Shown here one piece after another: positions 1 through 64,000 of a DNA stretch of 64,000 bases. Made by a program: the position numbers and the translations under genes. The DNA is from Aquificaceae bacterium (GTDB taxonomy: Bacteria; Aquificota; Aquificia; Aquificales; Aquificaceae): positions 14,385 through 78,384 of the forward strand of contig JBKBHW010000002.1 in assembly GCA_046297555.1 (NCBI GenBank), in the 5' to 3' direction. Within the stretch, counting starts at the first letter, position 1, and each line of letters opens with the position of its first letter. The notes under the pieces were generated by a model. It was not told where the DNA came from and searched no databases. It saw only the letters and a program-made list of their open reading frames with translations.

Positions 1-373
1 TTTGGTAGTCATAATAGGTGGAAGAACATTTTAAACACTTCACTCTCCATATGTTTCCATGAAGCTCCACCATTCTCTTTGAGCCAGCTTTTTGATGAAG
101 TCCGTCCACATTCTGGGTTATAAGAAAAAAGTTATCGCCAAGCCTTTCCTCCAAATTGACAAGGATTTTGTGTCCCTCGTTGGGTTCGGCTTTGGCTATT
201 ATGCTCCTTCTCCAAAGGTACCACTCCCAAACAAGGGAAGGGTTTCTTCTGAAAGCCTCCGGGGTTGCAAGCTCTTCGGGCTTAAAGTTTTTCCAAAGAC
301 CCCCTTTTCCTCTAAAGGTAGGTACCCCACTCTCCGAAGATATACCAGCACCCGTAAGAACCACCACTTTCAT
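1..373 (-). CDS. cobB: NAD-dependent protein deacylase (sirtuin/Sir2), partial, runs off the left edge
   Basis: Not in the ORF track. Hand translation from ATG at 373 gives [27 protein letters not shown]...[24 protein letters not shown], with the sirtuin GAGxS, TQNVD and HG motifs. Confidence 0.93.
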
Positions 374-390
374 GGAATAATATTTAAACC

Positions 391-1503
391 ATGAGAAGCC
401 CCTTTTACCAAGTACCAAAGAAGCTATGGAGAAGCTACCAATGGCAGATACAAAACAGGATAAGGACAAAGGAAGAGCTAAAGAAATACATTAACCTTAC
501 AAAGGAAGAAGAGGAGGGTATAGACAAAACAGAAGGATTTTACCCCATGGCTATAACACCTTATTACCTTTCCCTTATGGACCCAAAAGACCCAAAGGAC
601 CCCATAAGACTTCAAGCCGTACCAAGGGCGGTGGAAGTGGATGGAGAAGTGCAAGCTCAAGGGGAAGAAGATCCTTTCAAAGAAGAGGGAGAGATTCCCG
701 GCCTTACCCACCGATACCCCGATAGGGTGCTTTTTACCCTTACCAGTTTTTGCGCCGTGTATTGCAGGCATTGTATGAGGAAAAGGATCTTCAAAGAGGG
801 GGAGAGGGCAAGAACAAAGGAGGAAATTGACAGGTTTATAGACTATATAAAAAAACATGAGGAAGTAAGGGAGGTAATTTTGTCTGGTGGTGAACCTCTT
901 TCTGTAAGCAATGAAAAGTTAAACTATGTGCTTTCAAAGATAAGGCAGGTGTCCCATGTGGAAATAATAAGAATAAACACAAGGCTTCCAGTTTTGGCAC
1001 CACAAAGGTTTTTTGACGATGAACTTCTGAGCATCTTGGAAAGACATTCACCCCTATGGATAAACACCCACTTTAACCATCCAAGGGAGATAACGGAGGA
1101 ATCTGCAGAGGCTATAGAAAGGCTTTTAAGACATGGCATTCCGGTAAACAATCAAACGGTGCTTTTGAAAGGGGTCAACGATAGCCCAGAGATTATGCTA
1201 AGGCTTTTTAGAGGTCTGCTTATGATAAAGGTAAGGCCTGTTTATCTCTTTCATTGCGACCCTGTAAAAGGAGCGGTGCACTTTAGAACAAGCTTAGAAA
1301 AGGGCCTTGAAATAATGGAATACCTAAGAGGGAAGATTTCAGGCATGGGCATACCTACCTATGCAGTAGACCTACCCGGTGGAAAGGGTAAAGTGCCAAT
1401 AAGCCCCAATTATATACTCCAAAAGAAGGGAGATACGTACACCTTTAAAAGCCCTCTTGGAGGTTTTGTGGAATACACTATTTCTGATGGGGAAATACTT
1501 TAG
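391..1503 (+). CDS. kamA: KamA-family radical SAM protein (lysine 2,3-aminomutase-like)
   Basis: HRYPDRVL, CxxxCxxC (CAVYCRHC), [16 protein letters not shown], and C-terminal PGGKGK PLP-lysine region. Exact substrate (free lysine vs EF-P pathway) not determinable. Confidence 0.85.
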
Positions 1504-2251
1504 AGCCCTCCTTCTGTCCTTGTTAGACCTACTTAAAGGAGATGTAGCCTATCACAGCGCCTCTTTGACCTATCAATTTTTGACAGTAATTGGCTCTATT
1601 ATAATGGTGCTGGCCTTTATATCCATGTATTTACCCTTTCTTGACCCCATAAAGATTTATCAACACCTTCAAGAAATTGTACCTTCCTATGCAGAGGACA
1701 TATTAAACAAAATACTTCCAGCTTATAAAAAAAGGGCTCATGGGTCAGTTATCTCTTTTGCCATCGCCTATTACTTCTCCTTATCCTTTGCCAAAGCTTT
1801 GAATACAGCCTTCGGCTTTATGCATGGTAAAAAGCCTGTAGAAAGAGAGCTCTTTTTCTGGACCATAATGCCCCTTGTGATAATCCTTTATGCCATACTT
1901 CTTTCTTTTGCTGTAGTTTTAATTGCTATAAGTAAGGCTCTTCTTGGTGGTGTATACTACAAGATTGCAGAGGCTTCCAATTTGTTTATCTTGTTTTTAA
2001 CACTTGCCATGCTCTACTCATTGTACTTTAAACTCAAAAAAGCTACCCTTTTTGCTTCCGCTCTTGTAGCCCTTATGCTGCTTTTGCTAAATAAAGCCTT
2101 TTCTCTTATAGTGGTTAAAATGATCAGTCTAAGCCCACTTTATAGCATAGTAGGATCTCCCCTTCTTTTACTTTTGTGGCTGTATTACTCTTTCTCCTGC
2201 CTTTTGGTGGGTGTTAGGATAATAGCCAGGTTAGACAAGCCTTTCCAGTAA
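1487..2251 (+). CDS. YihY/BrkB (virulence factor BrkB) family membrane protein
   Basis: AYHSASLTYQFL N-terminal motif, about 6 hydrophobic segments, YSIVGSPLLLLLWLYYS C-terminal motif. Start trimmed to ATG 1487. Confidence 0.75.
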   Translation: MGKYFRALLLSLLDLLKGDVAYHSASLTYQFLTVIGSIIMVLAFISMYLPFLDPIKIYQHLQEIVPSYAEDILNKILPAYKKRAHGSVISFAIAYYFSLSFAKALNTAFGFMHGKKPVERELFFWTIMPLVIILYAILLSFAVVLIAISKALLGGVYYKIAEASNLFILFLTLAMLYSLYFKLKKATLFASALVALMLLLLNKAFSLIVVKMISLSPLYSIVGSPLLLLLWLYYSFSCLLVGVRIIARLDKPFQ

Positions 2252-2632
2252 GTTGTTGGCTCCGTTTAACTTCTGGTAAGCGCTGGAGATCACATAGTAT
2301 ATCTGTTCACCCTCCGCTATAGAAAGGTCATAAAGTGTAATGCTAAGGTCCTTAAGCACTTGGTAAAGGGTGGTGTACAGATTTTCGTCCAATTTTTTCT
2401 CCGGGTTTGGTATTTCCTTATAGGCTTTCATTATATAATCACACATGCCCTTTATACTCTTTGCTATGTTGACTATCTCGGGGTCATGGGCGTATATCTG
2501 CATAACCTCTGCATACCTTTCCTCTATCTCCTTGTAGGTGCTCTTAAAAAGTAAGTCTTCTAAAAAGAAGAGTTCTTTTTCCATGGCCAATCCTCTTCTG
2601 TATAAATATGGTCTTTTGAGATGTATTTTCAA
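2231..2632 (-). CDS. hypothetical helical protein
   Basis: 133-aa ORF with ATGA overlap to the upstream LOG gene; alternative start at 2584 with AGAGG RBS. Confidence 0.65.
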   Translation of the reverse strand: MKIHLKRPYLYRRGLAMEKELFFLEDLLFKSTYKEIEERYAEVMQIYAHDPEIVNIAKSIKGMCDYIMKAYKEIPNPEKKLDENLYTTLYQVLKDLSITLYDLSIAEGEQIYYVISSAYQKLNGANNLLERLV

Positions 2633-3081
2633 CTGACATATTTGTCCAAAAAGATAAGGATTTCTGACAGGTTGCTTGCCTGAAGTAGTCCTTCTATGTT
2701 ATGGGTTTTATAACCGATTATGGGCTTTCCCAATATGAGGGCATAGGCTATTTCCGAAAGGGTTCCCCAATTGCCACCTATATCTATCACCACATCGCCG
2801 CTGGCTACCACCAGAGGGTTTCTGTTCCAATTCATGCCGGTCCTTATCTTTATATCCACATAGGGGTTTGCCTCTTCCCCCTCATAGGAAGGAAGTATGC
2901 CTACAGTTAGCCCCTTGGCTTCCTTTGCGCCTTTGCATACCGCTTCCATAACACCGCTCCGTCCTCCACATACTACCACCAAACCCCTCTTGGCTATTTC
3001 TTTACCAAGCTCATAGGCTATTTTGTATTCCTCTTCCTCCGGCTTTGCCGCTGATGAACCTATGACAGCCACCTGCCTCAT
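2629..3081 (-). CDS. TIGR00725 / LOG (SLOG) family protein
   Basis: VAVIGSS, VVCGGRSGVMEAVCKGA, GILP and GGNWGTLSEIA motifs. Confidence 0.85.
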   Translation of the reverse strand: MRQVAVIGSSAAKPEEEEYKIAYELGKEIAKRGLVVVCGGRSGVMEAVCKGAKEAKGLTVGILPSYEGEEANPYVDIKIRTGMNWNRNPLVVASGDVVIDIGGNWGTLSEIAYALILGKPIIGYKTHNIEGLLQASNLSEILIFLDKYVS

Positions 3082-3104
3082 ATTTTTTTAAGTATAAGGG
3101 AATA

Positions 3105-3391
3105 TACGCCGGGTGAGAAATTATCTTTTGGTGGATGTTTAATATCTCAAAGGGCGTCTTCATAGCAAAGGAAGAAGAACCACATTCCTTAGATCTATTG
3201 CGTAGCAGTAGGTAGCGCGGGCATCCTTGCCCGCGATCTTTGATTGATTTTTTTCACAGGTAATAGCCTTTGCCACCTTTCCTTAAACTACGAGAGCGAA
3301 AAAGAGCCCTTATGTTATTGCGCAAGAAGTTTAACGGATAGGCGTCTCATAAACCATCCCTATAAAGGTTGAATTTCTCACCCAGCGCATA
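3105..3391. mobile_element. Non-autonomous MITE-like element with inverted termini and an internal REP doublet (most complete copy)
   Basis: TACGCCGGGTGAGAAATT at 3105-3122 and inverted AATTTCTCACCCAGCGCATA at 3372-3391. Inside: hairpin GTAGCGCGGGCATCCTTGCCCGCG (3212-3235), a decayed partner (3255-3276) and the AAAGAGCCCTTATGTTATTGCGCAAGAAG module. A third decayed terminus lies at 3410-3426. Confidence 0.7.
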
Positions 3392-3467
3392 GTTTTTAAG
3401 TGTAAAGAATATGCCGTGAGAAATTCAATAAACTTCTTGCATAATAAGGTATACCCCGTTATAGAGT

Positions 3468-6260
3468 TCATGCTTGAATTTTTTCCCTTTCCGCCAGTAC
3501 TTTCCTCAGATACAGCCCCGTGTAAGAGTTCTCCCTTTGGGCTATCTCCTCCGGTGGTCCCACTGCCACTACATAACCACCCCTTTCTCCTCCCTCCGGA
3601 CCAAGGTCTATAATCCAATCTGCGCTTTTTATAACATCAAGGTTATGCTCTATGACCACTACCGTGTTTCCTTTGTCCACAAGCCTCTGTAGTATGTCTA
3701 TAAGCTTTTTCACATCGTCCATGTGAAGGCCTGTGGTGGGCTCGTCCAAAAGGTAAAGAGTCCTGCCCGTTTCCTTTTTAGATAGCTCTCTTGAAAGCTT
3801 TATCCTTTGGGCTTCTCCACCAGACAAAGTGGTGGCTGGCTGACCAAGTTTTATATAGCCAAGGCCTATATCCTTTAAAAGCTGCAGCTTCCTCCTTATG
3901 GTGGGTATATTCTCAAAGAATTCGTAGGCTTCGTCCACCGTCATATCAAGCACGTCCGTTATGTTTTTACCCTTATAAAGAATGTCAAGGGTCTCCCTGT
4001 TGTACCTTTTGCCCTTACATACATCACAAGTCACATACAGGGGTGGTAAAAAGTGCATCTCCACCCTTATCACACCCTCACCCTGACAAGCTTCACACCT
4101 TCCACCTTTCACATTGAAAGAAAACCTTCCGGCGTTGTAGCCCCTTGCCCTTGCCTCGGGGGTCTGGGAAAAGAGCTCCCTTATATGGTCAAAGACCTTG
4201 GTGTAAGTGGCTGGGTTTGACCTTGGAGTCCTTCCTATGGGGGACTGATCTATGTTTATAACCTTATCAAAGTGTTCAAGGCCCTCTATGCTATCAAAGC
4301 CTTCCACTTCTGCATTGCCCCCATAAAAGAGAGCCCTGCTGTACTCCCAAAGGATATCGTATATGAGGGTAGATTTACCACTACCAGAGACTCCAGTGAT
4401 GCATACAAAGAGACCAACTGGAATTTCCACCGTAATATTCTTTAGGTTGTGCTTTTTTGCCCCCACTATCCTAAGCCATTTATCTTTGGGTTTTCTCCTT
4501 TTGTCTGGCACTGGTATGGAGAGCCTTCCCGAAAAGTAGGCGCCGGTAAGGGACCGCTCATCCCTTAGCATGTCCTCAACCCTTCCTTGAAAGACTACCT
4601 CACCACCCTTCTTGCCCGCCCCCGGACCCATATCAACCACCCAATCTGCGCTTAATATGGTCTCCGGGTCGTGTTCCACCACTATAACCGTGTTGCCAAG
4701 GTTCCTTAGATCCTTAAGGGTGTTTATAAGCTTTTCTGTGTCCCTTGGATGCAAGCCTATGGAGGGCTCATCAAGCACATAAAGAACTCCGGTAAGCTTA
4801 GAGCCTATCTGTGTGGCAAGCCTAATACGTTGCATCTCACCCCCAGAAAGGGTGGTGGCGCTGCGAGCAAGGTTTAGATAATCAAGCCCCACATTTATGA
4901 GAAAGCTAAGCCTGTCAGAAATTTCTTTTATCAACCTTTCCGCCACTATAAGGCTCTTGCCCTCAAGCTTGTAAGGAAGCTTATCAAAAAACTCCTTTGC
5001 CGACCTTATGGGCATACAGGATATTTCCCATATGCTTTTTCCATCCACAAGCACAGAAAGAGCCTCTGGCCTAAGTCTGGCACCGCCGCACTCAGGACAA
5101 GGCTTTTCCCTTATGAACTCCGATATCTCCTCCCTCAGCCTTTCTGACTCTTCTTCCAAAAACCTCCTCTCCAAATGCTTTACTACACCTTCAAAGCTTC
5201 CCCCGTCAAGGGAACCACCATAGAGCAAAAAGCTCCTTATTCCGCTGGGTAGATCCTGCCATGGGGTCTTTGGGTTGTATCCCAGTTTTCTCAGTATGTT
5301 CATTATGGGGTATTTTAGGTACTCAAAAAAGGAAGATTCAGTTATCCTTATGGCGTCCACCGCCGGCTCCCTTTCGTCTATTAAAAGCTTTACATCCACC
5401 TCCCATTTTACACCCAAGCCCTTACAGGCCGGACAGGCACCGTAGGGGGAGTTGAAGGAAAAAAGCCTTGGGGAAAGCTCTGGAATGGAAAAGCCATGAT
5501 CTGGGCAGGTTAGCCTCTCGCTAAAAATTTCTTCCCTTTGAGTATCCACCTCCTCCACCTTCAAAAGACCCTTGGACAGCTCAAGGGCCTTCTCTATGGC
5601 TGTAAGCAGCCTTGCCCTCTCTTCTTCATCAAGGGTAAGCCTGTCTACCACTAAATCCACATGGTGCTTTTTGTTTTTGTCTAAAGGTGGCACCTCAACT
5701 ATCCTCATATATTCCCCATCCACCTTTACCCTTGAAAAGCCCATCTTATCAAGCTCTTTAAACAGCTCCTTAAACTCACCCTTCTTGCCCCTAACCAAGG
5801 GAGACAGCAAGCTTATGCGCTTTCCTTTGTACTTTTCCCAGACCTTTTCCAATATTTCATGGGCTGAAAGCCCTTCAAGCAACCTTCCGCACTCTGGACA
5901 ATGGGGCTTTCCTATGTTTGCCCAAAGGACCCTCATATAGTCGTATATCTCCGTTACGGTGCCAACGGTAGAACGTGGGTTTTTGGAAGTGGTTTTTTGA
6001 TCTATCGCTATGGCTGGAGATAAACCCTCTATAATATCCACCTCTGGTTTTTCCATAATGCCAAGGAACTGCCTTGCATAGGAAGAGAGCGATTCTACAT
6101 ACCTCCTTTGCCCCTCCGCATATATGGTATCAAAGGCAAGGGAGGATTTGCCAGAGCCAGAAGGTCCGGTTATAACCACAAGCTTGTTCTTTGGTATATC
6201 AAGGTTTATGTTTTTTAGATTATGCTGACGGGCACCCCTTATTATGATCTTGTCGTACAT
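3468..6260 (-). CDS. uvrA: Excinuclease ABC subunit A
   Basis: Two ABC ATPase modules ([18 protein letters not shown]; [16 protein letters not shown]; LDEP), zinc-finger Cys pairs, 930 aa. Confidence 0.99.
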
Positions 6261-6296
6261 GCTCCACTTCTGACTGTGTTATAATTTAGGAAAAAG

Positions 6297-6917
6297 ATGG
6301 AAAAAATTCAAGAGATTGTGGCAAGGCTTGAAAAGGTCTTTCCAGACAAGATAGAGCTGAATTTTTCTAACCCGCTTGAACTACTTGTGGCGGTGGTGCT
6401 TTCAGCCCAAACAACAGACAAAAAGGTAAATGAAGTTACACAAAGCCTCTTTAAAAAGTACAAAAGCTGTGAGGATTACCTAAGGGTTCCCATTGAAGAG
6501 TTGGAAAGGGATATAAGCTCCATAAACTACTACAGAAACAAGGCGAAGTTTATAAAGTCTGCCTGTCAAAAGATTGTGGAAGAGTTTGGGGGTAGGGTGC
6601 CAGATAGGATGGAAGACCTTGTCAAGCTCCCGGGCATAGGAAGAAAAAGCGCCAACATAATCCTTTATAATGCCTTTGGGAAAAAGGAGGGCATAGCGGT
6701 GGATACTCATGTGGCGAGGGTAAGCCAGAGGCTTGGACTTACCCAAGAAAAAAAGCTAGAGAACATAGAAAGGGACCTTATGGAGCAGGTTCCAAGGGAG
6801 CTTTGGGGCAAGTTTTCAAACCTTTTCATACTTCTTGGAAGGTATATATGTACGGCTCAAAAGCCAAAGCATTTTGAATGCCCCCTATATGACCTTTGCC
6901 CCTCAAGGGAACTATGA
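6297..6917 (+). CDS. nth: Endonuclease III (HhH-GPD Fe-S DNA glycosylase)
   Basis: LSAQTTD, Hh[17 protein letters not shown], and C-terminal Fe-S motif C-x6-H-x2-C-x5-C. Confidence 0.95.
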
Positions 6918-7747
6918 TAGGTGTGGTTGGTGGAAGCGGCCTGTACAAGCTTGAAGGCTTTGAAATAGTAGACAAAATCAAGGTAAGGACACCCTTTGGA
7001 GACCCCTCCTCTCCCGTGGTAATGGTAAATGTGGCAGGGAAAAAGCTCTTTTTCCTCTCCAGACATGGAGAGGGACACACCTACCCACCCCATCTGGTTC
7101 CTTACAAGGCAAACCTCTGGGCTTTTAGGGAGCTGGGCATAAAAAGGGTAATAGCCATATCGGCGGTGGGGGGCATAAACAGGAAGCTTTCACCGGGAGA
7201 TTTTGTGGTGGTGAATGACCTTTTGGACTTTACAAAGAAGAGAAAGGACTCCTTTTATGAAGGCAAGTTTTCCCTCCCTGTAGATGGTGAGGATAAGGTG
7301 GCAAGGCTTTTAAAGGGGGGTAAGGTGGTCCATATAGACGCCACGCAGCTCTACTGCCCACAGATGAGAAGGGTTATGATTGGAGTACTTGAGAGGCTAA
7401 AGCTCCCTTACCATGCCTCCGGCGTCTACGCCTGCACGGAAGGTCCAAGGTTTGAAACACCTGCGGAGATAAGGATGATAGAGAGGTTGGGCGGTGATGT
7501 AGTGGGTATGACGGGCTATCCTGAAGTTGTCCTTGCAAGAGAGCTTACCATGTGTTATATGAGCCTTTGTGTGGTGGCAAACCCGGCAGCGGGCATTGCA
7601 GGCTACCGTCTAACAAGCGAGGAGGTTATAAACCTTATGAAACAAAAGGAAGAGGAGATAGGAAGGGTTCTTGCCGAGTTTGTAAAGGAATTGCCAGAGG
7701 AAAGGGACTGTGGATGTGAGAAGATTTTAGATGGTGCAGAGGTTTAA
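6914..7747 (+). CDS. mtnP: Methylthioadenosine/methylthioinosine phosphorylase (PNP/MTAP family)
   Basis: [33 protein letters not shown] motifs. Start at 6914 overlaps the nth stop (ATGA). Confidence 0.88.
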
Positions 7748-7790
7748 ACAAGGGCTTCCTTACAAACTTGCTTGTGTATTTAAAAATACT

Positions 7791-7970
7791 GCACAGGCAG
7801 GAGTGTCTGTGCTACATAGTCAAAAACAAAAATCATTCTCAAACATACGCCGGGTGAGAAATTGCTTTCTTAGGTTTTGTCTTCACATGTTCAAAATTTC
7901 ATAGTAGGGGCACGCCGCGGCGTGCCCCCACAAAAGGGAAAAAGAGCCCTTAGATTGTTGCGCAAGAATG
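7791..7970. repeat. REP/MITE-family repeat cluster
   Basis: Type-B REP in reverse (7791-7815), terminus TACGCCGGGTGAGAAATT (7846-7863), type-C REP GTAGGGGCACGCCGCGGCGTGCCCC (7904-7928), and AAAGAGCCCTT...GCGCAAGAA module (about 7940-7968), between convergent genes. Confidence 0.8.
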
Positions 7971-9311
7971 CTAATATATCCTTCTTATCTCCCTTCTGTA
8001 TGCCCGATAAAAGATAAGAGCCCTTAAGGTGGTTTCAAGGCTCATAAAGACCCAAGGTACCAATGGGCTATGGATAAACTTAAGCATCAAGAGGGAGGGA
8101 AGTATTCTAAAGAGCCAAAAGGAGGAAAGGTTTACAAGAAGGGGTATGTGGGTTTTTCCCATTCCCTTTAAAGAGCCCGAGAAGATGCTGGCGTAAGCCA
8201 TCTGGGGCTGGGACAGGGCAACTATGACAAGGTAATAGACCGCATAGCTAATAACCTCTTGGTCCCTCGTGAATATAAGAGAAAAATGGTGGGGGAAAAG
8301 GGCTATTAGAAGGCCTATAAGGCCCATTGTAAGGGCGGTAAAATGGGCGCTTATTCTTATTCCGTAGTCAAGGCCTTTGAAGTTTTTTGCTCCATAGTTT
8401 TGACCTGCAAGGGTGGTAGATGCCACCATCATCCCAAAGCCTATCATAAAGGATACACTTTCAACCCTTAGGCCTACTTGATGGGCTGCCAAAACCTTAT
8501 CGCCAAACTGGGCAACAAGTCCAACAAAAACATTAAAGGAAAGGCTTGTAAAGGCCCTTTCTATGGCGGTGGGGGTGCCAATCCGTAGCATTTTTAAAAG
8601 TAGCCTTCCATCAAGGTTTAGCATTATGGGAAAGGGCTTTTTACAGCGTACATAAAGGTACACATAAAAGAAAAGCCCTACTATCTCCGAGAGGGCTATG
8701 CCCCATCCTGCTCCCGCCACCTCAAGCCTTGGAAAACCAAGCTTCCCATAAATGAGCACATAGGCGCTGCTTATGTTTACCACATTCATCAAAAGGGCAA
8801 CTTTGAAGGGGGTTTTAGTATCACCGTATCCGTTGTAGCCCGCATAAAGGGTGTTGGTTATAAAGCCTATGGTTATAAAGAGAAAAACGGGATTAAGGTA
8901 TTCTTTGGCAAGGCTTACCACATCTTGGGAGGCACCAAAGGCAAGCATAAGATGGGCTATGAGGTCTTTGCCAAGGAAGGTAAGGGGAAGGGCTATTAAA
9001 AGAGCTATTATGATACCCCAAAGGAGGGCGGGGGAGGGGTCCTTTTTTGCTCCTACCCTTTGGGCCACCAGCACCGTGGTGCCCGTGTAGGCAAGAGCCA
9101 TAAGGGAATACACAAACCACAGCATACTGGCGGAATATCCAACGGCGGCAACGGCTGTGGCAGATATGCCAGACACCAAGATAATAGAAAAGGCGCTTTC
9201 CACCGTGTATAGAAGGTTTGAAAGCACAATGGGTAGGGCAAGCCTTAGCACCCTGTTTATAACCCTAAGCTTACCTTCCGATGGGTCTATAAGAAGCCCT
9301 CTACTTTGCAT
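7971..9311 (-). CDS. MATE family efflux transporter
   Basis: 446 aa, about 12 TM; GYGDTKTPF, GAGWGIALS, AAHQV and GQNYGAKN MATE motifs. Confidence 0.92.
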   Translation of the reverse strand: MQSRGLLIDPSEGKLRVINRVLRLALPIVLSNLLYTVESAFSIILVSGISATAVAAVGYSASMLWFVYSLMALAYTGTTVLVAQRVGAKKDPSPALLWGIIIALLIALPLTFLGKDLIAHLMLAFGASQDVVSLAKEYLNPVFLFITIGFITNTLYAGYNGYGDTKTPFKVALLMNVVNISSAYVLIYGKLGFPRLEVAGAGWGIALSEIVGLFFYVYLYVRCKKPFPIMLNLDGRLLLKMLRIGTPTAIERAFTSLSFNVFVGLVAQFGDKVLAAHQVGLRVESVSFMIGFGMMVASTTLAGQNYGAKNFKGLDYGIRISAHFTALTMGLIGLLIALFPHHFSLIFTRDQEVISYAVYYLVIVALSQPQMAYASIFSGSLKGMGKTHIPLLVNLSSFWLFRILPSLLMLKFIHSPLVPWVFMSLETTLRALIFYRAYRREIRRIY

Positions 9312-10047
9312 AAACTTTCATAACCCTTAGAGTTTTTTCATAGCCAAGCTTGTATATCTCCTCCGCCTTTGAAAGGCTAAGGAGTGAGTATTTTAAAAGG
9401 TCTGGTTCAATGACCACATGGCAAAGCTCCTTCCTTTTATCCACATTGGACCTAACCGCCAAAAGGAAACTCCTCACAAGTATGTGAAATATATTCCTTA
9501 TCTTTTCCACTTCTTCGCTTGGGTTTACATCTACACCAACAAGGATGCCCTCCATGGAGATTAAAGGCTCCACGGGAAGGTTGTTGGTAACACTACCATC
9601 TATAAGAAGGTACTCTTTGTACCTAATGGGCTCAAAGATGCCCGGCAGGGCACAGCTACCCAAAAGGATGGGTACAAGGTCCCCCCTATCAAAGTAAAAG
9701 GTTTTCCCGCTCTTTATATCCAAGGCTCCTATAAAGAGTCTTTTCTTTGCTTTTTCAACGTACTTTGTGGATAGCATTCTGTTTAAATACTTCTCCGCTT
9801 CCTTCAAAGAGATAAGGCCAAGCCTTGGGAGGGTAGGCCTTAGGTATTTTAACCATTCCCTTGATTTGACTATTCTTAGCATCTCCTCGGGTGTATAACC
9901 GTCGCAGTAAAAGGCTGCCACAAGGGCCCCCGCACTTACACCACTTATGGCAGATATTTCAAAGCCAAGCTCCTCCAGAGCCTTTATAACACCAATATGG
10001 GCTATGCCACGGGCCGCACCACCCGAGAGAACAAGATTAACCTTCAT
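9301..10047 (-). CDS. Patatin-like phospholipase
   Basis: LSGGAARG glycine-rich loop, GVSAG nucleophile elbow, DGS motif. Confidence 0.9.
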   Translation of the reverse strand: MKVNLVLSGGAARGIAHIGVIKALEELGFEISAISGVSAGALVAAFYCDGYTPEEMLRIVKSREWLKYLRPTLPRLGLISLKEAEKYLNRMLSTKYVEKAKKRLFIGALDIKSGKTFYFDRGDLVPILLGSCALPGIFEPIRYKEYLLIDGSVTNNLPVEPLISMEGILVGVDVNPSEEVEKIRNIFHILVRSFLLAVRSNVDKRKELCHVVIEPDLLKYSLLSLSKAEEIYKLGYEKTLRVMKVYAK

Positions 10048-10510
10048 ACATTAAAAGGATATTACAAAAACAAGCCAAACCCTCTTCCTTACAAAAGCCC
10101 TCCCTGCTCTTTCCCTTTATAGATATGTCTTCCCGTGGTATTCCCAAAATCTTTGAAAGGTTTTCCCTTATAAGGCTTTTGTAAGGGGATATTTTGGGCT
10201 CATCGGCTACTATAACACAGTCAAGGCTAAGGATCTTATAACCCTTCTCCTTCATCCTTCTTAAAGTTTCTTCCAAAAATACCTCCGAGTTTGCCCCCTT
10301 CCACCTTGGGTCCTTGTCGGGGAAAAGCTCTCCTATGTCTGGCTCACCAAGGGCGCCCAATAGGGCGTCTGTAATGGCATGTAAAAGGGCATCTCCGTCA
10401 GAATGTCCCTTTAAGCCCTTTGGGAAATCTATGGGCACACCACCGAGCTTTAGGGGCTTTCCTTCTTCAAAGCTATGGGAATCAAAGCCCAAGCCTATGC
10501 GCAACTTCAT
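10037..10510 (-). CDS. ispF: 2-C-methyl-D-erythritol 2,4-cyclodiphosphate synthase
   Basis: RIGLGFDSH, GHSDGDALLHA, DIGELFP motifs. Start trimmed to ATG 10510. Confidence 0.96.
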   Translation of the reverse strand: MKLRIGLGFDSHSFEEGKPLKLGGVPIDFPKGLKGHSDGDALLHAITDALLGALGEPDIGELFPDKDPRWKGANSEVFLEETLRRMKEKGYKILSLDCVIVADEPKISPYKSLIRENLSKILGIPREDISIKGKSREGFCKEEGLACFCNILLMYEG

Positions 10511-10935
10511 TGGTTTAAAAACTGCATAAAGTAGAAGATAAGCCAACCTGTTATGGCCACATATATCCAAACAAAGGCGGTTATGGGGGCAATCCTTTTG
10601 TGCCTTTCAAAGACTCCCTTAAAGGCATACCTAAGGGTCATGACGGCAAGGGGGAAGTTTATTATGGCAAGGAAGGTATGGGACCAAAGAATAAAGAGAA
10701 ATAGGCCCTTGTAAGGCCCTGTGTATTTCCCAACGGGTACAAGTCCTTGGGCTTGAAGGAAGTTCCTTAAAAGATAAAGGAAGACGAATATAAGGGCAAA
10801 GACGGAAGCGGTTATCATAGCCCTTTTATGAGCTTCCCTTTTGCCCAACTTTATAAGGAAAATACCCACTATTATGGCTATCCCGCTTACGGCTATGGTT
10901 AACATACTTAAGGTGCTTATAAGGGATACAAGCAT
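10507..10935 (-). CDS. DUF420 family membrane protein
   Basis: 4 TM; HKRAM, HTFLA and HKRIAPIT...WIYVAITG pattern. Start trimmed to ATG 10935. Confidence 0.8.
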   Translation of the reverse strand: MLVSLISTLSMLTIAVSGIAIIVGIFLIKLGKREAHKRAMITASVFALIFVFLYLLRNFLQAQGLVPVGKYTGPYKGLFLFILWSHTFLAIINFPLAVMTLRYAFKGVFERHKRIAPITAFVWIYVAITGWLIFYFMQFLNQ

Positions 10936-11044
10936 AGCTATATTATACCACCTTTCTCCCTTATCATAGTTTAAGTTTATAGAGAGTAGTACAGACATTC
11001 TTACCTGTGCCTATGGCACAGAAAATGTTAAAATTTTATAAGTT

Positions 11045-11836
11045 ATGAAAAAGCCGGAGAGAAAAACTAAGAGAACGGAAAGCTTCAAAAAAACCCTCTT
11101 TAGAATACTTCCAAAGCTGCTTGAAAAGGATGAGAGCTTTAGGGCTCAATTTATAACTTTTCTCAAGCCTTACTTTGCTGAGAAGGAAAAGACGGAGGAG
11201 AGGTTTAACATCCTCCTTGAGGAGATAAAAATCCTAAGAGAAGAGGGTGAAAGAAGATGGCAGGAGGCTATAAGAAGGCTTGACGAGCAAGAAAGAAGAC
11301 TTGAGGAACACTCAAAGATATTACAAGAGCATAGTAAAAAACTTGAAGAACATTCAAAGAAATTGGAGCTTCTCACACGGGAGCTTATCTCCTTGAGAAA
11401 AAGGCAAGATGTGCAGATCGGTGCCTTGGGAGCCAGATGGGGCTTGAAAACGGAAAGGTCTTTTAGAAATGCGGTAAAAGGGCTTATGGAGGAATACCTT
11501 CCTGTTAAAGTGGAAAGGTATGAGGTTATTGACTATGAGGGAGAAGTTTTTGATGGGAGGCCGGGCAAGGTGGTAGAGCTGGACCTTATTATAGAAGACG
11601 GAAAGCTCATAGTGGCAGAAATTAAATCTTCTGTAAGCGTGGGTGATGTTTTGCTTTTTGAAAAAAAAGTAAAGTTTTTTGAGAAAAAAGAGGGAAAAAA
11701 GCCTTACAAAAAAGTGATAATATCACCCATGGTAGAGCCAAAGGCTTTGGAGTTTTGCAAGGACCTTGGCATTGTAGTATATACAGATGTGCCCATAGGA
11801 GAGGAAGAGTTTAACGAAGGTTTAAAGGATGAGTAA
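11045..11836 (+). CDS. Coiled-coil protein with C-terminal PD-(D/E)XK-like domain (DUF3782-type)
   Basis: Heptad repeats (LEEHSKK), then IGALGARWGL...F, GEVFDGRPG..ELDLII...AEIKS, characteristic of the archaeal/Aquificae DUF3782 class. Confidence 0.75.
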   Translation: MKKPERKTKRTESFKKTLFRILPKLLEKDESFRAQFITFLKPYFAEKEKTEERFNILLEEIKILREEGERRWQEAIRRLDEQERRLEEHSKILQEHSKKLEEHSKKLELLTRELISLRKRQDVQIGALGARWGLKTERSFRNAVKGLMEEYLPVKVERYEVIDYEGEVFDGRPGKVVELDLIIEDGKLIVAEIKSSVSVGDVLLFEKKVKFFEKKEGKKPYKKVIISPMVEPKALEFCKDLGIVVYTDVPIGEEEFNEGLKDE

Positions 11837-12647
11837 TGTTGAGCTTTGGAAAAACTTGGTGGAAAAAAGGCTTAGAGAAATTCTTAGGTCCTTTGAGCCC
11901 CAAATCCTTTATGAGGCCATGTCTTATTACCTTTTTCAAGAAGGAAAGCGCATAAGGCCCCTTTTTCTATGCACCGTATGTAATGCCCTCGGTGGCTCTG
12001 TGGAGGACGCTATCACCGTAGGTTGTGCCGTTGAGATGGTGCATAACTATTCTTTGATCCATGATGACCTTCCGGCCTTGGATAACGACAGCTTTAGAAG
12101 GGGTAAGCCTTCCTGCCATGTGGCCTTTGGTGAGGATATGGCCATATTGGCTGGAGATGCCCTCCTTACCTATGCCTTTGAGGTTTTGGCCAATAAAGAA
12201 AACTTTAGGTCCTTGGAAGAGGGCCAACTCCTTTCTTTGATAGGCCTTTTGGCAAAGAAGGCGGGCTTTGAAGGTATGGTGGGGGGACAGGTTTTGGACA
12301 TAAAAAAGCTCTCAGACCAATGGGAGATCAGCCTCAAAAAGACAGCAGAACTCTTCTCCTTTTGCTTCCTTGCCGGTGGAATATTGGCCAAGAGATACGA
12401 CCTTTTAAAGGGCCTTGAAGATCTGGGCTTAAAGGTGGGCCTTCTTTTTCAGATGGTGGACGATTACAAAGACAAGGATGGCTTTTACAATTCCTTGGGA
12501 GATAGCCTTTTGGAAAGGGTGGAAGACCTTAGAAAAGAATGCTATCAAAGGGCCAAATCAATTGGGGTGTTTGTAGAAGAGTTTGAAGAGTTGCTCGCCT
12601 TGGTTGTTGGCGGAGGGGGAGGGATTCGAACCCCCGGTGGGCTGTAA
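11829..12647 (+). CDS. ispA: Polyprenyl (farnesyl/geranylgeranyl) diphosphate synthase
   Basis: GKRIRP, SLIHDDLPALDNDSFRRGKP, GGQVLDI, KTAELF, FQMVDD motifs. Confidence 0.9.
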   Translation: MSNVELWKNLVEKRLREILRSFEPQILYEAMSYYLFQEGKRIRPLFLCTVCNALGGSVEDAITVGCAVEMVHNYSLIHDDLPALDNDSFRRGKPSCHVAFGEDMAILAGDALLTYAFEVLANKENFRSLEEGQLLSLIGLLAKKAGFEGMVGGQVLDIKKLSDQWEISLKKTAELFSFCFLAGGILAKRYDLLKGLEDLGLKVGLLFQMVDDYKDKDGFYNSLGDSLLERVEDLRKECYQRAKSIGVFVEEFEELLALVVGGGGGIRTPGGL

Positions 12648-12698
12648 ACCCACTGGTGATTTCAAATCACCCGCCTTCGTCCACTCGGCCACCCCTCC
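12608..12698 (-). tRNA. tRNA-Ser(TGA), CCA encoded
   Basis: Reverse complement GGAGGGGTGGCCGAGTGG...GATTTGAAATC...long variable arm...GGTTCGAATCCCTCCCCCTCCGCCA. Confidence 0.96.
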
Positions 12699-12770
12699 AG
12701 ATGATATTATTATAAGCCGAAGTCAAAGGGTTAATAACTCAAAAAGTCTAAAAATTCCCTTTAATATTTT

Positions 12771-13232
12771 GTTGTTCAGAAATTCAAGTTTATATGCTGG
12801 GTGAGAAATTCAAATTGTCCCTTGTGTATAACATAACAGCTCCTACTCCCTGCGTAGTTTCATAAAAGGTGGCACAGGCATCCTGCCTGTGCGAAGAGAA
12901 TCAATCAAAGGGCATGTGCAAAGGTGCCCGCTCCACCGACTATTAAATAATAGATCTAAGGAATGTTTCTTTTTCTTTTTTGTAGGGGCACGCTGCGGCG
13001 TGCCCCTACCACGGAATTCTTTATTTTCGCACCAAAGTTGTTCAGAAATTCAAGTTTATTCAGCAAAGTCTTTGGCAACCATAAAGGTTTTACCTACGAT
13101 ATATAGTAGGGTGTGTTATGAGGTAATGCGGGCATCCATGCCCGCGTATTTTGATTAAATCTTTTTCCACAGGCAGGGATGTTTGTGCTACCCTTCATAA
13201 AAGGAAGGGGCTATGTTGCTATTATGCAATAA
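12771..13232. repeat. Complex REP/MITE cluster with a 23-bp direct repeat
   Basis: Terminus at 12793-12810; type-B REP 12869-12892; type-C palindrome 12982-13009; A+B doublet at 13123-13146 and 13168-13191; identical GTTGTTCAGAAATTCAAGTTTAT at 12771-12793 and 13037-13059. Confidence 0.85.
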
Positions 13233-13234
13233 AC

Positions 13235-13978
13235 CTATTTTACCAGCTTATTTAGATCTTCTTCCGTAGGTACTCCAGAATGCATATTGCCATTCATGCC
13301 TATAAAGGTGGGTGTTCCGCTTATGCCGAGCTTGCTTAAAAACTCAAGATTGTCTTGAATAGCCTTTTTGCCTTCTTCACACTGGTTTTGGGAGTTATAC
13401 CCTTCTGCATACTCCTTAAAGCCCTTCTTATCGCATACCAATGCCACTGACTTTCCAAAGGCTTCAGGATGGATGGGGAGTGGGAAGAGTATTAGTTTGA
13501 TCTCTACATTGTTCCTCTTTGCCCAATCTTCTACAATAGGATTACTTCTTTTACAGAAGGGACAATCTGGGTCTGTTATAAAGTATATGTACTTGTTCCC
13601 TTCTCCAAACCTTATATTCACATGTTTTTCAAGCTCCTTTAGTTGATCTTGAGAAACTTTCATAAACTCCTGCTGCCTTTCTCGGGTAATGTTCTTTTTG
13701 TCTTTTAGGCTTATAAGGTTGCCTGCCAAAATATATTGACCTTGCCCGTCCATATAGAAAACAAGGGGCTGGGTGCCTACCTTTACTACCACCTCACAAA
13801 GGCCCTTTATATCCTGAAGCTGTGTTACCGACTCTACGGTAAAGTCCTGAGGTATAAGCTCTTTTACTTGTGTTTTAACTTGGTCCTTTGTTGGGCATTT
13901 GGCAGAACCTTGACCACATGCTCCAGCGCCAAGCAAGGCTACCGATAAAACAGATATAAGACCAACCTTTTTTAGCAT
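13235..13978 (-). CDS. DsbC/DsbG-like thiol-disulfide isomerase, predicted lipoprotein
   Basis: Signal peptide ending LLGAGAC, dimerisation region (YILAGNLI), ITDPDCPFC active site, SGTPT cis-Pro loop. Start trimmed to 13978 (AGGAGG RBS). Confidence 0.85.
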   Translation of the reverse strand: MLKKVGLISVLSVALLGAGACGQGSAKCPTKDQVKTQVKELIPQDFTVESVTQLQDIKGLCEVVVKVGTQPLVFYMDGQGQYILAGNLISLKDKKNITRERQQEFMKVSQDQLKELEKHVNIRFGEGNKYIYFITDPDCPFCKRSNPIVEDWAKRNNVEIKLILFPLPIHPEAFGKSVALVCDKKGFKEYAEGYNSQNQCEEGKKAIQDNLEFLSKLGISGTPTFIGMNGNMHSGVPTEEDLNKLVK

Positions 13979-14059
13979 AACATCCTCCTTTTTGAAAGCA
14001 ATTATAAAATAGGTTATCCCTTTTTGCAAGGTAAATAGAATAGTTTATTTCTTGTGCCA

Positions 14060-14270
14060 TACCACAGATGAGAAATTGTCTTTTGGGTAGATGTGTAATG
14101 CTTTTGATTTAGGTCCATTGCGTACGCGTAGCATTAGGTAGCGCGGGCATCCTTGCCCGCGCCTCTTGGTTAAATCTTCTTACACAGGCAGGATGCTTGT
14201 GCTACCTTTCATAAACTTAAACTACGGGAGGAAAAAAAAGAGCCTTTATGTTATCACGCAAGAAGTTTTA
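14060..14270. repeat. REP/MITE-family copy lacking the right terminus
   Basis: Decayed terminus 14060-14077, type-A REP 14138-14161, inverted type-B 14183-14205, AAAGAGCCTTTATGTTATCACGCAAGAAG module. Confidence 0.85.
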
Positions 14271-14280
14271 TATTTAAGCT

Positions 14281-14388
14281 ATGCCACATTTAACCCTTGA
14301 TATGTTACAGCTTTTAGAGGAAAGGCTGGGAAAGGAAGAAGCCAAGAAGGTGGCGGAGGCTATTCAGAAGGCTTTGGTGCACAAATAA
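14281..14388 (+). pseudogene. 35-aa remnant resembling the N-terminus of an Aquificae coiled-coil (DUF1640-like) protein
   Basis: Hand translation MPHLTLDMLQLLEERLGKEEAKKVAEAIQKALVHK*, with genome-typical codon usage inside an otherwise repeat-filled spacer. Family resemblance is from recall only. Confidence 0.45.
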
Positions 14389-14392
14389 AGAA

Positions 14393-14512
14393 GTCCTTGA
14401 TAGTAGCGCACTGCAGCATGCCTCTAAAAAAGAGGGGGAAAGAACCCTACCTTTGTCAAAAGAAGATGCCACGCCTATGCGGTGGTCTGAATCAAAAAAA
14501 TTTATGCACCAA
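14393..14512. repeat. ~110-bp dispersed repeat, copy 1 (copy 2 at 27147-27250)
   Basis: GTCCTTGATAGTAGC...CTTTGTC..A.AAGAT.CCACGC.TATGCGGTG.TCTGAATCAAAAAAATTTATGCACCAA shared with 27147-27250 apart from an ~20-bp indel. Confidence 0.75.
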
Positions 14513-14548
14513 CGCCCCCAGCGTGTGTATTAGTTTATAATATAAGGC

Positions 14549-15634
14549 ATGAAGCTCAGAATAGACAAAGAAGACTTTCTATCTGCCCTTCAGAAGGCAA
14601 AAAACGCTACGGAGAAAAAATCTGCCTTGCCTATATTAAACAACTTCCTTTTGAAAGTGGAAGACGGCAAGCTAAAAATAAGTGCCACAGACCTTGAAAA
14701 CTTTTTATCCTTAGAGGTTTCTGCGGAGGTGGAAGAGGAAGGTTCTGTAGCCGTAAATGCAGATAAGCTTACAAGCATAGTTAAGGGCTTGCCTTCCGCC
14801 ACAACCACCCTTGAGCTAAAGGAGGACAAATTAATATTAAGCGGGGGAAGAAGCACCTTTAAGCTCACAACCCTTGACCCAGAGGACTTTCCAGAGTTTC
14901 CAACTCCACAGACTTCTACAGAGTTTCCGGCTATGGACCTTCTCAAGGCCATAGATAAAGTAGAATATGCCATCTCAAAGGAAGATTCACGATATGCCCT
15001 TCAAGGGCTTTATGTGCACGAGGTGGACGGCAAGACTCACTTTGTAGGCTCCGATGGACATAGGTTGGCGCTTTTTTGGAGAAACTCCCCTTTCCCTATA
15101 GAGCTTCTCATACCCAAAAAGAGCCTAAAGGTTATAGAAGGGTTGGTAAAAGACTATTTAGGGCGTGTTCATTGTGGGAAGGATGAATCCTTTATACATT
15201 TTACAGGTGAGGATTGGAAGCTTTCTGTAAGGTTTTTGGAGGGTGAATATCCCGACTATATGGCCGTCATACCCACAAGCTTTAACTATGAGGCACTTGT
15301 AGACAAGTCCAGCTTCCTTGAAAGCCTTAAAAGACTTTCCAACATAGCCGAATCCTCCGCCTTCCCAGTAAAGATAACCTTTTCCAACCATATAGCCATA
15401 CTTGAGATATCCGACCCGGAGTACGGAGAAGGAAGGGATGAGGTAGATGTGGATTATGATGGTGAAGCGGTGGAGATAGGTTTTAACGGCAAATATCTCA
15501 TAGAAGCTTTGGATAGCTTTGATGTAAATAAGGTGTGGATAAAGATAGTGGATCCAGACAGCGCCGTAGTTATAGAATCGGATGATAGTGAAAAAGATCC
15601 CTACCTTTGTGTAGTTATGCCCATGAGGCTCTAA
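14549..15634 (+). CDS. dnaN: DNA polymerase III beta clamp
   Basis: ATDLE, SDGHRLA, EGEYPDY, GFNGKYL and VVMPMRL motifs; 361 aa. Confidence 0.98.
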   Translation: MKLRIDKEDFLSALQKAKNATEKKSALPILNNFLLKVEDGKLKISATDLENFLSLEVSAEVEEEGSVAVNADKLTSIVKGLPSATTTLELKEDKLILSGGRSTFKLTTLDPEDFPEFPTPQTSTEFPAMDLLKAIDKVEYAISKEDSRYALQGLYVHEVDGKTHFVGSDGHRLALFWRNSPFPIELLIPKKSLKVIEGLVKDYLGRVHCGKDESFIHFTGEDWKLSVRFLEGEYPDYMAVIPTSFNYEALVDKSSFLESLKRLSNIAESSAFPVKITFSNHIAILEISDPEYGEGRDEVDVDYDGEAVEIGFNGKYLIEALDSFDVNKVWIKIVDPDSAVVIESDDSEKDPYLCVVMPMRL

Positions 15635-17051
15635 GTATGAGCCTTCTGTTGGCCTCTGCTTCTTTTATTCTCCTTACAGGTGTTTTGGTGGGCATGTTTT
15701 TTATCGCCTCTGGATTTTCCCTTGCAAGCTTTATTATCTCCTTCAAGGCCATGGCAAAACTTTCAATGCTTTGAGGGCTCTCCGTCTCCGTTGGCTCTAT
15801 CATAAGGGCTTCCTTCACCGTAAGGGGAAAATAGATAGTGGGAGCATAAAAGCCTTTTTGCAGTAAGGCTTTGGCCAAGTCTACTGCTTTTATATCATAC
15901 CTTAAAAGGTTTTGGGCAGAAAGTACAAACTCGTGCATGCAAGGCACGCCTTCATAAAGGTCAAGGAGAAGGTTCTTTAAAAGATGTCTAAGATAATTGG
16001 CATTAAGCACTGCATACTGGGCCACCTTTTTAATTTCATTGCCGTAAGAAAGGATGTAGGCAAAGGCTCTTAACATAACACCCACATGTCCATAGAAGGC
16101 AAGGATTTTCCCCACGCTTTTGGGTCTATCCCATTCTAACCTGTATTCCCTGCCATCAAAAACCACTTGAGGCACAGGAAGATAAGGCTCAAGCTTGTCC
16201 GACACGCCTATGGCACCACCTCCCGGACCACCACCACCATGGGGAGTGGAAAATGTCTTATGAAGGTTAAAATGCATCACATCTACGCCCCAATCACCCG
16301 GCCTTGCCAGACCCACAAGGGCGTTCATGTTGGCACCATCCATATAAAGCAAGGCATCCTTTTCATGCAGAGCTTTTGCAACCTCCCTTATCTTACTTTC
16401 AAATATGCCAAGGGTATTGGGGTTTGTTATCATAAGACAAGCCACATCCTCCCTTAAATTCCTTTGGAAATCATCCCAGTCAAGCTCACCCCTTTCATTG
16501 CTTTTTATAGTTATCACCTCAAAGCCGCAAAGGCTTGCAGTGGCTGGATTGGTACCATGGGATGTATCCGGTACAAGCACCTTGTTTTTGTGTGTATTGC
16601 CCCTATCCCTGTGATAAGCCAATATCATCATTAAACCCAAAAGCTCACCATGAGCGCCAGCGGCAGGCTGCAAGGAAACTTCTTTAAACCCTCCTATCTC
16701 CTTTAAAAGCTCTTTTAGTTCATACATCAACCTTAAGACACCTTGAGCCTTCTCCTTTGGAGTGGTAGGATGCACATTTTTAAAACTGTCAAGGTTTGCA
16801 AGCTCCTCATTTATCCTTGGATTGTACTTCATAGTACAAGATCCAAGGGGCACCATGGTTGTATCTATGGCGTAGTTTAGCTGGGATAGCCTTGTGTAGT
16901 GTCTTACCACATCAAGCTCAGAAACTTCTGGAAAGTTTAATTCCTCCCTGTAGTATTCTCCAAGATAACTTTTGATATCAATCCTATCCACGTCAAGCTT
17001 TGGAAGTCTGTAGCCTCTTCTACCTTTGGAAGAAAGCTCAAATATAAGCAT
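15615..17051 (-). CDS. gcvPB: Glycine dehydrogenase (decarboxylating) subunit 2
   Basis: PLGSCTMKYNP, QPAAGAHGE, HGTNPATA and PLP lysine HFNLHKTFSTPHGGGGPG. True start ATG 17051 (the longer ORF extension overlaps recR). Confidence 0.96.
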   Translation of the reverse strand: MLIFELSSKGRRGYRLPKLDVDRIDIKSYLGEYYREELNFPEVSELDVVRHYTRLSQLNYAIDTTMVPLGSCTMKYNPRINEELANLDSFKNVHPTTPKEKAQGVLRLMYELKELLKEIGGFKEVSLQPAAGAHGELLGLMMILAYHRDRGNTHKNKVLVPDTSHGTNPATASLCGFEVITIKSNERGELDWDDFQRNLREDVACLMITNPNTLGIFESKIREVAKALHEKDALLYMDGANMNALVGLARPGDWGVDVMHFNLHKTFSTPHGGGGPGGGAIGVSDKLEPYLPVPQVVFDGREYRLEWDRPKSVGKILAFYGHVGVMLRAFAYILSYGNEIKKVAQYAVLNANYLRHLLKNLLLDLYEGVPCMHEFVLSAQNLLRYDIKAVDLAKALLQKGFYAPTIYFPLTVKEALMIEPTETESPQSIESFAMALKEIIKLARENPEAIKNMPTKTPVRRIKEAEANRRLILRASWA

Positions 17052-17075
17052 GGCTAAAAATTTTATAATGTTTTC

Positions 17076-17690
17076 ATGGCATATGATGATGTTCTTCCCG
17101 AGTCTATAAAAGATGCCTTGGAAAAGCTCATGCTTATACCCACCTACGGAGAAAGGGGTGCGGGAAGGTTTCTTTATAACCTTTTGAAGATGCCAAAGGA
17201 GAAGAGGTTGGAAGTCATGAAGAGCCTCAGCAAGGCTGCAGAAAGTATAAAACCTTGTGCGGAGTGTGGTGTTTATACAGAGGAGGAAGTATGTAAAATA
17301 TGTGCCAACCCCAAAAGAAGCAAAAGGTTTATCTGCGTAGTAGAAGAACCACAGGATGCCTTTGCCATAGAAAAGTTGGAAAGGTACACAGGTGTCTACC
17401 ATGTGCTTGGAGGGAGGATAGCACCCCTTGAAGGCATATCACCCAACGACCTCAACATAGACAAACTATTGGAAAGGATAGAAAGGTACTCGGTTAAAGA
17501 GGTTATCCTTGCCACAAACCCTAATGTGGAAGGAGAGGCAACGGCCTTATATTTGGCAAGGCTAATAAGGAAACAGTTCCCAAGCGTAAAGGTAACGCGT
17601 ATATCTCATGGCTTACAGTTTGGCTCTTTAATAGAGTTTGCAGATGAGCTATCTTTGGAAAAATCTATAGAAAATAGAAAATCCCTCTGA
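17076..17690 (+). CDS. recR: Recombination mediator RecR
   Basis: C4 zinc finger (CAECG...CKIC), ICVVEEP, YHVLGG, EVILATNPNVEGEATA Toprim motif. Confidence 0.96.
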   Translation: MAYDDVLPESIKDALEKLMLIPTYGERGAGRFLYNLLKMPKEKRLEVMKSLSKAAESIKPCAECGVYTEEEVCKICANPKRSKRFICVVEEPQDAFAIEKLERYTGVYHVLGGRIAPLEGISPNDLNIDKLLERIERYSVKEVILATNPNVEGEATALYLARLIRKQFPSVKVTRISHGLQFGSLIEFADELSLEKSIENRKSL

Positions 17691-18400
17691 TCCCTTTTGA
17701 GTATTTTTATATTAACTTCAGGCTTGAGAGTTTTAAGCCTTCTGGGTATGCCAATATCGTACTCATCAGCATGCCCTTTCCCCACCAGTACCACCACCTT
17801 ATATTCAGGGTATTCTTCCAAAAGCCTTGCTATAGCAAGAGCCATCCCATTGTCCCAAGCCTTTTGGATATCAAAAAACCTCTTTTCTTCAACCTTTGGA
17901 TGGGAGGCAAGCACATCTCTTAAACTTTGTCTTTCTTTCTCGCTCAGGTCTATTATTGGATGGGGCAGGCTTTCATCCCCCCTTACCCTTTCCAAGCCAT
18001 CCCTTCTTATCCTCTGCACCAACTCAGAGGGTATATTTATAGCCACTATCCTTATAGCCCTTTCCTTAGCAAACATCCATATGTCTCTGTAAAGGGCTGG
18101 GTCAAAGCCCCACCTTTTGGCATACTCCGTCTTTTTTAACATCTCCCCCTCATCTATCTGGCAGCTTATATACTGGTCAAGGAACACTTGAAAGGGCTGT
18201 TGAAACATTTCCATAGCTATAAGTATTTTGTATCCACTCAAGTGAAGATATTTAATTACTTCAAGTTGAAATCTATGATCTTCTTCATTTGTATGCTCCT
18301 CGGGAATAAATATTACATGATATTTATCAAGGATATCTTTTGAAGCTTCTGCGCTTTTTGCGGCTAAAAACATGGTTATGATGAACAAAATTATAAACAT
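17606..18400 (-). CDS. ChaN-family (haem-uptake/Tiki-like) exported protein
   Basis: FIPEEH...HRFQL, IAMEMF, WGFDPALY, AWDNGMA, VLVGKGH pattern; hydrophobic N-terminus. Start uncertain. Confidence 0.7.
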   Translation of the reverse strand: MFIILFIITMFLAAKSAEASKDILDKYHVIFIPEEHTNEEDHRFQLEVIKYLHLSGYKILIAMEMFQQPFQVFLDQYISCQIDEGEMLKKTEYAKRWGFDPALYRDIWMFAKERAIRIVAINIPSELVQRIRRDGLERVRGDESLPHPIIDLSEKERQSLRDVLASHPKVEEKRFFDIQKAWDNGMALAIARLLEEYPEYKVVVLVGKGHADEYDIGIPRRLKTLKPEVNIKILKRDQRDFLFSIDFSKDSSSANSIKEPNCKP

Positions 18401-18449
18401 GATGTATAATTTTAATACTATGAAAAAAATTTCCAAAAGGAGGAGTAAG

Positions 18450-18692
18450 ATGGCAAGGAAACCCAGAAAAAAAGGCGGCGCAAGGTATAAGAGGGTTGTT
18501 CTTTCCCTACCAAAGAGGCTTTATTATGTGCTAAACGGCATAGCCATGGGAGATGAACGCAAGCTAAACAGACTTATAAAAGGCATACTTGAAGATAAGC
18601 TCATGGAATCCACAGTAGCCGAACTTGAGCTATACCTTGGTAGAGGAGAAGAGGAGGAAGAGGAAGAAGAAGGGGAAGTTCAAGAACAGTAA
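18450..18692 (+). CDS. Small ribbon-helix-helix-like DNA-binding protein with basic N-terminus and poly-Glu tail
   Basis: AGGAGGAG RBS before ATG 18450; RVVLSLPKRLY beta-strand/helix pattern; GEEEEEEEEGEVQEQ tail. Fold is inferred. Confidence 0.6.
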   Translation: MARKPRKKGGARYKRVVLSLPKRLYYVLNGIAMGDERKLNRLIKGILEDKLMESTVAELELYLGRGEEEEEEEEGEVQEQ

Positions 18693-19741
18693 TGATAAGT
18701 AAGAGGGTCCTCTCCCTCTCCCCTTACAAAACGGAAACAACTCAGGCCAAGGTAAAGCTTTCTTCCAATGAACTGTCCATTGATTTTCCAGAAGAGGTAA
18801 AGAGGCGCATAGCGGAAGAAGTATACAAGATACCCCTTCATCGCTATCCAGACCCAGAGGCCACTCTTTTAAAGGAAGCTCTGGCAGAAAGGCTTGGTGT
18901 AAAGCCAGAGAACCTATTGCTTGGCAACGGATCCGATGAGCTCATCTATTACCTTTCTATAAGCATAGGGGAGTTTGATAGGGGGGTTTTCTATCCTGTG
19001 CCCACCTTCTCCATGTACGGCATATCTGCACAAGTGCTTGGAAGAGAAAAGGTTGAGGCAAGCTTAGATGAAGCATTTGACATAGACATAAAGAAGAGTT
19101 TAGAGCTTATAGAGGAGAAAAAGCCAATCATAGCTTACTTTGCCTACCCCAACAACCCTACGGGCAATTGCTTTAGTGAGGATAGGATAAGGAGGATAAG
19201 GGAAAAAGGGCTTTTTGTAGTGGTGGATGAAGCTTATTATTCATACTCTGGAAAGACCTTTTTAGAGGAAGCCTTGGATAGGGAAGATACGGTTGTGCTG
19301 CGCACACTATCCAAGGTAGGCATGGCTGGGCTTAGAATAGGCATCCTTGTAGGAAAGGAAGAAGTAATAAGGGAGCTAAACAAAGTAAGGCTGCCCTTTA
19401 ACATAACCTATCCATCGCAGGTTATAGCAAGGCTCCTACTAAGGGAGTTTTATCACATAATAGAAAAGGCTGTAAGGGCAGTCGTAGAAGAAAGGGAGAG
19501 GGTATACAGAGAGCTATCAAAGATGGAGGGTATAAAGGTGTATCCATCGGAGGCAAACTTTATACTCTTTAAAAGCCTTAGCATGCCAGCAGACCTGTTT
19601 CACAAAAGGCTTTTGGAGGAAGGAGTGCTTATCAGAAACTTTTCTTATATGTTGCCACAAGCCCTTAGGGTAAGCATAGGCAAACCACAAGAGAATGATG
19701 CCTTTTTGGAGGCTGTAGGGAAGGTTCTCAAAAACTCTTGA
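18692..19741 (+). CDS. hisC: Histidinol-phosphate aminotransferase
   Basis: KLSSNE, RYPDP, GNGSDELI, PNNPTG, DEAY, RTLSKVGMAGLRIG motifs. Confidence 0.95.
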   Translation: MISKRVLSLSPYKTETTQAKVKLSSNELSIDFPEEVKRRIAEEVYKIPLHRYPDPEATLLKEALAERLGVKPENLLLGNGSDELIYYLSISIGEFDRGVFYPVPTFSMYGISAQVLGREKVEASLDEAFDIDIKKSLELIEEKKPIIAYFAYPNNPTGNCFSEDRIRRIREKGLFVVVDEAYYSYSGKTFLEEALDREDTVVLRTLSKVGMAGLRIGILVGKEEVIRELNKVRLPFNITYPSQVIARLLLREFYHIIEKAVRAVVEERERVYRELSKMEGIKVYPSEANFILFKSLSMPADLFHKRLLEEGVLIRNFSYMLPQALRVSIGKPQENDAFLEAVGKVLKNS

Positions 19742-19794
19742 CAAATGATAAAAATTTGCATATAATAAAAGATAAAATCAAGGAGGAAAAGGCC

Positions 19795-20382
19795 ATGAAA
19801 AGGATAACAAGGGAAGAGATACTAAACATCTATGAGTATGAAAAGGTACGTCCTCAAAAGGTGCAGGAGATAATCCAGCTAAAGAAGAAAAGGAGGGTTT
19901 TTATAGAGCCTTGGATACATCTGGTTTTTGAAAACAGGGATACGGTATGGTTCCAGATTCAAGAGATGATTAGGGCGGAAAGGATGGTAGGGGAAGAAGA
20001 AATCCAGCAGGAGATAGAGGTTTACAATGATCTCATACCTGATAAAAATGAGCTTTCTGTTACCATGTTTATAGAGATTCCAGATGAAAAGGATAGGAAA
20101 AGACTGCTTCCAACATTGGTGGGTATACACGACCATTTATACTTCCATATAGGAAACAAGCACACCATTAGGGCTGTAGCCGATGAAAAAAGCAAAGAAG
20201 ATTACAAACACGGAAAGGCTGCGGTGGTACATTTCCTAAAGGTAAAGCTTACAGAAGCTCAAGTGGAAGACTTCAAAAGGGAGCAGGTAAGGATAGAAAT
20301 AAACCATCCAAATTATAAGGCAATTACAACGCTTCCTGAAGAGGTAAAAGAGGAGTTAATAAAAGACCTAAGCTCTGAATAA
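19795..20382 (+). CDS. DUF3501 family protein
   Basis: KRITREEILNIYEYEK...RRV...FENRDTVWFQIQEMIRAE...EVYNDLIP...SVTMFIEI and AVVHFLK pattern; AGGAGG RBS before ATG 19795. Confidence 0.8.
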   Translation: MKRITREEILNIYEYEKVRPQKVQEIIQLKKKRRVFIEPWIHLVFENRDTVWFQIQEMIRAERMVGEEEIQQEIEVYNDLIPDKNELSVTMFIEIPDEKDRKRLLPTLVGIHDHLYFHIGNKHTIRAVADEKSKEDYKHGKAAVVHFLKVKLTEAQVEDFKREQVRIEINHPNYKAITTLPEEVKEELIKDLSSE

Positions 20383-20436
20383 GAAGTTGTCTTTAAAATA
20401 TAGGCTCCGGGCCACCCATAAAACTTTAAGAGAGTT

Positions 20437-20565
20437 AGCGAGGGTATCTTTGCCTGTGTTTTTGAGTTGTTGATTCTTCTATTATGTAGCACAGATATCC
20501 CTTTCTGTGTATGTTTTGAGCACACGGGCAAGAATGCCCATGATACACCTTATTATGAAATAAGT
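20437..20565. repeat. Decayed REP doublet cluster
   Basis: GTAGCACAGATATCCCTTTCTGTG (20486-20509) facing CACGGGCAAGAATGCCCATGATAC (20523-20546), followed by CCTTATTATG as at 35995; a further decayed hairpin at 20437-20458. Confidence 0.7.
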
Positions 20566-20593
20566 TTCGTATACATGGTATAATTTTATAGCC

Positions 20594-20995
20594 ATGATTA
20601 AGGTAGAGATTGTTACACCCAAAGGTTTGCACTTTTCTAAAGAGGTCAGTTCTGTAAACATACCTACCGCGGAGGGTGAAATAGGGGTTTTGGAAAAGCA
20701 CATGTACCTTATGACCATGTTAAAGCCAGGGCTTGTTTATTTTGATGGGAAGATGGAGAACGGCATTGCGGTAACCTATGGCTTTGTAGATGTGACTCCA
20801 GAGAAGGTTATAATCTTGGCGGAAGAGGCATACAATATAGGGGAGATAGATGCAGGTAAAGAGAAGGAGCTCTTTGACCAGGCGGTAAAAAGGCTTGCAA
20901 CGGCGCAAACTATGGAAGAAATAGAAGAGCTGGAAAGGGCAAAGGAAAGGGCAAGGACCTTATTAGAATTAGTTGAGAGGTTTGGAAGGTTATAG
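20594..20995 (+). CDS. atpC: F1 ATP synthase epsilon subunit
   Basis: VEIVTP, IPTAEGEIGVLEKH, GFVDV...VIILAEEA and C-terminal helical hairpin. Confidence 0.93.
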   Translation: MIKVEIVTPKGLHFSKEVSSVNIPTAEGEIGVLEKHMYLMTMLKPGLVYFDGKMENGIAVTYGFVDVTPEKVIILAEEAYNIGEIDAGKEKELFDQAVKRLATAQTMEEIEELERAKERARTLLELVERFGRL

Positions 20996-21686
20996 GGAGT
21001 TTGAATTCTTTAGGGGTAAGTTAAGGTTTAAACAGCCCAAGGCCCATAGGCTTTCCATAGTAGAGATCCTCTTTGTAGCAAATCTAAAGGGTATTAAAAG
21101 AGGTTTTAAGGTGGTTGATCTGGGTGCAGGCTTTGGCACCCTTTCCATACTTACAGCCTTAAGGTACCAGTGTGAAGTATGGGCTATAGAAAGGGATCCC
21201 ATCATGCTGGAGCTACTAAGATACAATGTAAAGGTTAATAACCTGGAAGATAAGATACACATTTTGGACCTTGATTTAAGGTACATAAAGGAGGGCTTAG
21301 ATCCCCAGAGCTTTGATGTTGTGATAGCAAATCCGCCTTTTTACACAGGACAAGCAAAAGATAATATTTATCATCATGAAAGTGATACCACTCTTGAAGA
21401 TTTTATAAAATCAGGTAGCTTTTTGCTAAAAGATGGCAAGGGTTTTAATTTATTAACCGCTTCAAACAGATTAGTGGAAGCAATAATTCATATCAAAAAG
21501 TATAATATGAGCGTGGCTTCCATAAGAATTTTTTATCCAAAGCATGATAAAAGCGGAAAAATAATACACATATATGCTTTAAAAAATCTAAACCCCAGTT
21601 TAATCATTGAGAAACCTCTTATAATCAATGAAAAAAGCGGAGAATATACCCAAGAAGTTAAAAATATACTTGAGAGTTTTTTATGA
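20973..21686 (+). CDS. tRNA1(Val) A37 N6-methyltransferase-like (YfiC/TrmN6 family) SAM methyltransferase
   Basis: FKQPK..HRLSI, VDLGAGFG SAM motif, FDVVIANPPFY, HHE motifs. Confidence 0.8.
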   Translation: MRGLEGYREFEFFRGKLRFKQPKAHRLSIVEILFVANLKGIKRGFKVVDLGAGFGTLSILTALRYQCEVWAIERDPIMLELLRYNVKVNNLEDKIHILDLDLRYIKEGLDPQSFDVVIANPPFYTGQAKDNIYHHESDTTLEDFIKSGSFLLKDGKGFNLLTASNRLVEAIIHIKKYNMSVASIRIFYPKHDKSGKIIHIYALKNLNPSLIIEKPLIINEKSGEYTQEVKNILESFL

Positions 21687-21715
21687 TATAATTAATAAGA
21701 TTTAGGAGGAAATGT

Positions 21716-22267
21716 ATGAGGCTACCAGAGAAGCTGGTGGAAAGGATAGCAGACAGAATTATAAAAGAACTCTACGAAAAGGAGAGGATTATAGAGCCAG
21801 AGGACCCGTATACTTTTAGGAAAAAGATAATAGCCATATTTAAAGAGGCGGAGGATGAGGAAAAGCTGCTGGATGAAAAAACAAAGGAAATACTAAAAGA
21901 AAAGCTTGACCTTTTGGAAGAGACGAGCCTTGATTACAGGACAGCCTATAAGACTGTAAGGAGCAAGTTGGCTGAGGAAATGAACATACATATTAGCAGG
22001 CGGGAAAGGATGAACCAGATAGCCCATAGGATAAGGGATATGATAATGGAGGACCCGCAGGTAGAGATATATGAAGAGCCCGTGGTAATTAGAAACAAGA
22101 TAAGGGAAATTCTTATGGAGGCAGTTAGGGAAGAGGAAGAGATAGACAAGGAAGTAAGGGAAAGGATAAGATCTTACTCAAGGAGGATAGTGGAGGGTAC
22201 ACCAGAATGGAATCATCTTTATAAGAGAATATATGAGGATGCTTTAAGGAGAAGGGGGCTACTTTAG
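21716..22267 (+). CDS. DUF507 family protein
   Basis: MRLPEKLVERIA start and internally duplicated helical unit ending IVEGTPEWNHLYKRIYEDAL. Confidence 0.75.
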   Translation: MRLPEKLVERIADRIIKELYEKERIIEPEDPYTFRKKIIAIFKEAEDEEKLLDEKTKEILKEKLDLLEETSLDYRTAYKTVRSKLAEEMNIHISRRERMNQIAHRIRDMIMEDPQVEIYEEPVVIRNKIREILMEAVREEEEIDKEVRERIRSYSRRIVEGTPEWNHLYKRIYEDALRRRGLL

Positions 22268-22872
22268 GGAAGGTAAGCTATGGGGTTTTGTCTTATACCA
22301 TACTTTAGCACTTCATAATGAAGGTGTGGGCCAAAGGCTCTACCAGTGGTCCCCACATTGCCTATTATCTGCCCTTTAACCACTCTGTCTGAGTAGTTTA
22401 CCTTTATGTCGGAGAGGTGGGCATACAAGGTGGCAAAGCCATAGCCATGGTATATAATCACCGTTTTACCACAGCCCCTTATCCAACCTGCGTATATAAC
22501 TCTACCATCTGCGGAGGCAACAACAGGTGTGCCATAAGGCGTAGAGATATCTATGCCTGTGTGAAATTCTCTTCTCCTGCCCATAACTCTCCATCCATAG
22601 TCTGAGGTTATAACACCTACCACAGGCCATATATCGGGCTTGACCGTTTCCACTATCTTTACATTCATAAGCTCCTTCATAGCCTCTTCTACAGACATTT
22701 CAACTGCAATTATCTTATTTACAGTATCCACATCAAGTATTTCACTGTCTGACTGCTCCAATTCTTGGGGGATGTCCCTTGTAGGCCCACCTATACCCAA
22801 GGGGGATACATCCATAATGGGCTTACAAAGAACTCCCACAAGGATAATAAGGGCAAGTATGTACTTTTTCAT
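22264..22872 (-). CDS. M23 family metallopeptidase, exported
   Basis: Signal peptide; WPVVGVITSDYG, HTGID (HxxxD), YAHLS, GPHLHYEV (HxH). Confidence 0.92.
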   Translation of the reverse strand: MKKYILALIILVGVLCKPIMDVSPLGIGGPTRDIPQELEQSDSEILDVDTVNKIIAVEMSVEEAMKELMNVKIVETVKPDIWPVVGVITSDYGWRVMGRRREFHTGIDISTPYGTPVVASADGRVIYAGWIRGCGKTVIIYHGYGFATLYAHLSDIKVNYSDRVVKGQIIGNVGTTGRAFGPHLHYEVLKYGIRQNPIAYLP

Positions 22873-22915
22873 GGCCCTACCTCCTTGGGTTTGTCTTCAA
22901 AACTCTACCACAGGG

Positions 22916-22944
22916 TTGCAAACCTTGTCAAGTGGTTTTATAAT
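22916..22944 (+). promoter_or_regulatory. Sigma70-type promoter for tRNA(CAT)
   Basis: TTGCAA (22916-22921), 17 nt, TATAAT (22939-22944), ending 12 nt before the tRNA. Confidence 0.65.
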
Positions 22945-22956
22945 ATTTATCCATAA

Positions 22957-23028
22957 GGGTGCGTAGCTCAATGGCAGAGCGGGCGGCTCATAACCGCCCG
23001 GTTGGGGGTTCGAGTCCTCCCGCACCCA
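22957..23028 (+). tRNA. tRNA with CAT anticodon (probably elongator Met; Ile2 not excluded), CCA not encoded
   Basis: GGGTGCG/CGCACCC acceptor stem, GGCGG-CTCATAA-CCGCC anticodon arm, GGTTCGAGTCC T arm. The G1-C72 pair excludes initiator tRNA. Confidence 0.93.
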
Positions 23029-23505
23029 TTAGTTCAAAAAACCTTTTAAAAGGTCTCCAAAGAATACAAAAACACCTATTCTAATAGCTCTTGCTATCAT
23101 GCTTGCCATCAAAAAAGTAGCCAGCGGCATATTAAATAGGCCCGCAAGCCAACAGACGAGTTTATAGGGTTCCCCAATAAGCACTGCCCAAAAGCCGTAT
23201 TTATTAAAAAGGGCTTCCCCTTTTAAATAAAGCCTTTCTCTAAAAAGCTTTTTGACGGCCTTTTCTCCAAGAAGCTTAGCCAGATAATAAGCCACCAAGG
23301 CTCCAAGAAGGTTTCCCAAAAAAGCCACCAAGCCTGCCACAAAGGCACTCAAGCCAAAAAGGGGAGCACTCACTATAAAGGGATAGGGTGGAACTGGTTG
23401 GATTATAGATTCGGTAAAAGAAAGAAAAAACAAAGCGGTATATCCATGCTCTTGCACAAGCTCTTGCGCCCAATTTTTTAAGCCCGGAAAGAAATGCTCA
23501 AGCAT
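23029..23505 (-). CDS. YqaA/DedA (VTT domain) membrane protein
   Basis: LFFLSFTESIIQPVPP, GALVAYYL, PYKLVCWLAG...ARAIR motifs. Confidence 0.85.
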   Translation of the reverse strand: MLEHFFPGLKNWAQELVQEHGYTALFFLSFTESIIQPVPPYPFIVSAPLFGLSAFVAGLVAFLGNLLGALVAYYLAKLLGEKAVKKLFRERLYLKGEALFNKYGFWAVLIGEPYKLVCWLAGLFNMPLATFLMASMIARAIRIGVFVFFGDLLKGFLN

Positions 23506-24260
23506 TAAAGGTGAACCTCCATAAAATCCTCTGCGGAGATTACAGATAGGTTGTACTTTTCTGAAAGTTCTTGAGCTACCCTCTTTGGATCATGTTGGGT
23601 GATAAACTCATAACCAAAATGGGTCAATATGACATTTTTTGGTTTTAAATTGCTTATTAACCTTTCTGCATCTTCTACTGTGAGATGGTCAATAGGCTTT
23701 GTTTTCTTGTATAGAGTGGTATTTATTATCATAAGGTCCACATTTTGGGGGTACATTTTAAGCATCTTATCCTCATAAAGGGCGCAGGATACATAAAGGA
23801 TTCTATCATTAAAAAGCAAGGCGTATGTTTCTGCCCCGTGGTGGGTATGTTTCATAACAGCCTTTACTTTTATGGATTTATAGGTTAGCTCTTTTCCTTC
23901 TTCTAAAAAACCTTCCTTTGCAAGCCTTTCTCTTATGAAAGGAAGAACTACCCTTTCATAGCTTTCAAAGGCCGACTTTGGAGCAAAAAGGGCTACATTT
24001 CTAATCTTGCCACCATCGGTAGCAGATTCAATTACTGCGTTTACATCGGAAGAGTGATCCAGATGTATATGGGAAAGGACCACAAGGTCAATGTGCCTTG
24101 GGTCTATACCAAGCTGATGAAGGTATACAAAGGCGCCGGGACCTGGGTCTACATGAACAAGGTTTCCAGAAAGCTCAAGGAGAAAGCCGCCAGACCTCCT
24201 TAAGAATCTAAAGACGCTTGCCCTTCCACCTGCAGTTCCCAGAAAAACTATTTTATCCAT
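23505..24260 (-). CDS. MBL-fold metallo-hydrolase
   Basis: FLGTAGG, VDPGPG, SHIHLDH (HxHxDH), THFG. Confidence 0.88.
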   Translation of the reverse strand: MDKIVFLGTAGGRASVFRFLRRSGGFLLELSGNLVHVDPGPGAFVYLHQLGIDPRHIDLVVLSHIHLDHSSDVNAVIESATDGGKIRNVALFAPKSAFESYERVVLPFIRERLAKEGFLEEGKELTYKSIKVKAVMKHTHHGAETYALLFNDRILYVSCALYEDKMLKMYPQNVDLMIINTTLYKKTKPIDHLTVEDAERLISNLKPKNVILTHFGYEFITQHDPKRVAQELSEKYNLSVISAEDFMEVHL

Positions 24261-24485
24261 TCAATGGATTATTAATATGGAGTTGCTGAGACAATCCTCT
24301 GCAACTTGCAAAAGCTCTTCCAATATGTCTTCTATGGGTACTTTAAAAATAACAAGGGGGATGCCATCCCCCCTATCTGTAAAAACTTGCGGCAGCCTAT
24401 CGTAGCATAACTGGCAAGCGGTGCAGGTATCTATATCAATTTCTACCTTTAAACCTCTTCCGTTATTATGGAACCGCTGGGACAT
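24261..24485 (-). CDS. Single-cluster [4Fe-4S] ferredoxin (second of a tandem pair)
   Basis: CTACQLC...DCLSNSI; paralogous to the upstream ferredoxin. Confidence 0.85.
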   Translation of the reverse strand: MSQRFHNNGRGLKVEIDIDTCTACQLCYDRLPQVFTDRGDGIPLVIFKVPIEDILEELLQVAEDCLSNSILIIH

Positions 24486-24667
24486 TCGTCGGTAACCTCT
24501 TTGACTTCATTTTCCAACTCCGCTGGAACTATCATCCAACCATCGGCTCCGGGGCTTGCCACTTCTGCAATGCCATCTCCTCTGTTTTTGTACACCTCTG
24601 GCACTCTGTCATAGCAGAGCTCGCAAGAGGTACAGGTATCTGGGTCTACTTTTGTCCTCAAAGCCAT
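24449..24667 (-). CDS. Single-cluster [4Fe-4S] ferredoxin (first of a tandem pair)
   Basis: CTSCELC...ECPSGSI; AGGAGG RBS. Confidence 0.92.
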   Translation of the reverse strand: MALRTKVDPDTCTSCELCYDRVPEVYKNRGDGIAEVASPGADGWMIVPAELENEVKEVTDECPSGSIITEEV

Positions 24668-24738
24668 ACTAACACCTCCTATTAAAGTTTAGGGTTTATA
24701 AAGTATATCACAGTTTTAAATTATCAATATAAACTTAA

Positions 24739-25620
24739 TCATATCTTACCAAAGGCTTGGGCCACCGTTTTACCTATAAACGCCGGGTTTTCTATAACAG
24801 TCACTCCAGCCTCTCTTAAGGCTTGCATTTTAGCCTGTGCTGTTCCCTTTCCTCCGCTTATTATGGCTCCAGCATGACCCATACGCCTTCCCGGTGGAGC
24901 AGTTATACCTGCAATGTAGGCAAACACAGGCTTTTTAACATGTTCCTTTATAAACTCTGCCGCCTCTTCTTCTGCAGTCCCACCTATTTCGCCTATCATT
25001 AGTATAGCCTCTGTCTCAGGATCTTCGTTAAACATGGCTATAACATCCTTGTGGGCAAGGCCATGGACTGGGTCCCCCCCTATACCCACCGCCGTGGATT
25101 GTCCAAGCCCATACCGGCTAAGCTGGTAAGAAGCCTCATAGGTCAAGGTTCCACTCCTTGATACTATACCTATACTACCCCTTTTGAAGACATGGCCGGG
25201 CATTATACCCACCTTTGCCTCTCCCGGGGTTATAACACCGGGGCAGTTGGGACCTATAAGCTTAGCCTTTGGATAGTTTTTCTTCATATAGTCCTTTACC
25301 ATCATCATGTCCCTTACCGGTATGCCTTCCGTTATGCAAACTATAAGCTCAATACCCGCATCAAGGGCTTCCACTATGGCATCTGCGGCAAAGGCTGGTG
25401 GCACAAAGATCAAAGAACACTTGGCGCCCGTTTCCTTTACCGCATCCTCTACCGTGTTAAAAACGGGGATACCTTCCACCTGCTGTCCAGCCTTCCCTGG
25501 TGTTACGCCCGCCACCACTTGGGTGCCATAGGCTTTGCATTGAGCGGCATGAAAGGACCCTTCCTTTCCTGTAATACCTTGTACTACCACCCTTGTGTCT
25601 TTGTTTACAAGGATAGCCAT
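24739..25620 (-). CDS. sucD: Succinyl-CoA synthetase alpha subunit
   Basis: [25 protein letters not shown], phospho-His MGHAGA. Confidence 0.95.
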
Positions 25621-25623
25621 AGT

Positions 25624-26781
25624 TTAACCTCCTTTTGATGCTAAGGCTACTGCCTTTTGGGCTCCATCCCACATATCTACGGCGTTTATAAAGTTTAGCC
25701 CAGATTCTGTTAGTATTCTCCTGCCCTCTTCCACATTGGTGCCCTCCATCCTCACCACTACGGGCACCTTTATCTCCACCATCTTTGCCGCCTCAATTAA
25801 ACCATTTGCCAATCTATCGCACCTTAAAATGCCGCCAAAGATATTTATGAAGACTGCCTTTACGTTGGGATCTGCCATGAGAATTCTAAAGGCGTTGGCT
25901 ATCTGTTCCACGTTGGCACCACCGCCTACATCGAGAAAGTTGGCAGGCTCTCCACCGGCGAGCTTTATTATGTCCATAGTGGTCATGGCAAGGCCAGCAC
26001 CGTTTACCATACAGCCTATGTTTCCATCAAGCTTTATGTAATTAAGGCTGTACCTTTTGGCCTCCACCTCAAGGGGGTCAAGCTGGGTTAAATCTTCAAG
26101 CTCTTCAAGGTCCTTGTGCCTCAAAAGGGCGTTGTCATCCAGCTCCACCTTTGCGTCAAGTAGTATAAGGGTGTTTTCCTTGGTTAGGACAAGGGGGTTT
26201 ATCTCCACAAGGCTTGCGTCAAGGTCTATGTAAGCTCTATAAAGGGAGAGGGCTATTTTTACAAATTCATTTACAGGGAGGCCAAGCTTGAAGGCTATTT
26301 TCCTTGCCTGAGAGGGCATAAGGCCAAGGGCTGGGTCTATATGAAGCATATGTATGGCTTCTGGCTTTTCCTTTGCCACCTCTTCTATCTCCATCCCGCC
26401 CTCTGCAGAAGCCATCAAAACCGGTTTAGACACAGACCTATCAAGGGTTATGGAAAGGTAGTATTCTTTTTCTATGTTGGTCGCCTTTTCTATCCATACC
26501 CTGCTGACTGGCTTGCCATCCGGACACTGAAAAGTCTTTAGTACCTTTCCAAGCATACCCTCCACCGCCTGCTGGAGCTCTTGAATACTCTTAACAAGCT
26601 TTACACCGCCTGCCTTGCCCCTTCCACCACAATGCACTTGGGCCTTTACCACGAGGGGAAACTCACCAAGCTCTTGAGCTGCTTGCAAAGCTTCCTGAAG
26701 GTTAAAGGCTACCCTTCCCTCTGGCACAGGAAGACTGTATCTTTTAAGAAGTTCCTTAGCCTGATGTTCATGTAGCTTCAT
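25624..26781 (-). CDS. sucC: Succinyl-CoA synthetase beta subunit
   Basis: [53 protein letters not shown]. Confidence 0.95.
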
Positions 26782-26964
26782 GCCAGCCTCCTGAGAGTTT
26801 GGTTAAACAATTATACTACTATCAAAGGGTTAGCTTTCAAATAGTATTAGGGCTTTTCCTAGGCCGTTTATCTTGGGCGACCATTAAGGTAATTCTTATA
26901 TTAGGACTGGCTCATGGGTTATAATATAGTAAGAAGTAAATTGGTGGATGTGTCATACTTTTGT

Positions 26965-27056
26965 CTTATATCCATTGCTTAATATTAGGTAGTGTGGGCA
27001 TCCATGCCCGCGTCTTTTGGTTAAATTTTATGTAGCACAGACATTCCTGTCTGTGC
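26965..27056. repeat. REP pair in direct (tandem) orientation
   Basis: GTAGTGTGGGCATCCATGCCCGCG (26989-27012), the usual TCTTTTGGTTAAAT spacer, then GTAGCACAGACATTCCTGTCTGTGC (27032-27056) on the same strand. Confidence 0.8.
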
Positions 27057-27146
27057 GATAAGGAATCTAATAAAAACCTGCTATTTGTATACAAAGAGAG
27101 AGATCATCTCAGGACAAGAGATTGGCTTTAGTGCAGAAATAGAGAG

Positions 27147-27250
27147 GTCCTTGATAGTAGCCCGCTGTAGTATGTCTTTACAAAAGACTTTGTCCAAAAA
27201 AGATACCACGCTTATGCGGTGATCTGAATCAAAAAAATTTATGCACCAAA
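27147..27250. repeat. ~110-bp dispersed repeat, copy 2
   Basis: Homologous to 14393-14512. Confidence 0.75.
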
Positions 27251-27266
27251 ACCCGCCGAAGTCTTT

Positions 27267-27509
27267 TTAGACGACATATATAATGTCTAAGAGTTCTTTT
27301 GCTTTTTCCTTATCTATATTTCTTAACTTTTTGTAGATTTCTCTTGCTTCTTGGACTTTGCCCGCCCTGCTGTAGGCAACGCCCAGCTTAAAAAGAAGCT
27401 CTGGGTCTTTAGGCTTTTTTTCCAGCTCCTCTTTTAGGTCTTCTATAAACCTTTCCAAAAGCCCTTCACCCATCTTACTAAAAATTCCTCTGTAGCCCTT
27501 TTCCATCAC
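27267..27509 (-). CDS. Small tetratricopeptide-repeat protein
   Basis: PKDPELLFKLGVAYSRAGKVQEAREIYKKL TPR consensus. Confidence 0.75.
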   Translation of the reverse strand: MMEKGYRGIFSKMGEGLLERFIEDLKEELEKKPKDPELLFKLGVAYSRAGKVQEAREIYKKLRNIDKEKAKELLDIIYVV

Positions 27510-28030
27510 TTAACCCCATAAAATTGGTAATTTAGCCCTTTTATCCTTTCCAAGTTTTCCAAAAGGAGGTCTTCTAAGTAAGCATGGTGGGAAAGTACTA
27601 AAACCTGCATGCCAAAGCCCCCCTCTTCTACGGTTTTACGTGCCTCTTTTAAAAACTCCCTCAGTACTTCATCCTGCTCTATCTCAAAGGGTGCACCAAG
27701 GAAATGATGGCTTATTCCCAAAAAGCTTCCCGGTTTTACGCGGACTGTAAGCCTTATAGGGTTTAAGATCTCTATAAGCTTGTCCTTTTCCAAGGCATAC
27801 TCAAGTCCAAACATGAGCATGGCGTCCGTTATTAAATATCTGGAGGAAAGGGAAACAAACTGTCTAAAACCACTCTCCCTAAAGTCAAGCTTCAGATTGT
27901 CTCTGACTGTTTCTACCCAGTGGGGGTGGGGATTTTCCAAAAGCCACAGTATCTTTTCTGGATAAAAGCTGTTGCCTTCCTGCCTTCCCCAGAACATGGT
28001 GATAAGGGGCATTGTTTTAAATATAGGCAA
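27506..28030 (-). CDS. hypothetical protein (start uncertain, possibly 27997 or 28012)
   Basis: ORF with typical codon usage, stop overlapping the TPR gene start. Confidence 0.6.
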   Translation of the reverse strand: MPIFKTMPLITMFWGRQEGNSFYPEKILWLLENPHPHWVETVRDNLKLDFRESGFRQFVSLSSRYLITDAMLMFGLEYALEKDKLIEILNPIRLTVRVKPGSFLGISHHFLGAPFEIEQDEVLREFLKEARKTVEEGGFGMQVLVLSHHAYLEDLLLENLERIKGLNYQFYGVK

Positions 28031-28049
28031 GGTTTATATTTTTAGCATT

Positions 28050-29441
28050 ATGCTTGGTATATTGAGGAAAAAACCTACCGACAAACTGATAGAGGTGTTG
28101 GGAAAAGAAAAGGTAAAGACCTCTTTGGTAGAAAGGAAGCTTTATTCCTACGATGCTACCCCTATTCCCATAGAAAGGGCAGTACCTTTGGCGGTGGTCT
28201 TCCCAGAAGGTCATGAGGATGTGGTTAGGCTTGTAAAGGTATGCTATGAGGAAAACATTTCCATTTTTCCAAGGGGTGCAGGATCAGGCTTAACTGGTGG
28301 GGCTGTGCCTACCTTGGAAAGGGGTATAGTAGTGTCTTTTGAAAGGATGAACAAGTTTGAGGTAAACCTTGACAACGCAACAGCCGAAGTACAGCCCGGT
28401 GTTATAACCTCCCAATTTCAAGAGTATGTGGAAAGCCTTGGCCTTTTTTATCCACCAGACCCTTCCTCTTTTAAGTATTCAACCCTTGGTGGTAATATAG
28501 CGGAAAATGCGGGAGGACCAAGGTGCCTAAAGTACGGCGTAACCCGTGAGTACGTACTTGGGCTTACGGCGGTTATAAAGGAGGGACAAACCTTAAAAAC
28601 GGGCAACCCTGTCATAAAGGATGTGGCAGGCTACGATATTACCAAGCTTTTTGTAGGCTCTGAAGGCACTTTGGGCCTTATAACCTCCGCCACCTTAAAG
28701 CTTATACCAAAGCCAAGGGCAAGAGCCACCTTGTTGGCCCTTTTCAAGAGGCTTGAAGATGTGGGTAGGGCAGTTACAAAGATTTTTACCTCGGGGGTTT
28801 TCCCCTCCGCCCTTGAATTTATGGATTCGGAGGCTATAAAGGTGGTGGAAGACTACAAACCCGCAGGGCTCCCAAGGGTGGAAGCCCTATTGCTTATAGA
28901 AGTGGATGGGTCCCCCAAAAGTATTTTGGAGGATATCCGAGAAATAGAAAACCTTTTAAGGTCTATGGATGTGGAGGTAAGGGTTGCTACCAATAAAGAG
29001 GAAGAAGAAAGGCTCTGGTCAGCAAGGAAGAGCTTGGGGCCTGCCCTTGGAAATCTCAGATCTGGAAAAATAAACGAGGATATAGTTATACCAAGGATAT
29101 ATCTATCGGAGGCAATTCCAGAGCTAAGGAAGATAGCTCAAAAGTACCACCTTCCCATGGTTATCTTCGGCCACATAGGCGATGGGAACCTTCATGTAAA
29201 CCTGCTTTATGAAAAAGCAAACAGAGAAGAGGAGGAAAGGGCAGAAAGGGCTGTGGATGAGGTCTTTGAACTTACGCTCAAATACTCTGGCTCCATAACG
29301 GGAGAGCATGGAGTAGGGCTTACAAAGAAAAAGTTTTTAAGATGGCAGTTTGGAGAGGTGGGCTATGAGCTTTTAAAGGGCATAAAGCTCCTCTTTGACC
29401 CTAAAAACCTCTTCAACCCCGGAAAGGTAGTGGAGGTATAA
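28050..29441 (+). CDS. FAD-linked oxidase, GlcD/D-lactate dehydrogenase family
   Basis: PRGAGSGLTGGA, YPPDPSS, GGNIAENAGG...KYGVTR, FVGSEGTLG, FGHIGDGNLH, ITGEHGVG, NPGKV. Confidence 0.92.
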   Translation: MLGILRKKPTDKLIEVLGKEKVKTSLVERKLYSYDATPIPIERAVPLAVVFPEGHEDVVRLVKVCYEENISIFPRGAGSGLTGGAVPTLERGIVVSFERMNKFEVNLDNATAEVQPGVITSQFQEYVESLGLFYPPDPSSFKYSTLGGNIAENAGGPRCLKYGVTREYVLGLTAVIKEGQTLKTGNPVIKDVAGYDITKLFVGSEGTLGLITSATLKLIPKPRARATLLALFKRLEDVGRAVTKIFTSGVFPSALEFMDSEAIKVVEDYKPAGLPRVEALLLIEVDGSPKSILEDIREIENLLRSMDVEVRVATNKEEEERLWSARKSLGPALGNLRSGKINEDIVIPRIYLSEAIPELRKIAQKYHLPMVIFGHIGDGNLHVNLLYEKANREEEERAERAVDEVFELTLKYSGSITGEHGVGLTKKKFLRWQFGEVGYELLKGIKLLFDPKNLFNPGKVVEV

Positions 29442-29475
29442 ATTTGTATAAGGGAGGTATGGATATGAAAAGCTT

Positions 29476-30348
29476 TTGTTCTTCTTTCTTTCTATGGTAA
29501 GTTTTAGCCTTGCTACTGATGAGTTTGTAAAGGGTTTGATTGATAAACTTATGGAAAAGGGGCCATCTGCCTGGTGGTGGGACAATAGGTGGTGGGAGGA
29601 AGGCTATATAGAAAACCTACCCAACTATAAGGTGCGTACAGAGACGGCAACGGTAAAGAAAAGGGATGTGGATATTCCCGTTTTTGTATACAGGCCAGAT
29701 GATGAAAAGGCTTATCCCGGTGTTCTTTTTATCCATGGCAGAAGAGGTCTTGATGAACTTTTCCAGCTTCATGCAAAGAGATTGGCAAGTAAAGGTTTTG
29801 TTGTAGTAGCCCCCGACCTGTACACAGGAAGGCTTATACCGCAGTTTCCCATAGAACATGACCCCGTTGTGGAAGAAGACCTTGATGCGGTGCTGGTATA
29901 TGCGGTAAACAGAAAGGACATAAAGAATGGAAAGATATGTGCCTATGGTATTACAAGGGGTGGCTATTACGGTATAAGGCTGTTGGTGGCATACAAAAGG
30001 CAAGAGAAAGATATAGCATGTTTTGTAGCCTATTATCCACATATGCAGAACCCAAATGCTCCAGAACCTGAGCAGGTATACAGGTACGCTCCTGAATGGG
30101 AAAGCTTAAGGATACCCACCTTAATACTTGTGGGTGAACAGGAACAGTATCAGAGGATAAGGCCTGCCCTTGTTGCAGTTGATCATCTTAAAGCCAAAGG
30201 CGTGCCCATATGGATAGTGGTATACCCTGGTGTGGGTAGGGGTTTTGATTTCAGGCTTGACAGAAGAACCTTTGCAGATGACCTTGCTTCAAAGGATGCT
30301 TTAATAAGGTCCTCCCTCTTTATGAAAAGGTATCTTGAAGGGGAGTAA
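29476..30348 (+). CDS. Dienelactone-hydrolase-like alpha/beta hydrolase with non-canonical catalytic residues; probable true start 29465 with a 1-nt frameshift
   Basis: PGVLFIHGRRG, LASKGFVVVAPDLY; GITRGG at the nucleophile elbow; YPGVGRGF at the His position. The RBS and ATG upstream are out of frame. Confidence 0.75.
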   Translation: MFFFLSMVSFSLATDEFVKGLIDKLMEKGPSAWWWDNRWWEEGYIENLPNYKVRTETATVKKRDVDIPVFVYRPDDEKAYPGVLFIHGRRGLDELFQLHAKRLASKGFVVVAPDLYTGRLIPQFPIEHDPVVEEDLDAVLVYAVNRKDIKNGKICAYGITRGGYYGIRLLVAYKRQEKDIACFVAYYPHMQNPNAPEPEQVYRYAPEWESLRIPTLILVGEQEQYQRIRPALVAVDHLKAKGVPIWIVVYPGVGRGFDFRLDRRTFADDLASKDALIRSSLFMKRYLEGE

Positions 30349-30756
30349 GGCTTGCTTTTCACCAGAATGAAGCATCTCCAAAGCCTTTTTGAATATCTCC
30401 CTGTCCCCCTTGTATTTTAAAAGCCTTTTTGCCTCTTCCAGGGTAAAGAACTTGGCATCCTTTACCTCCCAAGAGGGCTTTGGCTCACCTTCCATATACT
30501 CCATAAGATAAAAAAGCACCTTTTTTCTTACCCTCCTCCCCTCTCTCATATACCAATATCTTATTTCACCGATAGGCGCCAAAATCTTCCCCCTTACCCC
30601 AGTCTCTTCAAAAACCTCCCTTATGGCCGTCTCTTCTGGCTTCTCTCCAGCCTCCAAAAGCCCTTTGGGGAAGGTCCATACATCTGAAGGGTTCCTTATA
30701 AGCAAAACCTCTCCATCTTTCAAAAGCACACCACCTGCCGAAAACTCCTCACTCAT
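30301..30756 (-). CDS. NUDIX hydrolase (Ap4A hydrolase-like)
   Basis: SAGGV, WTFPKGLLEAGEKPEETAIREVFEETGV Nudix box. Confidence 0.92.
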   Translation of the reverse strand: MSEEFSAGGVLLKDGEVLLIRNPSDVWTFPKGLLEAGEKPEETAIREVFEETGVRGKILAPIGEIRYWYMREGRRVRKKVLFYLMEYMEGEPKPSWEVKDAKFFTLEEAKRLLKYKGDREIFKKALEMLHSGEKQALLPFKIPFHKEGGPY

Positions 30757-31373
30757 GGTACAACCTCCACCCTACCCCTTGACACCACCTTGCCCCTTAA
30801 GACCCTTCCATCATCCCTCTTTATCCTTATCACCTTCCCAATAGAGCCCGTATCTACGGCTATAGCCTGAAAGGCTACCTCTATGGCACCGCTTTTGAAA
30901 ACTGCTTCTACAGGCTCCCCTGCCTTGACTGCCGGTATTTCTTTAAGCAAAGATCTTCTTAACATAGTCCCCTTCACTATCCTTGTGGAAGCAATAAAGT
31001 TCTCAAATTCTTCCGGGTTTAGCCTTAAATCCGATGGAACACTTTTCATAAACCTCTCCTCAACTCTAAAAAGCTCTTCCTTTATGAATGCACCCTTTTC
31101 TATGTCCTCCTTGGCTACAAAGACTTTTACCTTCCATAGGACATCTATAAAGGCTTGATACCTTTCGTCCCCAGAATGTATATAGGCAATGGTCCTACTT
31201 TTACCATACTCCATATCAAGCTCTATCTTGTCAACCTTTTCCACTTTACCAACTATCCTTACCCTATTTACCTTGATCAAGTCTCCAAACCTTTTGTAGA
31301 TTTCCTCCTCTACAAGCTTTTCTACCTCAGCAAAGCAAAGGTTGATTAACAAAAAAAGACTAAGCAACCACAT
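30753..31373 (-). CDS. flgA: Flagellar P-ring formation chaperone FlgA
   Basis: Signal peptide, SAF-like domain, VKAGEPVEAVF...AIAVDTGSIGKVIRIK...LRGKV C-terminus. Confidence 0.8.
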   Translation of the reverse strand: MWLLSLFLLINLCFAEVEKLVEEEIYKRFGDLIKVNRVRIVGKVEKVDKIELDMEYGKSRTIAYIHSGDERYQAFIDVLWKVKVFVAKEDIEKGAFIKEELFRVEERFMKSVPSDLRLNPEEFENFIASTRIVKGTMLRRSLLKEIPAVKAGEPVEAVFKSGAIEVAFQAIAVDTGSIGKVIRIKRDDGRVLRGKVVSRGRVEVVP

Positions 31374-32043
31374 CCATAGCTTTCATAAGCTCCCTTATTA
31401 GGGTAGCTGGTTCTACCTCCTTGGGGCATACAAGGTTGCACTTATTACAAGAAAGGCAATGGTAAAGGTTGCCTTCCTTTATAGTTTGAATCCTTCTTAA
31501 ATCCTTTTCTTCCTCCCTCGGGTCTTTGTAAAACCTGTACAACTTGGCGAAGAAGAGGGGTCCGGCATACTTTTCTTCCAAAACCTGCGGGCAGTAAGCC
31601 TGGCAAGAAAAACATAGTATACAATCGGCGGCGTTTTCTATCCTTTTGCTAACTTCCGGTGGTATGCGCGGGTCCTTTGACCTTTCTTTTATCCAAAGGT
31701 GCAGGTCTTTCATCTTTTTAATGACCTTTTCATTGTTTACCACAAGGTCCCTTATAACCTCAAAGTTCCTAAGGGGTTCTATGGTTATCTCTTCACCAAA
31801 AAGCACATAGGGCAAAACCTGTTCTTTACAGGCAAGCTTTGGAAAGCCGTTTACCATAAGGGCACAAGTTCCACATATGCCAGCTCTACAAAAATGCCTA
31901 AAGCTTAAGGTTGGGTCTATTTCTTCCTTTATCCTTTGAAGGGCCATAAGAAGGGTCATGCCCTCCTCATAGGGTATTTGAAAGCTCTGGTAGTATGGAT
32001 TTCCCTTTTCCCTTTGTCTTCTAATTTTTAACCTCAGAACCAT
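31360..32043 (-). CDS. frdB: Fumarate reductase/succinate dehydrogenase iron-sulfur subunit
   Basis: CRAGICGTC..VNG..LAC [2Fe-2S] motif, RDLVV, CILCFSCQAYCP and CLSCNKCNLVCP. Confidence 0.88.
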   Translation of the reverse strand: MVLRLKIRRQREKGNPYYQSFQIPYEEGMTLLMALQRIKEEIDPTLSFRHFCRAGICGTCALMVNGFPKLACKEQVLPYVLFGEEITIEPLRNFEVIRDLVVNNEKVIKKMKDLHLWIKERSKDPRIPPEVSKRIENAADCILCFSCQAYCPQVLEEKYAGPLFFAKLYRFYKDPREEEKDLRRIQTIKEGNLYHCLSCNKCNLVCPKEVEPATLIRELMKAMDVVA

Positions 32044-32056
32044 GAGTAAATAATGT

Positions 32057-33247
32057 ATGCTATTCTATATGATGGTCAAGCACTTTGAAAGCAGGGAGGC
32101 TTTTTACAGATTCCTTAAGGACAAAATAGGGATATTCTTTAGAGAGGCCTATGACAGGTCCTTTGAAGGGGTTTTTCATGTGTTGCAGTTAAAGGGAGTA
32201 AAGCCCGAAGTCCTATTTCCTGCGGCAAAGCAGGCCTGCCTTCATGCCTTTTATGGAGAGGGTGGCTTTGTGCTTTGCGGTTCCGAGTCAAAGATAAGGG
32301 ATTTTTGTTCTCTTATTGTGAAGGAAGACAAAGATCTTGCATTGGAGATACTTCAAAAGCTTCAAAACTACCGCAAAAGATCCTTTAAAATCCAATACAA
32401 CCAAAAGATACTACCCTTAGGCATAAAAACTGCCCTGATGGGCGTACTTAACATCACTCCCGATTCCTTTTCCGACGGTGGGCTATATCTAAAACCTTCA
32501 GAGGCTGTAAAAAGGGCTTTGCAGATGGTAGAGGAGGGGGCGGATATAATAGATATAGGAGGGGAATCTACAAGGCCGGGTTCCCAGAGGATATCAGTCC
32601 AAGAGGAGCTCCGGAGGGTTTTGCCAGTTTTGAGGGATGTAAGAAAAGAGCTTCCCAAGGTTTGGATCTCCGTGGACACCTACAAGGCAGAGGTGGCAGA
32701 AGCCTGTCTACAAGAGGGTGCGGACATGATAAACGACATAAGCGGTGGGACTTTTGACCCCAATATGTACAAAGTGGTAGCCAAATACAACTGTCCTTAT
32801 GTGATAACCCATATCAAAGGTAGGCCGGAAACATGGAAGGAGATGCCCATAGTTTACGAAGATGTAATGGAGGAGATCATCCTTTGGTTTGAAGAGAGGT
32901 TGAAGGAGCTTGAAAACTTGGGCTATAGGGGTCAGGCCATACTTGACCCGGGCATAGGCTTTGGGAAGCTTCCAGAGCACAACATAGAAATCCTAAAAAG
33001 GTTTGACGAGCTCCGCCTTTTTGGCCTCCCCCTGCTTGTAGGTGTTTCAAGAAAATCCTTTATAGGTCTTGTTATTGAAGGGCTGTTGAAGAAGAAGACA
33101 GAGCCCAAGGAAAGGTTGTATGGAAGTCTTGGAGCCTTGGCTCCAGCAGTAATAAAAGGTGCTCACATAGTAAGGGTTCATGATGTTAAAGAGACACGGG
33201 AATTTTTGGCTTTGCTTGACACGGTGAGAACCTATGGCGAATTTTGA
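32057..33247 (+). CDS. folP: Dihydropteroate synthase with an ~130-aa N-terminal extension
   Basis: MGVLNITPDSFSDGG, DIGGESTRPG, SVDTYKAEVA, INDISG, DPGIGFGK, GVSRKSF, RVHDV. Confidence 0.96.
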   Translation: MLFYMMVKHFESREAFYRFLKDKIGIFFREAYDRSFEGVFHVLQLKGVKPEVLFPAAKQACLHAFYGEGGFVLCGSESKIRDFCSLIVKEDKDLALEILQKLQNYRKRSFKIQYNQKILPLGIKTALMGVLNITPDSFSDGGLYLKPSEAVKRALQMVEEGADIIDIGGESTRPGSQRISVQEELRRVLPVLRDVRKELPKVWISVDTYKAEVAEACLQEGADMINDISGGTFDPNMYKVVAKYNCPYVITHIKGRPETWKEMPIVYEDVMEEIILWFEERLKELENLGYRGQAILDPGIGFGKLPEHNIEILKRFDELRLFGLPLLVGVSRKSFIGLVIEGLLKKKTEPKERLYGSLGALAPAVIKGAHIVRVHDVKETREFLALLDTVRTYGEF

Positions 33248-33998
33248 TTTTTTAAAGTTTATATCTTGGAAAGACCTTTTAGATATACTCTTTGTTTCTT
33301 TGTTTTTCTACGGCATACTTTACTTTTTACGCATAACAAGGGGTTTCCAGATATTTAAGGGCTTGGGCTTTTTGGCCCTCTTTTGGCTTATTGCGGAGCT
33401 TTTGGGCCTTAGTACCCTCTCTTGGATTTTTGAAAAGCTATGGACTGTGGGACTTTTCTCCCTTGTGGTCATATTCCAGCCTGAAATAAGGAAAGCTCTG
33501 AGCAGGCTTGGTCAAAAGACGGGGGTTCCCGTTATAAAGCCTGTAGGAGAAAGGGTGGTGGATAGGGTCGTTAGGGCCTCTTCCTTCCTCTCCGAAAGGC
33601 AGATAGGGGGGCTTATAGTTATAGAAAGATCGCAAAGTGTGGATGGTATGGTGGAAGGCTGCGTTCTAATAGACAGCCTTGTCTCCGTTGAACTATTGAT
33701 CACCATATTCAACCCCCTGTCTCCACTACACGATGGCGCCGTGGTAATAAGGGGGGATAGGCTTGTTTATGCTTCTTGCATCTTACCTCTTTCTAAATCT
33801 TCCAAGCTTCCCAAAAAGTACGGCACAAGGCATAGGGCCGCCCTCGGCATATCTGAGGAAAGCGATGCCCTCTGCGTGGTGGTTTCCGAAGAAACTGGGG
33901 AGATATCTCTTGCCGTTGATGGTAAACTACAAAGAAACCTTGACCCAGAGATGTTAAGGACTTTACTTATTAAAGAGTTGAGGATAGAAAATGCTTAA
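33234..33998 (+). CDS. cdaA: Membrane diadenylate cyclase CdaA (DacA)
   Basis: 3 N-terminal TM, VVIFQPEIR, HDGAV (DGA) and GTRHRAA (RHR) DAC motifs, VVSEETG. Confidence 0.95.
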   Translation: MANFDFLKFISWKDLLDILFVSLFFYGILYFLRITRGFQIFKGLGFLALFWLIAELLGLSTLSWIFEKLWTVGLFSLVVIFQPEIRKALSRLGQKTGVPVIKPVGERVVDRVVRASSFLSERQIGGLIVIERSQSVDGMVEGCVLIDSLVSVELLITIFNPLSPLHDGAVVIRGDRLVYASCILPLSKSSKLPKKYGTRHRAALGISEESDALCVVVSEETGEISLAVDGKLQRNLDPEMLRTLLIKELRIENA

Positions 33999-34422
33999 AA
34001 GCTTTTTTGTTAAGGATTGGCAATATAAGCTGTTGGCACTTTTTATGGGAGCTACCTTCTGGTTTATACACAACTTTGGCGGAAGAGTACCCATGAATGT
34101 GGAAAGATATGTGGAGGTATTTAACCAAAAAGAGGGATATGCCTACAGGCTGGAGAGAAAAAGGGTAAGGTTAAGGCTGAGTGTGATGGAGAGGTTTGTT
34201 TCTGAGGAAATGGTGGAGAACATAAGGGTTGGTGTGGATGTGAAGGGGCTTGAAGAAGGTGAGTACCTTCTTAAAGTTTATGTTGTAAATGTGCCAAGGT
34301 TTATCATATCTGTGGAAAAGATTGAACCGGATTATATAAGGGTAAAGGTTATAAAAGCCCCCAACAGGGGGCATTTGAAATCATCCACAAGAGAAGGAGC
34401 TACCGCAACCACAAGAACCTGA
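33991..34422 (+). CDS. Short CdaR/YbbR-like protein
   Basis: KDWQYKLLALF..FW membrane anchor and VDVKGLEEGEY..V..P YbbR-like repeat; coupled to cdaA. Confidence 0.7.
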   Translation: MLKSFFVKDWQYKLLALFMGATFWFIHNFGGRVPMNVERYVEVFNQKEGYAYRLERKRVRLRLSVMERFVSEEMVENIRVGVDVKGLEEGEYLLKVYVVNVPRFIISVEKIEPDYIRVKVIKAPNRGHLKSSTREGATATTRT

Positions 34423-34725
34423 TACATTAGGGTTCTTAATGGTAAATCCACCGCCCATAAAGTCCATTACATAATCAAGCTCTGCGTTGTTTACATAGGG
34501 CATAGAAAACTGGTCTATGGCTATCCTTAGGCCTCCAAATTCAAAGACATTGTCCCCTTCTTCTATGGTATCATCAAAGCCCATGGCATACTGAAAGCCA
34601 GAGCATCCACCGGGCACAACCCTTATCCTTAGTATGGGTTCGGTTATGTTGTTTTCTTGGGCTATCCTAAGCACCTCTTGAACAGCCTTTTCTGTTGCAA
34701 AAAAGTTAAATTCTACCTTTTGCAT
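34381..34725 (-). CDS. A-type Fe-S carrier (IscA/ErpA/HesB)
   Basis: GGCSGFQY, LDYVMDFMGGGF, NPN..GSCGCGSSF. Confidence 0.95.
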   Translation of the reverse strand: MQKVEFNFFATEKAVQEVLRIAQENNITEPILRIRVVPGGCSGFQYAMGFDDTIEEGDNVFEFGGLRIAIDQFSMPYVNNAELDYVMDFMGGGFTIKNPNVSGSCGCGSSFSCG

Positions 34726-34806
34726 ATTACTACCTCCTTAAAAAGTTTGTTATCTATATAATAGCCTTCCTATGGACCTTTGCAAGTGTATATTTTATGA
34801 CAAGGC

Positions 34807-35235
34807 TCATGAAGAGCTTTCCACCCTATGTATTATCCAATAGACCAGCCCCAAGGAAAGCAGGATTGCCGATAGTGTTATAAGCTCCATATACCTCTCC
34901 GGAGAGAGGGATAATATTAAAACCTTTCTTATGACCGCCGCAAGTGCTACACCCACAAAGGCTCTTATACTAACTGGGCCGCCCTTTAGGTGTTTTATCT
35001 CCTCCGAAAGAAGCTCCGATATGGCATAAAGTATAAGGACTGAGCCCAGTATGCTCAAGCCTCCCCTTTCAAGGGGTAGTAAGCCAGCTATGACCAAATA
35101 AAATTCATATACTATCCATACCATCAGAAAGATGCCCACAGTAGCCAAGGTTAGGATTACAAAGGCGGCAAATAACCAAGCTACGCCTTTTATACTCAAA
35201 AGCAACACTCTTTGTCTTTTTTCTAAACCTTCCAT
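34807..35235 (-). CDS. PsiE (phosphate-starvation-inducible E) family membrane protein
   Basis: 4 TM; [31 protein letters not shown]. Start trimmed to ATG 35235. Confidence 0.7.
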
Positions 35236-35250
35236 GGGTATAATATTACC

Positions 35251-35811
35251 ATGCCGATAGATAAAGAAAAGATAAAACAAGCCATAAGGCTCTTTCTGGA
35301 AGGTATAGGAGAGGATCCGGACAGAGAGGGTCTTTTGGAAACTCCCGATAGAATAGCCCGCATGTGGGAAGAGTTTGAAAGGCAAAGGAGCTTTGATTTT
35401 AAACTTTTTGAAGAGTTTGGCTCCTATAATGAAATGGTGCTTGTAAAAGATATTGCTATATACTCCTTTTGCGAACACCACCTTTTACCCTTCTTTGGCA
35501 AAGCCCATATTGCCTATATACCCGATGGGATAATTTGCGGACTTTCTAAGCTGGTAAGGACGGTAAGGGCCTTTGCCCTAAAGCCCCAAGTGCAGGAAAG
35601 GCTTACAAACCAGATTGCAGACTTTCTTGTAGAGCAGCTAAAACCAAAGGGCGTGGCCGTGGTTTTGGAAATGGAGCATCTTTGTATGTCTATGAGGGGT
35701 GTTATGTCGCCGGGGCATTTGACCATTACCTCCGCCTTGAGGGGTATATTTTTAAGCGACCTAATAACCAGAGAGGAATTTCTTAAGCTCATAGGGAAAA
35801 GGGCTTTTTAA
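35251..35811 (+). CDS. folE: GTP cyclohydrolase I
   Basis: [46 protein letters not shown]. Confidence 0.98.
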
Positions 35812-35896
35812 GAAGGAAAGAGGTGAGGGCTTGGCAAAGCCCCATCCACGCTTACCCTACAGAACAAAAAAACGATCATGCAGGGAGTCTATCAGA

Positions 35897-36035
35897 CATG
35901 CTGGGTAATAATTTTTGAGTTTGACTATGTAGCATAGACATTCCTATCTGTGAAGTATTTTTTAAACACACAGGCAAGAATGCCTATGCTACGCCTTATT
36001 ATGCAAGAATCTTATTTAATTTCTCACCCAGCATA
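35897..36035. mobile_element. Short MITE-like copy with inverted B-type REP doublet
   Basis: Decayed left terminus CATGCTGGGTAATAATTT (35897-35914), REPs at 35929-35952 and 35969-35992, right terminus AATTTCTCACCCAGCATA (36018-36035). Confidence 0.7.
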
Positions 36036-36065
36036 AAGTGTTTTGTAGTCTATAATTTTATAGCT

Positions 36066-38861
36066 ATGATAGAATGGCTTGTTAAAAAGCTCCTTGGTAC
36101 CAAGAGTGAGAGAGAGGTAAAAAGGCTGCGCAAGGTGGTTAAAAGGATAACGGAAAAGGAGAGGGAGTTGGATAGTCTTTCCAACCTTGAGATAGTCCAG
36201 ATTGCCCAGGAGATACATAAAAGGGTCTTGCAAGAGGAAGGGCTGAAAGAAAGGATAAGGAGGGGGGAGATAACAGAAGAGGTGGAGCTTGTCTTTGCCC
36301 TTGTAAGAGAAGCTGGTAAAAGGGCACTTGGCCTTAGATTCTTTGATGTCCAGCTCATAGGTGGACTTGTCCTGCATGAGGGGAAGATTGCCGAAATGAA
36401 GACGGGAGAAGGTAAGACCTTGGTTGCTACATCTGCCACCGCGGTGAACGCCATGACCGATGAGGGCGTGCATGTGGTAACGGTCAATGATTACCTTGCA
36501 AGGAGGGATGCCCAGTGGATGGGTCCCATATACCTTTTCCTTGGCTTGGATGTGGGTGTTATAAACTCAGATTATTCGTCTTACAAGGTAGAGTGGGCAG
36601 ACCCTCATCTTGCCCAAAAGGCCATAGAAGAAGACCTAAGGGTGTGGCCCAAAGGCTACTTTGAAGAGACTTTACCCTCTGACCTCATAAACGTACAAGC
36701 CAAAAAGGCCTTTTATACAAAGCTTGTTCCTTGCACAAGGAGAGAAGCTTATGAATGCCATATAACCTATGGTACTAACAACGAGTTTGGCTTTGATTAT
36801 CTAAGGGGCAACATGGCCTTTTCCCTTGAGGAGGTGGTGCAGGTAAAAGGTCATAACTTTGCCATAGTGGACGAGGTAGACTCTATCCTTATAGATGAGG
36901 CAAGGACCCCTTTAATAATCTCCGGGCCTGCCGAGATGGACACATCTATATATTACAAGGCAGATGAGGTGGTAAGAAGGCTAAAAATAGAAGAGGACTT
37001 TACCGTTGATGAAAAGAATAGAACTGCACAACTCACAGAAAAGGGCATAAGAAAAGTAGAAGAACTCTTGGACATAGAAAACCTCTACGATATAAGGCAT
37101 ATTGACCTTTTGCACGCTATAAACCAAGCCCTAAGGGCGCACACCCTTTTTAAAAGGGATGTTCATTACATAGTAAAAGATGGTGAAGTGCTTATAGTGG
37201 ATGAATTTACCGGTAGGGTGCTTCCCGGCAGAAGGTGGAGCGATGGATTACACCAAGCCATAGAGGTAAAAGAGGGGGTACCTATTCAAAGGGAGAACCA
37301 AACCTTGGCAAGCATAACCTTTCAAAACTACTTTAAGCTTTACAGAAAGCTCTCTGGTATGACGGGTACGGCGGAGACGGAAGCCCTTGAATTTAAAGAA
37401 ATATACAGCCTTGAGGTGGTTGTAGTACCTACCCACAAACCTATGAGAAGAAAGGACCATCCAGACCTTGTTTATAAAACAAAGGAAGAGAAATGGCAGG
37501 CGGTGGTGGATCTTATAAAACAAGAGCATGAGAAGGGAAGACCCATACTTGTTGGAACGGTATCTATAGAAGATTCAGAGCACCTTTCAAGGCTTCTCCA
37601 AAAGGAGAAAATACCACACAACGTGCTTAACGCAAAGCACCATGAAAAGGAGGCGCAGATAATAGCCCAAGCGGGAAGACTTGGAGCTGTGACCATATCC
37701 ACCAACATGGCGGGAAGAGGAACGGACATACTTTTGGGGGGAAACCCCGAATACTTGGCAAAGGAGATACTCCTATCAAAGCATAAATCTTTGGAAGAAG
37801 CCACGGAGGAAGAGTGGAAAGAGGCCTTAGAAAAGGCCTACAGGATAACAGAAGAAGAAAAGAAAAAGGTAGTGGAGCTTGGTGGTCTTTTGGTTATAGG
37901 TACAGAAAGGCATGAGTCAAGGAGGATAGACAACCAGCTAAGGGGAAGGGCTGGAAGACAAGGAGACCCAGGGGAGTCCCGTTTTGTGCTATCTTTGGAA
38001 GATGACCTTATGAGGATCTTTGGAGGAGATAGAGTTAAAAGGCTCATGGACATGTTAAAGATACCACCCGGAGAACCCATAGAGAGCAGGATGGTTACAA
38101 AAGCCATAGAAAATGCTCAAAAGAGGGTAGAGGCACAGAACTTCCAAATAAGAAAAAGGCTTCTTGAGTACGATATGGTAATGAACACCCAAAGGCTAAC
38201 TGTATACTCTATGAGGAGGGATATTCTTGAATCCAAAGGCCTTGAAGAGTATTTAAAGGAGTTTGTGTATGACCTTGTGGCTCAAAAGGTGGATGAGCTC
38301 ATAAGGGAAGAAGAGCCAGAGCTGTGGGACCTTGAACCGCTTAAAAACTACCTCAAGGAGTTAACAGGACAAGATATAGAAATACCTCGGGCCAGGGACA
38401 AGGAGGATTTGATAAACCTTCTATGGGAAAAGGTCCTTGGGGTAATAGAAAGAAAGAAGGAGCAGGTAGGGAAGGAGGTATTTACAGAGCTTCTAAGGGT
38501 GCTTATGCTTTCCAACCTTGACCATCTATGGAGAGAACATCTACACACAATGGACAGGTTAAGAGAAAGCATATACCTACGCGGCTATGCTTCAAAGGAT
38601 CCACTTGTAGAGTATAAAAAAGAAGCCTTTTACATATTTGAAGATATGCTAAGCAGGTTTAGGGAGAGAACGGTGTCCGACCTTTTACACATGCAGGTAA
38701 GGTCTGGGGAAGAGGTTCAAGAAGAGATAAAAAGGGAGGAGCAAGAAAAGGAAAAGCTTTTGAGTATGGCGGTGTTTAGCGGGGTAGAAGGAAAGGCAGA
38801 TCAGAAAAGTCCTAAGAGGAAGACTCTGAAGGAAAGGTTGCAGTCAAGGAAGAAGAGGTGA
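36066..38861 (+). CDS. secA: Preprotein translocase ATPase SecA
   Basis: AEMKTGEGKT, VTVNDYLA.RD, DEVDSILIDEARTPLIISG, TNMAGRGTDI, QLRGRAGRQGDPG. Contains an insert after the GVI motif. Confidence 0.99.
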   Translation: MIEWLVKKLLGTKSEREVKRLRKVVKRITEKERELDSLSNLEIVQIAQEIHKRVLQEEGLKERIRRGEITEEVELVFALVREAGKRALGLRFFDVQLIGGLVLHEGKIAEMKTGEGKTLVATSATAVNAMTDEGVHVVTVNDYLARRDAQWMGPIYLFLGLDVGVINSDYSSYKVEWADPHLAQKAIEEDLRVWPKGYFEETLPSDLINVQAKKAFYTKLVPCTRREAYECHITYGTNNEFGFDYLRGNMAFSLEEVVQVKGHNFAIVDEVDSILIDEARTPLIISGPAEMDTSIYYKADEVVRRLKIEEDFTVDEKNRTAQLTEKGIRKVEELLDIENLYDIRHIDLLHAINQALRAHTLFKRDVHYIVKDGEVLIVDEFTGRVLPGRRWSDGLHQAIEVKEGVPIQRENQTLASITFQNYFKLYRKLSGMTGTAETEALEFKEIYSLEVVVVPTHKPMRRKDHPDLVYKTKEEKWQAVVDLIKQEHEKGRPILVGTVSIEDSEHLSRLLQKEKIPHNVLNAKHHEKEAQIIAQAGRLGAVTISTNMAGRGTDILLGGNPEYLAKEILLSKHKSLEEATEEEWKEALEKAYRITEEEKKKVVELGGLLVIGTERHESRRIDNQLRGRAGRQGDPGESRFVLSLEDDLMRIFGGDRVKRLMDMLKIPPGEPIESRMVTKAIENAQKRVEAQNFQIRKRLLEYDMVMNTQRLTVYSMRRDILESKGLEEYLKEFVYDLVAQKVDELIREEEPELWDLEPLKNYLKELTGQDIEIPRARDKEDLINLLWEKVLGVIERKKEQVGKEVFTELLRVLMLSNLDHLWREHLHTMDRLRESIYLRGYASKDPLVEYKKEAFYIFEDMLSRFRERTVSDLLHMQVRSGEEVQEEIKREEQEKEKLLSMAVFSGVEGKADQKSPKRKTLKERLQSRKKR

Positions 38862-39471
38862 TAACAGCCCTATAGAAGTTAAGGATTTTGTCAAAGGGTA
38901 TATTACCATCCCTTATAAGCCTGAGCCCCTTTGGATACAGCGCCCTTACTATGGTAGACGGCTTTGCCTCTATGATACCACCATCCACATATAGGTCTAT
39001 CTTATCTCCAAAGTATTCCACGGCTTCTTTTATGCTGGAGGCCGGTTTTTCTCCCTCTGGGTTGGCGCTGGGCGCCACAAGGGGTAAGTCTACCAAGCTT
39101 AAAAGCTTAGATACAGGGCTATTGTAGGGAGGCAGTCTAATGGCAAGGCTTTTCCTACCTCTTGTTAAAAAGAGTGGGATGGGGGTTTTTTTGTAAAAAA
39201 TAAAGGTTGCATTAAACTTTTCCATGAGCATATAGTGGACTATGTTAGCCCGTAGCCCAAGCCTTCTTATCCATCTTAGGCTTGGTATGAGCATTAAAAA
39301 GGGTCTGTTGGAGGGTCTCCTTATGGAAAAAAGCCTTTCTACCACATTCTTGTCTGTAGCAAGGGCAAGAAGGCCATATATGGTATCTGTAGGAAAGCAG
39401 ACTATACCACCTTCCTTTAATATTCTTGCGGCTTCTATTGTTGAGCTGTAGGAAAGCTCATAGATTTTCAT
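38812..39471 (-). CDS. tsaC: L-threonylcarbamoyladenylate synthase (Sua5/YrdC)
   Basis: GIVCFPTDTIYGL, RRPSNRP, LAIRLP, APSANPEG, DGG..PSTIV. Confidence 0.9.
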   Translation of the reverse strand: MKIYELSYSSTIEAARILKEGGIVCFPTDTIYGLLALATDKNVVERLFSIRRPSNRPFLMLIPSLRWIRRLGLRANIVHYMLMEKFNATFIFYKKTPIPLFLTRGRKSLAIRLPPYNSPVSKLLSLVDLPLVAPSANPEGEKPASSIKEAVEYFGDKIDLYVDGGIIEAKPSTIVRALYPKGLRLIRDGNIPFDKILNFYRAVITSSSLTATFPSESSS

Positions 39472-39472
39472 T

Positions 39473-40531
39473 TTACACCTCTATGTACTCCATAACCTTT
39501 TCCACATCTGGCGGCAAGGTTATTGGCTCCTCGCATACCTTTATGGCAGTATCCGGATCCTTCAAGCCATTTCCTGTCAGCACACACACCACAAGCTCAC
39601 CCCCCTTAAAGTACCCTTCACGGTTAAGCTTTATCAACCCTGCTACAGAGGCAGCGGATGCAGGCTCGCAGAAAACCCCCTCCGTGGAAGCTATAAGTTT
39701 ATAAGCGTATAAGATCTCCTCGTCGCTTACCGCATCTATAAGTCCACCGGACTCCTGCATGGCCTGCAGAGCCGATTGCCAGCTGTAGGGATTGCCTATC
39801 CTTATGGCAGTGGCTATGGTTTGAGGGTTTTTTATAGGATAGCCCTTTACAATGGGTGCGGCCCCTTCCGCCTGCCATCCCATCATCTTTGGAAGGCTAT
39901 CTATTTTACCCGCTTGAAAATATTCCTTGTAGCCCTTCCAATAGGCTGTTATGTTGCCCGCATTGCCCACCGGTATAAAGTGGTAATCGGGAGCCCTTCC
40001 CAAGACATCGCATATCTCAAAGGCACCCGTCTTTTGACCTTCTATTCTGTAAGGGTTTACGGAGTTTACCACCTCCACCGGCAAAAGCTCCCCTATTTTT
40101 CTAACTATATACAAGGCATCATCAAAGTTTCCCTGAAGGGCTATGACCTTGGCTCCGTATATGACCGCCTGAGAAAGCTTTCCAAGGGCAACGGCACCCT
40201 TTGGTAGTAAAACATAGGCTTTGAGGCCTGCCTTTGCCGCATAAGCGGCGGCGGAGGCGGAGGTGTTCCCTGTAGAAGCACATATAACAGCCCTTTTACC
40301 AGCTTCCACAGCCTTTGAAATGGCAACAGTCATGCCCCTATCTTTGAAAGAGCCCGTGGGGTTAAGGCCCTCATACTTTAAAAATATGTCCCCTTTAAAG
40401 CCCATGGCCCTTGCAAGGTTGTCAGCCTTTATAAGAGGTGTATTTCCCTCGCACAGGGTTATTACGGGGGTGGCAGCTCCTACAGGTAGGAACTCTCTAT
40501 ACTCGTATATTATACCTCGCCAATATCCCAT
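39473..40531 (-). CDS. thrC: Threonine synthase
   Basis: [57 protein letters not shown]. Confidence 0.97.
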
Positions 40532-40570
40532 AATGACTAAGGAATATTATACTTTATAATTATATAAGCC

Positions 40571-40653
<83 letters not shown>

Positions 40654-40662
40654 TAAAAAGCC

Positions 40663-41196
40663 ATGATACTAAGCGACGGTAGTATAAAGGAGCTTATAAG
40701 AAAAGGCGAGCTTATCATAGAACCATACAGAGAAGAGAATATACAAGCCTCCTCCATAGACCTTACCCTTGGTGGCGAACTACTCTTCTATAAGAGCGAG
40801 GGTATAGATATAAAAAGCCCTTTTGCGCCGGTGGAGAAGGTAATAATACCCCCGGAGGGCTTTCTCATACCACCAAAGGCCTTTATGCTTGCAACAACGG
40901 AGGAGTATATAAAGCTTCCAGAGGACATAACAGCCTTTGTGGAAGGAAGGTCTTCCCTTGGAAGGCTTGGCTTGTTTATAGAAAACGCAGGATGGGTAGA
41001 TGCGGGCTTTGAGGGGCAGATAACCCTTGAGCTCTACAATGCCAACAGATGCTCCATAAGGATTTACAAAGGAGTCCGCATATGCCAGATAGTGCTTGCC
41101 AAGCTGGACAAAAGGGCAGAAAGGCCCTACAGGGGAAAGTACCAAGGGCAAAGGGGTGCCACGCCATCAAAAATATATATGGATTTTAGCCCTTAA
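40663..41196 (+). CDS. dcd: dCTP deaminase
   Basis: MILSD, IQASSIDLTL, GRSSLGRLG, AGWVDAGFEGQITLEL, YRGKYQGQ. Confidence 0.96.
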   Translation: MILSDGSIKELIRKGELIIEPYREENIQASSIDLTLGGELLFYKSEGIDIKSPFAPVEKVIIPPEGFLIPPKAFMLATTEEYIKLPEDITAFVEGRSSLGRLGLFIENAGWVDAGFEGQITLELYNANRCSIRIYKGVRICQIVLAKLDKRAERPYRGKYQGQRGATPSKIYMDFSP

Positions 41197-41591
41197 AACT
41201 GTCTGCCTTCCTCTTGCTTCCACAAAAGATTTACGGGCTTTCTTCCCGCAAAGCCCTCATCCAGCTCATGCCAGTACATTATGGTGTCTTCATCCTCCTT
41301 CCAACACAGCCATATGTAGCGGTTTTGATGGAAGGAAAGGAAGTCTACCAGTATGGGGTCTATACCCTTTATTATACCGCCAAAGGACTCAATCTTTTGA
41401 AAAAGCCTTCTTATGTCCGAGTCTAAATCCCTTACATGGCTTTCTATGTACATCCTTTCCAGCACATCCTTCTCCTCTTCAAGCCTCAAAAGATACTCCT
41501 GAAGCTCTTCCCTCTTTAGGTTTATTTCTTCCACTATGGGCTTTATTATAGTTATCAGCTCCCTTGCCGTTTCTAAGTCAAACAGCTTCAT
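41193..41591 (-). CDS. DUF2203 family protein
   Basis: KLFDLETARELI start and GIIKG...LVDF...LCWKEDE..I.YWH..EGFAGRKP C-terminus. Confidence 0.85.
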   Translation of the reverse strand: MKLFDLETARELITIIKPIVEEINLKREELQEYLLRLEEEKDVLERMYIESHVRDLDSDIRRLFQKIESFGGIIKGIDPILVDFLSFHQNRYIWLCWKEDEDTIMYWHELDEGFAGRKPVNLLWKQEEGRQF

Positions 41592-41602
41592 GGCTTATAA
41601 AT

Positions 41603-42604
41603 TTAGGGTAAAAATACCGTTGAGCAACAGTTAGGTGAGATTATGGGTTTTAGTCCAAGGCTTTTTGCATAGGTAAAAATACCTTCTGCAGGGAAGGTTA
41701 TACCGTTTACCCCTGCGTGCAAGGCATAAAGGTCAAGCTTTGCCCTATCGGGCCCCGCAGGCCTTGCACAACCTATCACCACAGGCCTTTTTGGAAGGGC
41801 TTTCCTTGCATAAAAGATGACCCTTGCGCTATCCTCCGCCTTCGGTGGGGGCAGAAGTTGAAAGCGAGCTTTTCCATAATAGGGCATAACCACCACCATC
41901 ACCAAAGCAGAAGGGTCAAACTGGGCTATCATATCTATAGCCCTATACTCTCCTTTTATCTGCCCGTAGTGGAGCCCTATTATCACATGGGGAACTATGT
42001 TATGTTGGTATTCCTTCAAGAGCCTAAGAGATTCCTCGTAGTCTTTAACACCCTTATGGGGTAGTTTATAGACCTGAGCTATGGTTTCATCGTCTCCTAT
42101 TATGTCAATTAAAACTGCGTCCACCTTGGCCTGTTTTAGACCCTCGGACAGCCTTTCATCCACAAGGCCCACATGACAGCTAACAAACATACCAAGCTCT
42201 TCCTTTATCCTTCTCATAACATCAAGAAAGGGGTATAACTCTACCACACCGTCCTTGTTGGAGCCGCCGGATATTAGAACACCATCAATTCCCCTTGCCT
42301 TAAGCTCGTTGGAGATTTTCCAGAGCTCTTGGGGTGTAGTGGCTGGTATCATATGCCATAGGATCTTGGAGGCGCAATGGTCGCACATAAGCTCGCAGTT
42401 TTTACCAGTTATGGATATATCCACAAACCTTGGACCACTTTTTATGGAAAAATCCTCCACTTCATAGTGTTTGAACCCCGGGCTATAAAAGTGTATGTCC
42501 CTTCCAAAGTTCTTAAGCCTTATTTCAAAACCTTCTTCAATCTCCTCAAGGAGTTCTCTATTGAGCTCTACATCTTCTAAGGGGGGTGGGACAGCCCCAC
42601 CCAT
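41603..42604 (-). CDS. Radical SAM protein, probable LipS-type lipoyl synthase component associated with LbpA
   Basis: DISITGKNCELMCDHC (CxxxCxxC), SGGS, PHVIIGLHYG, GCARP, C-terminal CCS; directly follows lbpA. Function inferred from context. Confidence 0.7.
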   Translation of the reverse strand: MGGAVPPPLEDVELNRELLEEIEEGFEIRLKNFGRDIHFYSPGFKHYEVEDFSIKSGPRFVDISITGKNCELMCDHCASKILWHMIPATTPQELWKISNELKARGIDGVLISGGSNKDGVVELYPFLDVMRRIKEELGMFVSCHVGLVDERLSEGLKQAKVDAVLIDIIGDDETIAQVYKLPHKGVKDYEESLRLLKEYQHNIVPHVIIGLHYGQIKGEYRAIDMIAQFDPSALVMVVVMPYYGKARFQLLPPPKAEDSARVIFYARKALPKRPVVIGCARPAGPDRAKLDLYALHAGVNGITFPAEGIFTYAKSLGLKPIISPNCCSTVFLP

Positions 42605-42612
42605 TAAGCTTA

Positions 42613-43059
42613 TTATCCGCACTTTATACCCTTTTCGCTCACTACCTTTGTTAGGGCGTCAACGGCTGCCTGCCCTTTAAGCAAGCTGTTTATCTCCTCT
42701 GGCTTTGTGGGCTTTATCTTTGCTATCCATCCTGCACCGTAAGGGTCGTCGTTTGCCAAGGCAGGATTCCCCTTTAGAGCTTCGTTTATCTCCACCACCT
42801 CTCCCGTAAGGGGTGTGGGCACTGGCCCAACCCATTTACCGCTCTCTATGGTGGCTACGCTCTTGCGCCTTTCTATAACCTTCCCGGGCTTTTTGGGGGT
42901 GTAAGCCACCAGCCTTCCCGCCATAGCAGCTGCCACAGAAGTAAGCCCTATGGTGTAGGTGCCATCGCCGTTATCCTTTGCCCAGGTGAAGGCGTTTGCC
43001 TCTGGGTCCACATCGTACAAAAGGTCCTCGGGTATGTTGCACCCATTAACTGTTGCCAT
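42613..43059 (-). CDS. lbpA: Lipoate-binding protein LbpA (GcvH-like)
   Basis: GcvH fold with lipoyl lysine in IESGKWVGP and NDDPYGAGW; located in the sHdr cluster. Confidence 0.85.
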   Translation of the reverse strand: MATVNGCNIPEDLLYDVDPEANAFTWAKDNGDGTYTIGLTSVAAAMAGRLVAYTPKKPGKVIERRKSVATIESGKWVGPVPTPLTGEVVEINEALKGNPALANDDPYGAGWIAKIKPTKPEEINSLLKGQAAVDALTKVVSEKGIKCG

Positions 43060-43082
43060 CTTTACCCTCCTTTATAGAAATT

Positions 43083-43472
43083 TTAAAAAGTTAGCACCTT
43101 ATCCGCTTCCATAGCCCTTAGGGCAAACTCGCTGGCGGGGAAAACCCCATCCAGCTCCGGTATCAAGTCCTCAGGCTTGTAGCCCAAAGAGTCTATAGCT
43201 TGCTTGCAAGAGTAGAACTTAACACCTGCCTGCTTGGCATCCTTGATAAAATCGTAAACAGTCTTTAATTTTTTGCCGTTTGGGGAAAGGCAGTTGGGCT
43301 CGCCCGGCACAATCCTTTCAGCCACCCCCTTCTTCAAAAGCCTTGTACCATCCATGTTAAAGAAGATTTCCACATCTGCCTCATTGGCAGCCATCAAGGC
43401 AGCAATGTAAAATGGGGAGGCACACCTCCAAGGAGTCCTTGGTCCGCTTGTCATAAGGATGATAACCTTCAC
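43083..43472 (-). CDS. DsrE-family sulfur carrier/sulfurtransferase
   Basis: IILMTSGP, EIFFNMDGT, AKQAGVKFYSC (conserved Cys). Confidence 0.85.
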   Translation of the reverse strand: MKVIILMTSGPRTPWRCASPFYIAALMAANEADVEIFFNMDGTRLLKKGVAERIVPGEPNCLSPNGKKLKTVYDFIKDAKQAGVKFYSCKQAIDSLGYKPEDLIPELDGVFPASEFALRAMEADKVLTF

Positions 43473-43729
43473 GACTCTATGGCCCTCCTTGCCTCCGCCT
43501 CATCGGGAACGCCTACAAAGGTTAACTTCCCATCTATAATGGTTGAAGGCACAGACCTTACTATGAGCTTTTTTGCCCACATTCTACCCTCGGGCTGCGC
43601 CACATCCAAAACTTCATACTTAAAGCCGTACTCTACTTGCAGTTTTCTCCACAAGGCGTCTGCATCGGGACAAGTGGCACACCATTGAGAAACAAGCAGT
43701 ATTACATGCTTGTCCTTTGCCGCCATCAT
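43469..43729 (-). CDS. Small thioredoxin/glutaredoxin-like protein (WCATC)
   Basis: SQWCATCP CxxC and VRSVPST cis-Pro loop. ATG 43729 overlaps the lbpA stop and its stop overlaps the dsrE start. Confidence 0.85.
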   Translation of the reverse strand: MMAAKDKHVILLVSQWCATCPDADALWRKLQVEYGFKYEVLDVAQPEGRMWAKKLIVRSVPSTIIDGKLTFVGVPDEAEARRAIES

Positions 43730-44205
43730 GTACACCTCATACAAATTATGTCCCACTCATCAATGTATTTTCTCATCTCCTCTATGGCATCTTTGCCATA
43801 GAGAAGGTCCTTTATGTCCCTTTGCAAATCAAAGGACTTCATCCTAACTATCCAGCCTTCTCCATAAGGGTCGTAGTTTATTATGTCGGGCTGTTCAAGG
43901 ACTTTCTCATTTCTTTCTACCACCTCACCTTCCACAAGGGCGTTTATGGGGCCTGCCCATTTGCCACTTTCCAAGGATGCCACAGGCTTTCCCTTCTTTA
44001 TCACTTTCCCCTTCTCTTTTATCCTTGCGTGAAGGAGCCTCCCGGCGCGGACTTGCCCCACGTCGGTAAGGCCCATGGTTACAGTACCATCCTCATTTAC
44101 CCTAAGCCATGTTTGAGTTTCTATCTCATAATAAAGGTCAATGGGGATTATGCATCCGTTGTATTCCCACTCTTGAGTGCTTTCAAAGCCTTGCAGGCCA
44201 CCCAT
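43726..44205 (-). CDS. lbpA: Second lipoate-binding protein LbpA (GcvH-like)
   Basis: LESGKWAGP lipoyl motif, NYDPYGEGW, C-terminal CMRC. Confidence 0.85.
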   Translation of the reverse strand: MGGLQGFESTQEWEYNGCIIPIDLYYEIETQTWLRVNEDGTVTMGLTDVGQVRAGRLLHARIKEKGKVIKKGKPVASLESGKWAGPINALVEGEVVERNEKVLEQPDIINYDPYGEGWIVRMKSFDLQRDIKDLLYGKDAIEEMRKYIDEWDIICMRCT

Positions 44206-44216
44206 TGGGATAACTC

Positions 44217-45176
44217 CTATGCAAGCCCAAGCCTCTTGAGCACTGGTAGAGGGTCTGAAAGGTTATCCTTTAGCTTTACATCGTTGGCGCTGTAGCCGAA
44301 GGCAAGCCCGAGAAGTTGAGTAAAGTAGGCGGCGGGGACATCCACATCGGGCACCCCCTTCATCATAAGCCTGTGTCTGTACATCTCAAGGGAAGCATGA
44401 CAGAGAGGGCATTCGGTAGCTATAATATCTGCACCGTTCCTTTTGGCAGTTTGAAGGATCATCATAACAAACTTTTCAGATACCATCTCGTCAGATAGGG
44501 AGTGTGGACCACCACAGCACTGGGTGTGCATAGGTTCAAACTCTACGCTGGTAGCTCCGGCAGCTTCCAAAAGGGCGTTCATGTAGTAAGGATGTTCATC
44601 ATCGTCTGCAGTTTCCCTTCTTCTGGGCCTTGCCTCTTCATCTTGGCCGCCTGCGTGGGCATAAGTTCTTGCATAAAAGTGGGGCCTTGTGTACAAGCAT
44701 CCGTAGTAATTGGCCACCTTTAGGCCTCTCAAGGGCCTTCTTGTCTTTTCTTTTACCTTTTGAGGTCCCGCTTCATGATAAAACCATTCAAGGATATGGT
44801 AGGTGTGGGGTATTTGGTCAAGAGGGTCCACACCACCTTCCCTTAGCAGGGCGTTTACCTTTTCATAAACGGCTCTATCCGTTTCCAAAAAGTACTCAGC
44901 CCTTTGGAGAGAGAAGGAGCATCCGTTGCAAGGTGCCACTATTACGCTGTGGCCCTGCTTCCTTGCCAAGGACATATTCCTTGCGTTCAGCAGCATAGTG
45001 CCCATAAAGGTCACATTTTTGGACTCCATTGCGCCGCAGCAGTTATAGTCCTCAAGGTAATCAAGCTCAAGACCAAGCTCCTTTGCCACTATCTTTGTAG
45101 ATACATCATAGGCCCTTGCTGCACCCTCAAGGGAACAGCCGGGATAATAAGCCACTCTTTTGCCTATTACGCCCAT
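44217..45176 (-). CDS. sHdrB2, heterodisulfide reductase-like subunit B
   Basis: YYPGCSL, YNCCG, APCNGC, YYGCLY, QCCGG, TECPLC (two CCG domains). Confidence 0.9.
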   Translation of the reverse strand: MGVIGKRVAYYPGCSLEGAARAYDVSTKIVAKELGLELDYLEDYNCCGAMESKNVTFMGTMLLNARNMSLARKQGHSVIVAPCNGCSFSLQRAEYFLETDRAVYEKVNALLREGGVDPLDQIPHTYHILEWFYHEAGPQKVKEKTRRPLRGLKVANYYGCLYTRPHFYARTYAHAGGQDEEARPRRRETADDDEHPYYMNALLEAAGATSVEFEPMHTQCCGGPHSLSDEMVSEKFVMMILQTAKRNGADIIATECPLCHASLEMYRHRLMMKGVPDVDVPAAYFTQLLGLAFGYSANDVKLKDNLSDPLPVLKRLGLA

Positions 45177-45188
45177 TTTCTAACCTCC

Positions 45189-45947
45189 TTAATGTAATGC
45201 TCCTTCTTCTTGCATCACCTTGCGCAAAACTTGCTTAAACTTGCTCCAGTCCTTGGTCCTTGGATGGAAAAGCATATGCTTGGCGTTTAGTATAAGGAAG
45301 CCTACGTTCATGGATTTAATGGGCTTCATGGTTAGCTGCTTTAGCCATTCGGGAGTTTCTCCTATGAAGGGTATGGGCTTTTTGAGTATGGGGTCTTTAA
45401 AGACCTTGTAGCCTTGCTTTTCTATCCATCCAAAGAGAAGCTCTCCATCTTCTATCCTTCCATACTCTACCACCGATTCGGTAAAGAACTTGTCAAACTT
45501 TTTGGAAGGATATTCTTCCACAAGCCCCCTCTTTGCCATAACCTTGAGAATGGCCTTTATGACCTCCTCCACAAGGACGCCCTTGGGGCACCTATGGGTG
45601 CATTTGTGGCAGGATACGCATCTCCACATAACATCCACACGCTTTTGAAGCTCATCTATCATCCCAAGCCTTGCGAGGTATATAAAGTGCCTTGGGTTGT
45701 ACCTTTCATCCCAGTAGTTATGGACAGGGCATGAGGCGGTACAATAGGAGCATTGGTAGCATTGGTTTATGGTCTTGCCCTCGGGAGTGTTTAAAACCTC
45801 CTTGCCAAAGTCAAGGTCATAGTCGTTTATAACCCTTGGGAGTATCAAAAGGTTCCAATCTCCAGAAACATCCACACCATCAATGACAAGCCTTTCCTTT
45901 CTAACTATTCTCTCTGGCTCTACAAGGCTTCTTTCGTGTATAGCCAT
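45189..45947 (-). CDS. sHdrC2, heterodisulfide reductase-like subunit C
   Basis: CYQCSYCTASCP and CVSCHKCTHRCP (2x[4Fe-4S]). Confidence 0.9.
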   Translation of the reverse strand: MAIHERSLVEPERIVRKERLVIDGVDVSGDWNLLILPRVINDYDLDFGKEVLNTPEGKTINQCYQCSYCTASCPVHNYWDERYNPRHFIYLARLGMIDELQKRVDVMWRCVSCHKCTHRCPKGVLVEEVIKAILKVMAKRGLVEEYPSKKFDKFFTESVVEYGRIEDGELLFGWIEKQGYKVFKDPILKKPIPFIGETPEWLKQLTMKPIKSMNVGFLILNAKHMLFHPRTKDWSKFKQVLRKVMQEEGALH

Positions 45948-45950
45948 GGT

Positions 45951-46685
45951 TTACACCTCCAAAAGGTCTTCTTTTCTTAAAACACCAAGCAGCCTTCGCG
46001 CCATAGAGCCTGCAGGTGGGAAAAAGCCCTTGGCGCTATGCATGGTTGAAAGGGTCATATAATCCACATAGGTGGCGTATATCATGGCAAGGAATATATC
46101 CACAAAAAGATAACCCTTCACCTTTATACCAAAATCAAGCAGCTTTTCCTGAATCTGTTTGTATATAGGTTCAAACTCCTCATAGGTTTCGCCGTAAAGG
46201 CTTTTCTTTGGGGGCTCTTCCTTTAAGAAGACGATGGCGCCGCTTTCACTTTCTGGGTCCCATATCCAACTGGTCCAAAGCACATAATCCTCTGGAAAGG
46301 TAAAGTGTAGAATCTCACTGGCTATATCCCTTGCCATCTTCCTGTCCACGCCCCTTACTTCCCTTACAAACTTTTCAACCCTCTCTTCCCAGCTTTTAGC
46401 CTTTCCATAAAGAAGGTCGCTTATGGCCCTTTTGAGCCTGTCTACTCCAGTCTCTTCTATGATCCGCTCCCTTCTTCTCCTTGCGGCAAAGATCTTCCCA
46501 AGGATTAGGTCCAAATCCTCTTGCGTAAGAGAAGCAAGTCTTTCTTTGCTAAAAGCTTGTTGGAAGAGAAGGGATTTGGCGAGGAGGTCCTTGTAAAATT
46601 CTTGGACAAACTCCTCGCCCTCTCCAAGGATCTTTATCAAGTAGTCCCTAACCAAAAAGTCATCAAGTATTACGGGTTTTTTCAT
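45951..46685 (-). CDS. Conserved hypothetical sHdr-cluster protein (hyp/sHdrH position)
   Basis: Lies between hdrA and hdrC2, as in described sHdr clusters. ATG 46685 overlaps the hdrA stop. Confidence 0.7.
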   Translation of the reverse strand: MKKPVILDDFLVRDYLIKILGEGEEFVQEFYKDLLAKSLLFQQAFSKERLASLTQEDLDLILGKIFAARRRRERIIEETGVDRLKRAISDLLYGKAKSWEERVEKFVREVRGVDRKMARDIASEILHFTFPEDYVLWTSWIWDPESESGAIVFLKEEPPKKSLYGETYEEFEPIYKQIQEKLLDFGIKVKGYLFVDIFLAMIYATYVDYMTLSTMHSAKGFFPPAGSMARRLLGVLRKEDLLEV

Positions 46686-47740
46686 ACTGCCACCTTTGCG
46701 CCAAGGAAGGCTGCAGCCTCCGCCGCCGCCGCTTCCCCTTCTGAGAAGGAGGATTCTATGTCTATGGGTCCTTTGCAAGCTCCCGCTATGAATATACCGG
46801 GCTTGTTGGATATGATGTTAGAGCCAGACTCTTCAGAGGGTATGAGGAATTGGCTATCGGGGTCTTGGGCAAGTCCAAGGATCTTTGCCACCTTCTTGGT
46901 TCCGGGGGAAGGCTCCATACCAAGCACCAAGACCACCAAGTCCATAGGAACTTCAGAGGGCCTTTGTACTATGGTGTCTTCATGCTTTATCCTTAGCCTG
47001 CCGTCGGCGGGGCTGTAGGTAATCTCTGCTATCCTACCCCTTACATACCTAACACCGTACTTCTCTTGGGGTGCCCAGTAAAAAGGATACTCCCAAGTGC
47101 CGTAGGTTCTTACATCCATGTAGTAGCAAAAGACATCCACATCCGGGTAATGTTCTTTTATTTCGGAACCTTGGAGCCCCGATAGGGCACAGCCATACCT
47201 ACAGCAATGTACGTTGGTAAGGCCAAGCTGCCTGTCCCTTGATCCCACGCAAAAGACAAAGGCTACCCTCTTGGGCAGTTGTCCGTTGGAGGGCCTGTAT
47301 AGCCTTCCCTCTTGAGAAAACATCCTTTCAAGCTCAAGGTTGGTTATCACATCGGGATAGAGGCCATAGCCAAGCTCTCCCTTTCTCCTTGGGTCAAAGT
47401 GTTCAAAGCCTGTGGCCACCACTATGGCACCCACCTCATGCTTTTCCCCGTTGGAAAGGGTTACTTTGTAAGATCCGGGTTCTCCTTCACAGGCTGTGAG
47501 CTCTGTGTTTAAAAGCACCTTGATGTTTGGGTTGCTTTCCACCTCCTTTATGTAAGGACCTATCACCTGGGAGGGCTTTAGCTTTCTTGGGATAAGGGTG
47601 TGGTAGTGGTTTTTAATGGGGTTCCCACCCAGCTGACCGTCCTTTTCCACCAGTATGGTGGAGATGCCAAGCCTTCCCAAAGTTCTTGCTGCCGCAAGTC
47701 CTGCTGGACCACCTCCTACAACCAGCACGCTCTTTGACAT
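46682..47740 (-). CDS. sHdrA, short FAD/Fe-S heterodisulfide reductase-like subunit A
   Basis: VVGGGPAG FAD motif, FCVGSRD, CCRYGC, DVRTYG, AGACKGPIDI; 352 aa. Confidence 0.92.
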   Translation of the reverse strand: MSKSVLVVGGGPAGLAAARTLGRLGISTILVEKDGQLGGNPIKNHYHTLIPRKLKPSQVIGPYIKEVESNPNIKVLLNTELTACEGEPGSYKVTLSNGEKHEVGAIVVATGFEHFDPRRKGELGYGLYPDVITNLELERMFSQEGRLYRPSNGQLPKRVAFVFCVGSRDRQLGLTNVHCCRYGCALSGLQGSEIKEHYPDVDVFCYYMDVRTYGTWEYPFYWAPQEKYGVRYVRGRIAEITYSPADGRLRIKHEDTIVQRPSEVPMDLVVLVLGMEPSPGTKKVAKILGLAQDPDSQFLIPSEESGSNIISNKPGIFIAGACKGPIDIESSFSEGEAAAAEAAAFLGAKVAV

Positions 47741-47790
47741 GTTATACCTCCTTAATTAGTTCTTTAAGGGGGCAAAGCCCCCATAAAAGC

Positions 47791-49152
47791 TTAGGACTTA
47801 AACAAGGGCATATTGGCGGTGGCAGAAGCCCTTGGCTTACCAGTGGAGGTCTTGCTGTAAGGCTCATAAAGGTCGTACTCTTTGAAGAACTCCATGAGCT
47901 CATCATACTTTCCAGCCTTTTCAAGCTCCGCTATGTATTTGACCGTGTCTTCCCACTCTTTCCTTAGCTCTCTCCAGTTGGTAATACCCATCTTTTCAAG
48001 AAGAGGCTCGTAGTTGGAGCAGTTCCAGTAAAGCTGTACCACCTTGAAGGGATGAGCTCCACAAGCCAACGCGGCAAACATCACATCAGACATGACGGCA
48101 ACGGGATGGTACATGCCGTGAGCCTTTCCTATCCACTGGTTCTTTTCAAAGGTGGTGGTACAACCAGTATCGTGGGTTACTATAAGGTCTGCCTTTACTT
48201 CCTCCGCTATAACCTTTAGTTTTCTTTGTATGGCAAAGGACCTTGTAAACTCTCTCTCCGTTAGTATGTGCCTAAAGCCAAAGCCGCAGCAATCGTACCA
48301 AGTGGAGTAATCCACTATCTGGGCTCCAAGGGCCTTTACTACGGCGGCGGAGGCAGCAGGTCTTTGACCGTTGTAAACCTCTGGGTCATAAGGATAGTCA
48401 TCGGCTATCATCTTGTAGGTGTGGCAAGCGTTGTGGATTGCCACCCTTACATTAGATACATCTATTCCCTTTGCCTTACCCTCCTTTTGATAAAGCTCGG
48501 CAATCTTGTGCCTCATAGCATGGACCCATTCGGAATAGTGGACTATCTCTTGGGGTATTACTATCCTTCCGTCCTCTGTAAGTCTTCCAAGCTTTTTGAG
48601 AATGGGCTTTACCGCATCCCTGAGTTCTTTGTTCATTATAAGCTGCTCTCTGGTTTCCTTGTAGGACCCAAAGGAGGTTCCGCAGTGTATCAGAGGATAA
48701 TAGCCCGTCTTCCAAGCTTGGTGCATGTTTCTGAGCCAGACTGCCGCAAGGGCCACTGGGTTAGAGGTGCCAGAGCCGTGATAGTTCCATGCAGTACAGG
48801 AAGTTTGGTGTGGCTCGTTTAGATAGTCAAGCCCAAACTTGTTCATAAACCAGAAAACAGAAGCTGGATATCCCGGTATATTTCCACACTGGCCGCAAGA
48901 CTTGTGATGCCACAGCTTGTTGGTGGGGATGGTCTTTATCCTTCCAGTCCTTGTGTAGACCTCCACAGGCTGGTTCTCTTCGGTGATCCTATATATGAGA
49001 ATTTCACCCTTCGCCTCCAGCTCCTCCATCATCTCAAAGATATGGTCGTAGTGGGCGCTGTACTCTTTGAGAGGGAAGGGTGGCTCTTTGGGGTATCTTA
49101 AAAGGCCTCCGGGGCTGTTGTGCCCAAAGCCATGTCCGTGTGCCATGATCAT
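47791..49152 (-). CDS. sHdrB1
   Basis: HKSCGQCGNIPG, TSCTAW, HCGTS, HNACH, YDCCGFG, HDTGC. Confidence 0.9.
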   Translation of the reverse strand: MIMAHGHGFGHNSPGGLLRYPKEPPFPLKEYSAHYDHIFEMMEELEAKGEILIYRITEENQPVEVYTRTGRIKTIPTNKLWHHKSCGQCGNIPGYPASVFWFMNKFGLDYLNEPHQTSCTAWNYHGSGTSNPVALAAVWLRNMHQAWKTGYYPLIHCGTSFGSYKETREQLIMNKELRDAVKPILKKLGRLTEDGRIVIPQEIVHYSEWVHAMRHKIAELYQKEGKAKGIDVSNVRVAIHNACHTYKMIADDYPYDPEVYNGQRPAASAAVVKALGAQIVDYSTWYDCCGFGFRHILTEREFTRSFAIQRKLKVIAEEVKADLIVTHDTGCTTTFEKNQWIGKAHGMYHPVAVMSDVMFAALACGAHPFKVVQLYWNCSNYEPLLEKMGITNWRELRKEWEDTVKYIAELEKAGKYDELMEFFKEYDLYEPYSKTSTGKPRASATANMPLFKS

Positions 49153-49195
49153 ACCTCCTTAAAAGTTTTTTTGGGCTTCAAACCCTTTTTTAAGC

Positions 49196-49924
49196 TTACT
49201 CCTCTTCTTCGTAGAGCTCCTCATACCTTTCCTCGTTCTCTTCCACTATGTCCATTATGACGTTGTAAAGGTTGGGGTCAAGCTTTTCAAGCATTTCAAA
49301 GATTCCCGTTTCTCTCCATATGGTGTACATTTCTATGGCCGTTTCCAAAGAAACTTCCCAAGCGGTTTTTACAGATTTTCCTACATCAAAGGGGATGGCA
49401 AGCCTTTTTGCCCTTAGGTTTTCCATGTTGTCTGCCATCTTGGGTCCCCAGTCTGGGAAGAAGTCGGGCTGTAGCATGTCTGCAGAAAGCTGGTTTCCTG
49501 TAGTCATAACCTTTAGAAGGACTCTTCCGTAAGGCTTAAGAAGGTCTTTGGTGGCTTCAAAGGCGTTTCTGACAGCCACCTCCCTCATTATTGCCACGAG
49601 ACCGCCGGGATTGTTTACAAAGGGGCATCTTATCCAACAGGTAAAGCACTGGGAACATGCCCATATGTACTCATGCATCATATCATAGAGAACTTCCACA
49701 TCTTCTTCCAAGAACCTTTGGACTATCTCTCTTGGAGAGTAATCAAAGAACCTGTTAGAAGGACAGGAGGCGGTGCATACACCGCAGTTAAGACAGCCAA
49801 AGATGTATTCTTTAAAGCGGAAGTCCGATTTTACTTCTTCTACCACGCGCACTTTTTCTTCCCAAGGCACAGCCTTGGTCTTCTCCGATATGGGCAGGTT
49901 GTATCCGTAAGGATGTCCTTCCAT
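49196..49924 (-). CDS. sHdrC1
   Basis: CLNCGVCTASCP and CSQCFTCWIRCP. Confidence 0.9.
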   Translation of the reverse strand: MEGHPYGYNLPISEKTKAVPWEEKVRVVEEVKSDFRFKEYIFGCLNCGVCTASCPSNRFFDYSPREIVQRFLEEDVEVLYDMMHEYIWACSQCFTCWIRCPFVNNPGGLVAIMREVAVRNAFEATKDLLKPYGRVLLKVMTTGNQLSADMLQPDFFPDWGPKMADNMENLRAKRLAIPFDVGKSVKTAWEVSLETAIEMYTIWRETGIFEMLEKLDPNLYNVIMDIVEENEERYEELYEEEE

Positions 49925-49982
49925 GGTTAAACCTCCTATAGCTTTATTTCCATAAAGTTATTACCTAGGTGATTATAGTCAA

Positions 49983-49997
49983 ATAAATTTTGCTTAT
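49983..49997. promoter_or_regulatory. Candidate LysR-type (T-N11-A) operator upstream of sHdrC1
   Basis: ATAAA-TTTTG-CTTAT, next to a minus-strand TATAAT; resembles the box before tusA. Confidence 0.35.
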
Positions 49998-50041
49998 ATG
50001 AATTTAAGTATATGCTTATAAACCTAAAGACAAAAAAAGGG

Positions 50042-50458
50042 TTAAAGGGTAATAACTGCATACTCGCCGCTCATAAGCTTATCAAGGAAGGCAGCACCAC
50101 CTATTATGCCATCGCAGAGCTCGGGGTTCACATCTTCCTTCTTGTATATCTCTGTAAGGTCAAGGGATGGCACGCAAAGGTATATCTTAACCCCGGCCTC
50201 CTTCGCCATCTTTATAAAGTCGTAAACTGTTTGTTCTACGCCGGGCCTCACCTTTACCTTCTTTGCATTGTCCCTCATAAGGAGGAAGCCTGCCTCTGAG
50301 GTTATAACCATCTCCACCTCATAGTCCATGGTGGTAGCAGCCGTTGCCAAGAAGAAGGGGGCTCCCGCCTGTGGGTTTATAAGCTCCCCCGTGGTAGGCT
50401 CCGCCCTTTCAAAGAATGGCACCGTTAGGATGTAAAAGAGTACCTTTTCATAAGCCAT
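50042..50458 (-). CDS. DsrE-family protein (DsrE3-like)
   Basis: QAGAPFFLA, AKEAGVKIYLC; directly upstream of sHdrC1. Confidence 0.82.
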   Translation of the reverse strand: MAYEKVLFYILTVPFFERAEPTTGELINPQAGAPFFLATAATTMDYEVEMVITSEAGFLLMRDNAKKVKVRPGVEQTVYDFIKMAKEAGVKIYLCVPSLDLTEIYKKEDVNPELCDGIIGGAAFLDKLMSGEYAVITL

Positions 50459-50469
50459 CTCTATCCTCC

Positions 50470-51003
50470 TTAAACGAATATTATCATAGGCTTATCCGCT
50501 TCAATTACATAGTTTATAAAGGTTGCAGCGCCTGCGGGCGGCTCAAGACCATCTATTAGGTCCTCATACTTATAGCCAAAAAGCTCCATAGTCATCTGGC
50601 ATGGGATAAGCTTTACATCTGCCTCTTTGCAAGCTTCTATGAGCTCTGGTATGCTTGCCACACCATGCTCCTTTATGGTCTTCTTCATCATAAAGCTCAT
50701 AAGGTCTGTCATACCGGGGATTATACCCATTATCTGAGGAGGGCCGGGAAATATGGAAGATATGGCGTTGGTCGCAGGATTCTGCATAGAGGGTGGAAAA
50801 GCCATGGGCATGGCGGGGTTTCCTATGGGTGCTATCTTAAGTTCATGCATCTTCTTTTTGTGTATTATGTTTAGACCATAAAAAGTGAAGAATATAGCCG
50901 TTTCTATGCCAAGGGAAGCAGCAGTGGAGGCAAGTATAAGGGGTGGATAGGCCATATCAAGGGTTCCCTTGGTGGCTATTATGGCAAGTCTTTCGGTAGC
51001 CAT
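50470..51003 (-). CDS. DsrE2/DrsE-like (DsrE/DsrF/DrsH) family protein
   Basis: KGTLDMAYPPLILA, IFFTFYGL, KLIPCQMTM, GAATF. Confidence 0.88.
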   Translation of the reverse strand: MATERLAIIATKGTLDMAYPPLILASTAASLGIETAIFFTFYGLNIIHKKKMHELKIAPIGNPAMPMAFPPSMQNPATNAISSIFPGPPQIMGIIPGMTDLMSFMMKKTIKEHGVASIPELIEACKEADVKLIPCQMTMELFGYKYEDLIDGLEPPAGAATFINYVIEADKPMIIFV

Positions 51004-51016
51004 CTTTTATCCCTCC

Positions 51017-51253
51017 CTATTTTTTCCTAAGGTAAAAGATTATCTTTCCCCCTTCTTCTACCACCTCAAGAAGTTGATGACCCGTCCTGTTGCAAAAAGC
51101 CGGTATGTCTGCTTTGGCGCCGGGGTCGGTAGTTATAACCTCTAAAACCTGACCTGATTGAAGCTCCTCAATAGCCTTTTTTGTTTTTAAGACAGGAAGG
51201 GGACAGTTAAGCCCAGAGGCATCCAAGGTTTTGTCTGGTGTAATGGTTGCCAT
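51017..51253 (-). CDS. tusA: Sulfur carrier TusA
   Basis: LDASGLNCPLPVLK (CPxP), DPGAKADIPAFC; AGGAGG RBS before ATG 51253. Confidence 0.95.
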   Translation of the reverse strand: MATITPDKTLDASGLNCPLPVLKTKKAIEELQSGQVLEVITTDPGAKADIPAFCNRTGHQLLEVVEEGGKIIFYLRKK

Positions 51254-51333
51254 TTTAATCACCTCCTAAGTAAGGTTATTCTTTTATTATAGTTCTTAGA
51301 GTTTAGATTGTCTTAAAAATATGTGATAAAGAT

Positions 51334-51348
51334 ATAAGCTGTCCTTAT
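51334..51348. promoter_or_regulatory. Candidate LysR-type operator upstream of tusA
   Basis: Palindrome ATAAG-CTGTC-CTTAT (T-N11-A), upstream of a minus-strand TATAAT. Confidence 0.4.
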
Positions 51349-51369
51349 AAATGCTTATATAATCCTTAA

Positions 51370-51674
51370 TACACGCCAGGTGAGAAATTACACCTTTGTA
51401 AAAAATAAACCTCTTGCGTGATAACATAAAGGCTCTTTTTCTTAAGGTAGCACAAGCATCCCTGCCTGTGAAAGAAAAAAGATTTAATCAAAAGACGCGG
51501 GCAAGGATGCCCGCGCTACCTCTATGGTTGCTCAAAACAAAGAGATAGAGCTTTGCCCACCCCTACCTATCTTATAGAACAAAAACTAATCATGCAAGAA
51601 GTTTAATAGTCAAAGATCGCAAGCGAGGATGCCCGCGCCCTATTCTCCATTAAAGAAAAAGAGAATTTCTCACC
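51370..51674. mobile_element. MITE-like copy (reverse orientation) with REP doublet
   Basis: Terminus 51370-51389, reversed AAAGAGCC module 51411-51440, type-B REP 51447-51470, inverted type-A 51496-51519, decayed A at 51618-51642, inverted partial terminus AATTTCTCACC 51664-51674 touching the DUF202 stop. Confidence 0.75.
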
Positions 51675-52327
51675 TATATAATCCTTAATACATAAAAGGT
51701 AAGCACCAAACAGGCAAGGAATATGATAAGTCCATAAACTTTGTAGTACCAAAGGCTTGTCCTATAAAAGCCCCTGTCCACCTGCCTCACCGTCCTGAAA
51801 AAGTTTATGGCACCCAGTATGAAGGTTATTATTCCTATGGCTATGATAAAGAGCCCTATTTTTGCCAAGTTATGGTGCTCCGCACTAAGGTGCATGTTAA
51901 AGACCTTTTCCAGCTGTACTATAAAAAACTCAAACCTTTCAATGACAAAGCCAAAGATAATTAGGGCTATGGCTGTTCTAATCCACGCAAGGAAGGTCCT
52001 TTCTGCAGCCATGTAGATCCTTGGGTCTATAACCTCTTTGGGTTCCACCATTATACCTCCATCTATATAAAGTATATTCTTGTAAAAGTTTATAGATGCT
52101 ATAAGAATAAAAAGAACACCAAATATGGCTAAGATTATTGAAGTGGCTTGCAAAAGGACGGATGTGTGTATCTTTTGGACTGCTTGAGCTATGATTTCAA
52201 GCTTTTCTAAAAAGACGGCAAAGGAGAGGGCGTAGAGAGAGAGTCTGATAGACCCTAAGTAGCTCCTCTCCAACGACATGTATATACGAGCATCCCTCGC
52301 AGAGGGTAGACTTTTTGCCAGCAGCAT
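51674..52327 (-). CDS. Tandem-domain DUF202 (YidH-like) membrane protein
   Basis: Two copies of the DUF202 signature: ERSYLGSIRLSL and ERTFLAWIRTAIAL. Confidence 0.82.
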   Translation of the reverse strand: MLLAKSLPSARDARIYMSLERSYLGSIRLSLYALSFAVFLEKLEIIAQAVQKIHTSVLLQATSIILAIFGVLFILIASINFYKNILYIDGGIMVEPKEVIDPRIYMAAERTFLAWIRTAIALIIFGFVIERFEFFIVQLEKVFNMHLSAEHHNLAKIGLFIIAIGIITFILGAINFFRTVRQVDRGFYRTSLWYYKVYGLIIFLACLVLTFYVLRII

Positions 52328-52328
52328 G

Positions 52329-52622
52329 TCAGTGGCTTAGCCAAAGAACGTCGGATAGGATGCAGATGCCACCTGCCCTTTTCAAGATGGGCCCAACATC
52401 CTGCACTATCTTATCAGCCACCTCTTTTGTGCAAACGGTAAATATGTAGCTGTTTTTGAATACGTCAGTTAGCTCATCCCCAGCCATTATACCCCTTTCA
52501 CCCTTGCCAAGGGCGTCCTTTATGACTGTGTAGCCCGATACCCCAGCTTTTTCAAGAACTTCAAGTACCCTATTTAAAAACACACTGTCTACTACTATCT
52601 CTACCTTTTTCATTGCCTCCAT
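52329..52622 (-). CDS. sbtB: PII-like carbon regulator SbtB
   Basis: KKVEIVV, LEKAGVSGYTVI, GKGERG; 4 nt downstream of sbtA. Confidence 0.85.
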   Translation of the reverse strand: MEAMKKVEIVVDSVFLNRVLEVLEKAGVSGYTVIKDALGKGERGIMAGDELTDVFKNSYIFTVCTKEVADKIVQDVGPILKRAGGICILSDVLWLSH

Positions 52623-52626
52623 GTTA

Positions 52627-53598
52627 TCACCCCCATAGGGAATTTACTATGTAGTAATACAAAGGTATGCCCACTGCTATATTAAAGGGAAAGGTTATTG
52701 CCAATGCCATGGTTACATAAAGGCTTGGGTTTGCTTCCGGCACAGAAAGCCTCATGGCGGCGGGCACTGCTATGTAAGAGGCGCTGGCGCATAGCACAGA
52801 AAACATAAAGGCATCCCCCTTTTGCAATCCAAAGAACTTTGCAAGAGCAATGCCTACCACTGCGTTGAAGATAGGAATCAATACACCAAAGGCTACAAGG
52901 AATATACCCACCCTTTTTATCTCTCCTAACCTTCTTCCTGCCACCAAGCCCATATCCAAAAGGAAGAAGGCAAGCATACCTTTAAAGAGGTTTCCAAACA
53001 CAGGCTCTACAGCCTTCCATCCCTTTTCCCCCGTCAAAAAGCCTATTAGGAGAGTGCCCATCAATATGTAAACAGAAGGATTTAAGAAAGCCTCTCTAAA
53101 TACCTCTCCCCAGTTCATCTGGGAGTTGTTTCCTCTTTTGGCAAAGAGGGCCGGAAGGATCAGTCCTACTACTATGGCTGGTGATTCCATAAGGGTCATG
53201 GCGGCCACCATGTATCCGCTGTAATTCTCTCCAAGAGTGTTAAGGAAAGCTGCTGCTGTTATAAAGGTAACGGCGCTGATGGATCCATAAGTAGCTGCTA
53301 TGGCCACCGCATTGTAAACATCAAGCTTTAGTCTAAGTATAAAGAAGGTGTATATTGGCACAGCCACCGCCATAAACATCGCCAAAAGTAGCACTTTAAG
53401 AACTTCAAAGGTTATACCACTTTTTGAGAGCTCATAACCTCCGTGAAGGCCTATGGCTATAAGAAGGTAGAGGGAAAAGAGCTTAGGTAAAGGTTGTGGA
53501 ATTTCAAGGTCTGTTTTAAAAAGCACCGCTCCAAGGCCCAGTAGGAACATAAGCACCGGCGGATTAAGTATGTTTTGCAAAAGAAGGTCAATGCCCAT
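52627..53598 (-). CDS. sbtA: Sodium-dependent bicarbonate transporter family (SbtA/DUF897)
   Basis: LSLYLL..IGLHGG equivalent, AATYGSISAVTF, LMESPAI, FFLLDMG, ASASYIAVPAAMR, ITFPFNIAVGIPLY. ATG 53598. Confidence 0.92.
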   Translation of the reverse strand: MGIDLLLQNILNPPVLMFLLGLGAVLFKTDLEIPQPLPKLFSLYLLIAIGLHGGYELSKSGITFEVLKVLLLAMFMAVAVPIYTFFILRLKLDVYNAVAIAATYGSISAVTFITAAAFLNTLGENYSGYMVAAMTLMESPAIVVGLILPALFAKRGNNSQMNWGEVFREAFLNPSVYILMGTLLIGFLTGEKGWKAVEPVFGNLFKGMLAFFLLDMGLVAGRRLGEIKRVGIFLVAFGVLIPIFNAVVGIALAKFFGLQKGDAFMFSVLCASASYIAVPAAMRLSVPEANPSLYVTMALAITFPFNIAVGIPLYYYIVNSLWG

Positions 53599-54487
53599 CT
53601 TCACCTCCTTCAATGAATACTAAAAAGGAGGGTCCTTTGTAGTCTGGTACTTCTATGGGGCTATCTATGTGGCCAAAGGAGTAGTTTATGGCCACGGGTA
53701 AGGGATAGTTTTTCAACCTTACTATTCCCTTTGCCCTTATTACTTTTTCCGGAAGCTTTCTTAATCTTTCTTCGAGCTCCATGTAATCTACAGGTTCTAT
53801 AAGGTTTACTATACTTTGCCTGTGGTGGTGCTGGTGGTGGTGGGGAACCTCCTTAAGCTGAGGAAGGGAATATACACCATCAAAGACCTCCTTTGGTAAT
53901 TTCCCGTGAGAAGTTTCATAGAGCCTTACCTTGCTGTAAAGAGGTTCATTGGTAAAGTAGTTGATGGGCCTGTAGGCATGCCATATCTCCATAACCTCCT
54001 TCCTTATCCCTTCCAACCTGTTTTTGTCATCCAAAAGGTCTATTTTGTTGAGCACCAGTATGTTGGAGCCACCTATCTGGTACTTGGCCGTGCTGTCTTC
54101 TTTGTATCTTTCAAAGTTGGCAGCGTCTATAACACACAGGACACCTTCCACGGTACATCCTAAGGCTTGCAGGCTTATTAAAACGGGAAAGGGCACCGCA
54201 CCCCCAGAGGTCTCCACAAGAAGCAGCTTTGGATTGTACTTTTCCTTTATCTCTTCCAGAGCCTTCTCAAACTCCGAATGTAAAGAACAACATATGCAGC
54301 CCTCGGGAAGCTCCAACACCTCTGAGTAGGCGTTTTTCAAAATCTTGCCGTCTACCCCTACCTCTCCAAGCTCGTTTACTATAACCGCCACTTTTTTTTC
54401 TCTGAAGTATTCCCTTGCAGAGTTTATCAGAAAGGTAGTCTTACCGCTTCCCAAAAAGCCTGTTATAACGAAGGCGGGCAGCATCAC
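53588..54487 (-). CDS. CobW/COG0523 (G3E) metallochaperone GTPase
   Basis: ITGFLGSGKTT, VNELGEVGVDG, GCICC, VETSG, LNKID, His-rich HHHQHHH, RAKG C-terminal domain. Confidence 0.92.
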   Translation of the reverse strand: MMLPAFVITGFLGSGKTTFLINSAREYFREKKVAVIVNELGEVGVDGKILKNAYSEVLELPEGCICCSLHSEFEKALEEIKEKYNPKLLLVETSGGAVPFPVLISLQALGCTVEGVLCVIDAANFERYKEDSTAKYQIGGSNILVLNKIDLLDDKNRLEGIRKEVMEIWHAYRPINYFTNEPLYSKVRLYETSHGKLPKEVFDGVYSLPQLKEVPHHHQHHHRQSIVNLIEPVDYMELEERLRKLPEKVIRAKGIVRLKNYPLPVAINYSFGHIDSPIEVPDYKGPSFLVFIEGGEDGH

Positions 54488-54783
54488 TCCCCGCCGTACT
54501 CTACCGAGTCAATCTCCTCCATGAACCGCTGTATTTGAAAGGCTACAAAGTTGGCAAGGTCCTTCACATCCTTTTCCCAGTATTCAGGGTCTATGTCTAT
54601 CTCCTTCTCGTACACATCGTGCCCTTCCACTATGTACTTTACCTTTACGTAGGGGTAGCTCTTTACCTCACAGCCTTCTTCCATCTCCTCTGGAAAGCAT
54701 AGCTCCAAGTCCAGGTCGGGATTTGCCATGTTTTTAAAAACTTCCTCTTTTAAAACCTCAAACTTCCTTTCTATATTCTCCAT
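54484..54783 (-). CDS. Small acidic protein following the oxidoreductase epsilon subunit (ForF position)
   Basis: About 99 aa, acidic, 11 nt after the ferredoxin-like subunit; position matches forF in the Hydrogenobacter forDABGEF operon. Confidence 0.6.
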   Translation of the reverse strand: MENIERKFEVLKEEVFKNMANPDLDLELCFPEEMEEGCEVKSYPYVKVKYIVEGHDVYEKEIDIDPEYWEKDVKDLANFVAFQIQRFMEEIDSVEYGGE

Positions 54784-54794
54784 AGCTTTCCCCC

Positions 54795-55019
54795 TTAATC
54801 GGAAGCGGTTACCATAACCATTTCTATACAGTGTCTTTTTAAAAGGTCGGAGCAAACGTAAACGCATATGGCACAGCCCTTACACCTTGAATAGTTCACC
54901 CATGCCACATGCTTGGAGTTATGGTACATTAGAGTGTTTGGCTCTGGGCAGAAAAGGACGCACTGCTTACAGTTATATTTGGCACAATCCTGCTCCTTTA
55001 CATCCGCCACATAGTACAT
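54795..55019 (-). CDS. forE: Ferredoxin-like epsilon subunit of the five-subunit 2-oxoacid:ferredoxin oxidoreductase
   Basis: CAKYNCKQCVLFCP and CKGCAICVYVC. Confidence 0.75.
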   Translation of the reverse strand: MYYVADVKEQDCAKYNCKQCVLFCPEPNTLMYHNSKHVAWVNYSRCKGCAICVYVCSDLLKRHCIEMVMVTASD

Positions 55020-55046
55020 GCCTGCCTTGCCTCCTTATAACCTATT

Positions 55047-55730
55047 TTAGCCTGTTAGGGCCTCTTCTTCAATCCATCCCCTTTCCTCCGCTATTTTAAA
55101 GGCTTCTCTGATGACTTGCATGTTCTTCTCAAGGAGTTCCATCTTTTTCTTAAACTTCTTTTCTATGGCGCTGTCAAGGGATGCGGTGCCACCGGAAGCC
55201 ACAAAGGTATTGCCCAAAAACCTCTCTCTTACCGCCTGCTCTATGTGTTCAAAGCCTACGAGCCTTGTTATACCAAAGAAAAGACCTAACATAGCCATGT
55301 TGGTGGCAAGCTCCGTCCCAGCTATCTCAAGGGCTATTTTTGTAGCTGGAAACATGTAAACCTTAGTATCAAGCTCCCTTAATATAGCCCAATCCTCTGG
55401 AGGTATTATATCCACATCCGTGTTGATGATAACCAGCCCCTTTTCCTTCAATCCAGAGTAAAAAGGCATGGTATAGGATTTTCCATGGGTTATGACTTGT
55501 GGGTGGTATATCATTATTACATTGGGATAGACCACCTCTCCCACTTCGTATATGGGCTGGTCTGATGCCCTAACATAGGCTTCCACTGGAGCCATTCTCT
55601 TTTCCGAACCAAAGAAGGGAACTAAGGTAGCATACTTGCCAGCCGCAGACATGGCATTGCCAAGGATGTGGGCGGAGGTGACCACCCCCTGCCCACCAAC
55701 ACCCGCTATCCTTATGTTATACCTTTTCAT
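55047..55730 (-). CDS. forG: 2-oxoacid:ferredoxin oxidoreductase gamma subunit
   Basis: RIAGVGGQGVVT, PFFGSEKRMAPV, NMAMLG. Confidence 0.82.
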   Translation of the reverse strand: MKRYNIRIAGVGGQGVVTSAHILGNAMSAAGKYATLVPFFGSEKRMAPVEAYVRASDQPIYEVGEVVYPNVIMIYHPQVITHGKSYTMPFYSGLKEKGLVIINTDVDIIPPEDWAILRELDTKVYMFPATKIALEIAGTELATNMAMLGLFFGITRLVGFEHIEQAVRERFLGNTFVASGGTASLDSAIEKKFKKKMELLEKNMQVIREAFKIAEERGWIEEEALTG

Positions 55731-56593
55731 GCCTTTACCTCCTCCTTTTGCTTTTCTATTTCTTCAAAGAACTCTTTTACCTCATCCGTCATCCACTCAT
55801 AAAAACCAAAGTCTTGCTTTTCTCTCTTTCTGGCGTCTTCAAGCACTTTTTCTGTGGGTATGGAGTATTCTATGTTGCAAGAGGTGTAGGCGTGAATGAA
55901 GGTAGGTCCAAAGTGCCTTGCGGCAAGTATAGCCCTTTTTACGGTTTTTGCAATTCTCTTTGGATTGGTGGGGGCAAGCTTTGCCACATAAACACAGCCA
56001 GCGGTTTTTGCAAGCTCCACTGCGTTTATCTTGTCAAACTGTTTGCCCTTTGGAGCCATCTTAAGCTGAACACCCTTTGGGGACATGCCGCTTTCTTGAC
56101 CGCCCGTGTTTCCATAAACCTCGTTGTCCACCATTATGGTGGTAAACTTTTCCCTTCTAAACCAAGAGTGCATAGTCATACCAAAGCCTATGTCTATTAG
56201 TCCACCATCGCCAGCTATAACAACCACATCTTTAATCTTGTCTGGGAACCTTATGCTAAGGGCTCTTTTTAGGCCAGAGGCTACTGCGTTGGTATCTCCA
56301 TAGTTTCCGTATATAAAGGGCACAGCTGCCTGAGAAAGGGAAAGCCTTGCACATCCAGCCGTGCCTATAACTATAGTATCCTCTGGATTGGGAAGGGCGG
56401 CATAAAACACCCTTATAAAGTATGCCATAAAGCATCCTGCACACATGGGGTGTTCTTCCACAAGCTCCTTGAACTGGCCAAGCTGCTGCACATCTACCTG
56501 CCTGCCAAACTGCCCATATTGGACCAAATCTACATAGTCCTTGGGCATGTATTTCTCAAAGCCCGGCGAAATCCTTATGTACTCCAAGCCCAT
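55727..56593 (-). CDS. forB: 2-oxoacid:ferredoxin oxidoreductase beta (TPP-binding) subunit
   Basis: MCAGC, TAGC, AGDGG, DNEVYGNTGGQ, YTSC. Confidence 0.82.
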   Translation of the reverse strand: MGLEYIRISPGFEKYMPKDYVDLVQYGQFGRQVDVQQLGQFKELVEEHPMCAGCFMAYFIRVFYAALPNPEDTIVIGTAGCARLSLSQAAVPFIYGNYGDTNAVASGLKRALSIRFPDKIKDVVVIAGDGGLIDIGFGMTMHSWFRREKFTTIMVDNEVYGNTGGQESGMSPKGVQLKMAPKGKQFDKINAVELAKTAGCVYVAKLAPTNPKRIAKTVKRAILAARHFGPTFIHAYTSCNIEYSIPTEKVLEDARKREKQDFGFYEWMTDEVKEFFEEIEKQKEEVKA

Positions 56594-56615
56594 TTTTACA
56601 CCTCCTTAAAGTTTT

Positions 56616-57785
56616 TTATACAACAACCTTCCTTTCCTTCTTTATACCAAGAGCTTGGTATATCTTTTCCATGATAAGCTCTACGGGCAATGTCATGCCG
56701 CCGTAGACCCTTGGACCCCCTATAACTTTATCATTGTCTGGTATGGCCGCCCTTATTTCCTTTGCAAGCCAGCCTATTATGTTATGCTCCGGCACTATCA
56801 CAGCCTTTGCCTTTGAAAGGACCTCTCTTATTTCTTTTTCTGGGAAGGGTCTTATAGATTTAACTTTTACAAGGCCTACGTTTAGACCTTCAAGCTGGGC
56901 GTACCTTACCGCTTCCCTTCCTTGGGCTGCGGCGCATCCAGAAGCTACCACAAAAACTTCCGCATCTGGGTTGACAACTTCTATAGGTCCTCCAAGGTAC
57001 TTGTATATATACTTCATAGCTCTTATGTTAGAAGCCCAAACCTCTTGCTGCCATACAGCATGTATCAGATAGCTCATAAAGTTGGATTTTTGCACTGGTG
57101 CATCCCTTTGGATCCTTGCCGGTGGGATCTCACAGTCGGTGGGCGGCACAGGTGCCTTGTAAGGGTCTCTTGGTGGAAGCTTCATATCTTCGGGTGTCAT
57201 GTTCACATAACCCTTGGCGTGAGTAACAAAGAAGCCCTCAGTACATACCGCTACCGGTATGTATACATCAACCATCTCCGATATGATAAAACCTGCAAGG
57301 GTAAAGTCAAAAACATCCTGTTGGTTTTCGGCATGTAAAACCACAATGCCAGAGTGTAAAAGGTATGCAATTTCTACATTGTCTGGCTGTATGGAAAGAG
57401 GTGCGTTAACCACTCTTGTGAGAACTCCAAGCACCGCAGGTATTCTGTGTCCGGGCCAAGAGGCTATGGCTTCCATGCCTCTCAAAAGCCCAGGACCGGA
57501 GGTAGCTGAAAAGGCCCTTGCCCCTCCTCTTACCGCCCCCGCTATAGCCGACATGGCACCGTACTCCTCCTCCGCTCTATAGTAATCCCTTAAGTAGCCT
57601 TGTGCCCATATATCCCCCACAAGGTGCATAACTTCCGATTGGGGAGTGATGGGATAGGCTATGGCTATATCCACATTGGCACGCTTTACGGCCTCTGCCA
57701 TAGCTTGGGCACCCGTTATAAACTTCCTCTCTCTGGGTGCCTCCAAAAGAAGGTAATCGGCATCTACAACCTTTTGTTCTGGCAT
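56616..57785 (-). CDS. forA: 2-oxoacid:ferredoxin oxidoreductase alpha subunit
   Basis: AYPITPQSE, EEEYGAMS, ATSGPG, RPFP. Confidence 0.82.
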   Translation of the reverse strand: MPEQKVVDADYLLLEAPRERKFITGAQAMAEAVKRANVDIAIAYPITPQSEVMHLVGDIWAQGYLRDYYRAEEEYGAMSAIAGAVRGGARAFSATSGPGLLRGMEAIASWPGHRIPAVLGVLTRVVNAPLSIQPDNVEIAYLLHSGIVVLHAENQQDVFDFTLAGFIISEMVDVYIPVAVCTEGFFVTHAKGYVNMTPEDMKLPPRDPYKAPVPPTDCEIPPARIQRDAPVQKSNFMSYLIHAVWQQEVWASNIRAMKYIYKYLGGPIEVVNPDAEVFVVASGCAAAQGREAVRYAQLEGLNVGLVKVKSIRPFPEKEIREVLSKAKAVIVPEHNIIGWLAKEIRAAIPDNDKVIGGPRVYGGMTLPVELIMEKIYQALGIKKERKVVV

Positions 57786-57801
57786 GGCACTACCTCCACT
57801 T

Positions 57802-58515
57802 TTATTCCGTTTCTGTTACATGCTCTCCCCTTCTGGGGATCAAAAGATAAGAATATTCACCATAGTCAAGTACAGAAAGGGTTTGATACTCTTCCTTGGG
57901 AAGGGATGGGTTTTCTGGTGGAAGCTTGGGCTCCCACTTTATTCCAAGCTCTTCCCTCACTTGGACAAGCACATCCCTAAACCTTCTGATCTCATCGGCA
58001 TGGACATCTCTCAAAGATACCATGGCATCCTCGTGGCCAAGCTCACCGCACAGGGCTATGGTAAAGCAGTTGGTACCAGCCCTTATCATCCTAAGGGATA
58101 GGTTTGCATAATGACAATGTACTCCCACAAAAATACACGCCTCTATCTTGTTGTGGAGGATAGTTAGGTTGGGATGGTTTGGGTTTATTTCTGCCTCTGG
58201 GTCTATTTTGGGATACTTGGGCCTGTAGTCGGGCATAGGTATGATCCTACAGTTGGGTATTTCCATGGCAAGTTCAAGGACGGCCTTTGCCTTTTCCATG
58301 GCGCTTGCGTTCCAACCCCACAAGACTAAAGGACCCGGGAATATGGTAGGATTTCTTCTTGTAAGTAAAGCCTTTGCGGCTTCTCTCATTGCTGTTTCTT
58401 CATCCACTATCTTTCCATAAAGCAGTGCCTTTCCGGGTGGTGGCAATTCAACACCTTCAAAGGCTGCTGGTGTTGGCATATAGCCCGTAGGACCTGGTAA
58501 AACTTCCATTGGCAT
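57802..58515 (-). CDS. forD: Delta subunit of the Aquificae five-subunit 2-oxoacid:ferredoxin oxidoreductase (probably 2-oxoglutarate:Fd oxidoreductase)
   Basis: NPTIFPGPLVLW, EINPNHPNLTI..NKI, GVHCHYAN. The gene order D-A-B-G-E-F matches the for (OGOR) operon rather than porEDABG. Confidence 0.78.
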   Translation of the reverse strand: MPMEVLPGPTGYMPTPAAFEGVELPPPGKALLYGKIVDEETAMREAAKALLTRRNPTIFPGPLVLWGWNASAMEKAKAVLELAMEIPNCRIIPMPDYRPKYPKIDPEAEINPNHPNLTILHNKIEACIFVGVHCHYANLSLRMIRAGTNCFTIALCGELGHEDAMVSLRDVHADEIRRFRDVLVQVREELGIKWEPKLPPENPSLPKEEYQTLSVLDYGEYSYLLIPRRGEHVTETE

Positions 58516-58595
58516 GCCTTACCTCCTTTAGAATAGGTTATTAAAAAATTAGCATGAGCTTAAATAGTGTCAAGGGGAAAATGGTATGATAAAAG

Positions 58596-58784
58596 TCATT
58601 TTTCCTTCCCTTTATCTTCCAATTCTTTTATCCTTTTTTCCCTCATCTCCTCGTACTTTGGTCCCACCTTCTTGTACACCTTATCTGCTATGAGGGCGAT
58701 GATGATAAACAAGGGCACTCCTATGATTACCATAATTAGTAAAAGCTTTCCAAAGAAGACCAGCAAGTTGATCAAGTTCTCCAT
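58596..58784 (-). CDS. Small single-pass membrane protein (62 aa)
   Basis: Hydrophobic N-terminal helix and charged tail; ATG 1 nt after the leuS-beta stop. Confidence 0.6.
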   Translation of the reverse strand: MENLINLLVFFGKLLLIMVIIGVPLFIIIALIADKVYKKVGPKYEEMREKRIKELEDKGKEK

Positions 58785-58785
58785 G

Positions 58786-59649
58786 CTACACCACCAAGTT
58801 TAAGAGTTTGTTCTTTATAAATATTACCTTTTTTATTTCCTTGTCCTTTAGCCACTGGCTTATCTTCTGGTCCCTTAGGGCTATTTCCTTTACCGTATCC
58901 TCTTGCGCATCCACGGGTACCCTTATAACACCTCTAAGCTTACCGTTTATCTGCACGGGGATCTCCATCTCTTCCAAAAGCAGGGCTTTTTCATCGGGCT
59001 TTGGAAAGGGATAAAAAGGCATTAACCTTTCATACCCAAGCCTTTGCCATAGCTCCTCGCATATATGGGGGGTTATGGGATATAGCATAAAGAGGATGGT
59101 TTCAAGGGATTCTTTTAAAACCTTGTAATCTTTCTCCTCCTTTGGTTGGAATTCTTGCAGGGTGTTTAAAAGCTCCATTATACCAGCTATGGCGGAGTTA
59201 AAGGAGAGGTCCTCCATACTTGCCAAGTATCTTTTTAGCGTTTGATGGGTTTTGTATCTTATGTTTTTTGCCTCCTGAGGAAGGTCGGAAAAGTCTTCCC
59301 TTGAGTAAGTTATACCCCTTATCTTGTCAAGGTGTTGATGGAAATAGCTCCAAAGCCTTCTTAAAAACCTGTAAGCTCCTTGGACCCCTTCCTCCGTCCA
59401 CTCAAAGTCCTTTTCCACAGGGCCTGCAAAGAGTATATAGAGCCTTATGGTGTCAGCACCATACCTTTTTATAACCTCTTCTGGGTCCACTGTGTTCCCC
59501 TTAGATTTGGACATCTTGGCAGACTCCCCTATCTTTGCCTCCAAAGCCCTTATGTACTCCTCCCTTTCCAGCCCGAGCTTGTTTAAAAGAAGATAAAAGT
59601 TGTCCCCTATGCTAAGGTTGTTCTCCTTTAAGAATTCCATAACCTTCAT
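58786..59649 (-). CDS. leuS: Leucyl-tRNA synthetase beta subunit (split LeuRS)
   Basis: AKMSKSKGNTVDP, YGADTIRLY, FNSAIAGIMEL, PITPHICEELW, VQINGKLRG, no HIGH domain. ATG 59649, 287 aa. Confidence 0.93.
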   Translation of the reverse strand: MKVMEFLKENNLSIGDNFYLLLNKLGLEREEYIRALEAKIGESAKMSKSKGNTVDPEEVIKRYGADTIRLYILFAGPVEKDFEWTEEGVQGAYRFLRRLWSYFHQHLDKIRGITYSREDFSDLPQEAKNIRYKTHQTLKRYLASMEDLSFNSAIAGIMELLNTLQEFQPKEEKDYKVLKESLETILFMLYPITPHICEELWQRLGYERLMPFYPFPKPDEKALLLEEMEIPVQINGKLRGVIRVPVDAQEDTVKEIALRDQKISQWLKDKEIKKVIFIKNKLLNLVV

Positions 59650-59673
59650 AAGAAATAATATTAAAGCAAAGGA

Positions 59674-59933
59674 TACGCCGAGTGAGAAATTCAACCTTTA
59701 TAGGGATGGTTTATGAAATGCCTATTCATTAGATTTCTTGCGCGATAACATAAGGGCTCTTTTCCCCCTCCCGTAGTTCAAGTTTATGAAAGGTAGCGCA
59801 GGCATCCCTGCCTGTGGAAAAAGATTTAACCAAAAACGCAGGCAAGGATGCCCGCGCTACCGACTTTGGTGTATAAACTTTTAATTCATGTAGCCTTCCC
59901 TGTCCTTCGGGCGACCTTTATGGTCGCCCCTAC
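59674..59933. mobile_element. MITE-like copy (reverse orientation) with REP doublet and a type-D REP
   Basis: Terminus 59674-59691 plus ~85 bp matching the reverse complement of about 3297-3385; type-B 59793-59816; inverted type-A 59837-59860; GGGCGACCTTTATGGTCGCCCCTAC at 59909-59933. Confidence 0.8.
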
Positions 59934-59996
59934 ATTTTCCTATTCAAAAAAACTAAAAGCAAAGGATGTAATATATTAATCACATGGAGGTATGCA

Positions 59997-60833
59997 ATGG
60001 GTGAAGTATCGCTTCTTATAGCCTTCAGCGCTGGTATTCTCTCCTTTCTTTCTCCTTGCGTTTTGCCCATAATACCGGGCTACATTTCATACATATCTGG
60101 TGTGGGAGCACGGGAGGTCAAAGAGAGGGGAGGCTTTAGCTGGGGTGTTTTTACCGCATCACTTCTTTTTGTTATAGGGTTTTCTGTAGTGTTTACGCTT
60201 ATGGGGGCAACTGCCACGGGAATTGGCGGATTGCTAAGAGAATACCAAGATTACATAGCCAAAGTGAGCGGTAGTGTGGTAGTCTTCTTCGGTCTACACT
60301 TTGCCGGCCTTATGTTGAGGCAAAACTTTTTAAAAGAGCTCTTGGGAGTTGCTTCTCTCTTTTTAGCTCTATTTCTATTCGGCATCATCTCACAAAAGCT
60401 GCTTTTTGACCTGCTTGGCATATTACTAATGGTGTCCTTCTTTTACCTTTTTGGTTTACATGATGCCCTCTACAGGCAGATGAGGAAGGAAATAAGAGGG
60501 AACCTTACGGGTATAGGTGCCATGCTTGTGGGCATTTTCTTTGCCTTTGGGTGGAGCCCTTGTATAGGTCCCGTGCTTGGATCCATACTCCTTTATGCAA
60601 GTCAACAAGAAACAGCCCTTCAGGGTGCTGCCTTACTCTTTGCATACTCCCTTGGCCTTGGCATACCCTTTTTGATAGCCGGCGGCTTCCTCTCTGCCTT
60701 CCTCGGCTTTGTGCGTAGGTTTAGCAAGCTCTTTGGAATAGTGGAGATAGTGGGCGGCCTTCTTCTTATTTTGCTTGGCTTTTTGATAACAACGGGCAAG
60801 CTGGCTGAGATCTCCTCAATACTTGGAGGCTAA
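59997..60833 (+). CDS. ccdA: Cytochrome c biogenesis protein CcdA (DsbD transmembrane domain)
   Basis: AFSAGILSFLSPCVLP and FAFGWSPCIGPVLGSIL, AYSLGLGIPF. Confidence 0.92.
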   Translation: MGEVSLLIAFSAGILSFLSPCVLPIIPGYISYISGVGAREVKERGGFSWGVFTASLLFVIGFSVVFTLMGATATGIGGLLREYQDYIAKVSGSVVVFFGLHFAGLMLRQNFLKELLGVASLFLALFLFGIISQKLLFDLLGILLMVSFFYLFGLHDALYRQMRKEIRGNLTGIGAMLVGIFFAFGWSPCIGPVLGSILLYASQQETALQGAALLFAYSLGLGIPFLIAGGFLSAFLGFVRRFSKLFGIVEIVGGLLLILLGFLITTGKLAEISSILGG

Positions 60834-61449
60834 GCCTTTGGATATACTTGTGGTAGATTATGGAATGGGAAATTTGAGAAGCGTTTCAAAGGCCCTTGAA
60901 AATGTGGGCTTTAGGGTCAAGGTAAGCTCAGAGGGTGAGGATATAAGGAGGGCCAACGCCATAGTTTTGCCCGGTGTGGGCGCCTTTAGGGATGCGGTTG
61001 AAAACCTAAAGAGGATGGGGCTTTACAGTGAGATAATAAGACATATTGAGAAGGGGAAGCCTTATTTTGGCATATGCCTTGGGTTGCAGCTTCTCTTTGA
61101 AAAAAGCTATGAGTTTGGGGAGTCGGAAGGCTTTGGTGTAGTAGAGGGGGAGGTAGTACTTCTTCCCACAAGTGTTAAAATACCACACATAGGCTGGAAC
61201 CAGCTCTGGAAGAAGAAGCCTTCTTCCATGCTTGAAGGTATAAAGGATGGAGAATACTTTTACTTTGTCCATTCTTACCATGTGGTACCTAAGAGGAAAG
61301 ACCTTATCCTTACCACAACCGACTACGGCATACACTTTGTATCTTCCATAGAATACGAAAACATCTTTGCTGTGCAGTTCCACCCCGAAAAGAGCCAAAG
61401 GGCAGGTCTTAAACTCCTTGAAAACCTTAGGAGGAGGCTTTATGGCTAA
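60823..61449 (+). CDS. hisH: Imidazole glycerol phosphate synthase glutamine amidotransferase subunit
   Basis: DYGMGNL, LPGVGAF, GICLGLQ, PHIGWN, YFVHSY, QFHPEKS. Confidence 0.97.
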   Translation: MEAKPLDILVVDYGMGNLRSVSKALENVGFRVKVSSEGEDIRRANAIVLPGVGAFRDAVENLKRMGLYSEIIRHIEKGKPYFGICLGLQLLFEKSYEFGESEGFGVVEGEVVLLPTSVKIPHIGWNQLWKKKPSSMLEGIKDGEYFYFVHSYHVVPKRKDLILTTTDYGIHFVSSIEYENIFAVQFHPEKSQRAGLKLLENLRRRLYG

Positions 61450-62113
61450 GCTTTGTATAGCCCTTGACACAAACCTTCCACAAGCTCTTGATCTTGTCAA
61501 GTCTTTAAGAGGTTATCCCTTGATCTTTAAGGTAGGATACAAGCTCTTTATATGCCATCACAGAGCAATAACGGATAAGGTAAAAGAGAATGGCTTTGAG
61601 CTCTTTTTGGACCTGAAGCTCCACGATATACCAAACACGGTAAAGGAGGGGGTTCTTTCTGCAAAGGATTTGGGCGCCGACTATCTTACCGTGCATCTTA
61701 GCTCCGGAAAAGAAGCTATGATACAAGCGGTAAGCTCAAAGGGAAAGCTGAAGCTCCTTGGGGTTAGCCTGCTTACAAGCCTTGAGGAAGAAGACTTAAA
61801 AGAGATGGGTGTATGCGTGGGAAGGGAGGATTATGTAATGGGCCTTGTAAAAAAGGGTGTGGAGTGGGGCTTAGATGGCGTGGTATGCTCAGGTTATGAG
61901 GCTCGGACGATAAGGGGAAAGGTGCCCCCGGGGTTTCTTATAGTGGTGCCGGGTATAAGGCTGGAGGGGGAGTCTAAGGATGATCAAAAGAGGGTGGTAA
62001 GCGTTGAGGAAGCTCTTGAGTCTGGTGCAGATATAATTGTGATGGGGAGAAGTGTGCTAAGGGCAGAAAATCCTATAAAGAGAGTAGAAGAGATTCTCCT
62101 CAGGATCACATAA
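61442..62113 (+). CDS. pyrF: Orotidine 5'-phosphate decarboxylase
   Basis: IALD, FKVG, DLKLHDIPNT, VVPGIR, VMGRS. Start trimmed to ATG 61442. Confidence 0.96.
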   Translation: MAKLCIALDTNLPQALDLVKSLRGYPLIFKVGYKLFICHHRAITDKVKENGFELFLDLKLHDIPNTVKEGVLSAKDLGADYLTVHLSSGKEAMIQAVSSKGKLKLLGVSLLTSLEEEDLKEMGVCVGREDYVMGLVKKGVEWGLDGVVCSGYEARTIRGKVPPGFLIVVPGIRLEGESKDDQKRVVSVEEALESGADIIVMGRSVLRAENPIKRVEEILLRIT

Positions 62114-62756
62114 GGCCAATGCTTTTTAGCGCCTCCTGTCTTTGGAGACATGTGGCACATAGGCCGCAGGGAGGCTCCGTTCCCATATAGCAAGAGTAAG
62201 TCTTTTCAAAGGGTACGCCAAGCTCCTTTCCAAGCTTTGCAATATCCCTTTTACTCATTCCAAGAAAGGGGGCATACAGGCTTATCCTTCTCTTTGTTTT
62301 TGCCACATAAGCGGAGGCAGAGTTAATGGCAGATTCCATGGCAGTTATAAACTCCACCCTACAGTCTGGATAAGGCGTGTCAAGGGCATGCACTCCTATG
62401 GCTATATGGTCTATCTCATAGCTATCTGCCAAGGAGCCTGCAATGGCAAGAAATACAAGGTTCCTCATGGGTACGTTGGTGGGGGGCACCTCTTCGCCAT
62501 ACGGCCCCTGTGGCACTTGTGGCCCACCCTCCAAAAGGGCTGAGCCTTTGATAAGCTTGTAATGCGGCACTTCCACTACTATGTGCTCCTTCACATGGGC
62601 AAGCCTTGCCAGCTCCTTGGCGTACTTTAGCTCCACCCTGTGCCTTTGCCCATATTCAAAAGAGAGGGTGTAGACCTCTTCAAACTCCCTTTTACATAGC
62701 CACAAAAGGGTGGCGCTGTCCATTCCACCAGAGAGCAAGACTATAACCTTTCTCAT
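62106..62756 (-). CDS. queC: 7-cyano-7-deazaguanine synthase
   Basis: LLSGGMDS, FEYGQRH, VPMRN, YPDCR, TYSCY, CGLCATC. ATG 62756 (the ORF-track extension is the tRNA). Confidence 0.96.
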   Translation of the reverse strand: MRKVIVLLSGGMDSATLLWLCKREFEEVYTLSFEYGQRHRVELKYAKELARLAHVKEHIVVEVPHYKLIKGSALLEGGPQVPQGPYGEEVPPTNVPMRNLVFLAIAGSLADSYEIDHIAIGVHALDTPYPDCRVEFITAMESAINSASAYVAKTKRRISLYAPFLGMSKRDIAKLGKELGVPFEKTYSCYMGTEPPCGLCATCLQRQEALKSIGLM

Positions 62757-62759
62757 CCT

Positions 62760-62846
62760 TGGTGCCGGAGGCGGGAGTCGAACCCGCACGCCCTTGCGGG
62801 CGGGGGATTTTGAATCCCCTGCGTCTGCCAGTTCCGCCACTCCGGC
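62760..62846 (-). tRNA. tRNA-Leu(CAA), CCA encoded
   Basis: Reverse complement GCCGGAGTGGCGGAACTGG...GGGGA-TTCAAAA-TCCCC...GGTTCGACTCCCGCCTCCGGCACCA. Confidence 0.96.
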
Positions 62847-62873
62847 TAAGGATAAATTATATTATACTAATCC

Positions 62874-63100
62874 TACGCCGGGTGAGAAATTCAATTTTCG
62901 TAGGGCATCATTTTAGATGCTTGTTTAAAGGGAGCAATTCGCGAATTGTCCTTACACAAAATTTTTCATAATTTGTAAGGGCACGCCGCAGCGTGCCCCT
63001 ACCACGGAATTCTGGGCAAAACCTCTAAGCAGCGCGGGCATCCTTGCCCGCGATCTTTGATTAATTTTTTTCTACACAGGCAGGATGCCTGTGCTACGAC
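62874..63100. repeat. REP/MITE-family cluster
   Basis: Terminus 62874-62891, type-C palindrome 62975-63002, type-A 63029-63052, inverted type-B 63075-63097. Confidence 0.85.
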
Positions 63101-63127
63101 CTATAAAAATATAGTATCCGCCAAGTA

Positions 63128-64000
63128 CTACAAAACACTTTCAAGGTCCTTGTAAAAGTTTGGGTAAGAGATGGCCACACATTCGGGATTGTCTATGATG
63201 GTTTCCCCCTCCGCCAAAAGGCCTGCGATGGAAAAGGCCATGGCTATCCGGTGATCTCCAAAGGTCTTTATAGGTGCTCCTTTTAACACCTCAACCCCTT
63301 CTATTTCAAAGCCATCTTCATACTCCTCTATACTCACACCCATAGCCTTCAAGTTCTCCACCACGGCCCTTATGCGGTCGCTTTCCTTTACCCTTAGCTC
63401 CTCCGCCCCCCTTACCCTTGAAAGGCCTTCCGATAAAGCCATAGCTACGGTTAAGATGGGAAGCTCATCTATCATAGATGGGACTTCTTCCGGGTGCACC
63501 TCCACAGCCTTTAACCTTCCAGCATATTTCACATAAATGTCTGCCACAGGCTCACCAGATATCTCTCTTATGTTCTCATACCTTATATCTGCACCCATAT
63601 CCCTTAGCTTTCTAAAAAAGCCATCTCTCGTGGGATTCACAAGCACATCTTTGAGCAATAGCTCAGAGTCTTTAAGAAGGGCAGAGAGGGCTGCAAAAAA
63701 GCTGGCAGAAGATGGGTCGGCGGGGCAAAAGATCTCTGCGGCTACAAGACTTTGACCACCCTTTAGCTTTATCACATGTCCTTCCCTTCCCTCCATCTGG
63801 ATAAGCTCTACACCAAAGGCCCTTAACATCCTTTCTGTGTGGTCCCTTGAAAGGACCGGCTCCACTACTTCCGTGTAGCCATCCGCCCTTAGTCCTGCCA
63901 AAAGTAAGGCAGATTTCACCTGTGCGGAGGATCTTTTGTTAAAAAAGGAAATGCCCCGTAGGCCTCCACCCCGTACGCACACGGGAAGTTTGTCCCCTCT
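63128..64000 (-). CDS. aroA: 3-phosphoshikimate 1-carboxyvinyltransferase (EPSP synthase), partial, begins beyond the right edge
   Basis: SAQVKSA, SRDHTERML, PADPSSA, IDELP, ELRVKESDR, GDHRIAM. Confidence 0.97.
   Translation of the reverse strand, partial: RGDKLPVCVRGGGLRGISFFNKRSSAQVKSALLLAGLRADGYTEVVEPVLSRDHTERMLRAFGVELIQMEGREGHVIKLKGGQSLVAAEIFCPADPSSASFFAALSALLKDSELLLKDVLVNPTRDGFFRKLRDMGADIRYENIREISGEPVADIYVKYAGRLKAVEVHPEEVPSMIDELPILTVAMALSEGLSRVRGAEELRVKESDRIRAVVENLKAMGVSIEEYEDGFEIEGVEVLKGAPIKTFGDHRIAMAFSIAGLLAEGETIIDNPECVAISYPNFYKDLESVL

Follow-up and report, generated by a model that had tools for sequence, protein, structure and literature searches.

The GTAG-headed hairpins scattered through the window, by which we mean the entire 64-kb stretch of Aquificaceae DNA analyzed here, are, as judged from their sequence and from their partners in other genomes, genuine REPs of a RAYT-associated family, and they appear to represent REP/BIME-type repeats in a variant form. 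The reading that we consider probable as a whole is that they belong to a cosmopolitan family, which spread through intergenic DNA, was moved both by a RAYT and as the cargo of MITEs, and is now old.

Hairpin types and their arrays

Our own census of the window recovered 23 hairpins across ten intergenic spacers (Table 1); the preliminary description had listed about 25 palindromes in the identical ten spacers. Its four motif types, A to D, were each found where it had placed them, and none is expected from shuffled sequences. At ≤3 mismatches, type A has seven matches in the window, starting at 3212, 13123, 14138, 26989 and 63029, and at 51496 and 59837 on the minus strand, while types B, C, and D have three matches, three palindromes, and one match, respectively. 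In the whole genome (1,446,936 bp, 61 contigs), 391 hairpin instances are present at ≤3 edits, i.e., one per 3.7 kb of 1.45 Mb, a count that leaves the original case understated. These comprise 145 copies of B, 120 of A, 73 of E, 23 of F, 22 of C, and 8 of D, where E (GTAGCAYAGACATTCCTGTCTGTG) and F are additional to the four types described at the outset. The hairpins are 94% intergenic in a genome with a coding share of approximately 90%, as estimated by crude ORF calls.

The architecture common to the hairpins consists of a GTAG head, an 8-bp stem, and a 4-nt TYCY loop, and the family consensus is GTAG-C(R)(Y)(R)G(R)CA-TYCY-TG(Y)C(Y)(R)(Y)G. This head does not vary across the hairpin alignment, and a search that did not require it still returned an exact GTAG in 268 of ~361 hairpins, in agreement with the initial remark that the palindromes mostly start with this motif. 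Both sides of the stem change in five of the eight pairs, with a covariation score that was reached by none of 500 shuffles, and 97.5% of the cells in the stem analysis are paired. The GTAG strand carries 100 G:T wobbles vs 31 A:C mismatches, and the A hairpin is followed by a short T run. Perfect 24-mers include 20 identical copies of A and 27 of B. A search of Rfam with the hairpins yielded zero family matches.

The hairpins are assembled into fixed array types, namely A→←B, E→←B, A→E→←B, and A→←F. The facing of A and B across a spacer of ~20 nt, already recognized in the window, recurs genome-wide in 52 pairs of neighboring A+ and B- hairpins separated by ≤60 nt (median gap of 19), 43 of which are stand-alone two-hairpin arrays. 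The repeated unit is the ~70-nt doublet, as 70-80% of 711 core-spanning pairwise alignments stop within ~10 nt of its edges. A REPIN proper, in which the same REP occurs twice in inverted orientation and folds into one long hairpin, was considered and rejected: homotypic inverted doublets are absent from the arrays of the whole genome, and the heterotypic doublet, when folded as single-stranded DNA, forms two independent stem-loops (z ~ -6). No sequence recurs among the 83 doublets and triplets, and spacer diversity is 0.30 per site; because no two doublets are identical, the REP population is old, which is at odds with the earlier proposal of an active or recent system. Hairpin diversity is ~0.07 per site, a figure biased low by copy selection, and this conservation above the spacers could also reflect selection at the level of the host.

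Table 1. Coordinates of REP arrays, MITE termini (TIRs), and related elements in the window
Feature	Positions	Strand	Components	Context
Complete MITE	3104..3390	.	TIRs 3104-3122 (+), 3372-3390 (-)	
REP doublet inside the 3104..3390 MITE			A+ 3212-3235, F- 3254-3276, plus module AAAGAGCCCTTATGTTATTGCGCAAGAAGTTT	
Block	7791..7931	.	E-type REP 7791-7815 (-), solo TIR 7845-7863 (+), C-type 28-nt palindrome 7904-7931	Genes on both sides convergent
Mosaic spacer	12792..13191	.	TIR 12792-12810 (+), B+ 12869-12891, C palindrome 12982-13009	Adjoins a tRNA gene
Doublet in the mosaic spacer 12792..13191			A+ 13123-13146 / B- 13168-13191	
Canonical A→←B doublet	14138..14205	+	A 14138-14161, 21-nt spacer CCTCTTGGTTAAATCTTCTTA, B- 14183-14205	Decayed TIR close by, near 14066-14080
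Decayed A→E→←B triplet	20434..20545	+	A-like 20434-20458, E 20486-20509, B-like (-) 20521-20545	Coordinates of the two decayed copies (A-like, B-like) taken by eye from the sequence
Direct A→E→ pair	26989..27055	+	A 26989-27012, E 27032-27055	
E→←B doublet and inward-facing TIR	35930..36036	.	E 35930-35952, B- 35968-35991, TIR 36018-36036 (-)	
TIR and B/A doublet	51371..51519	.	TIR 51371-51389 (+), B+ 51447-51470, A- 51496-51519	Decayed A-like copy beyond the block, near 51613-51637
TIR, doublet, and D	59673..59933	.	TIR 59673-59691 (+), B-like+ 59793-59816, A- 59837-59860, D-type REP 59909-59933 (-)	
TIR, C palindrome, and doublet	62873..63097	.	TIR 62873-62891 (+), C 62975-63002, A+ 63029-63052, B- 63075-63097	Borders a tRNA gene

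RAYT genes and the restriction-gene cassette

The assignment to REPs of the RAYT kind, first made from the window, is upheld by the surroundings of RAYT genes in other genomes. In the sister genus, Hydrogenobacter thermophilus (G053) carries a RAYT-like gene (NF047646, E 2.8e-19) with the HUH motif NHVHLL and the Tyr motif SYDHIV, which is flanked by a B-type hairpin (+) on the left and an E-type hairpin (-) on the right. Its closest homologues, P0002, P0123, and P0003, share 65-68% identity and reside on unrelated metagenome contigs, one of which has 31% GC; they are flanked by GTAGCATAGACATTCTTGTCTGTG and GTAGCATAGACATTCCTGTCTGTG, which are identical to E variants of the present genome. The cognate pairing of hairpins with RAYT is seen at G053 and at L031-L037. 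None of the RAYTs seen is accompanied by a hairpin of type A, which is the most prominent class in this genome. The left and right hairpins are unlike in G053 and in one homologue, L031, which explains the heterodoublets that had been regarded as unusual; pairing of Y REPs with Z REPs is also familiar from the BIMEs of E. coli.

The window had been reported to contain no RAYT gene, and the same holds for the whole assembly (98% complete, with contigs down to 501 bp kept), in which neither PF01797 (no match at E≤1) nor tblastn detected a RAYT or Y1_Tnp gene. None was found in G089 and G101 either, which are the only other REP-rich relatives. A RAYT flanked by these REPs was thus found in G053 and its homologues, and not in this assembly, G089, or G101.

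The cognate RAYT clade and its REPs are located in frame within type IIG (Eco57I-like) restriction-methylase genes. REP-encoded peptides are present in 8/8 RAYT-bearing alleles of this restriction-enzyme family, and 8 of its 11 REP-bearing alleles encode a RAYT. Additionally, alleles that are 99% identical to that of G053 (residues 1-494) lack the ~288-aa cassette, which constitutes a presence/absence polymorphism. We found no publication describing REP-RAYT-REP cassettes that lie in frame within such genes. This arrangement, with the same hairpins, is seen both in the G053 cassette and in the family of alleles that includes the gene on contig C16 of this genome, and the present genome differs in that its REPs have additionally multiplied ~400-fold outside the host gene. 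Its orthologous type IIG gene carries a complete E REP in frame (C16:817-842), at a site shared with the RAYT-bearing allele P0170. The gene, which shares 78-85% identity with alleles of the RAYT host family, meets the contig end ~50 codons short of the cassette site; the assembly lacks at least 1.9 kb of its length. Since the host gene ends at a contig edge before the cassette site, the absence of a RAYT from the assembly is blunted as a refutation.

A complete, working RAYT/REP system, with the RAYT located in the missing 3' part of the type IIG gene and still mobilizing the doublets, is therefore a serious possibility, although we lean against it. The truncation itself, the close identity of the gene to host-family alleles, its REP at the site used in P0170, the high proportion of REP-bearing alleles that encode a RAYT, and the many perfect 24-mers all point toward such a system, but the REP-bearing allele nearest to that of C16, P0203, has no RAYT, and the same is true of the two REP-rich relatives G089 and G101. 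Furthermore, an active REPIN population reportedly has a multi-copy master sequence as a rule, whereas here every doublet and triplet differs and only one MITE pair is >86% identical.

MITE termini around the arrays

A 16-19-nt motif, (ATA)CGCYGGGTGAGAAATT, occurs in ~200 copies in the genome and serves as inverted termini; its PWM gives 214 matches vs 7 in the control. The termini form 34 facing pairs spaced 110-340 bp apart, 18 of which are flanked by TA...TA, a candidate target-site duplication, though this dinucleotide is palindromic and could belong to the terminus. A terminus is located within 100 nt of 57% of arrays vs 24% of random spacer segments, and at least one inward-facing terminus within 250 nt of 64% vs 23%, respectively. 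About two-thirds of the arrays adjoin or lie between these inverted termini of an IS982-like IS, and this fraction therefore sits in MITEs. The preliminary description had recorded this layer merely as unexplained sequence.

The same termini enclose a 964-bp IS with a 282-aa IS982-like ORF, of which the sister species G010 has at least 13 copies. Intact copies occur only in the sister species, and the element is present in this genome solely as a frameshifted remnant. The match of the ORF to the IS982 model NF033520 is weak (E 1.1e-6, 28.5 bits, where the cut-off is 130), and a Pfam search of the ORF returned no match. No clear direct repeat was seen around two of the G010 copies. The interiors of the MITEs are mosaics, in which the doublet appears in either orientation and in varied module contexts.

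The MITE layer raises the alternative that the REPs are pure cargo, acquired from a REP-bearing source in a single capture and copied here only by the IS982-like DDE transposase, with RAYT never acting. Such a history is in keeping with the frequency of inward-facing termini, with the location of all five REPs examined in G089 inside or beside the same TIR MITE, with a Caldimicrobium contig on which this terminus and REPs of types A and B occur together, and with the lack of a RAYT in all three REP-rich genomes. However, 82 of the 227 arrays have no terminus inside 250 nt, most copy pairs share the doublet and not the MITE, and the mosaic interiors, with their doublets in both orientations and differing module contexts, likewise speak against pure cargo. 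The in-frame REP in the restriction gene also corresponds to a RAYT-type event and not to a MITE insertion, and we consider this alternative unlikely.

Proposed origin, gene context, and comparison with known systems

In the favored reading, that of RAYT-associated REPs dispersed both by RAYT and within MITEs, the hairpins are selfish repeats at the DNA level, and RAYT (TnpA-REP, a Y1 HUH nuclease) would recognize them as stem-loops in single-stranded DNA whose 5' GTAG acts as a guide. The REPs may have escaped from the restriction gene into intergenic DNA, where ~390 copies are observed, and compensatory stem changes may have diversified them into A, B, E, and F. In this reading, the heterotypic arrays reflect the RAYT cassette with its two unlike ends and are thus equivalent to BIMEs or REPINs. 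Two layers of dispersal are envisaged: RAYT is presumed to have moved the ~70-nt doublet, and the DDE transposase may have copied the arrays as cargo in 110-340-bp MITEs. We further suggest, tentatively, that a REP family normally confined with its nested RAYT to type IIG reading frames broke out into intergenic DNA and was captured by MITEs in one Aquificaceae lineage, in which case it would have gained a second, RAYT-independent route of amplification, and its REPs would outlive both enzymes.

Divergent spacers contain 80 arrays, tandem spacers 83, and convergent spacers 24. Their density peaks in divergent (promoter-side) spacers with no excess in convergent ones, and their orientation relative to flanking genes is random, e.g., 8 same vs 9 opposite for A+B-; intrinsic terminators are ruled out on these grounds. 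Maintenance by selection for any host function, including mRNA stabilization and protein binding as well as termination, in place of mobility, is highly improbable, since the traits that favor it (hairpins far more conserved than linkers, the excess of G:T wobbles over A:C mismatches on one strand, the T run after the A hairpin, and the known co-option of E. coli REPs/BIMEs as sites bound by gyrase and IHF and as mRNA stabilizers) are set against the unbiased orientation, the peak in divergent spacers, the lack of an Rfam match, the absence of the hairpins from most species of the genus, and the occurrence of the identical hairpin beside RAYT in unrelated phyla.

Of the 25 species in the genus, 3 have the REP expansion and 21 lack the hairpins; the latter include the closest of the five relatives compared (~86% DNA identity), which have none. 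In G010 and G041, the orthologous spacers have diverged too far to reveal presence/absence polymorphism of a REP or MITE. REPs are usually described as species-specific and maintained by one resident RAYT. The present family is not specific to this lineage: the identical 24-mer is spread over many phyla, with copies in Calothrix, Terriglobia, Verrucomicrobia, and elsewhere. A hairpin common to Aquificaceae, cyanobacteria, Acidobacteria, and Verrucomicrobia, with its enzyme inside restriction-modification genes, points to the horizontal spread of the REP/RAYT pair on a defence gene.

The E. coli REP/BIME system with TnpA-REP (Nunvar 2010, PMC2817692; Messing 2012, PMC3479197; Di Nocera 2013, PMC3733652) shares with the present repeats the GTAG tetranucleotide on the 5' side of an imperfect, GC-rich palindrome, copies outside genes that number in the hundreds, inverted mosaic arrays in which REP types alternate across fixed linkers (Y/Z there; A, B, E, and F here), and a REP-flanked cognate Y1 HUH enzyme, which is seen here in relatives. 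Unlike in E. coli, this assembly has no RAYT, the RAYTs of the cognate clade lie in frame inside a restriction gene and are not free-standing, the 24-nt REP is common to many phyla and not species-specific, the arrays have no bias toward the 3' ends of genes, and most of them lie inside DDE-type MITEs. The REPIN-RAYT system of Pseudomonas fluorescens (Bertels and Rainey 2011, PMC3116915) is similar in that two inverted REPs with a spacer form the replicating unit, with sharp boundaries and a patchy distribution among related species; however, each of its REPINs joins two REPs of one type in a single long hairpin, in contrast to the heterotypic doublets with two stem-loops and no multi-copy master sequence described here. 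IS982-family IS and bacterial MITEs (e.g., Correia/NEMIS; Delihas 2011, PMC3184786) resemble the present elements in their non-coding units of 110-340 bp, their AT-rich flanks, and their 16-19-nt inverted termini, which are the same as those of an IS of ~1 kb that carries a DDE-type ORF, whereas the interior here is a mosaic of REP modules that is not derived from the IS, and the IS982 transposase match is weak and below the cut-off.

A REP-dense thermophile genome without a detectable RAYT bears on whether orphan REPs can persist, on whether they are kept up by hosts or other elements, and on the interpretation of genomes that have REPs but no RAYT. REP doublets nested in the MITEs of a DDE transposon offer a concrete and testable case of hitch-hiking between mobile elements. 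In practical terms, the repeats fragment short-read assemblies of the group, and other assemblies of the group break at them. The REP repeats also coincide with synteny breakpoints relative to the nearest compared relative.

The hairpin family and its arrays

The four palindromic motifs on which the preliminary description was built were all present at the sites where it had placed them, against an expected number of zero in dinucleotide shuffles, and its estimate of about 25 palindromes in ten spacers agrees with an independent census of 23 hairpins in the same ten window spacers. When the count was extended genome-wide, as that description had envisaged, 391 hairpins were found at ≤3 edits in the whole assembly (1,446,936 bp, 61 contigs, 44% G+C, completeness estimate 98%), including the added types E and F, and 94% of them lie outside ORFs according to crude ORF calls that cover ~90% of the genome. 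Types A, B, E and F are a single hairpin family, in which GTAG is followed by an 8-bp stem, a pyrimidine tetraloop (TTCT, TCCT, TTCC or TCCC), and the return stem, and three stem positions, changed in a compensatory manner, distinguish the classes. Among 45 distinct copies, both sides had changed in five of the eight stem pairs, a degree of covariation reached in none of 500 shuffles. In a search without the head requirement, GTAG was located on one strand in 268 of ~361 hairpins, and this strand carries 100 G:T wobbles vs 31 A:C mismatches, an excess owed largely to a few amplified variants. No paper was found that gives these hairpin sequences as REPs or describes REPs in Aquificota, nor was any Aquificae entry found in Di Nocera 2013, supplements included.

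Neighbouring hairpins are organized genome-wide into a few fixed arrays, besides which single hairpins are present, and none of the arrays is a homotypic inverted doublet; the facing of A and B across ~20 nt, initially described from the window, holds throughout the genome (table). The A/B core of ~75 nt, AGGTAGCGCGGGCATCCTTGCCCGCG-nCTTTTGnTTAAATCTTTTTA-CACAGGCAGGGATGCCTGTGCTACCTT, folds as single-stranded DNA into two independent stem-loops and into no single long hairpin. An all-against-all BLAST of 41 A/B loci with 200-nt flanks produced 711 alignments covering the core, of which 70-80% stop within ~10 nt of the core edges; the doublet is therefore the main repeated unit, and larger modules common to A/B loci are present as a minority. 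The hairpins are arranged in the manner of BIMEs.

With respect to genes, 80 arrays occupy divergent, 83 tandem, and 24 convergent spacers, the density per kilobase is highest in divergent spacers, and the orientation of arrays in tandem spacers is random relative to the genes (e.g., 8 vs 9 for A/B). At the gathering threshold, Rfam matched four tRNAs only in the window, and no Rfam family covers the hairpins. The lack of orientation bias, the spacer distribution, and the absence of an Rfam family are together evidence against terminators and strand-specific RNA elements. The reading of the hairpins as terminators is rejected on spacer type and random orientation, and that of one long hairpin between A and the reverse complement of B, which with G:U wobbles would act at the RNA level, on the two separate stem-loops and the missing orientation bias. 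A known RNA family is rejected on the Rfam result.

Hairpin types, arrays, and loci (window positions, the window being C2:14385-78384, unless a contig or stretch is named; hairpin counts genome-wide, ≤3 edits)
Feature	Coordinates	Sequence	Number or remark
Type B hairpin		GTAGCACAGGCATYCYTGCCTGTG	145
Type A hairpin		GTAGCGCGGGCATCCTTGCCCGCG	120
Type E hairpin		GTAGCAYAGACATTCCTGTCTGTG	73
Type F hairpin		GTAGCAAAGGCTATTGCCTGTG	23
Type C hairpin			22
Type D hairpin			8
A→←B array			43 stand-alone; 52 adjacent pairs overall; median gap 19 nt
E→←B array			21
A→E→←B array			19
A→←F array			10
A→E→ array			9
Facing terminus pair	3104-3390
Spacer collinear with sister species G010	3104-3476
REP/MITE-laden spacers compared with G010	7748-7970; 12648-13234; 14030-14548		collinearity breaks
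Second repeat family	14380-14525; 27130-27262	GGCTTYGGTGCAYAAAT (termini)
tRNA genes	12611-12698 (-); 62763-62846 (-)		immediately next to two of the spacers richest in repeats
Restriction-methylase ORF of G053	L015:3217-7443 = G053 C1:290216-294442		1408 aa
Second B/E doublet in this ORF	L015:7243-7312		in frame, near 3' end
964-bp element of G010 (contig C1), example	L013:106-1080
Remnant of IS982-like element	C8:15133-15887		755 bp, frameshifted
Near-identical MITE pair	C4:18925; C4:20504		99.5%, 1.5 kb apart
Truncated restriction gene	C16:3-1490 (1490→3, minus strand)		first 496 residues
E-type REP in this gene	C16:817-842		in frame, read as VAQTFLSV
Array and terminus in Caldimicrobium sp. 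contig	L117:3150-3420	AATTTTCTCACCCAGCGTAT (terminus)	B+ A- A- A-, then terminus

A cognate RAYT and horizontal spread

Y1 transposases occur in 34 of 121 genomes of the order, and most of the matches are open frames of ~130-170 aa that span the whole Y1_Tnp model, which we take to be the expected size of ordinary IS200/IS605 TnpA. Matches to the general hairpin pattern are confined to five of these 121 genomes, namely the Aquificaceae genome (278), the relatives G089 (41) and G101 (27), G081 (1), and G053 (2). G053 is a complete genome of 1,743,135 bp from another genus, Hydrogenobacter thermophilus to judge from the naming of proteins 99% identical to its own, and its two hairpin matches bracket a weak Y1 match. 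This RAYT-like segment of ~198 aa contains the motifs RNLPHW, NHVHLL, and SYDHIV, has REP_Tyr_transpos as its best NCBIfam match (E 2.8e-19, 69 bits vs a cut-off of 80), and is preceded by B-type hairpins (+) and followed by E-type hairpins (-). Its nearest relatives in a large protein collection are annotated RayT; the two nearest clusters, at 65-68% identity, are located on unrelated metagenome contigs, one at 31% G+C. The nearest homologues are flanked by GTAGCATAGACATTCTTGTCTGTG and GTAGCATAGACATTCCTGTCTGTG, which are identical to E variants that the Aquificaceae genome carries in 7 and 17 copies, and by the B-type GTAACACAGGCATTCCTGCCTGTG. Because the same hairpins flank the G053 RAYT and its nearest homologues, one RAYT clade has this hairpin family as its cognate REP, and its enzyme may recognise type A as well. 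RAYT genes flanked by these REPs, which the preliminary description had suggested looking for, thus exist in G053 and in metagenomes; a homologue is absent from the Aquificaceae assembly and from every other of the family's 90 genomes searched.

The G053 cassette is situated in frame within an Eco57I-like type IIG restriction-methylase ORF, and no description of RAYTs nested in frame in restriction genes was found in the literature. Alleles (P0128-P0132, 1112-1120 aa) that match residues 1-494 of the G053 enzyme at 99% identity lack the ~288-aa cassette, and their C-terminal specificity region differs from that of G053. The presence or absence of the cassette among such alleles shows that it moves. 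The left and right flanks of the RAYT carry different hairpin types in G053 and in the stretch L031, which offers a natural origin for heterotypic doublets. The earlier view of such doublets as unusual gives way before these unlike flanks and before the BIMEs of E. coli, which consist of unlike REPs, Y and Z, and are likewise heterotypic.

The expansion is found in three of 25 species of the genus and is absent in G010 and G041, which at about 86% DNA identity are nearest among five relatives compared. Outside the phylum, exact GTAGCRCRGGCATCCTTGCCYGYG is present in at least 111 stretches; the matches listed span 35-67% G+C and include Calothrix (three genomes), Terriglobia, Bryobacterales, Verrucomicrobia, Sumerlaeota, Phycisphaerales, Gallionellaceae, Thiobacillus, Anammoxibacter, Marinifilum, Caldimicrobium, and others. 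The identical 24-nt REP outside the phylum (GTAGCACAGGCATCCTTGCCTGTG or GTAGCGCAGGCATCCTTGCCTGCG; L038-L117) is often paired with a different hairpin, AGGCTGGAAGCCT, placed after it. As REPs, the hairpins belong to a RAYT-associated family that has spread horizontally.

REPs within MITEs of an IS982-like element

The motif (ATA)CGCYGGGTGAGAAATT, noticed in the preliminary description and left uninterpreted, has 214 PWM matches vs 7 in reversed-sequence controls and forms 34 facing terminus pairs, 110-340 bp apart and mostly TA-flanked, the interiors of which are mosaics of recurring modules, including REP arrays in either orientation. In G010, these termini enclose a 964-bp element, which occurs at least 13 times with a constant spacing of 948 bp; its sole ORF (282 aa) has a weak IS982 transposase match (E 1e-6, under the cut-off) and no Pfam match. 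From the termini common to both, the 110-340-bp units are therefore MITEs of this element. A check for a target duplication established none: the TA flanks are palindromic, and two G010 copies of the element have no clear direct repeat. In the Aquificaceae assembly, the element survives only as the frameshifted remnant and fragments. The G010 element may represent an IS982-like group of Aquificaceae that has yet to be described. Some G041 contigs end inside it, as do C13 and C36 of the Aquificaceae assembly.

The REPs are largely embedded in these MITEs: 57% of REP arrays lie ≤100 nt from a terminus vs 24% of random spacer segments, 64% vs 23% have one or more termini facing inward at ≤250 nt, and 19% vs 5% are bracketed by termini on both sides. 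In G089, five of five REPs examined are within or next to a MITE of this kind. We propose that the doublets would be produced by RAYT-mediated single-strand copying and that many may have multiplied as cargo via DDE-mediated MITE transposition.

On a Caldimicrobium sp. MAG contig (35% G+C), a REP array is followed by the IS terminus of the Aquificaceae genome; either the composite MITE has been transferred horizontally from one hot-spring phylum to another, or the contig is mis-binned. The second repeat family, found also at the ends of contigs C1, C2, C4, C6, C7, and C11, includes units of 148 nt (MITE-like, k-mer copy count 24) and 77 nt (count 16), and its longer copies are located at the ends of many contigs. 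A small coiled-coil ORF that starts at window position 14272, and is complete in G010 and G041, is cut short by the 148-nt unit at ~14380.

Age of the repeats and the state of the two enzymes

The REP population is old and has undergone no recent burst, because the 43 A/B doublets, 21 B/E doublets, and 19 triplets are all distinct, their spacer diversity is 0.30 per site, and the MITEs, apart from one near-identical pair, are ≤86% identical; the active or recent system proposed in the preliminary description is not borne out. Hairpins are far more conserved than linkers, which is expected if only recognisable hairpins get copied and leaves room for host-level selection too. A comparison of orthologous spacers with G010 and G041 (about 86% DNA identity) found no clean empty site; the one spacer collinear with G010 holds a small coiled-coil gene in both relatives and a MITE in the Aquificaceae genome. 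Near-identical contigs of other assemblies end 60-150 nt from the flanking genes, within repeats.

The assembly contains neither the RAYT nor the IS982-like transposase in intact form. A RAYT was sought there and not found: a PF01797 search returned nothing at E≤1, and tblastn with the G053 RAYT returned nothing. Contig C16 carries the beginning of a gene orthologous to the host restriction gene; its product is 78% identical to the G053 enzyme and ≤85% to other alleles. The contig ends within this gene, ~50 codons short of the position that the cassette occupies in relatives; the remainder of the gene is on no other contig of the assembly, and a full-length protein of this species was not found in the protein collection (best match 85% identical). 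The complete GTAG E-type REP within it is the genome's only REP deep within a long ORF, and its site is shared with the RAYT-bearing allele P0170. A RAYT may be present in the unassembled part of this gene, which we hold to be somewhat short of an even chance. Among ~140 homologues, REP-encoded peptides occur in all eight RAYT-bearing alleles and in only three RAYT-less ones, and the REP-bearing allele nearest that of C16 is the RAYT-less P0203.

What the first reader, a model, noticed from the sequence alone, without database searches (positions are those of the whole stretch)
3105..3391. ~290-bp MITE-like unit with 18-bp inverted termini that carries a REPIN inside it
Seen: TAYGCYGGGTGAGAAATT occurs at 3105, 7846, 12793, 51370, 59674 and 62874, decayed at 3410, 14060 and 35897, and inverted at 3372-3391, 36018-36035 and 51664-51674. 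At 3105-3391, 35897-36035 and 51370-51674 two termini face inward around a REP doublet. Internal modules keep a fixed order: TTAGATCTATTGC, A, spacer, B, CTTTCATAAACTT, AAAGAGCCCTTATGTTAT, terminus. The 59.7 kb copy matches the 3.3 kb copy in reverse for about 85 bp. Known: TA-starting inverted termini recall IS630-derived MITEs such as Neisseria Correia elements, moved by DDE transposases, whereas REPINs are moved by HUH enzymes and have no terminal repeats. Inference: this is a hybrid non-autonomous element combining cis-sites for two different transposition chemistries, or one element nested in the other and co-amplified. It is the best candidate for an undescribed element here.
Basis: partly seen in the sequence, partly recalled or inferred. 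Interest (0 to 1): 0.75.

Follow-up and report, generated by a model that had tools for sequence, protein, structure and literature searches.

The report
MITEs of an IS982-like insertion sequence
The 287-bp unit is a real miniature transposon whose ends match a 966-bp insertion sequence in a sister genome; the family is unusual because each insertion duplicates 21-38 bp of target DNA, typically a gene's core promoter up to its start codon.

Summary
The 18-mer occurs 8 times in the window (0.11 expected) and 187 times in the 1.45-Mb genome. Neighbouring copies face inward 39 times against 5 in other arrangements.

These are true MITEs of 114-396 bp. A same-genus complete genome holds at least 21 copies of a 966-bp IS with the same 17-bp inverted repeats (ACGCCGGGTGAGAAATT) and a 282-aa DDE transposase distantly related to IS982 and IS5. 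The window's own genome keeps a decayed 759-bp copy and IS ends at contig edges.

Empty sites in sister genomes show that the whole repeat-bounded unit is gained. The target duplication is not TA. It is 21-38 bp (median 27), bounded C|AT...AT|G, and often runs from a -10 box to a start codon.

REP-like GTAG hairpins sit in 37 of 39 units, but they also occur alone. No RAYT (HUH) gene exists in this genome, and none was identified in the 24 genus members searched.

So "MITE" is supported. "IS630/Correia-like" is rejected. "Two transposition chemistries" is unsupported. I rate it a new variant of a known kind.

The parts
3080..3105 (.). Left copy of the target duplication (ATATTTTTTTAAGTATAAGGGAATAT). 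It starts with the AT of the CAT start codon (3079-3081) of the minus-strand gene 2629..3081 and contains that gene's -10-like TATACT.
   Evidence: G014 and G016 have one copy of this sequence. TTCTCA-17 nt-TATACT promoter-like match.
3106..3388 (.). MITE body, 283 bp. Left inverted repeat 3106-3122 (ACGCCGGGTGAGAAATT). Right inverted repeat 3372-3388 (reverse complement GCGCTGGGTGAGAAATT). No ORF. Subfamily with a 'type 10' left end and a 'type 1' right end.
   Evidence: aligned with three sister copies in the genome; folds far better than shuffles, z = -4.2.
3212..3235 (+). REP-type hairpin with a GTAG head (GTAGCGCGGGCATCCTTGCCCGCG), the first arm of the internal doublet.
   Evidence: (family D1).
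3255..3277 (-). Decayed second REP of the doublet, in inverted orientation. It carries a 13-nt deletion relative to sister copies.
   Evidence: alignment.
3389..3412 (.). Right, diverged copy of the target duplication (ATAGTTTTTAAGTGTAAAGAATAT). Its last AT is also the first two bases of the older terminus that follows.
3411..3449 (+). Older solo end: decayed inverted repeat ATGCC-GTGAGAAATT plus a 'type 0' subterminal stretch. The rest of that element is gone.
   Evidence: (I20).
7846..7970 (+). One-ended copy: intact left terminus ('type 6' end), a GC-rich REP hairpin, and a truncated 'type 1' end with no right terminus.
   Evidence: (D6, D7).
12771..13058 (.). MITE 12793-13036 with a decayed right terminus, flanked by a perfect 22-bp duplication GTTGTTCAGAAATTCAAGTTTA (12771-12792 and 13037-13058).
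14060..14270 (+). Copy with a decayed left terminus (TACCACAGATGAGAAATT, 'type 2' end), a REP doublet, and a truncated 'type 1' end.
35897..36035 (.). 139-bp MITE. Left terminus has 4 mismatches; right terminus is perfect and lies 30 nt upstream of the ATG at 36066, with TATAAT in between.
51356..51690 (.). MITE 51372-51674 with a truncated right terminus, flanked by the 16-bp duplication TATATAATCCTTAATA.
   Evidence: (D12).
59674..59865 (+). One-ended copy ('type 1' end plus REP doublet). Its terminus lies 24 nt from the start codon of the minus-strand gene to its left.
   Evidence: (I1).
62874..63100 (+). One-ended copy ('type 5' end plus three REP hairpins) just upstream of the minus-strand tRNA gene at 62763-62846.

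Best explanation
The unit at 3106-3388 is one member of a large MITE superfamily. There are about 40 two-ended copies of 114-396 bp and roughly 100 one-ended or decayed ends in this 1.45-Mb Aquificaceae genome (GTDB genus of 'Candidatus Pampinifervens').

Shown:
- The MITEs share only their 17-bp inverted repeats, ACGCCGGGTGAGAAATT, with a 966-bp insertion sequence. That IS encodes a single 282-aa DDE transposase distantly related to IS982 and IS5.
- Whole units are gained at once.
- Each clean insertion is flanked by a direct duplication of 21-38 bp (median 27).
- The duplicated stretch nearly always begins and ends with AT and is flanked by C and G (C|AT...AT|G).
- The duplicated stretch very often holds a TATAAT-like box 7-8 nt upstream of an ATG. 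One edge frequently falls inside the start codon of a real gene.

Inferred mechanism: the transposase, supplied in trans, binds the inverted repeats. It joins the two element ends to the two target strands at AT|G half-sites about 2-3.5 helical turns apart. Gap repair then copies the stretch in between. Because that stretch is a complete leaderless-type core promoter, the flanking gene (or both divergent genes) keeps a promoter and the insertion is tolerated. This would explain why about half of all termini lie 10-45 nt (peak 20-25 nt) upstream of a start codon.

The REP-like GTAG hairpin doublets are passenger or nested sequence carried by almost every MITE. They are not evidence of a second, HUH-type mobilisation.
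For: Pairing of termini: 39 inward-facing pairs against 5 other arrangements.

Autonomous partner. A full IS was found in same-genus genome G014, 966-968 bp, in at least 21 copies, with a 282-aa ORF. All 18 homologues hit NCBIfam IS982 (best E 7.7e-12), 13 hit IS5_4 and 6 hit PF01609. D114, D215 and E240 are invariant. The AlphaFold model has pLDDT 81.6, and its top three PDB hits, plus ranks 4-6, are DDE transposases: Mos1, Tn5, Metnase. The window's own genome has a decayed 759-bp copy at C8:15131-15889 and IS ends at 7 contig edges.

Target duplications. 14 of 21 G014 IS copies have perfect flanking repeats. 14 of 40 pairs in the window's genome score above the 99th percentile of mismatched flanks. 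21 strictly abutting events span 21-38 bp.

Duplication edges. Over 42 symmetrised edges, A is at -2 in 37, T at -1 in 33 and G at +1 in 32; AT|G occurs at 25.

Empty sites. C26:2856-3251 is absent from 8 sister genomes, C4:18923-19132 is absent from G006, and the target is single-copy in both. Three G014 insertions are empty in G000. At the window locus, G014 and G016 carry one copy of the sequence that is duplicated around 3106-3388.

Gene context. 94 termini have an outward ORF ATG 10-45 nt away, and 88 of these have a 5/6 or better TATAAT in between. The gap from -10 to ATG peaks at 7-8 nt. 7 of 12 G014 duplications end exactly at the ATG of an ORF that stays open through the flank.

Inverted-repeat shape fits the published IS982 consensus 5'-AC(N)6T(N)5TT (PMC7335449).
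Against: - No intact transposase gene is assembled in the window's own genome, so current mobility there is inferred from contig-edge ends.
- About half of the two-ended units lack a recognisable duplication.
- End types are combined promiscuously, for example 1+2, 0+3, 4+6 and 1+5. Some 'pairs' may therefore be two independent half-elements or recombinants.
- The transposase scores far below the IS982 trusted cut-off (28 against 130 bits). The fold matches are weak (E 8e-3 to 0.1).
- About half of the AT|G edges are not real gene starts. The promoter association may therefore be a by-product of sequence preference plus selection.
Confidence: 0.85

Rival explanations
1. Hybrid element with two transposition chemistries. 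The REP doublet inside is a REPIN moved by a RAYT (HUH/Y1) enzyme, while the outer inverted repeats are moved by a DDE enzyme.
For: The hairpins have the classic REP look: a GTAG head, a GC-rich palindrome, and inverted doublets GGTAGC[REP]~19 nt[REP]GCTACC. By a conservative count, about 40-45% of hairpin regions show no recognisable terminus or subterminal module nearby. One sister copy (C8:57121) has an extra single REP that its three relatives lack, so REPs are gained or lost on their own.
Against: PF01797 (Y1_Tnp) finds nothing in this 98%-complete genome, although the same search rings in 6 control genomes. Only 2 of 24 other genus genomes have a hit; the G015 hit is an IS605-type TnpA beside a TnpB-like ORF with no REPs nearby, and no REPs were found near the G012 hit, whose gene context was not examined. 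Half of the 'stand-alone' doublets inspected in fact had a decayed terminus within 70 nt.
Confidence: 0.07
2. IS630/Tc1-derived MITE of the Correia type, inserting at TA and duplicating it.
For: Most copies appear to begin with TA and end with TA. They are of similar size and abundance and lie next to promoters, as Correia elements do (the Correia comparison is from my own knowledge).
Against: The outermost base varies T/C/A and always matches the flank, so it belongs to the target. Duplications are 21-38 bp and single-copy at empty sites. The matching IS encodes an IS982/IS5-type protein.
Confidence: 0.02
3. Not mobile DNA. The 18-mer is a conserved promoter or operator motif, and inward-facing pairs are simply divergent promoters.
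For: About half of the termini lie 10-45 nt upstream of an outward gene start with a -10 box in between. At 3119-3091 the terminus supplies TTCTCA exactly 17 nt from TATACT.
Against: The motif bounds a transposase-coding IS. Units are flanked by duplications and are absent from orthologous sites. Copy number swings from 0 to 124 among genomes of one genus. The distance from terminus to -10 is broad, at 3-17 nt.
Confidence: 0.02
4. Exaptation on top of mobility. After insertion, the outward-facing terminus (TTCTCA plus upstream hairpins) works as the -35/upstream half of the flanking gene's promoter, and the hairpins insulate the duplicated promoter that now points into the element. Copies would then be kept by selection.
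For: The insertion replaces everything upstream of about -24 of roughly 90 genes. The most common spacing puts TTCTCA 17 nt from the -10. 37 of 39 units carry hairpins, one of them terminator-like. IS982 members are known to form hybrid promoters (PMC7335449).
Against: Only 29 of 88 copies have a 16-18-nt spacing. The median duplication of 27 bp implies about 20 nt. TTCTCA matches TTGACA at only 4 of 6 positions. No transcript data could be obtained.
Confidence: 0.2
5. Target choice is guided by promoter-bound RNA polymerase (the open-complex edge at +2 of leaderless genes) rather than by DNA sequence.
For: Edges fall exactly inside start codons that are probably also transcription starts. In one case (L032) both edges fall on the two divergent start codons.
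Against: About half of the AT|G edges are followed by ORFs of only 1-35 codons. The same AT|G rule therefore holds away from genes, which points to sequence preference.
Confidence: 0.12

Closest known systems
IS982 family insertion sequences (review PMC7335449)
   Same: About 1 kb with a single DDE transposase ORF of about 280-300 aa. Inverted repeats start with 5'-AC and fit AC-N6-T-N5/6-TT. Members often sit in promoter regions and can form hybrid promoters. The best HMM match of all 18 homologues is IS982.
   Different: Scores are far below the family cut-off (28 against 130 bits), with nearly equal hits to IS5 models. Listed IS982 members make 2-10-bp duplications; this one makes 21-38 bp with a C|AT...AT|G rule. 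No Aquificota member is in the 70-element table, and the review never uses the word MITE.
Bacterial MITEs such as Neisseria Correia elements
   Same: Short, non-coding, repeat-bounded, abundant and intergenic. They sit next to promoters, share only their ends with the autonomous IS, and can fold as a long hairpin.
   Different: Correia-type elements duplicate TA and are linked to a different transposase type (from my own knowledge). Here the duplication is an order of magnitude longer, and the interior is a mosaic of REP-type hairpins.
IS1202 family (27-28-bp duplications) and IS1182 family (2-60 bp)
   Same: Precedents for very long or very variable target duplications (bioRxiv 10.1101/2022.12.17.520857; PMC7335449).
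   Different: Those are larger elements with unrelated transposases. NCBIfam scans of this protein family returned only IS982 and IS5 transposase models. The IS1202 subgroup length is fixed, whereas here it ranges from 21 to 38 bp within one genome.
REP/REPIN-RAYT systems
   Same: GTAG-headed palindromes arranged as inverted doublets, in hundreds of copies (167 + 221 + 28).
   Different: No RAYT gene in this genome, and none identified in the 24 genus members searched. Most doublets sit inside or beside repeat-bounded units that carry duplications, which REPINs do not have.

Membership tests
MITE (non-autonomous derivative of a DDE-type IS) | Terminal inverted repeats identical to those of an autonomous IS | tested here: met
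   The 17-bp ACGCCGGGTGAGAAATT bounds both the MITEs and the 966-bp IS.
MITE (non-autonomous derivative of a DDE-type IS) | Small size and no coding capacity | tested here: met
   Units are 114-396 bp. No ORF of 60 aa or more lies wholly within 3106-3388; the one random frame that overlaps it (3331..3618, minus strand) runs out into the flank.
MITE (non-autonomous derivative of a DDE-type IS) | Flanking target-site duplication | tested here: met
   21-38 bp in 21 strict events. The window unit has a diverged 24-26-bp pair.
MITE (non-autonomous derivative of a DDE-type IS) | Presence/absence of the whole unit at orthologous sites | tested here: met
IS982 family | About 1-kb element with one transposase ORF | tested here: met
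   966 bp with a 282-aa ORF.
IS982 family | Inverted repeats with 5'-AC ends, consensus AC(N)6T(N)5TT | tested here: met
   ACGCCGGGTGAGAAATT has AC, T at position 9, and TT at positions 16-17, one base later than the consensus.
IS982 family | Transposase reaches the family HMM cut-off | tested here: not met
   NF033520 scores 28.2 bits against a cut-off of 130. The best member has E 7.7e-12, and IS5_4 scores nearly as well.
IS982 family | Target duplication of 2-10 bp | tested here: not met
   21-38 bp against 2-10 bp in PMC7335449.
IS982 family | DDE catalytic triad on an RNase H-like fold | tested here: inconclusive
   D114, D215 and E240 are invariant in 18 sequences. The top fold hits are Mos1, Tn5 and Metnase, but at E 8e-3 to 1.
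IS630/Tc1-derived MITE (Correia-like) | TA target duplicated on insertion | tested here: not met
IS630/Tc1-derived MITE (Correia-like) | Cognate IS630/Tc1-mariner transposase | tested here: not met
   The IS that shares the termini encodes a protein that hits only IS982/IS5/DDE_Tnp_1 models.
REPIN-RAYT | GTAG-headed palindromes in inverted doublets | tested here: met
REPIN-RAYT | Cognate RAYT (Y1_Tnp) gene in the genome | tested here: not met
   0 hits in G000 while the controls were positive. The only two genus hits are in G015 (an IS605-type TnpA) and G012 (not examined).
REPIN-RAYT | Doublet gained or lost as a unit, without inverted repeats or duplication | not tested
   Only one single-REP indel inside a MITE was seen. 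No stand-alone doublet was compared with an empty site.
IS1202 / IS1182 (long-duplication families) | Transposase homology | tested here: not met
   The NCBIfam scan of 18 members returned only IS982 and IS5 transposase models, plus one marginal unrelated regulator hit (E 0.0084).

The most novel reading that the evidence does not exclude
A previously undescribed branch of IS982/IS5-like transposases integrates with an exceptionally long and elastic stagger (21-38 bp) at paired CAT/ATG half-sites. It therefore lands between or just upstream of the start codons of leaderless genes and duplicates the entire core promoter. This would be a 'promoter-duplicating' safe-haven strategy. It has let the IS's hairpin-laden MITEs occupy the -25 position of roughly 90 genes in a 1.45-Mb thermophile genome, where they may now supply the upstream half of those promoters.
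Probability: 0.45. Interest if true: 0.75.

Novelty: new variant of a known kind. Interest (0 to 1): 0.58.

Why it matters
- For transposon biology, it adds a compact 282-aa DDE enzyme whose target duplication is three to ten times longer than in its nearest family and varies by 17 bp within one genome. A rigid two-active-site transpososome is hard to reconcile with that. The simple C|AT...AT|G rule makes the question testable in vitro.
- For genome biology, it shows how a very compact genome, with intergenic spacers as short as 24 bp between divergent start codons, can still absorb more than 100 insertions. The insertion copies the promoter it splits.
- For annotation, it explains assembly breaks in this genus (contigs end in this IS). 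It also explains chimeric ORF calls that fuse flanking genes to transposase fragments, and the apparent 'conserved motif' upstream of many genes.
- For the REP field, it offers a case in which GTAG-type REP doublets persist and spread without any detectable RAYT, apparently as cargo of DDE-type MITEs.

Tried and rejected
- Rfam gathering scan of the window: only 4 tRNAs, and no RNA family on the repeats.
- Pfam on fragments of the decayed C8 copy: no hits.
- Pfam on the intact 282-aa protein: no meaningful hit. The family link came only from NCBIfam and from scanning 18 homologues.
- RAYT search in the window's genome and across the genus: negative or unrelated.
- A clean empty site for the window unit itself could not be obtained. 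Sister genomes either have a small coiled-coil gene in that spacer or a much shorter spacer. Only the single-copy state of the duplicated 22-26 bp could be shown.
- Orientation of the transposase relative to the adjacent gene: 4 of 6 co-directional, not informative.
- The idea that the terminus must sit 17 nt from the -10: the spacing is too broad to support this.
- Literature searches for Aquificae MITEs, IS982 MITEs, or insertion at leaderless start codons returned nothing relevant.
- Earlier notes of this scan held only a first-reader note on the REP hairpins.

Full report
**Observation**

With up to 3 mismatches it gives 8 hits in the window, against 0.11 expected from dinucleotide shuffles. 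A relaxed core search recovers the decayed copies at 3408, 14060 and 51664. The 35897 copy has four mismatches. The 96-nt reverse match between 3300-3395 and 59668-59763 (88%) and the repeated internal modules are confirmed.

The window lies in a 1.447-Mb, 61-contig, 44% GC genome. Sister genomes in the same GTDB genus bear titles such as 'Candidatus Pampinifervens sinense' and 'Aquificaceae bacterium'.

**Are the termini paired?**

Genome-wide there are 187 hits. Among neighbours closer than 600 bp, 39 pairs face inward, against 2, 2 and 1 in the other three arrangements. Unit lengths are 114-396 bp.

**Is there an IS with these ends?**

Two classes of subterminal sequence belong to a longer element. 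One is a 759-bp decayed copy at C8:15131-15889. The others are ends sitting at seven contig edges, the signature of a multi-copy IS that broke the assembly.

A complete same-genus genome (G014) has at least 21 copies of 966-968 bp. One of them (L011) reads tacgccgagtgagaaatt...aatttctcacccggcgt and carries a single 282-aa ORF. Evidence on the protein:
- It has no Pfam hit on its own, and a weak NCBIfam IS982 hit (E 1.3e-6, 28 bits, cut-off 130).
- All 18 aligned homologues, which are hot-spring metagenome proteins mostly labelled 'hypothetical', hit IS982. The best E-value is 7.7e-12. Thirteen also hit IS5_4 and six hit PF01609.
- D114, D215 and E240 are invariant.
- An AlphaFold model (pLDDT 81.6) finds Mos1, Tn5 and Metnase first in the PDB, though weakly.

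The window's own assembly has no intact copy.

**Target duplication: the main surprise**

Twelve of the first 17 G014 IS copies have perfect flanking direct repeats of 21-36 bp, and two of four more copies also do. In the window's genome, 14 of 40 two-ended units have flank repeats above the 99th percentile of mismatched flanks. A search from single termini finds further cases with a decayed partner, including two in the window: 12793-13036 with 22 bp, and 51372-51674 with 16 bp.

The outermost base of the '18-mer' varies T/C/A and always agrees with the flank. The element proper is therefore AC...GT (17-bp inverted repeat), which also fits the published IS982 consensus AC(N)6T(N)5TT.

With that definition, 21 strictly abutting events give duplications of 21-38 bp, median 27.

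**Empty sites**

- The 396-bp unit at C26:2856-3251 is absent from eight sister genomes. The 210-bp unit at C4:18923-19132 is absent from G006. In both cases the 24-25-bp target is single-copy.
- Conversely, three G014 insertions (one full IS and two MITEs) are empty in the window's genome.
- At the window locus itself the spacer content differs among genomes. G014 and G016 nevertheless have one copy of CAT-GGTTTTTAAGTATAAAGGAAT where the window has two copies, 3080-3105 and 3389-3412, flanking the unit.

So it is the whole repeat-bounded unit, not the REP doublet, that is gained.

**Relation to genes**

Ninety-four termini have an outward ORF beginning with ATG 10-45 nt away, with a peak at 20-25 nt. 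Eighty-eight of these have a 5/6 or better TATAAT in between. The gap from the -10 box to the ATG peaks at 7-8 nt, which is the geometry of leaderless transcripts.

In G014, 7 of 12 duplications end exactly at the ATG of an ORF that stays open through the flank. In one case both edges are the start codons of divergent genes only 24 bp apart. About half of the AT|G edges are not gene starts. I therefore favour intrinsic sequence preference plus selection over polymerase-guided targeting.

Termini of the ATGCY variant themselves offer an AT|G half-site. That explains tandem pile-ups such as the older solo end at 3411-3449, which abuts the window unit's right duplication.

At the left end of the window unit, TTCTCA in the terminus lies 17 nt from TATACT of the flanking gene. 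Genome-wide this spacing is broad, so a promoter role is possible but unproven.

**The internal hairpins**

Three GTAG-headed palindrome types occur 167, 221 and 28 times. They form inverted doublets. At least one type is present in 37 of 39 two-ended units.

At least 55-60% of hairpins lie beside recognisable termini or subterminal modules. Half of the apparently stand-alone cases I inspected still had a decayed terminus close by. One sister of the window unit has an extra single hairpin, so hairpins also turn over on their own.

No Y1/HUH transposase is detectable in this genome, although the controls were positive. The only hits in 24 other genus genomes are in G015 and G012. The G015 one is an IS605-type TnpA beside a TnpB-like ORF, and no REPs were found near either. 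The 'two chemistries' reading therefore lacks its second enzyme, and 'nested cargo, co-amplified' is the better description.

**Structure of the family**

Subterminal sequences fall into about ten types that combine freely: 1+2 six times, 0+3 three times, and 2+4, 4+6, 1+6 and 0+2 twice each. Only the inverted repeats are shared with the IS.

The window unit belongs to a small subfamily with three sisters. It folds much better than shuffled sequence (z = -4.2).

Copy number of the terminus ranges from 0 to 124 among genomes of the genus. The window's genome has the most.

**Comparison with known systems and verdict**

The parent element works like, and is most similar to, IS982-family elements. 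However, it fails two membership tests: the HMM cut-off and the 2-10-bp duplication. Long duplications are known from IS1202 (27-28 bp) and variable ones from IS1182 (2-60 bp), but these involve unrelated transposases.

I found no paper describing MITEs or IS elements of this kind in Aquificota. ISfinder could not be consulted.

I rate the finding as real. The family assignment and the two-chemistry idea are not supported. The element is a new variant of a known kind, whose long, elastic, promoter-duplicating integration deserves an experiment.

**Limits**

The window's own assembly has no intact transposase. All mechanistic steps beyond sequence anatomy are inference.

Noticed in passing
window 14281-14388; L070 and L071 (G014 and G016 spacer orthologous to window 3082-3467): A truncated copy of a small coiled-coil gene (MPHLTLDMLQLLEERLGKEEAKK...) follows the MITE remnant at 14.1-14.3 kb. 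An intact version of about 120 aa fills the spacer in G014 and G016 at the locus where the window has the 3106-3388 MITE instead.
   Followed up: partly
window 14370-14517 and 27124-27254: A separate repeat of about 150 bp (83-90% identical, families D8/D9) with its own hairpins (for example GCCACGCCTATGCGGTGGT) lies next to the MITE remnants. It does not belong to the repeat-bounded family and was not analysed.
   Followed up: no
G000 C8:15185-15215; L011 255-285: The IS itself carries a subterminal palindrome, upstream of the transposase start, that encloses a TATAAT box (GGTAGGGCTATAATATTAGCCCTAC in G000). It is GTAG/CTAC-flanked like the REP hairpins. GTAG hairpins may therefore be a cis feature of this IS family rather than RAYT substrates.
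   Followed up: no
G000 C13:2015-2294 vs L011; G000 C4:67259-67459 vs L036: Two orthologous promoter sites are occupied by a 280-bp or 201-bp MITE in the window's genome and by the full 966-bp IS in G014. This points to hot-spot reuse or replacement by recombination between identical termini.
   Followed up: partly
G000 contig ends (C12, C13, C21, C25, C31, C36, C43); G016 contig ends: Many contigs of this genome, and nearly all contigs of G016, end inside this IS. The element is the main cause of assembly breaks in the genus.
   Followed up: partly
proteins P0035, P0013, P0030, P0049 and others: Public gene calls include chimeric proteins that fuse unrelated enzyme domains (NadC, response regulator, radical SAM, SHMT) to transposase fragments. 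This is as expected if the IS lands at or near start codons and decays.
   Followed up: no
L089 (G015:C1:~750300-752000): An IS605-type pair: a 116-aa Y1 TnpA with a convergent 418-aa TnpB-like ORF. It is one of only two Y1 transposase hits in the genus (the other, in G012, was not examined).
   Followed up: partly
window 62763-62891 and 12611-12810: Two of the window's tRNA genes (minus strand) have a MITE terminus within about 30-95 nt upstream, with TATAAT-like boxes in between. The elements therefore also sit in tRNA promoters.
   Followed up: no

Follow-up and report, generated by a model that had tools for sequence, protein, structure and literature searches.

The 64,000-nucleotide stretch of DNA analysed here (the window) comes from the genome of a hot-spring Aquificaceae bacterium. 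Ten genes lie on its minus strand in the order forD-A-B-G-E-F, cobW (COG0523), sbtA, sbtB and a tandem-DUF202 gene, and every junction within the string is either an overlap or a gap of no more than 27 nt. The forF and cobW genes overlap by 4 nt and cobW and sbtA by 11 nt (26 nt if sbtA starts at TTG instead of ATG), while sbtA and sbtB are 4 nt apart and sbtB and DUF202 1 nt apart; the ORF listing and a check of the junctions thus bear out the string, overlaps and gaps described in an earlier note on this DNA. GGAGG-like ribosome-binding sites precede nine of the ten genes (the exception is DUF202), and Pfam confirms nine of the ten assignments (the exception is forF, which has no family match). 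The gene identities given earlier also proved right, both by Pfam and by comparison of the For proteins with those of Hydrogenobacter thermophilus TK-6.

The delta subunit (forD, 57802-58515) resembles the CODH beta/ACS epsilon proteins (CO_dh, PF02552, E 5.8e-48); its predicted model matches the CODH/ACS epsilon subunit. Throughout the ForD/PorD family C134 and C156 are invariant, and H133 and H161 almost invariant. The forD gene is followed by that for the alpha subunit (forA, 56616-57785; POR_N and PFOR_II), the TPP-binding beta subunit (forB, 55727-56593; TPP_enzyme_C), the gamma subunit (forG, 55047-55730; Pfam POR, E 2e-38), which overlaps forB by 4 nt, and a 2x[4Fe-4S] ferredoxin-like epsilon subunit (forE, 54795-55019; Fer4 families, PorD_KorD). 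The last for gene (forF, 54484-54786) encodes a 100-aa acidic protein, and its ATG is Met28 of a longer ORF extending to 54867. ForF is restricted to the Aquificales; it has a predicted alpha-beta3-alpha fold, for which the PDB gave no match, and an invariant C-terminal tail (EEIDSVEYGGE).

In TK-6, forDABGEF encodes a five-subunit 2-oxoglutarate:ferredoxin oxidoreductase (OGOR), described by Yun et al. 2002 (cited in PMC2607301). The window has the same gene order; the five subunits are 92-94% identical to those of TK-6 (ForD 92%, ForA 94%) and ForF 79%, and in TK-6, too, cobW follows forF (locus L053). This D-A-B-G-E(-F) order, the CO_dh-like delta subunit and an orthology to TK-6 For over Por place the enzyme among the five-subunit For proteins. 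The organism's own por paralogue (contig C8) has the order E-D-A-B-G, and its products are 46-67% identical to the For proteins (48% for forA). Unlike the window genome, TK-6 carries korAB next door; a search of the window's genome found no korAB and only the por paralogue on C8, and, judged by gene content, For is the genome's only OGOR.

A putative Na+/HCO3- symporter of the SbtA family (TC 2.A.83; Sbt_1) is encoded by sbtA (52627-53598 from ATG, with an alternative TTG at 53613). It matches PF05982 over its full length (positions 1-307 of 308, E 2e-120), is homologous to Synechocystis SbtA (7CYE, E 3.6e-26), and has the adjacent PII-like gene expected of the family. This gene (sbtB, 52329-52622) encodes a 97-aa regulator (P-II, PF00543, E 1e-15, residues 4-92) with a PII fold signature that includes the T-loop region; it aligns to PII-like proteins in the PDB (the PII protein 5D4N and SbtB chains). 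A homologous transporter and a neighbouring PII-like gene, in the same order, form the cyanobacterial sbtA-sbtB operon (7CYE/7EGK; PMC8352866), from which the window genes differ in several respects: SbtA has 323 aa rather than 374, the difference lying mostly between the two halves; SbtB ends in SDVLWLSH, without the C-terminal CGPxGC redox motif that only some SbtB proteins carry (PMC8352866); and the genes are linked to a ferredoxin-dependent carboxylase, not to RubisCO and carboxysomes. The docking-derived HCO3- residues of Synechocystis (S114, Y140, S324 and S327; PMC8352866) correspond to T111, M134, S274 and A277, so that two of the four proposed ligands are kept or conservatively replaced (S114 to T, S324 to S) and two differ (Y140 to M, S327 to A). 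Because two differ, we infer the substrate of SbtA from its family and its context.

Between forF and sbtA lies cobW (53588-54487, GTG start), encoding a COG0523/G3E GTPase with cobW and CobW_C domains (PF02492, E 9e-44; PF07683). A P-loop (GSGKTT), the motifs CICC, ETSG and NKID, and a His-rich linker (HHHQHHH) give the protein the COG0523 membership signature; CICC, ETSG and NKxD are invariant among the CobW homologues compared, and no NCBIfam equivalog matched at cut-off. The P-loop, CxCC, ETSG, NKxD, CobW_C and the linker are shared with known COG0523/G3E metallochaperones (YjiA 1NIJ, ZigA, CobW and the activator of Fe-type nitrile hydratase), from which it differs in its genomic partner, a cluster of five-subunit OFOR (oxoacid:ferredoxin oxidoreductase) and dissolved-inorganic-carbon (DIC) transporter genes, an association for which no description was found. 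Among the matches listed, cobW stands after forF in at least 44 genomes; it occurs in 14 of the 15 genera with a five-subunit For (SbtA in eight genera) and also follows forF in genomes without sbtA. Since its distribution is that of the five-subunit For, with or without sbtA, cobW goes with For and not with SbtAB or a carbonic anhydrase.

The last gene (51674-52327) encodes a membrane protein with two DUF202 stretches (Pfam). It is conserved and single-copy in Aquificaceae. Of 178 genomes 54 carry it, yet it follows sbtB only in the window genome and one close relative (G067); in more than 50 other genomes it is found at variable places, for example by a fumarate-reductase-like gene or rpiB/atpF. 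The position after sbtB is, to judge from these gene orders, a relocation confined to one lineage.

Candidate transcription signals lie on the minus strand at both ends of the string, although promoter- and terminator-like matches in the region are no commoner than in shuffled sequence. A perfect TTGACA -35-like hexamer (58568..58573), which precedes the forD ATG by 53 nt, is a weak candidate for the operon promoter; after a 16-nt spacer comes TAATTT, in an AT-rich stretch. The consensus scan missed this candidate because the -10 element is poor. At the likely operon end (51495..51638) a GC-rich palindrome that recurs throughout the genome (GCGCGGGCATCCTTGCCCGCG) is present twice, at about 51638-51618 and at 51516-51495, the second copy being followed by a T-run. 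An internal terminator after forF had been named as evidence against a single operon; the scan of 51674-58515 found no minus-strand terminator-like hairpins, the first ones lying past DUF202. The downstream tusA gene has its own promoter-like site and conserved palindrome, and the predicted unit therefore ends before it. In two genera an sHdr sulfur-oxidation cluster, too, lies downstream in the same orientation, which makes co-orientation by itself weak evidence.

Conserved linkage in relatives, a check proposed earlier, was found: forE-forF-cobW-sbtA-sbtB is kept in all 21 same-genus genomes that have a locus, and the complete forD-to-sbtB string occurs in genomes of four genera, so the arrangement is not due to chance. 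The proposed ten-gene operon is accordingly conserved as a gene string from forD to sbtB but not at DUF202, whose position varies.

Two unrelated uptake systems, sbtA-sbtB and dabB-dabA-PII, alternate in the position behind forDABGEF-cobW across the Aquificales. The latter occupies this slot in TK-6, which differs in this from the window genome, in Hydrogenivirga and in part of Thermocrinis. DabA is absent from the window's genus with one exception (G070), which has both systems in the order forDABGE-dabB-dabA-PII-forF-cobW-sbtA-sbtB. The Hydrogenothermaceae carry dab and/or sbt genes between for-cobW and porEDABG, and in some Campylobacterota MAGs porEDABG-cobW adjoins a convergent dabB-dabA unit, with forDABGE coming next. 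Among the matches listed, 75 genomes have For together with sbtA or dabA, and 47 of these carry a transporter no more than 12 kb from forD. Aquifex and Hydrogenobaculum have their for, cobW and dabA genes at scattered sites; no linkage of sbtAB to for is seen in genera g17 and g7 or in G029, where dabA has been lost (a 264-bp remnant follows cobW) and sbtAB lies elsewhere in the genome. The sharing of one slot by two unrelated systems across lineages supports an inorganic-carbon supply cassette attached to an rTCA carboxylase, and the alternation of SbtAB and DabBA-PII strongly favours the link between carboxylase and uptake claimed in the earlier note.

The same co-location is described in two surveys (Scott and co-workers, PMC10880623; PMC13147460): DIC transporters are commonly found with OFOR genes, DIC-toolkit genes (SbtA, DAC/Dab, carbonic anhydrase) are co-located with the OFOR genes of the rTCA cycle in Aquificota, Nitrospirota and Campylobacterota, and Aquificaceae tend toward transporters over carbonic anhydrases. 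As it is already published for Aquificota, the association is less novel than the earlier note assumed. The available text of neither survey was found to mention the one-slot cassette exchange or the DUF202 relocation, and CobW is mentioned 0 times in that of PMC13147460. The conserved COG0523 GTPase is the part for which the literature searched yielded no report; nothing relevant there links COG0523 to a ferredoxin oxidoreductase or to DabA.

The locus is probably the operon of the sole OGOR, the five-subunit For, with forF-cobW downstream, an sbtA-sbtB uptake cassette and a lineage-only DUF202 gene, a reading built on the observed gene content, spacing, conservation and DabBA-PII replacement in other lineages. 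Adjacency might instead be inherited gene order without functional coupling, sbtAB being transcribed and used independently of For, as the unrelated sHdr cluster co-oriented next door in two genera and the separation of sbtAB from for in g17, g7 and G029 would suggest; this is unlikely, given that two non-homologous DIC systems recur in the slot beside for, with differing orientation and insertion point, in two families and a second phylum, and that stop and start codons overlap, with no intergenic space between them. The two differing ligands would allow SbtA to transport something other than bicarbonate, but the full-length PF05982 match, the paired PII-like gene and the interchange with DabBA in the same slot make this decidedly unlikely. 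A functional partnership of DUF202 with SbtAB, for instance as a membrane accessory subunit, is suggested by the 1-nt gap to sbtB and the same order in G067; it is very improbable, as the gene lies elsewhere in all remaining genomes, same-genus carriers of sbtAB included, and lacks its own ribosome-binding site.

Zinc chaperones are common among COG0523 proteins, and the earlier note had offered as client of CobW a zinc carbonic anhydrase that converts imported bicarbonate. The CxCC motif and His-rich linker fit this, as does one gamma-class carbonic anhydrase homologue in the genome (contig C22); but that gene is unlinked to the locus, alpha and beta carbonic anhydrases are missing from all 25 genomes of the genus, and cobW has the distribution and position of five-subunit For, so the option fares poorly and appears quite improbable. 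DabA, the zinc-binding beta-CA-like subunit of the CO2-uptake complex Dab, is a possible though doubtful original client, which would make cobW here a leftover, or a gene with another role, after SbtAB replaced Dab. Its zinc-ligand residues (PMC13147460) speak for it, as does the closeness of cobW to dabB or dabA (a distance of 22-3200 nt) in at least 24 genomes among the matches listed, and also in Campylobacterota; yet cobW is intact, conserved and tightly coupled in g1, g6, g7 and g10, where dabA occurs, among the matches listed, in G070 only, and genus g11 has For and DabA without cobW. The genomic context of cobW points to the cluster of For/Por and DIC-uptake genes, and the For/Por enzyme system is a more likely client than a carbonic anhydrase. 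A tentative suggestion, itself rather unlikely, is that the COG0523 GTPase, possibly with ForF, serves specifically to mature or repair oxygen-tolerant five-subunit OFORs, loading metal onto the conserved Cys/His cluster of the delta subunit.

If the locus is a For operon with an uptake cassette, a single mRNA would start upstream of forD and end at the hairpins after DUF202. For would carboxylate succinyl-CoA in the reductive TCA cycle, and SbtA would import HCO3- with Na+, gated by the PII-like SbtB in response to the adenine-nucleotide state. The resulting pool of HCO3- in the cytoplasm would directly feed biotin carboxylases (2-oxoglutarate carboxylase and pyruvate carboxylase), and its dehydration would yield CO2 for For and Por; at ~70 C dehydration should be fast even when uncatalysed, perhaps with some help from the unlinked gamma-class homologue. 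The HCO3--using 2-oxoglutarate carboxylase (OGC), named earlier as a possible consumer, is present (small-subunit orthologue, E 7e-295 to PDB 7KCT), as are two further biotin carboxylases. The locus may thus work like a cytoplasmic HCO3- pool, not a carboxysomal mechanism. A CO2-concentrating mechanism in the cyanobacterial sense, in which a DIC transporter is combined with a microcompartment that encloses both carbonic anhydrase and carboxylase, was considered and rejected: the transporter is present, but the genus lacks alpha and beta carbonic anhydrases and this genome has only the unlinked gamma-class homologue.

How DIC supply is matched to CO2- and HCO3--using carboxylases in carboxysome-less rTCA autotrophs is, according to recent surveys (PMC10880623), still an open question. 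The locus and its relatives amount to a natural experiment on one carboxylase operon with either uptake system, both, or a fresh replacement after loss. Five-subunit For/Por enzymes are valued for oxygen-tolerant CO2 fixation, and no structure exists (PMC13768988); the conservation of a COG0523 GTPase inside their gene cluster in two phyla points to an unrecognised metal-handling step.

Ten minus-strand ORFs take up positions 51674-58515 of the window in the ORF listing, so that the ten-gene string reported in the earlier note is real. Its gene identities fit Pfam families: forD (57802-58515; CO_dh, PF02552), forA (56616-57785; POR_N and PFOR_II), forB (55727-56593; TPP_enzyme_C), forG (55047-55730; POR), forE (54795-55019; Fer4 families), cobW (53588-54487; cobW and CobW_C), sbtA (52627-53598; Sbt_1, E 2e-120 over its full length), sbtB (52329-52622; P-II), and a gene with two DUF202 stretches (51674-52327); forF (54484-54786) matches no Pfam family. 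The close junctions that had been claimed also hold, with overlaps of 4 nt (forF/cobW) and 11 nt (cobW/sbtA) and gaps of 4 nt (sbtA/sbtB) and 1 nt (sbtB/DUF202). A GGAGG-type ribosome-binding site precedes every gene except DUF202 (9 of 10). Upstream of forD, at 53 nt, is a perfect TTGACA; its -10 is poor, and it failed a consensus promoter scan. The consensus scan found no minus-strand terminator-like hairpin inside the string; its promoter and terminator counts did not exceed those in shuffled sequence, and it is used for this absence only. In an Rfam scan of 45000-64000 the sole matches were a tRNA and a microRNA family below threshold; the operon showed neither riboswitch nor leader. Two GC-rich palindromes follow DUF202. 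The next gene, tusA, is preceded by a separate promoter-like site and by a palindrome kept in relatives, so the sHdr sulfur-oxidation cluster lies outside the unit.

The operon is best described as forDABGE plus forF-cobW plus sbtAB, with DUF202 an incidental passenger. DUF202 had been counted as part of a ten-gene operon; the gene is single-copy in 54 of 178 genomes and lies directly 3′ of sbtB only in the window's genome and one close relative (G067), its neighbors varying elsewhere. We read its position as a relocation without established functional meaning. The stretch of about 300 bp 3′ of DUF202, which holds the two palindromes and is absent from G067, is bounded by a 17-nt direct repeat, GTATTAAGGATTATATA (51674-51690 and 51356-51372), and resembles an insertion that duplicated the 3′ end of DUF202. 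The intergenic region between sbtB and tusA takes insertions repeatedly. In another genome of the genus (G050, locus L035, 10544-11611), an opposite-strand glycosyltransferase-like gene is inserted there.

The 21-nt GC-rich palindrome GCGCGGGCATCCTTGCCCGCG has 203 matches on both strands of the 1.45-Mb genome (up to four substitutions), with copies in the window at 51496-51516, 51618-51638, 59796-59857, 3215, 14141, 63032, and elsewhere, in the manner of a REP-type intergenic repeat. The sub-threshold Rfam match (mir-1788, 59791-59862) overlaps two of these copies and is probably spurious. Upstream of tusA (51280-51350), a different palindrome, TATAAG-N5/6-CTTATA, is followed by TCTTTATCA and kept in same-genus genomes; it adjoins the promoter-like site (AAGACA-17-TATAAT) and is a possible operator of the sHdr cluster.

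The window's genome (1.45 Mb in 61 contigs, 98% complete) belongs to an Aquificaceae genus. Its For proteins are 92-94% identical to those of Hydrogenobacter thermophilus TK-6 (79% for ForF), and contig C8 carries a paralogous porEDABG cluster (46-67% identity). No korAB was found in this genome, which leaves For as the only 2-oxoglutarate:ferredoxin oxidoreductase (OGOR) detected. Directly upstream of forD (58596-59694) are a leucyl-tRNA-synthetase-like gene, apparently the C-terminal portion of a split synthetase, and a gene for a 62-aa membrane protein. At least three genera keep the pair in this position, and TK-6 and Thermocrinis albus have a divergent korAB inserted between the pair and forD.

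A small family, ForD/PorD has 122 representative clusters in a set of 1.84 billion proteins. The residues H133-C134-H135, C150, C156, H161, and H172 (window 57990-58120, ForD residues about 133-172) do not vary in ForD and PorD; across the wider family, C134 and C156 stay unchanged even in distant fusion proteins, and H133 and H161 are almost invariant. These last four residues are placed just after adjacent beta strands of a Rossmann-like fold, and the Cys/His set is a possible metal or redox site in the delta subunit. No PDB match to ForD was obtained by sequence or profile, and all that a model (pLDDT 67) confirms is the CODH/ACS-epsilon fold. Outside the window (contig C4, 48028-50208) lies the gene for a 726-aa protein that, judged from its sequence, appears to be a fusion of an N-terminal lipoate-protein-ligase-like region, a Cys-rich middle, and, at the C terminus, a ForD-like (CO_dh) domain (36% identity to ForD in tblastn). 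Most Aquificaceae genomes carry such a third ForD-like copy, which in one (G045) adjoins a copy of sbtA.

ForF is limited to Aquificales and has no family in Pfam or NCBIfam. Its C-terminal tail EEIDSVEYGGE (54484-54520) is identical in 20 of 20 diverse homologs aligned, the remainder varying to 45% identity; the tail may be a docking or modification motif. Its EYGGE ending might mark a LysW-like carrier protein. An AlphaFold model (pLDDT 80) has an alpha-beta3-alpha fold with no significant PDB match (best E 0.04).

The solved Synechocystis transporter, whose Na+ site is built from main-chain atoms, is a homolog of SbtA. Of the four residues proposed to bind HCO3- in it (PMC8352866), SbtA of the window keeps two (T111 and S274), and two are changed (M134 and A277). 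SbtB is a short PII-like protein that lacks the CGPxGC tail and resembles both SbtB chains and the PII protein of PDB 5D4N. The earlier point that OGOR uses CO2 and the next step HCO3- stands (Table 1 of PMC10880623). The window's contig also encodes, about 5 kb ahead of the window, an ortholog of the 2-oxoglutarate carboxylase (OGC) small subunit (E 7e-295 to PDB 7KCT), and there are two further biotin carboxylases in the genome; NCBIfam does not tell OGC, PYC, and ACC enzymes of this type apart, and the OGC subunit was identified by PDB matching.

Across 178 Aquificota genomes in 34 genera, the ForD/PorD-type delta subunit occurs in 105 genomes (15 genera), cobW orthologs in 87 (14), dabA in 61 (12), and sbtA in 39 (8); For-type delta-subunit matches (≥75% identical) fall in the same 15 genera. 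Every genus with a five-subunit For has dabA, sbtA, or both. The order forDABGEF-cobW-sbtA-sbtB is found in the window's genus (21 of 21 genomes with a locus), g6, part of Thermocrinis, and g10; forDABGEF-cobW-dabB-dabA-PII, confirmed with Pfam, occurs in TK-6 and its genus, Hydrogenivirga, and part of Thermocrinis. In g11, g12, and genome G011, dabB-dabA-PII follows forDABGEF with no cobW in between. Hydrogenothermaceae genera g13, g15, and g17 have forDABGEF-cobW, then dabB and dabA in either orientation, then porEDABG, and a g21 genome (G130) has sbtA-sbtB placed between dabB and dabA. Campylobacterota MAGs carry porEDABG-cobW (CobW 49% identical), a convergent dabB-dabA unit, and forDABGE. 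One member of the window's own genus, G070, combines both cassettes in one string (L097), forDABGE-dabB-dabA-PII-forF-cobW-sbtA-sbtB; in G029 (L063) cobW is followed directly by what is left of dabA, 264 bp with a stop codon, and sbtAB lies elsewhere beside a TetR-like gene. Both genomes give a snapshot of how the cassettes turn over. In Aquifex and Hydrogenobaculum, the for, cobW, and dab pieces are scattered. Among the best matches listed, 44 genomes have cobW no more than 6 kb from forD, and 47 have a transporter of dissolved inorganic carbon (DIC) within 12 kb of forD; many of the remaining genomes are fragmented assemblies.

CobW is a canonical COG0523 protein (GSGKTT, CICC, ETSG, NKID, CobW_C, and a His-rich linker, HHHQHHH). 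Orthologs keep the motifs without change but differ in the linker. The gene goes with forF, not sbtA: it adjoins forF in genomes without sbtA, remains paired with it in G070 although dab genes sit upstream of forF, and is found in 14 of the 15 For genera (g11 is the exception) and in no other genus. A carbonic anhydrase client, an option raised earlier, is possible but poorly supported, since alpha and beta classes are absent from all 25 genomes of the genus, the one gamma-class homolog in the window's genome is unlinked (contig C22; E 8.5e-58 to PDB 9QEV), and cobW follows forF. DabA as the client cannot account for the retention of cobW in the window's genus, where dabA was found only in G070. 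No recurrent partner was found beside unlinked cobW in Aquifex, Hydrogenobaculum, g12, or genome G131. We rate the For/Por system itself as the likeliest client, a tentative assignment for which the conserved Cys/His residues of ForD and PorD offer a lead.

Two papers (PMC10880623, 2024; PMC13147460, 2026) describe DIC transporter genes as commonly co-located with oxoacid:ferredoxin oxidoreductase (OFOR) genes in Aquificota, a tendency of Aquificaceae towards transporters over carbonic anhydrases, and the mechanism as unstudied. The carbon-supply reading of the For-sbtAB locus is supported and is not new in kind. Literature searches for COG0523 with ferredoxin oxidoreductases or DabA returned nothing relevant, and the link is absent from recent papers on five-subunit OFORs. 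The conserved COG0523 gene, whose client we infer, is the most interesting element and is unreported in the literature searched. That a single carboxylase locus is repeatedly host to two unrelated uptake systems, inserted at varied points and in varied orientations and also in a second phylum, is the strongest available evidence that five-subunit OFORs are functionally linked to inorganic-carbon uptake.
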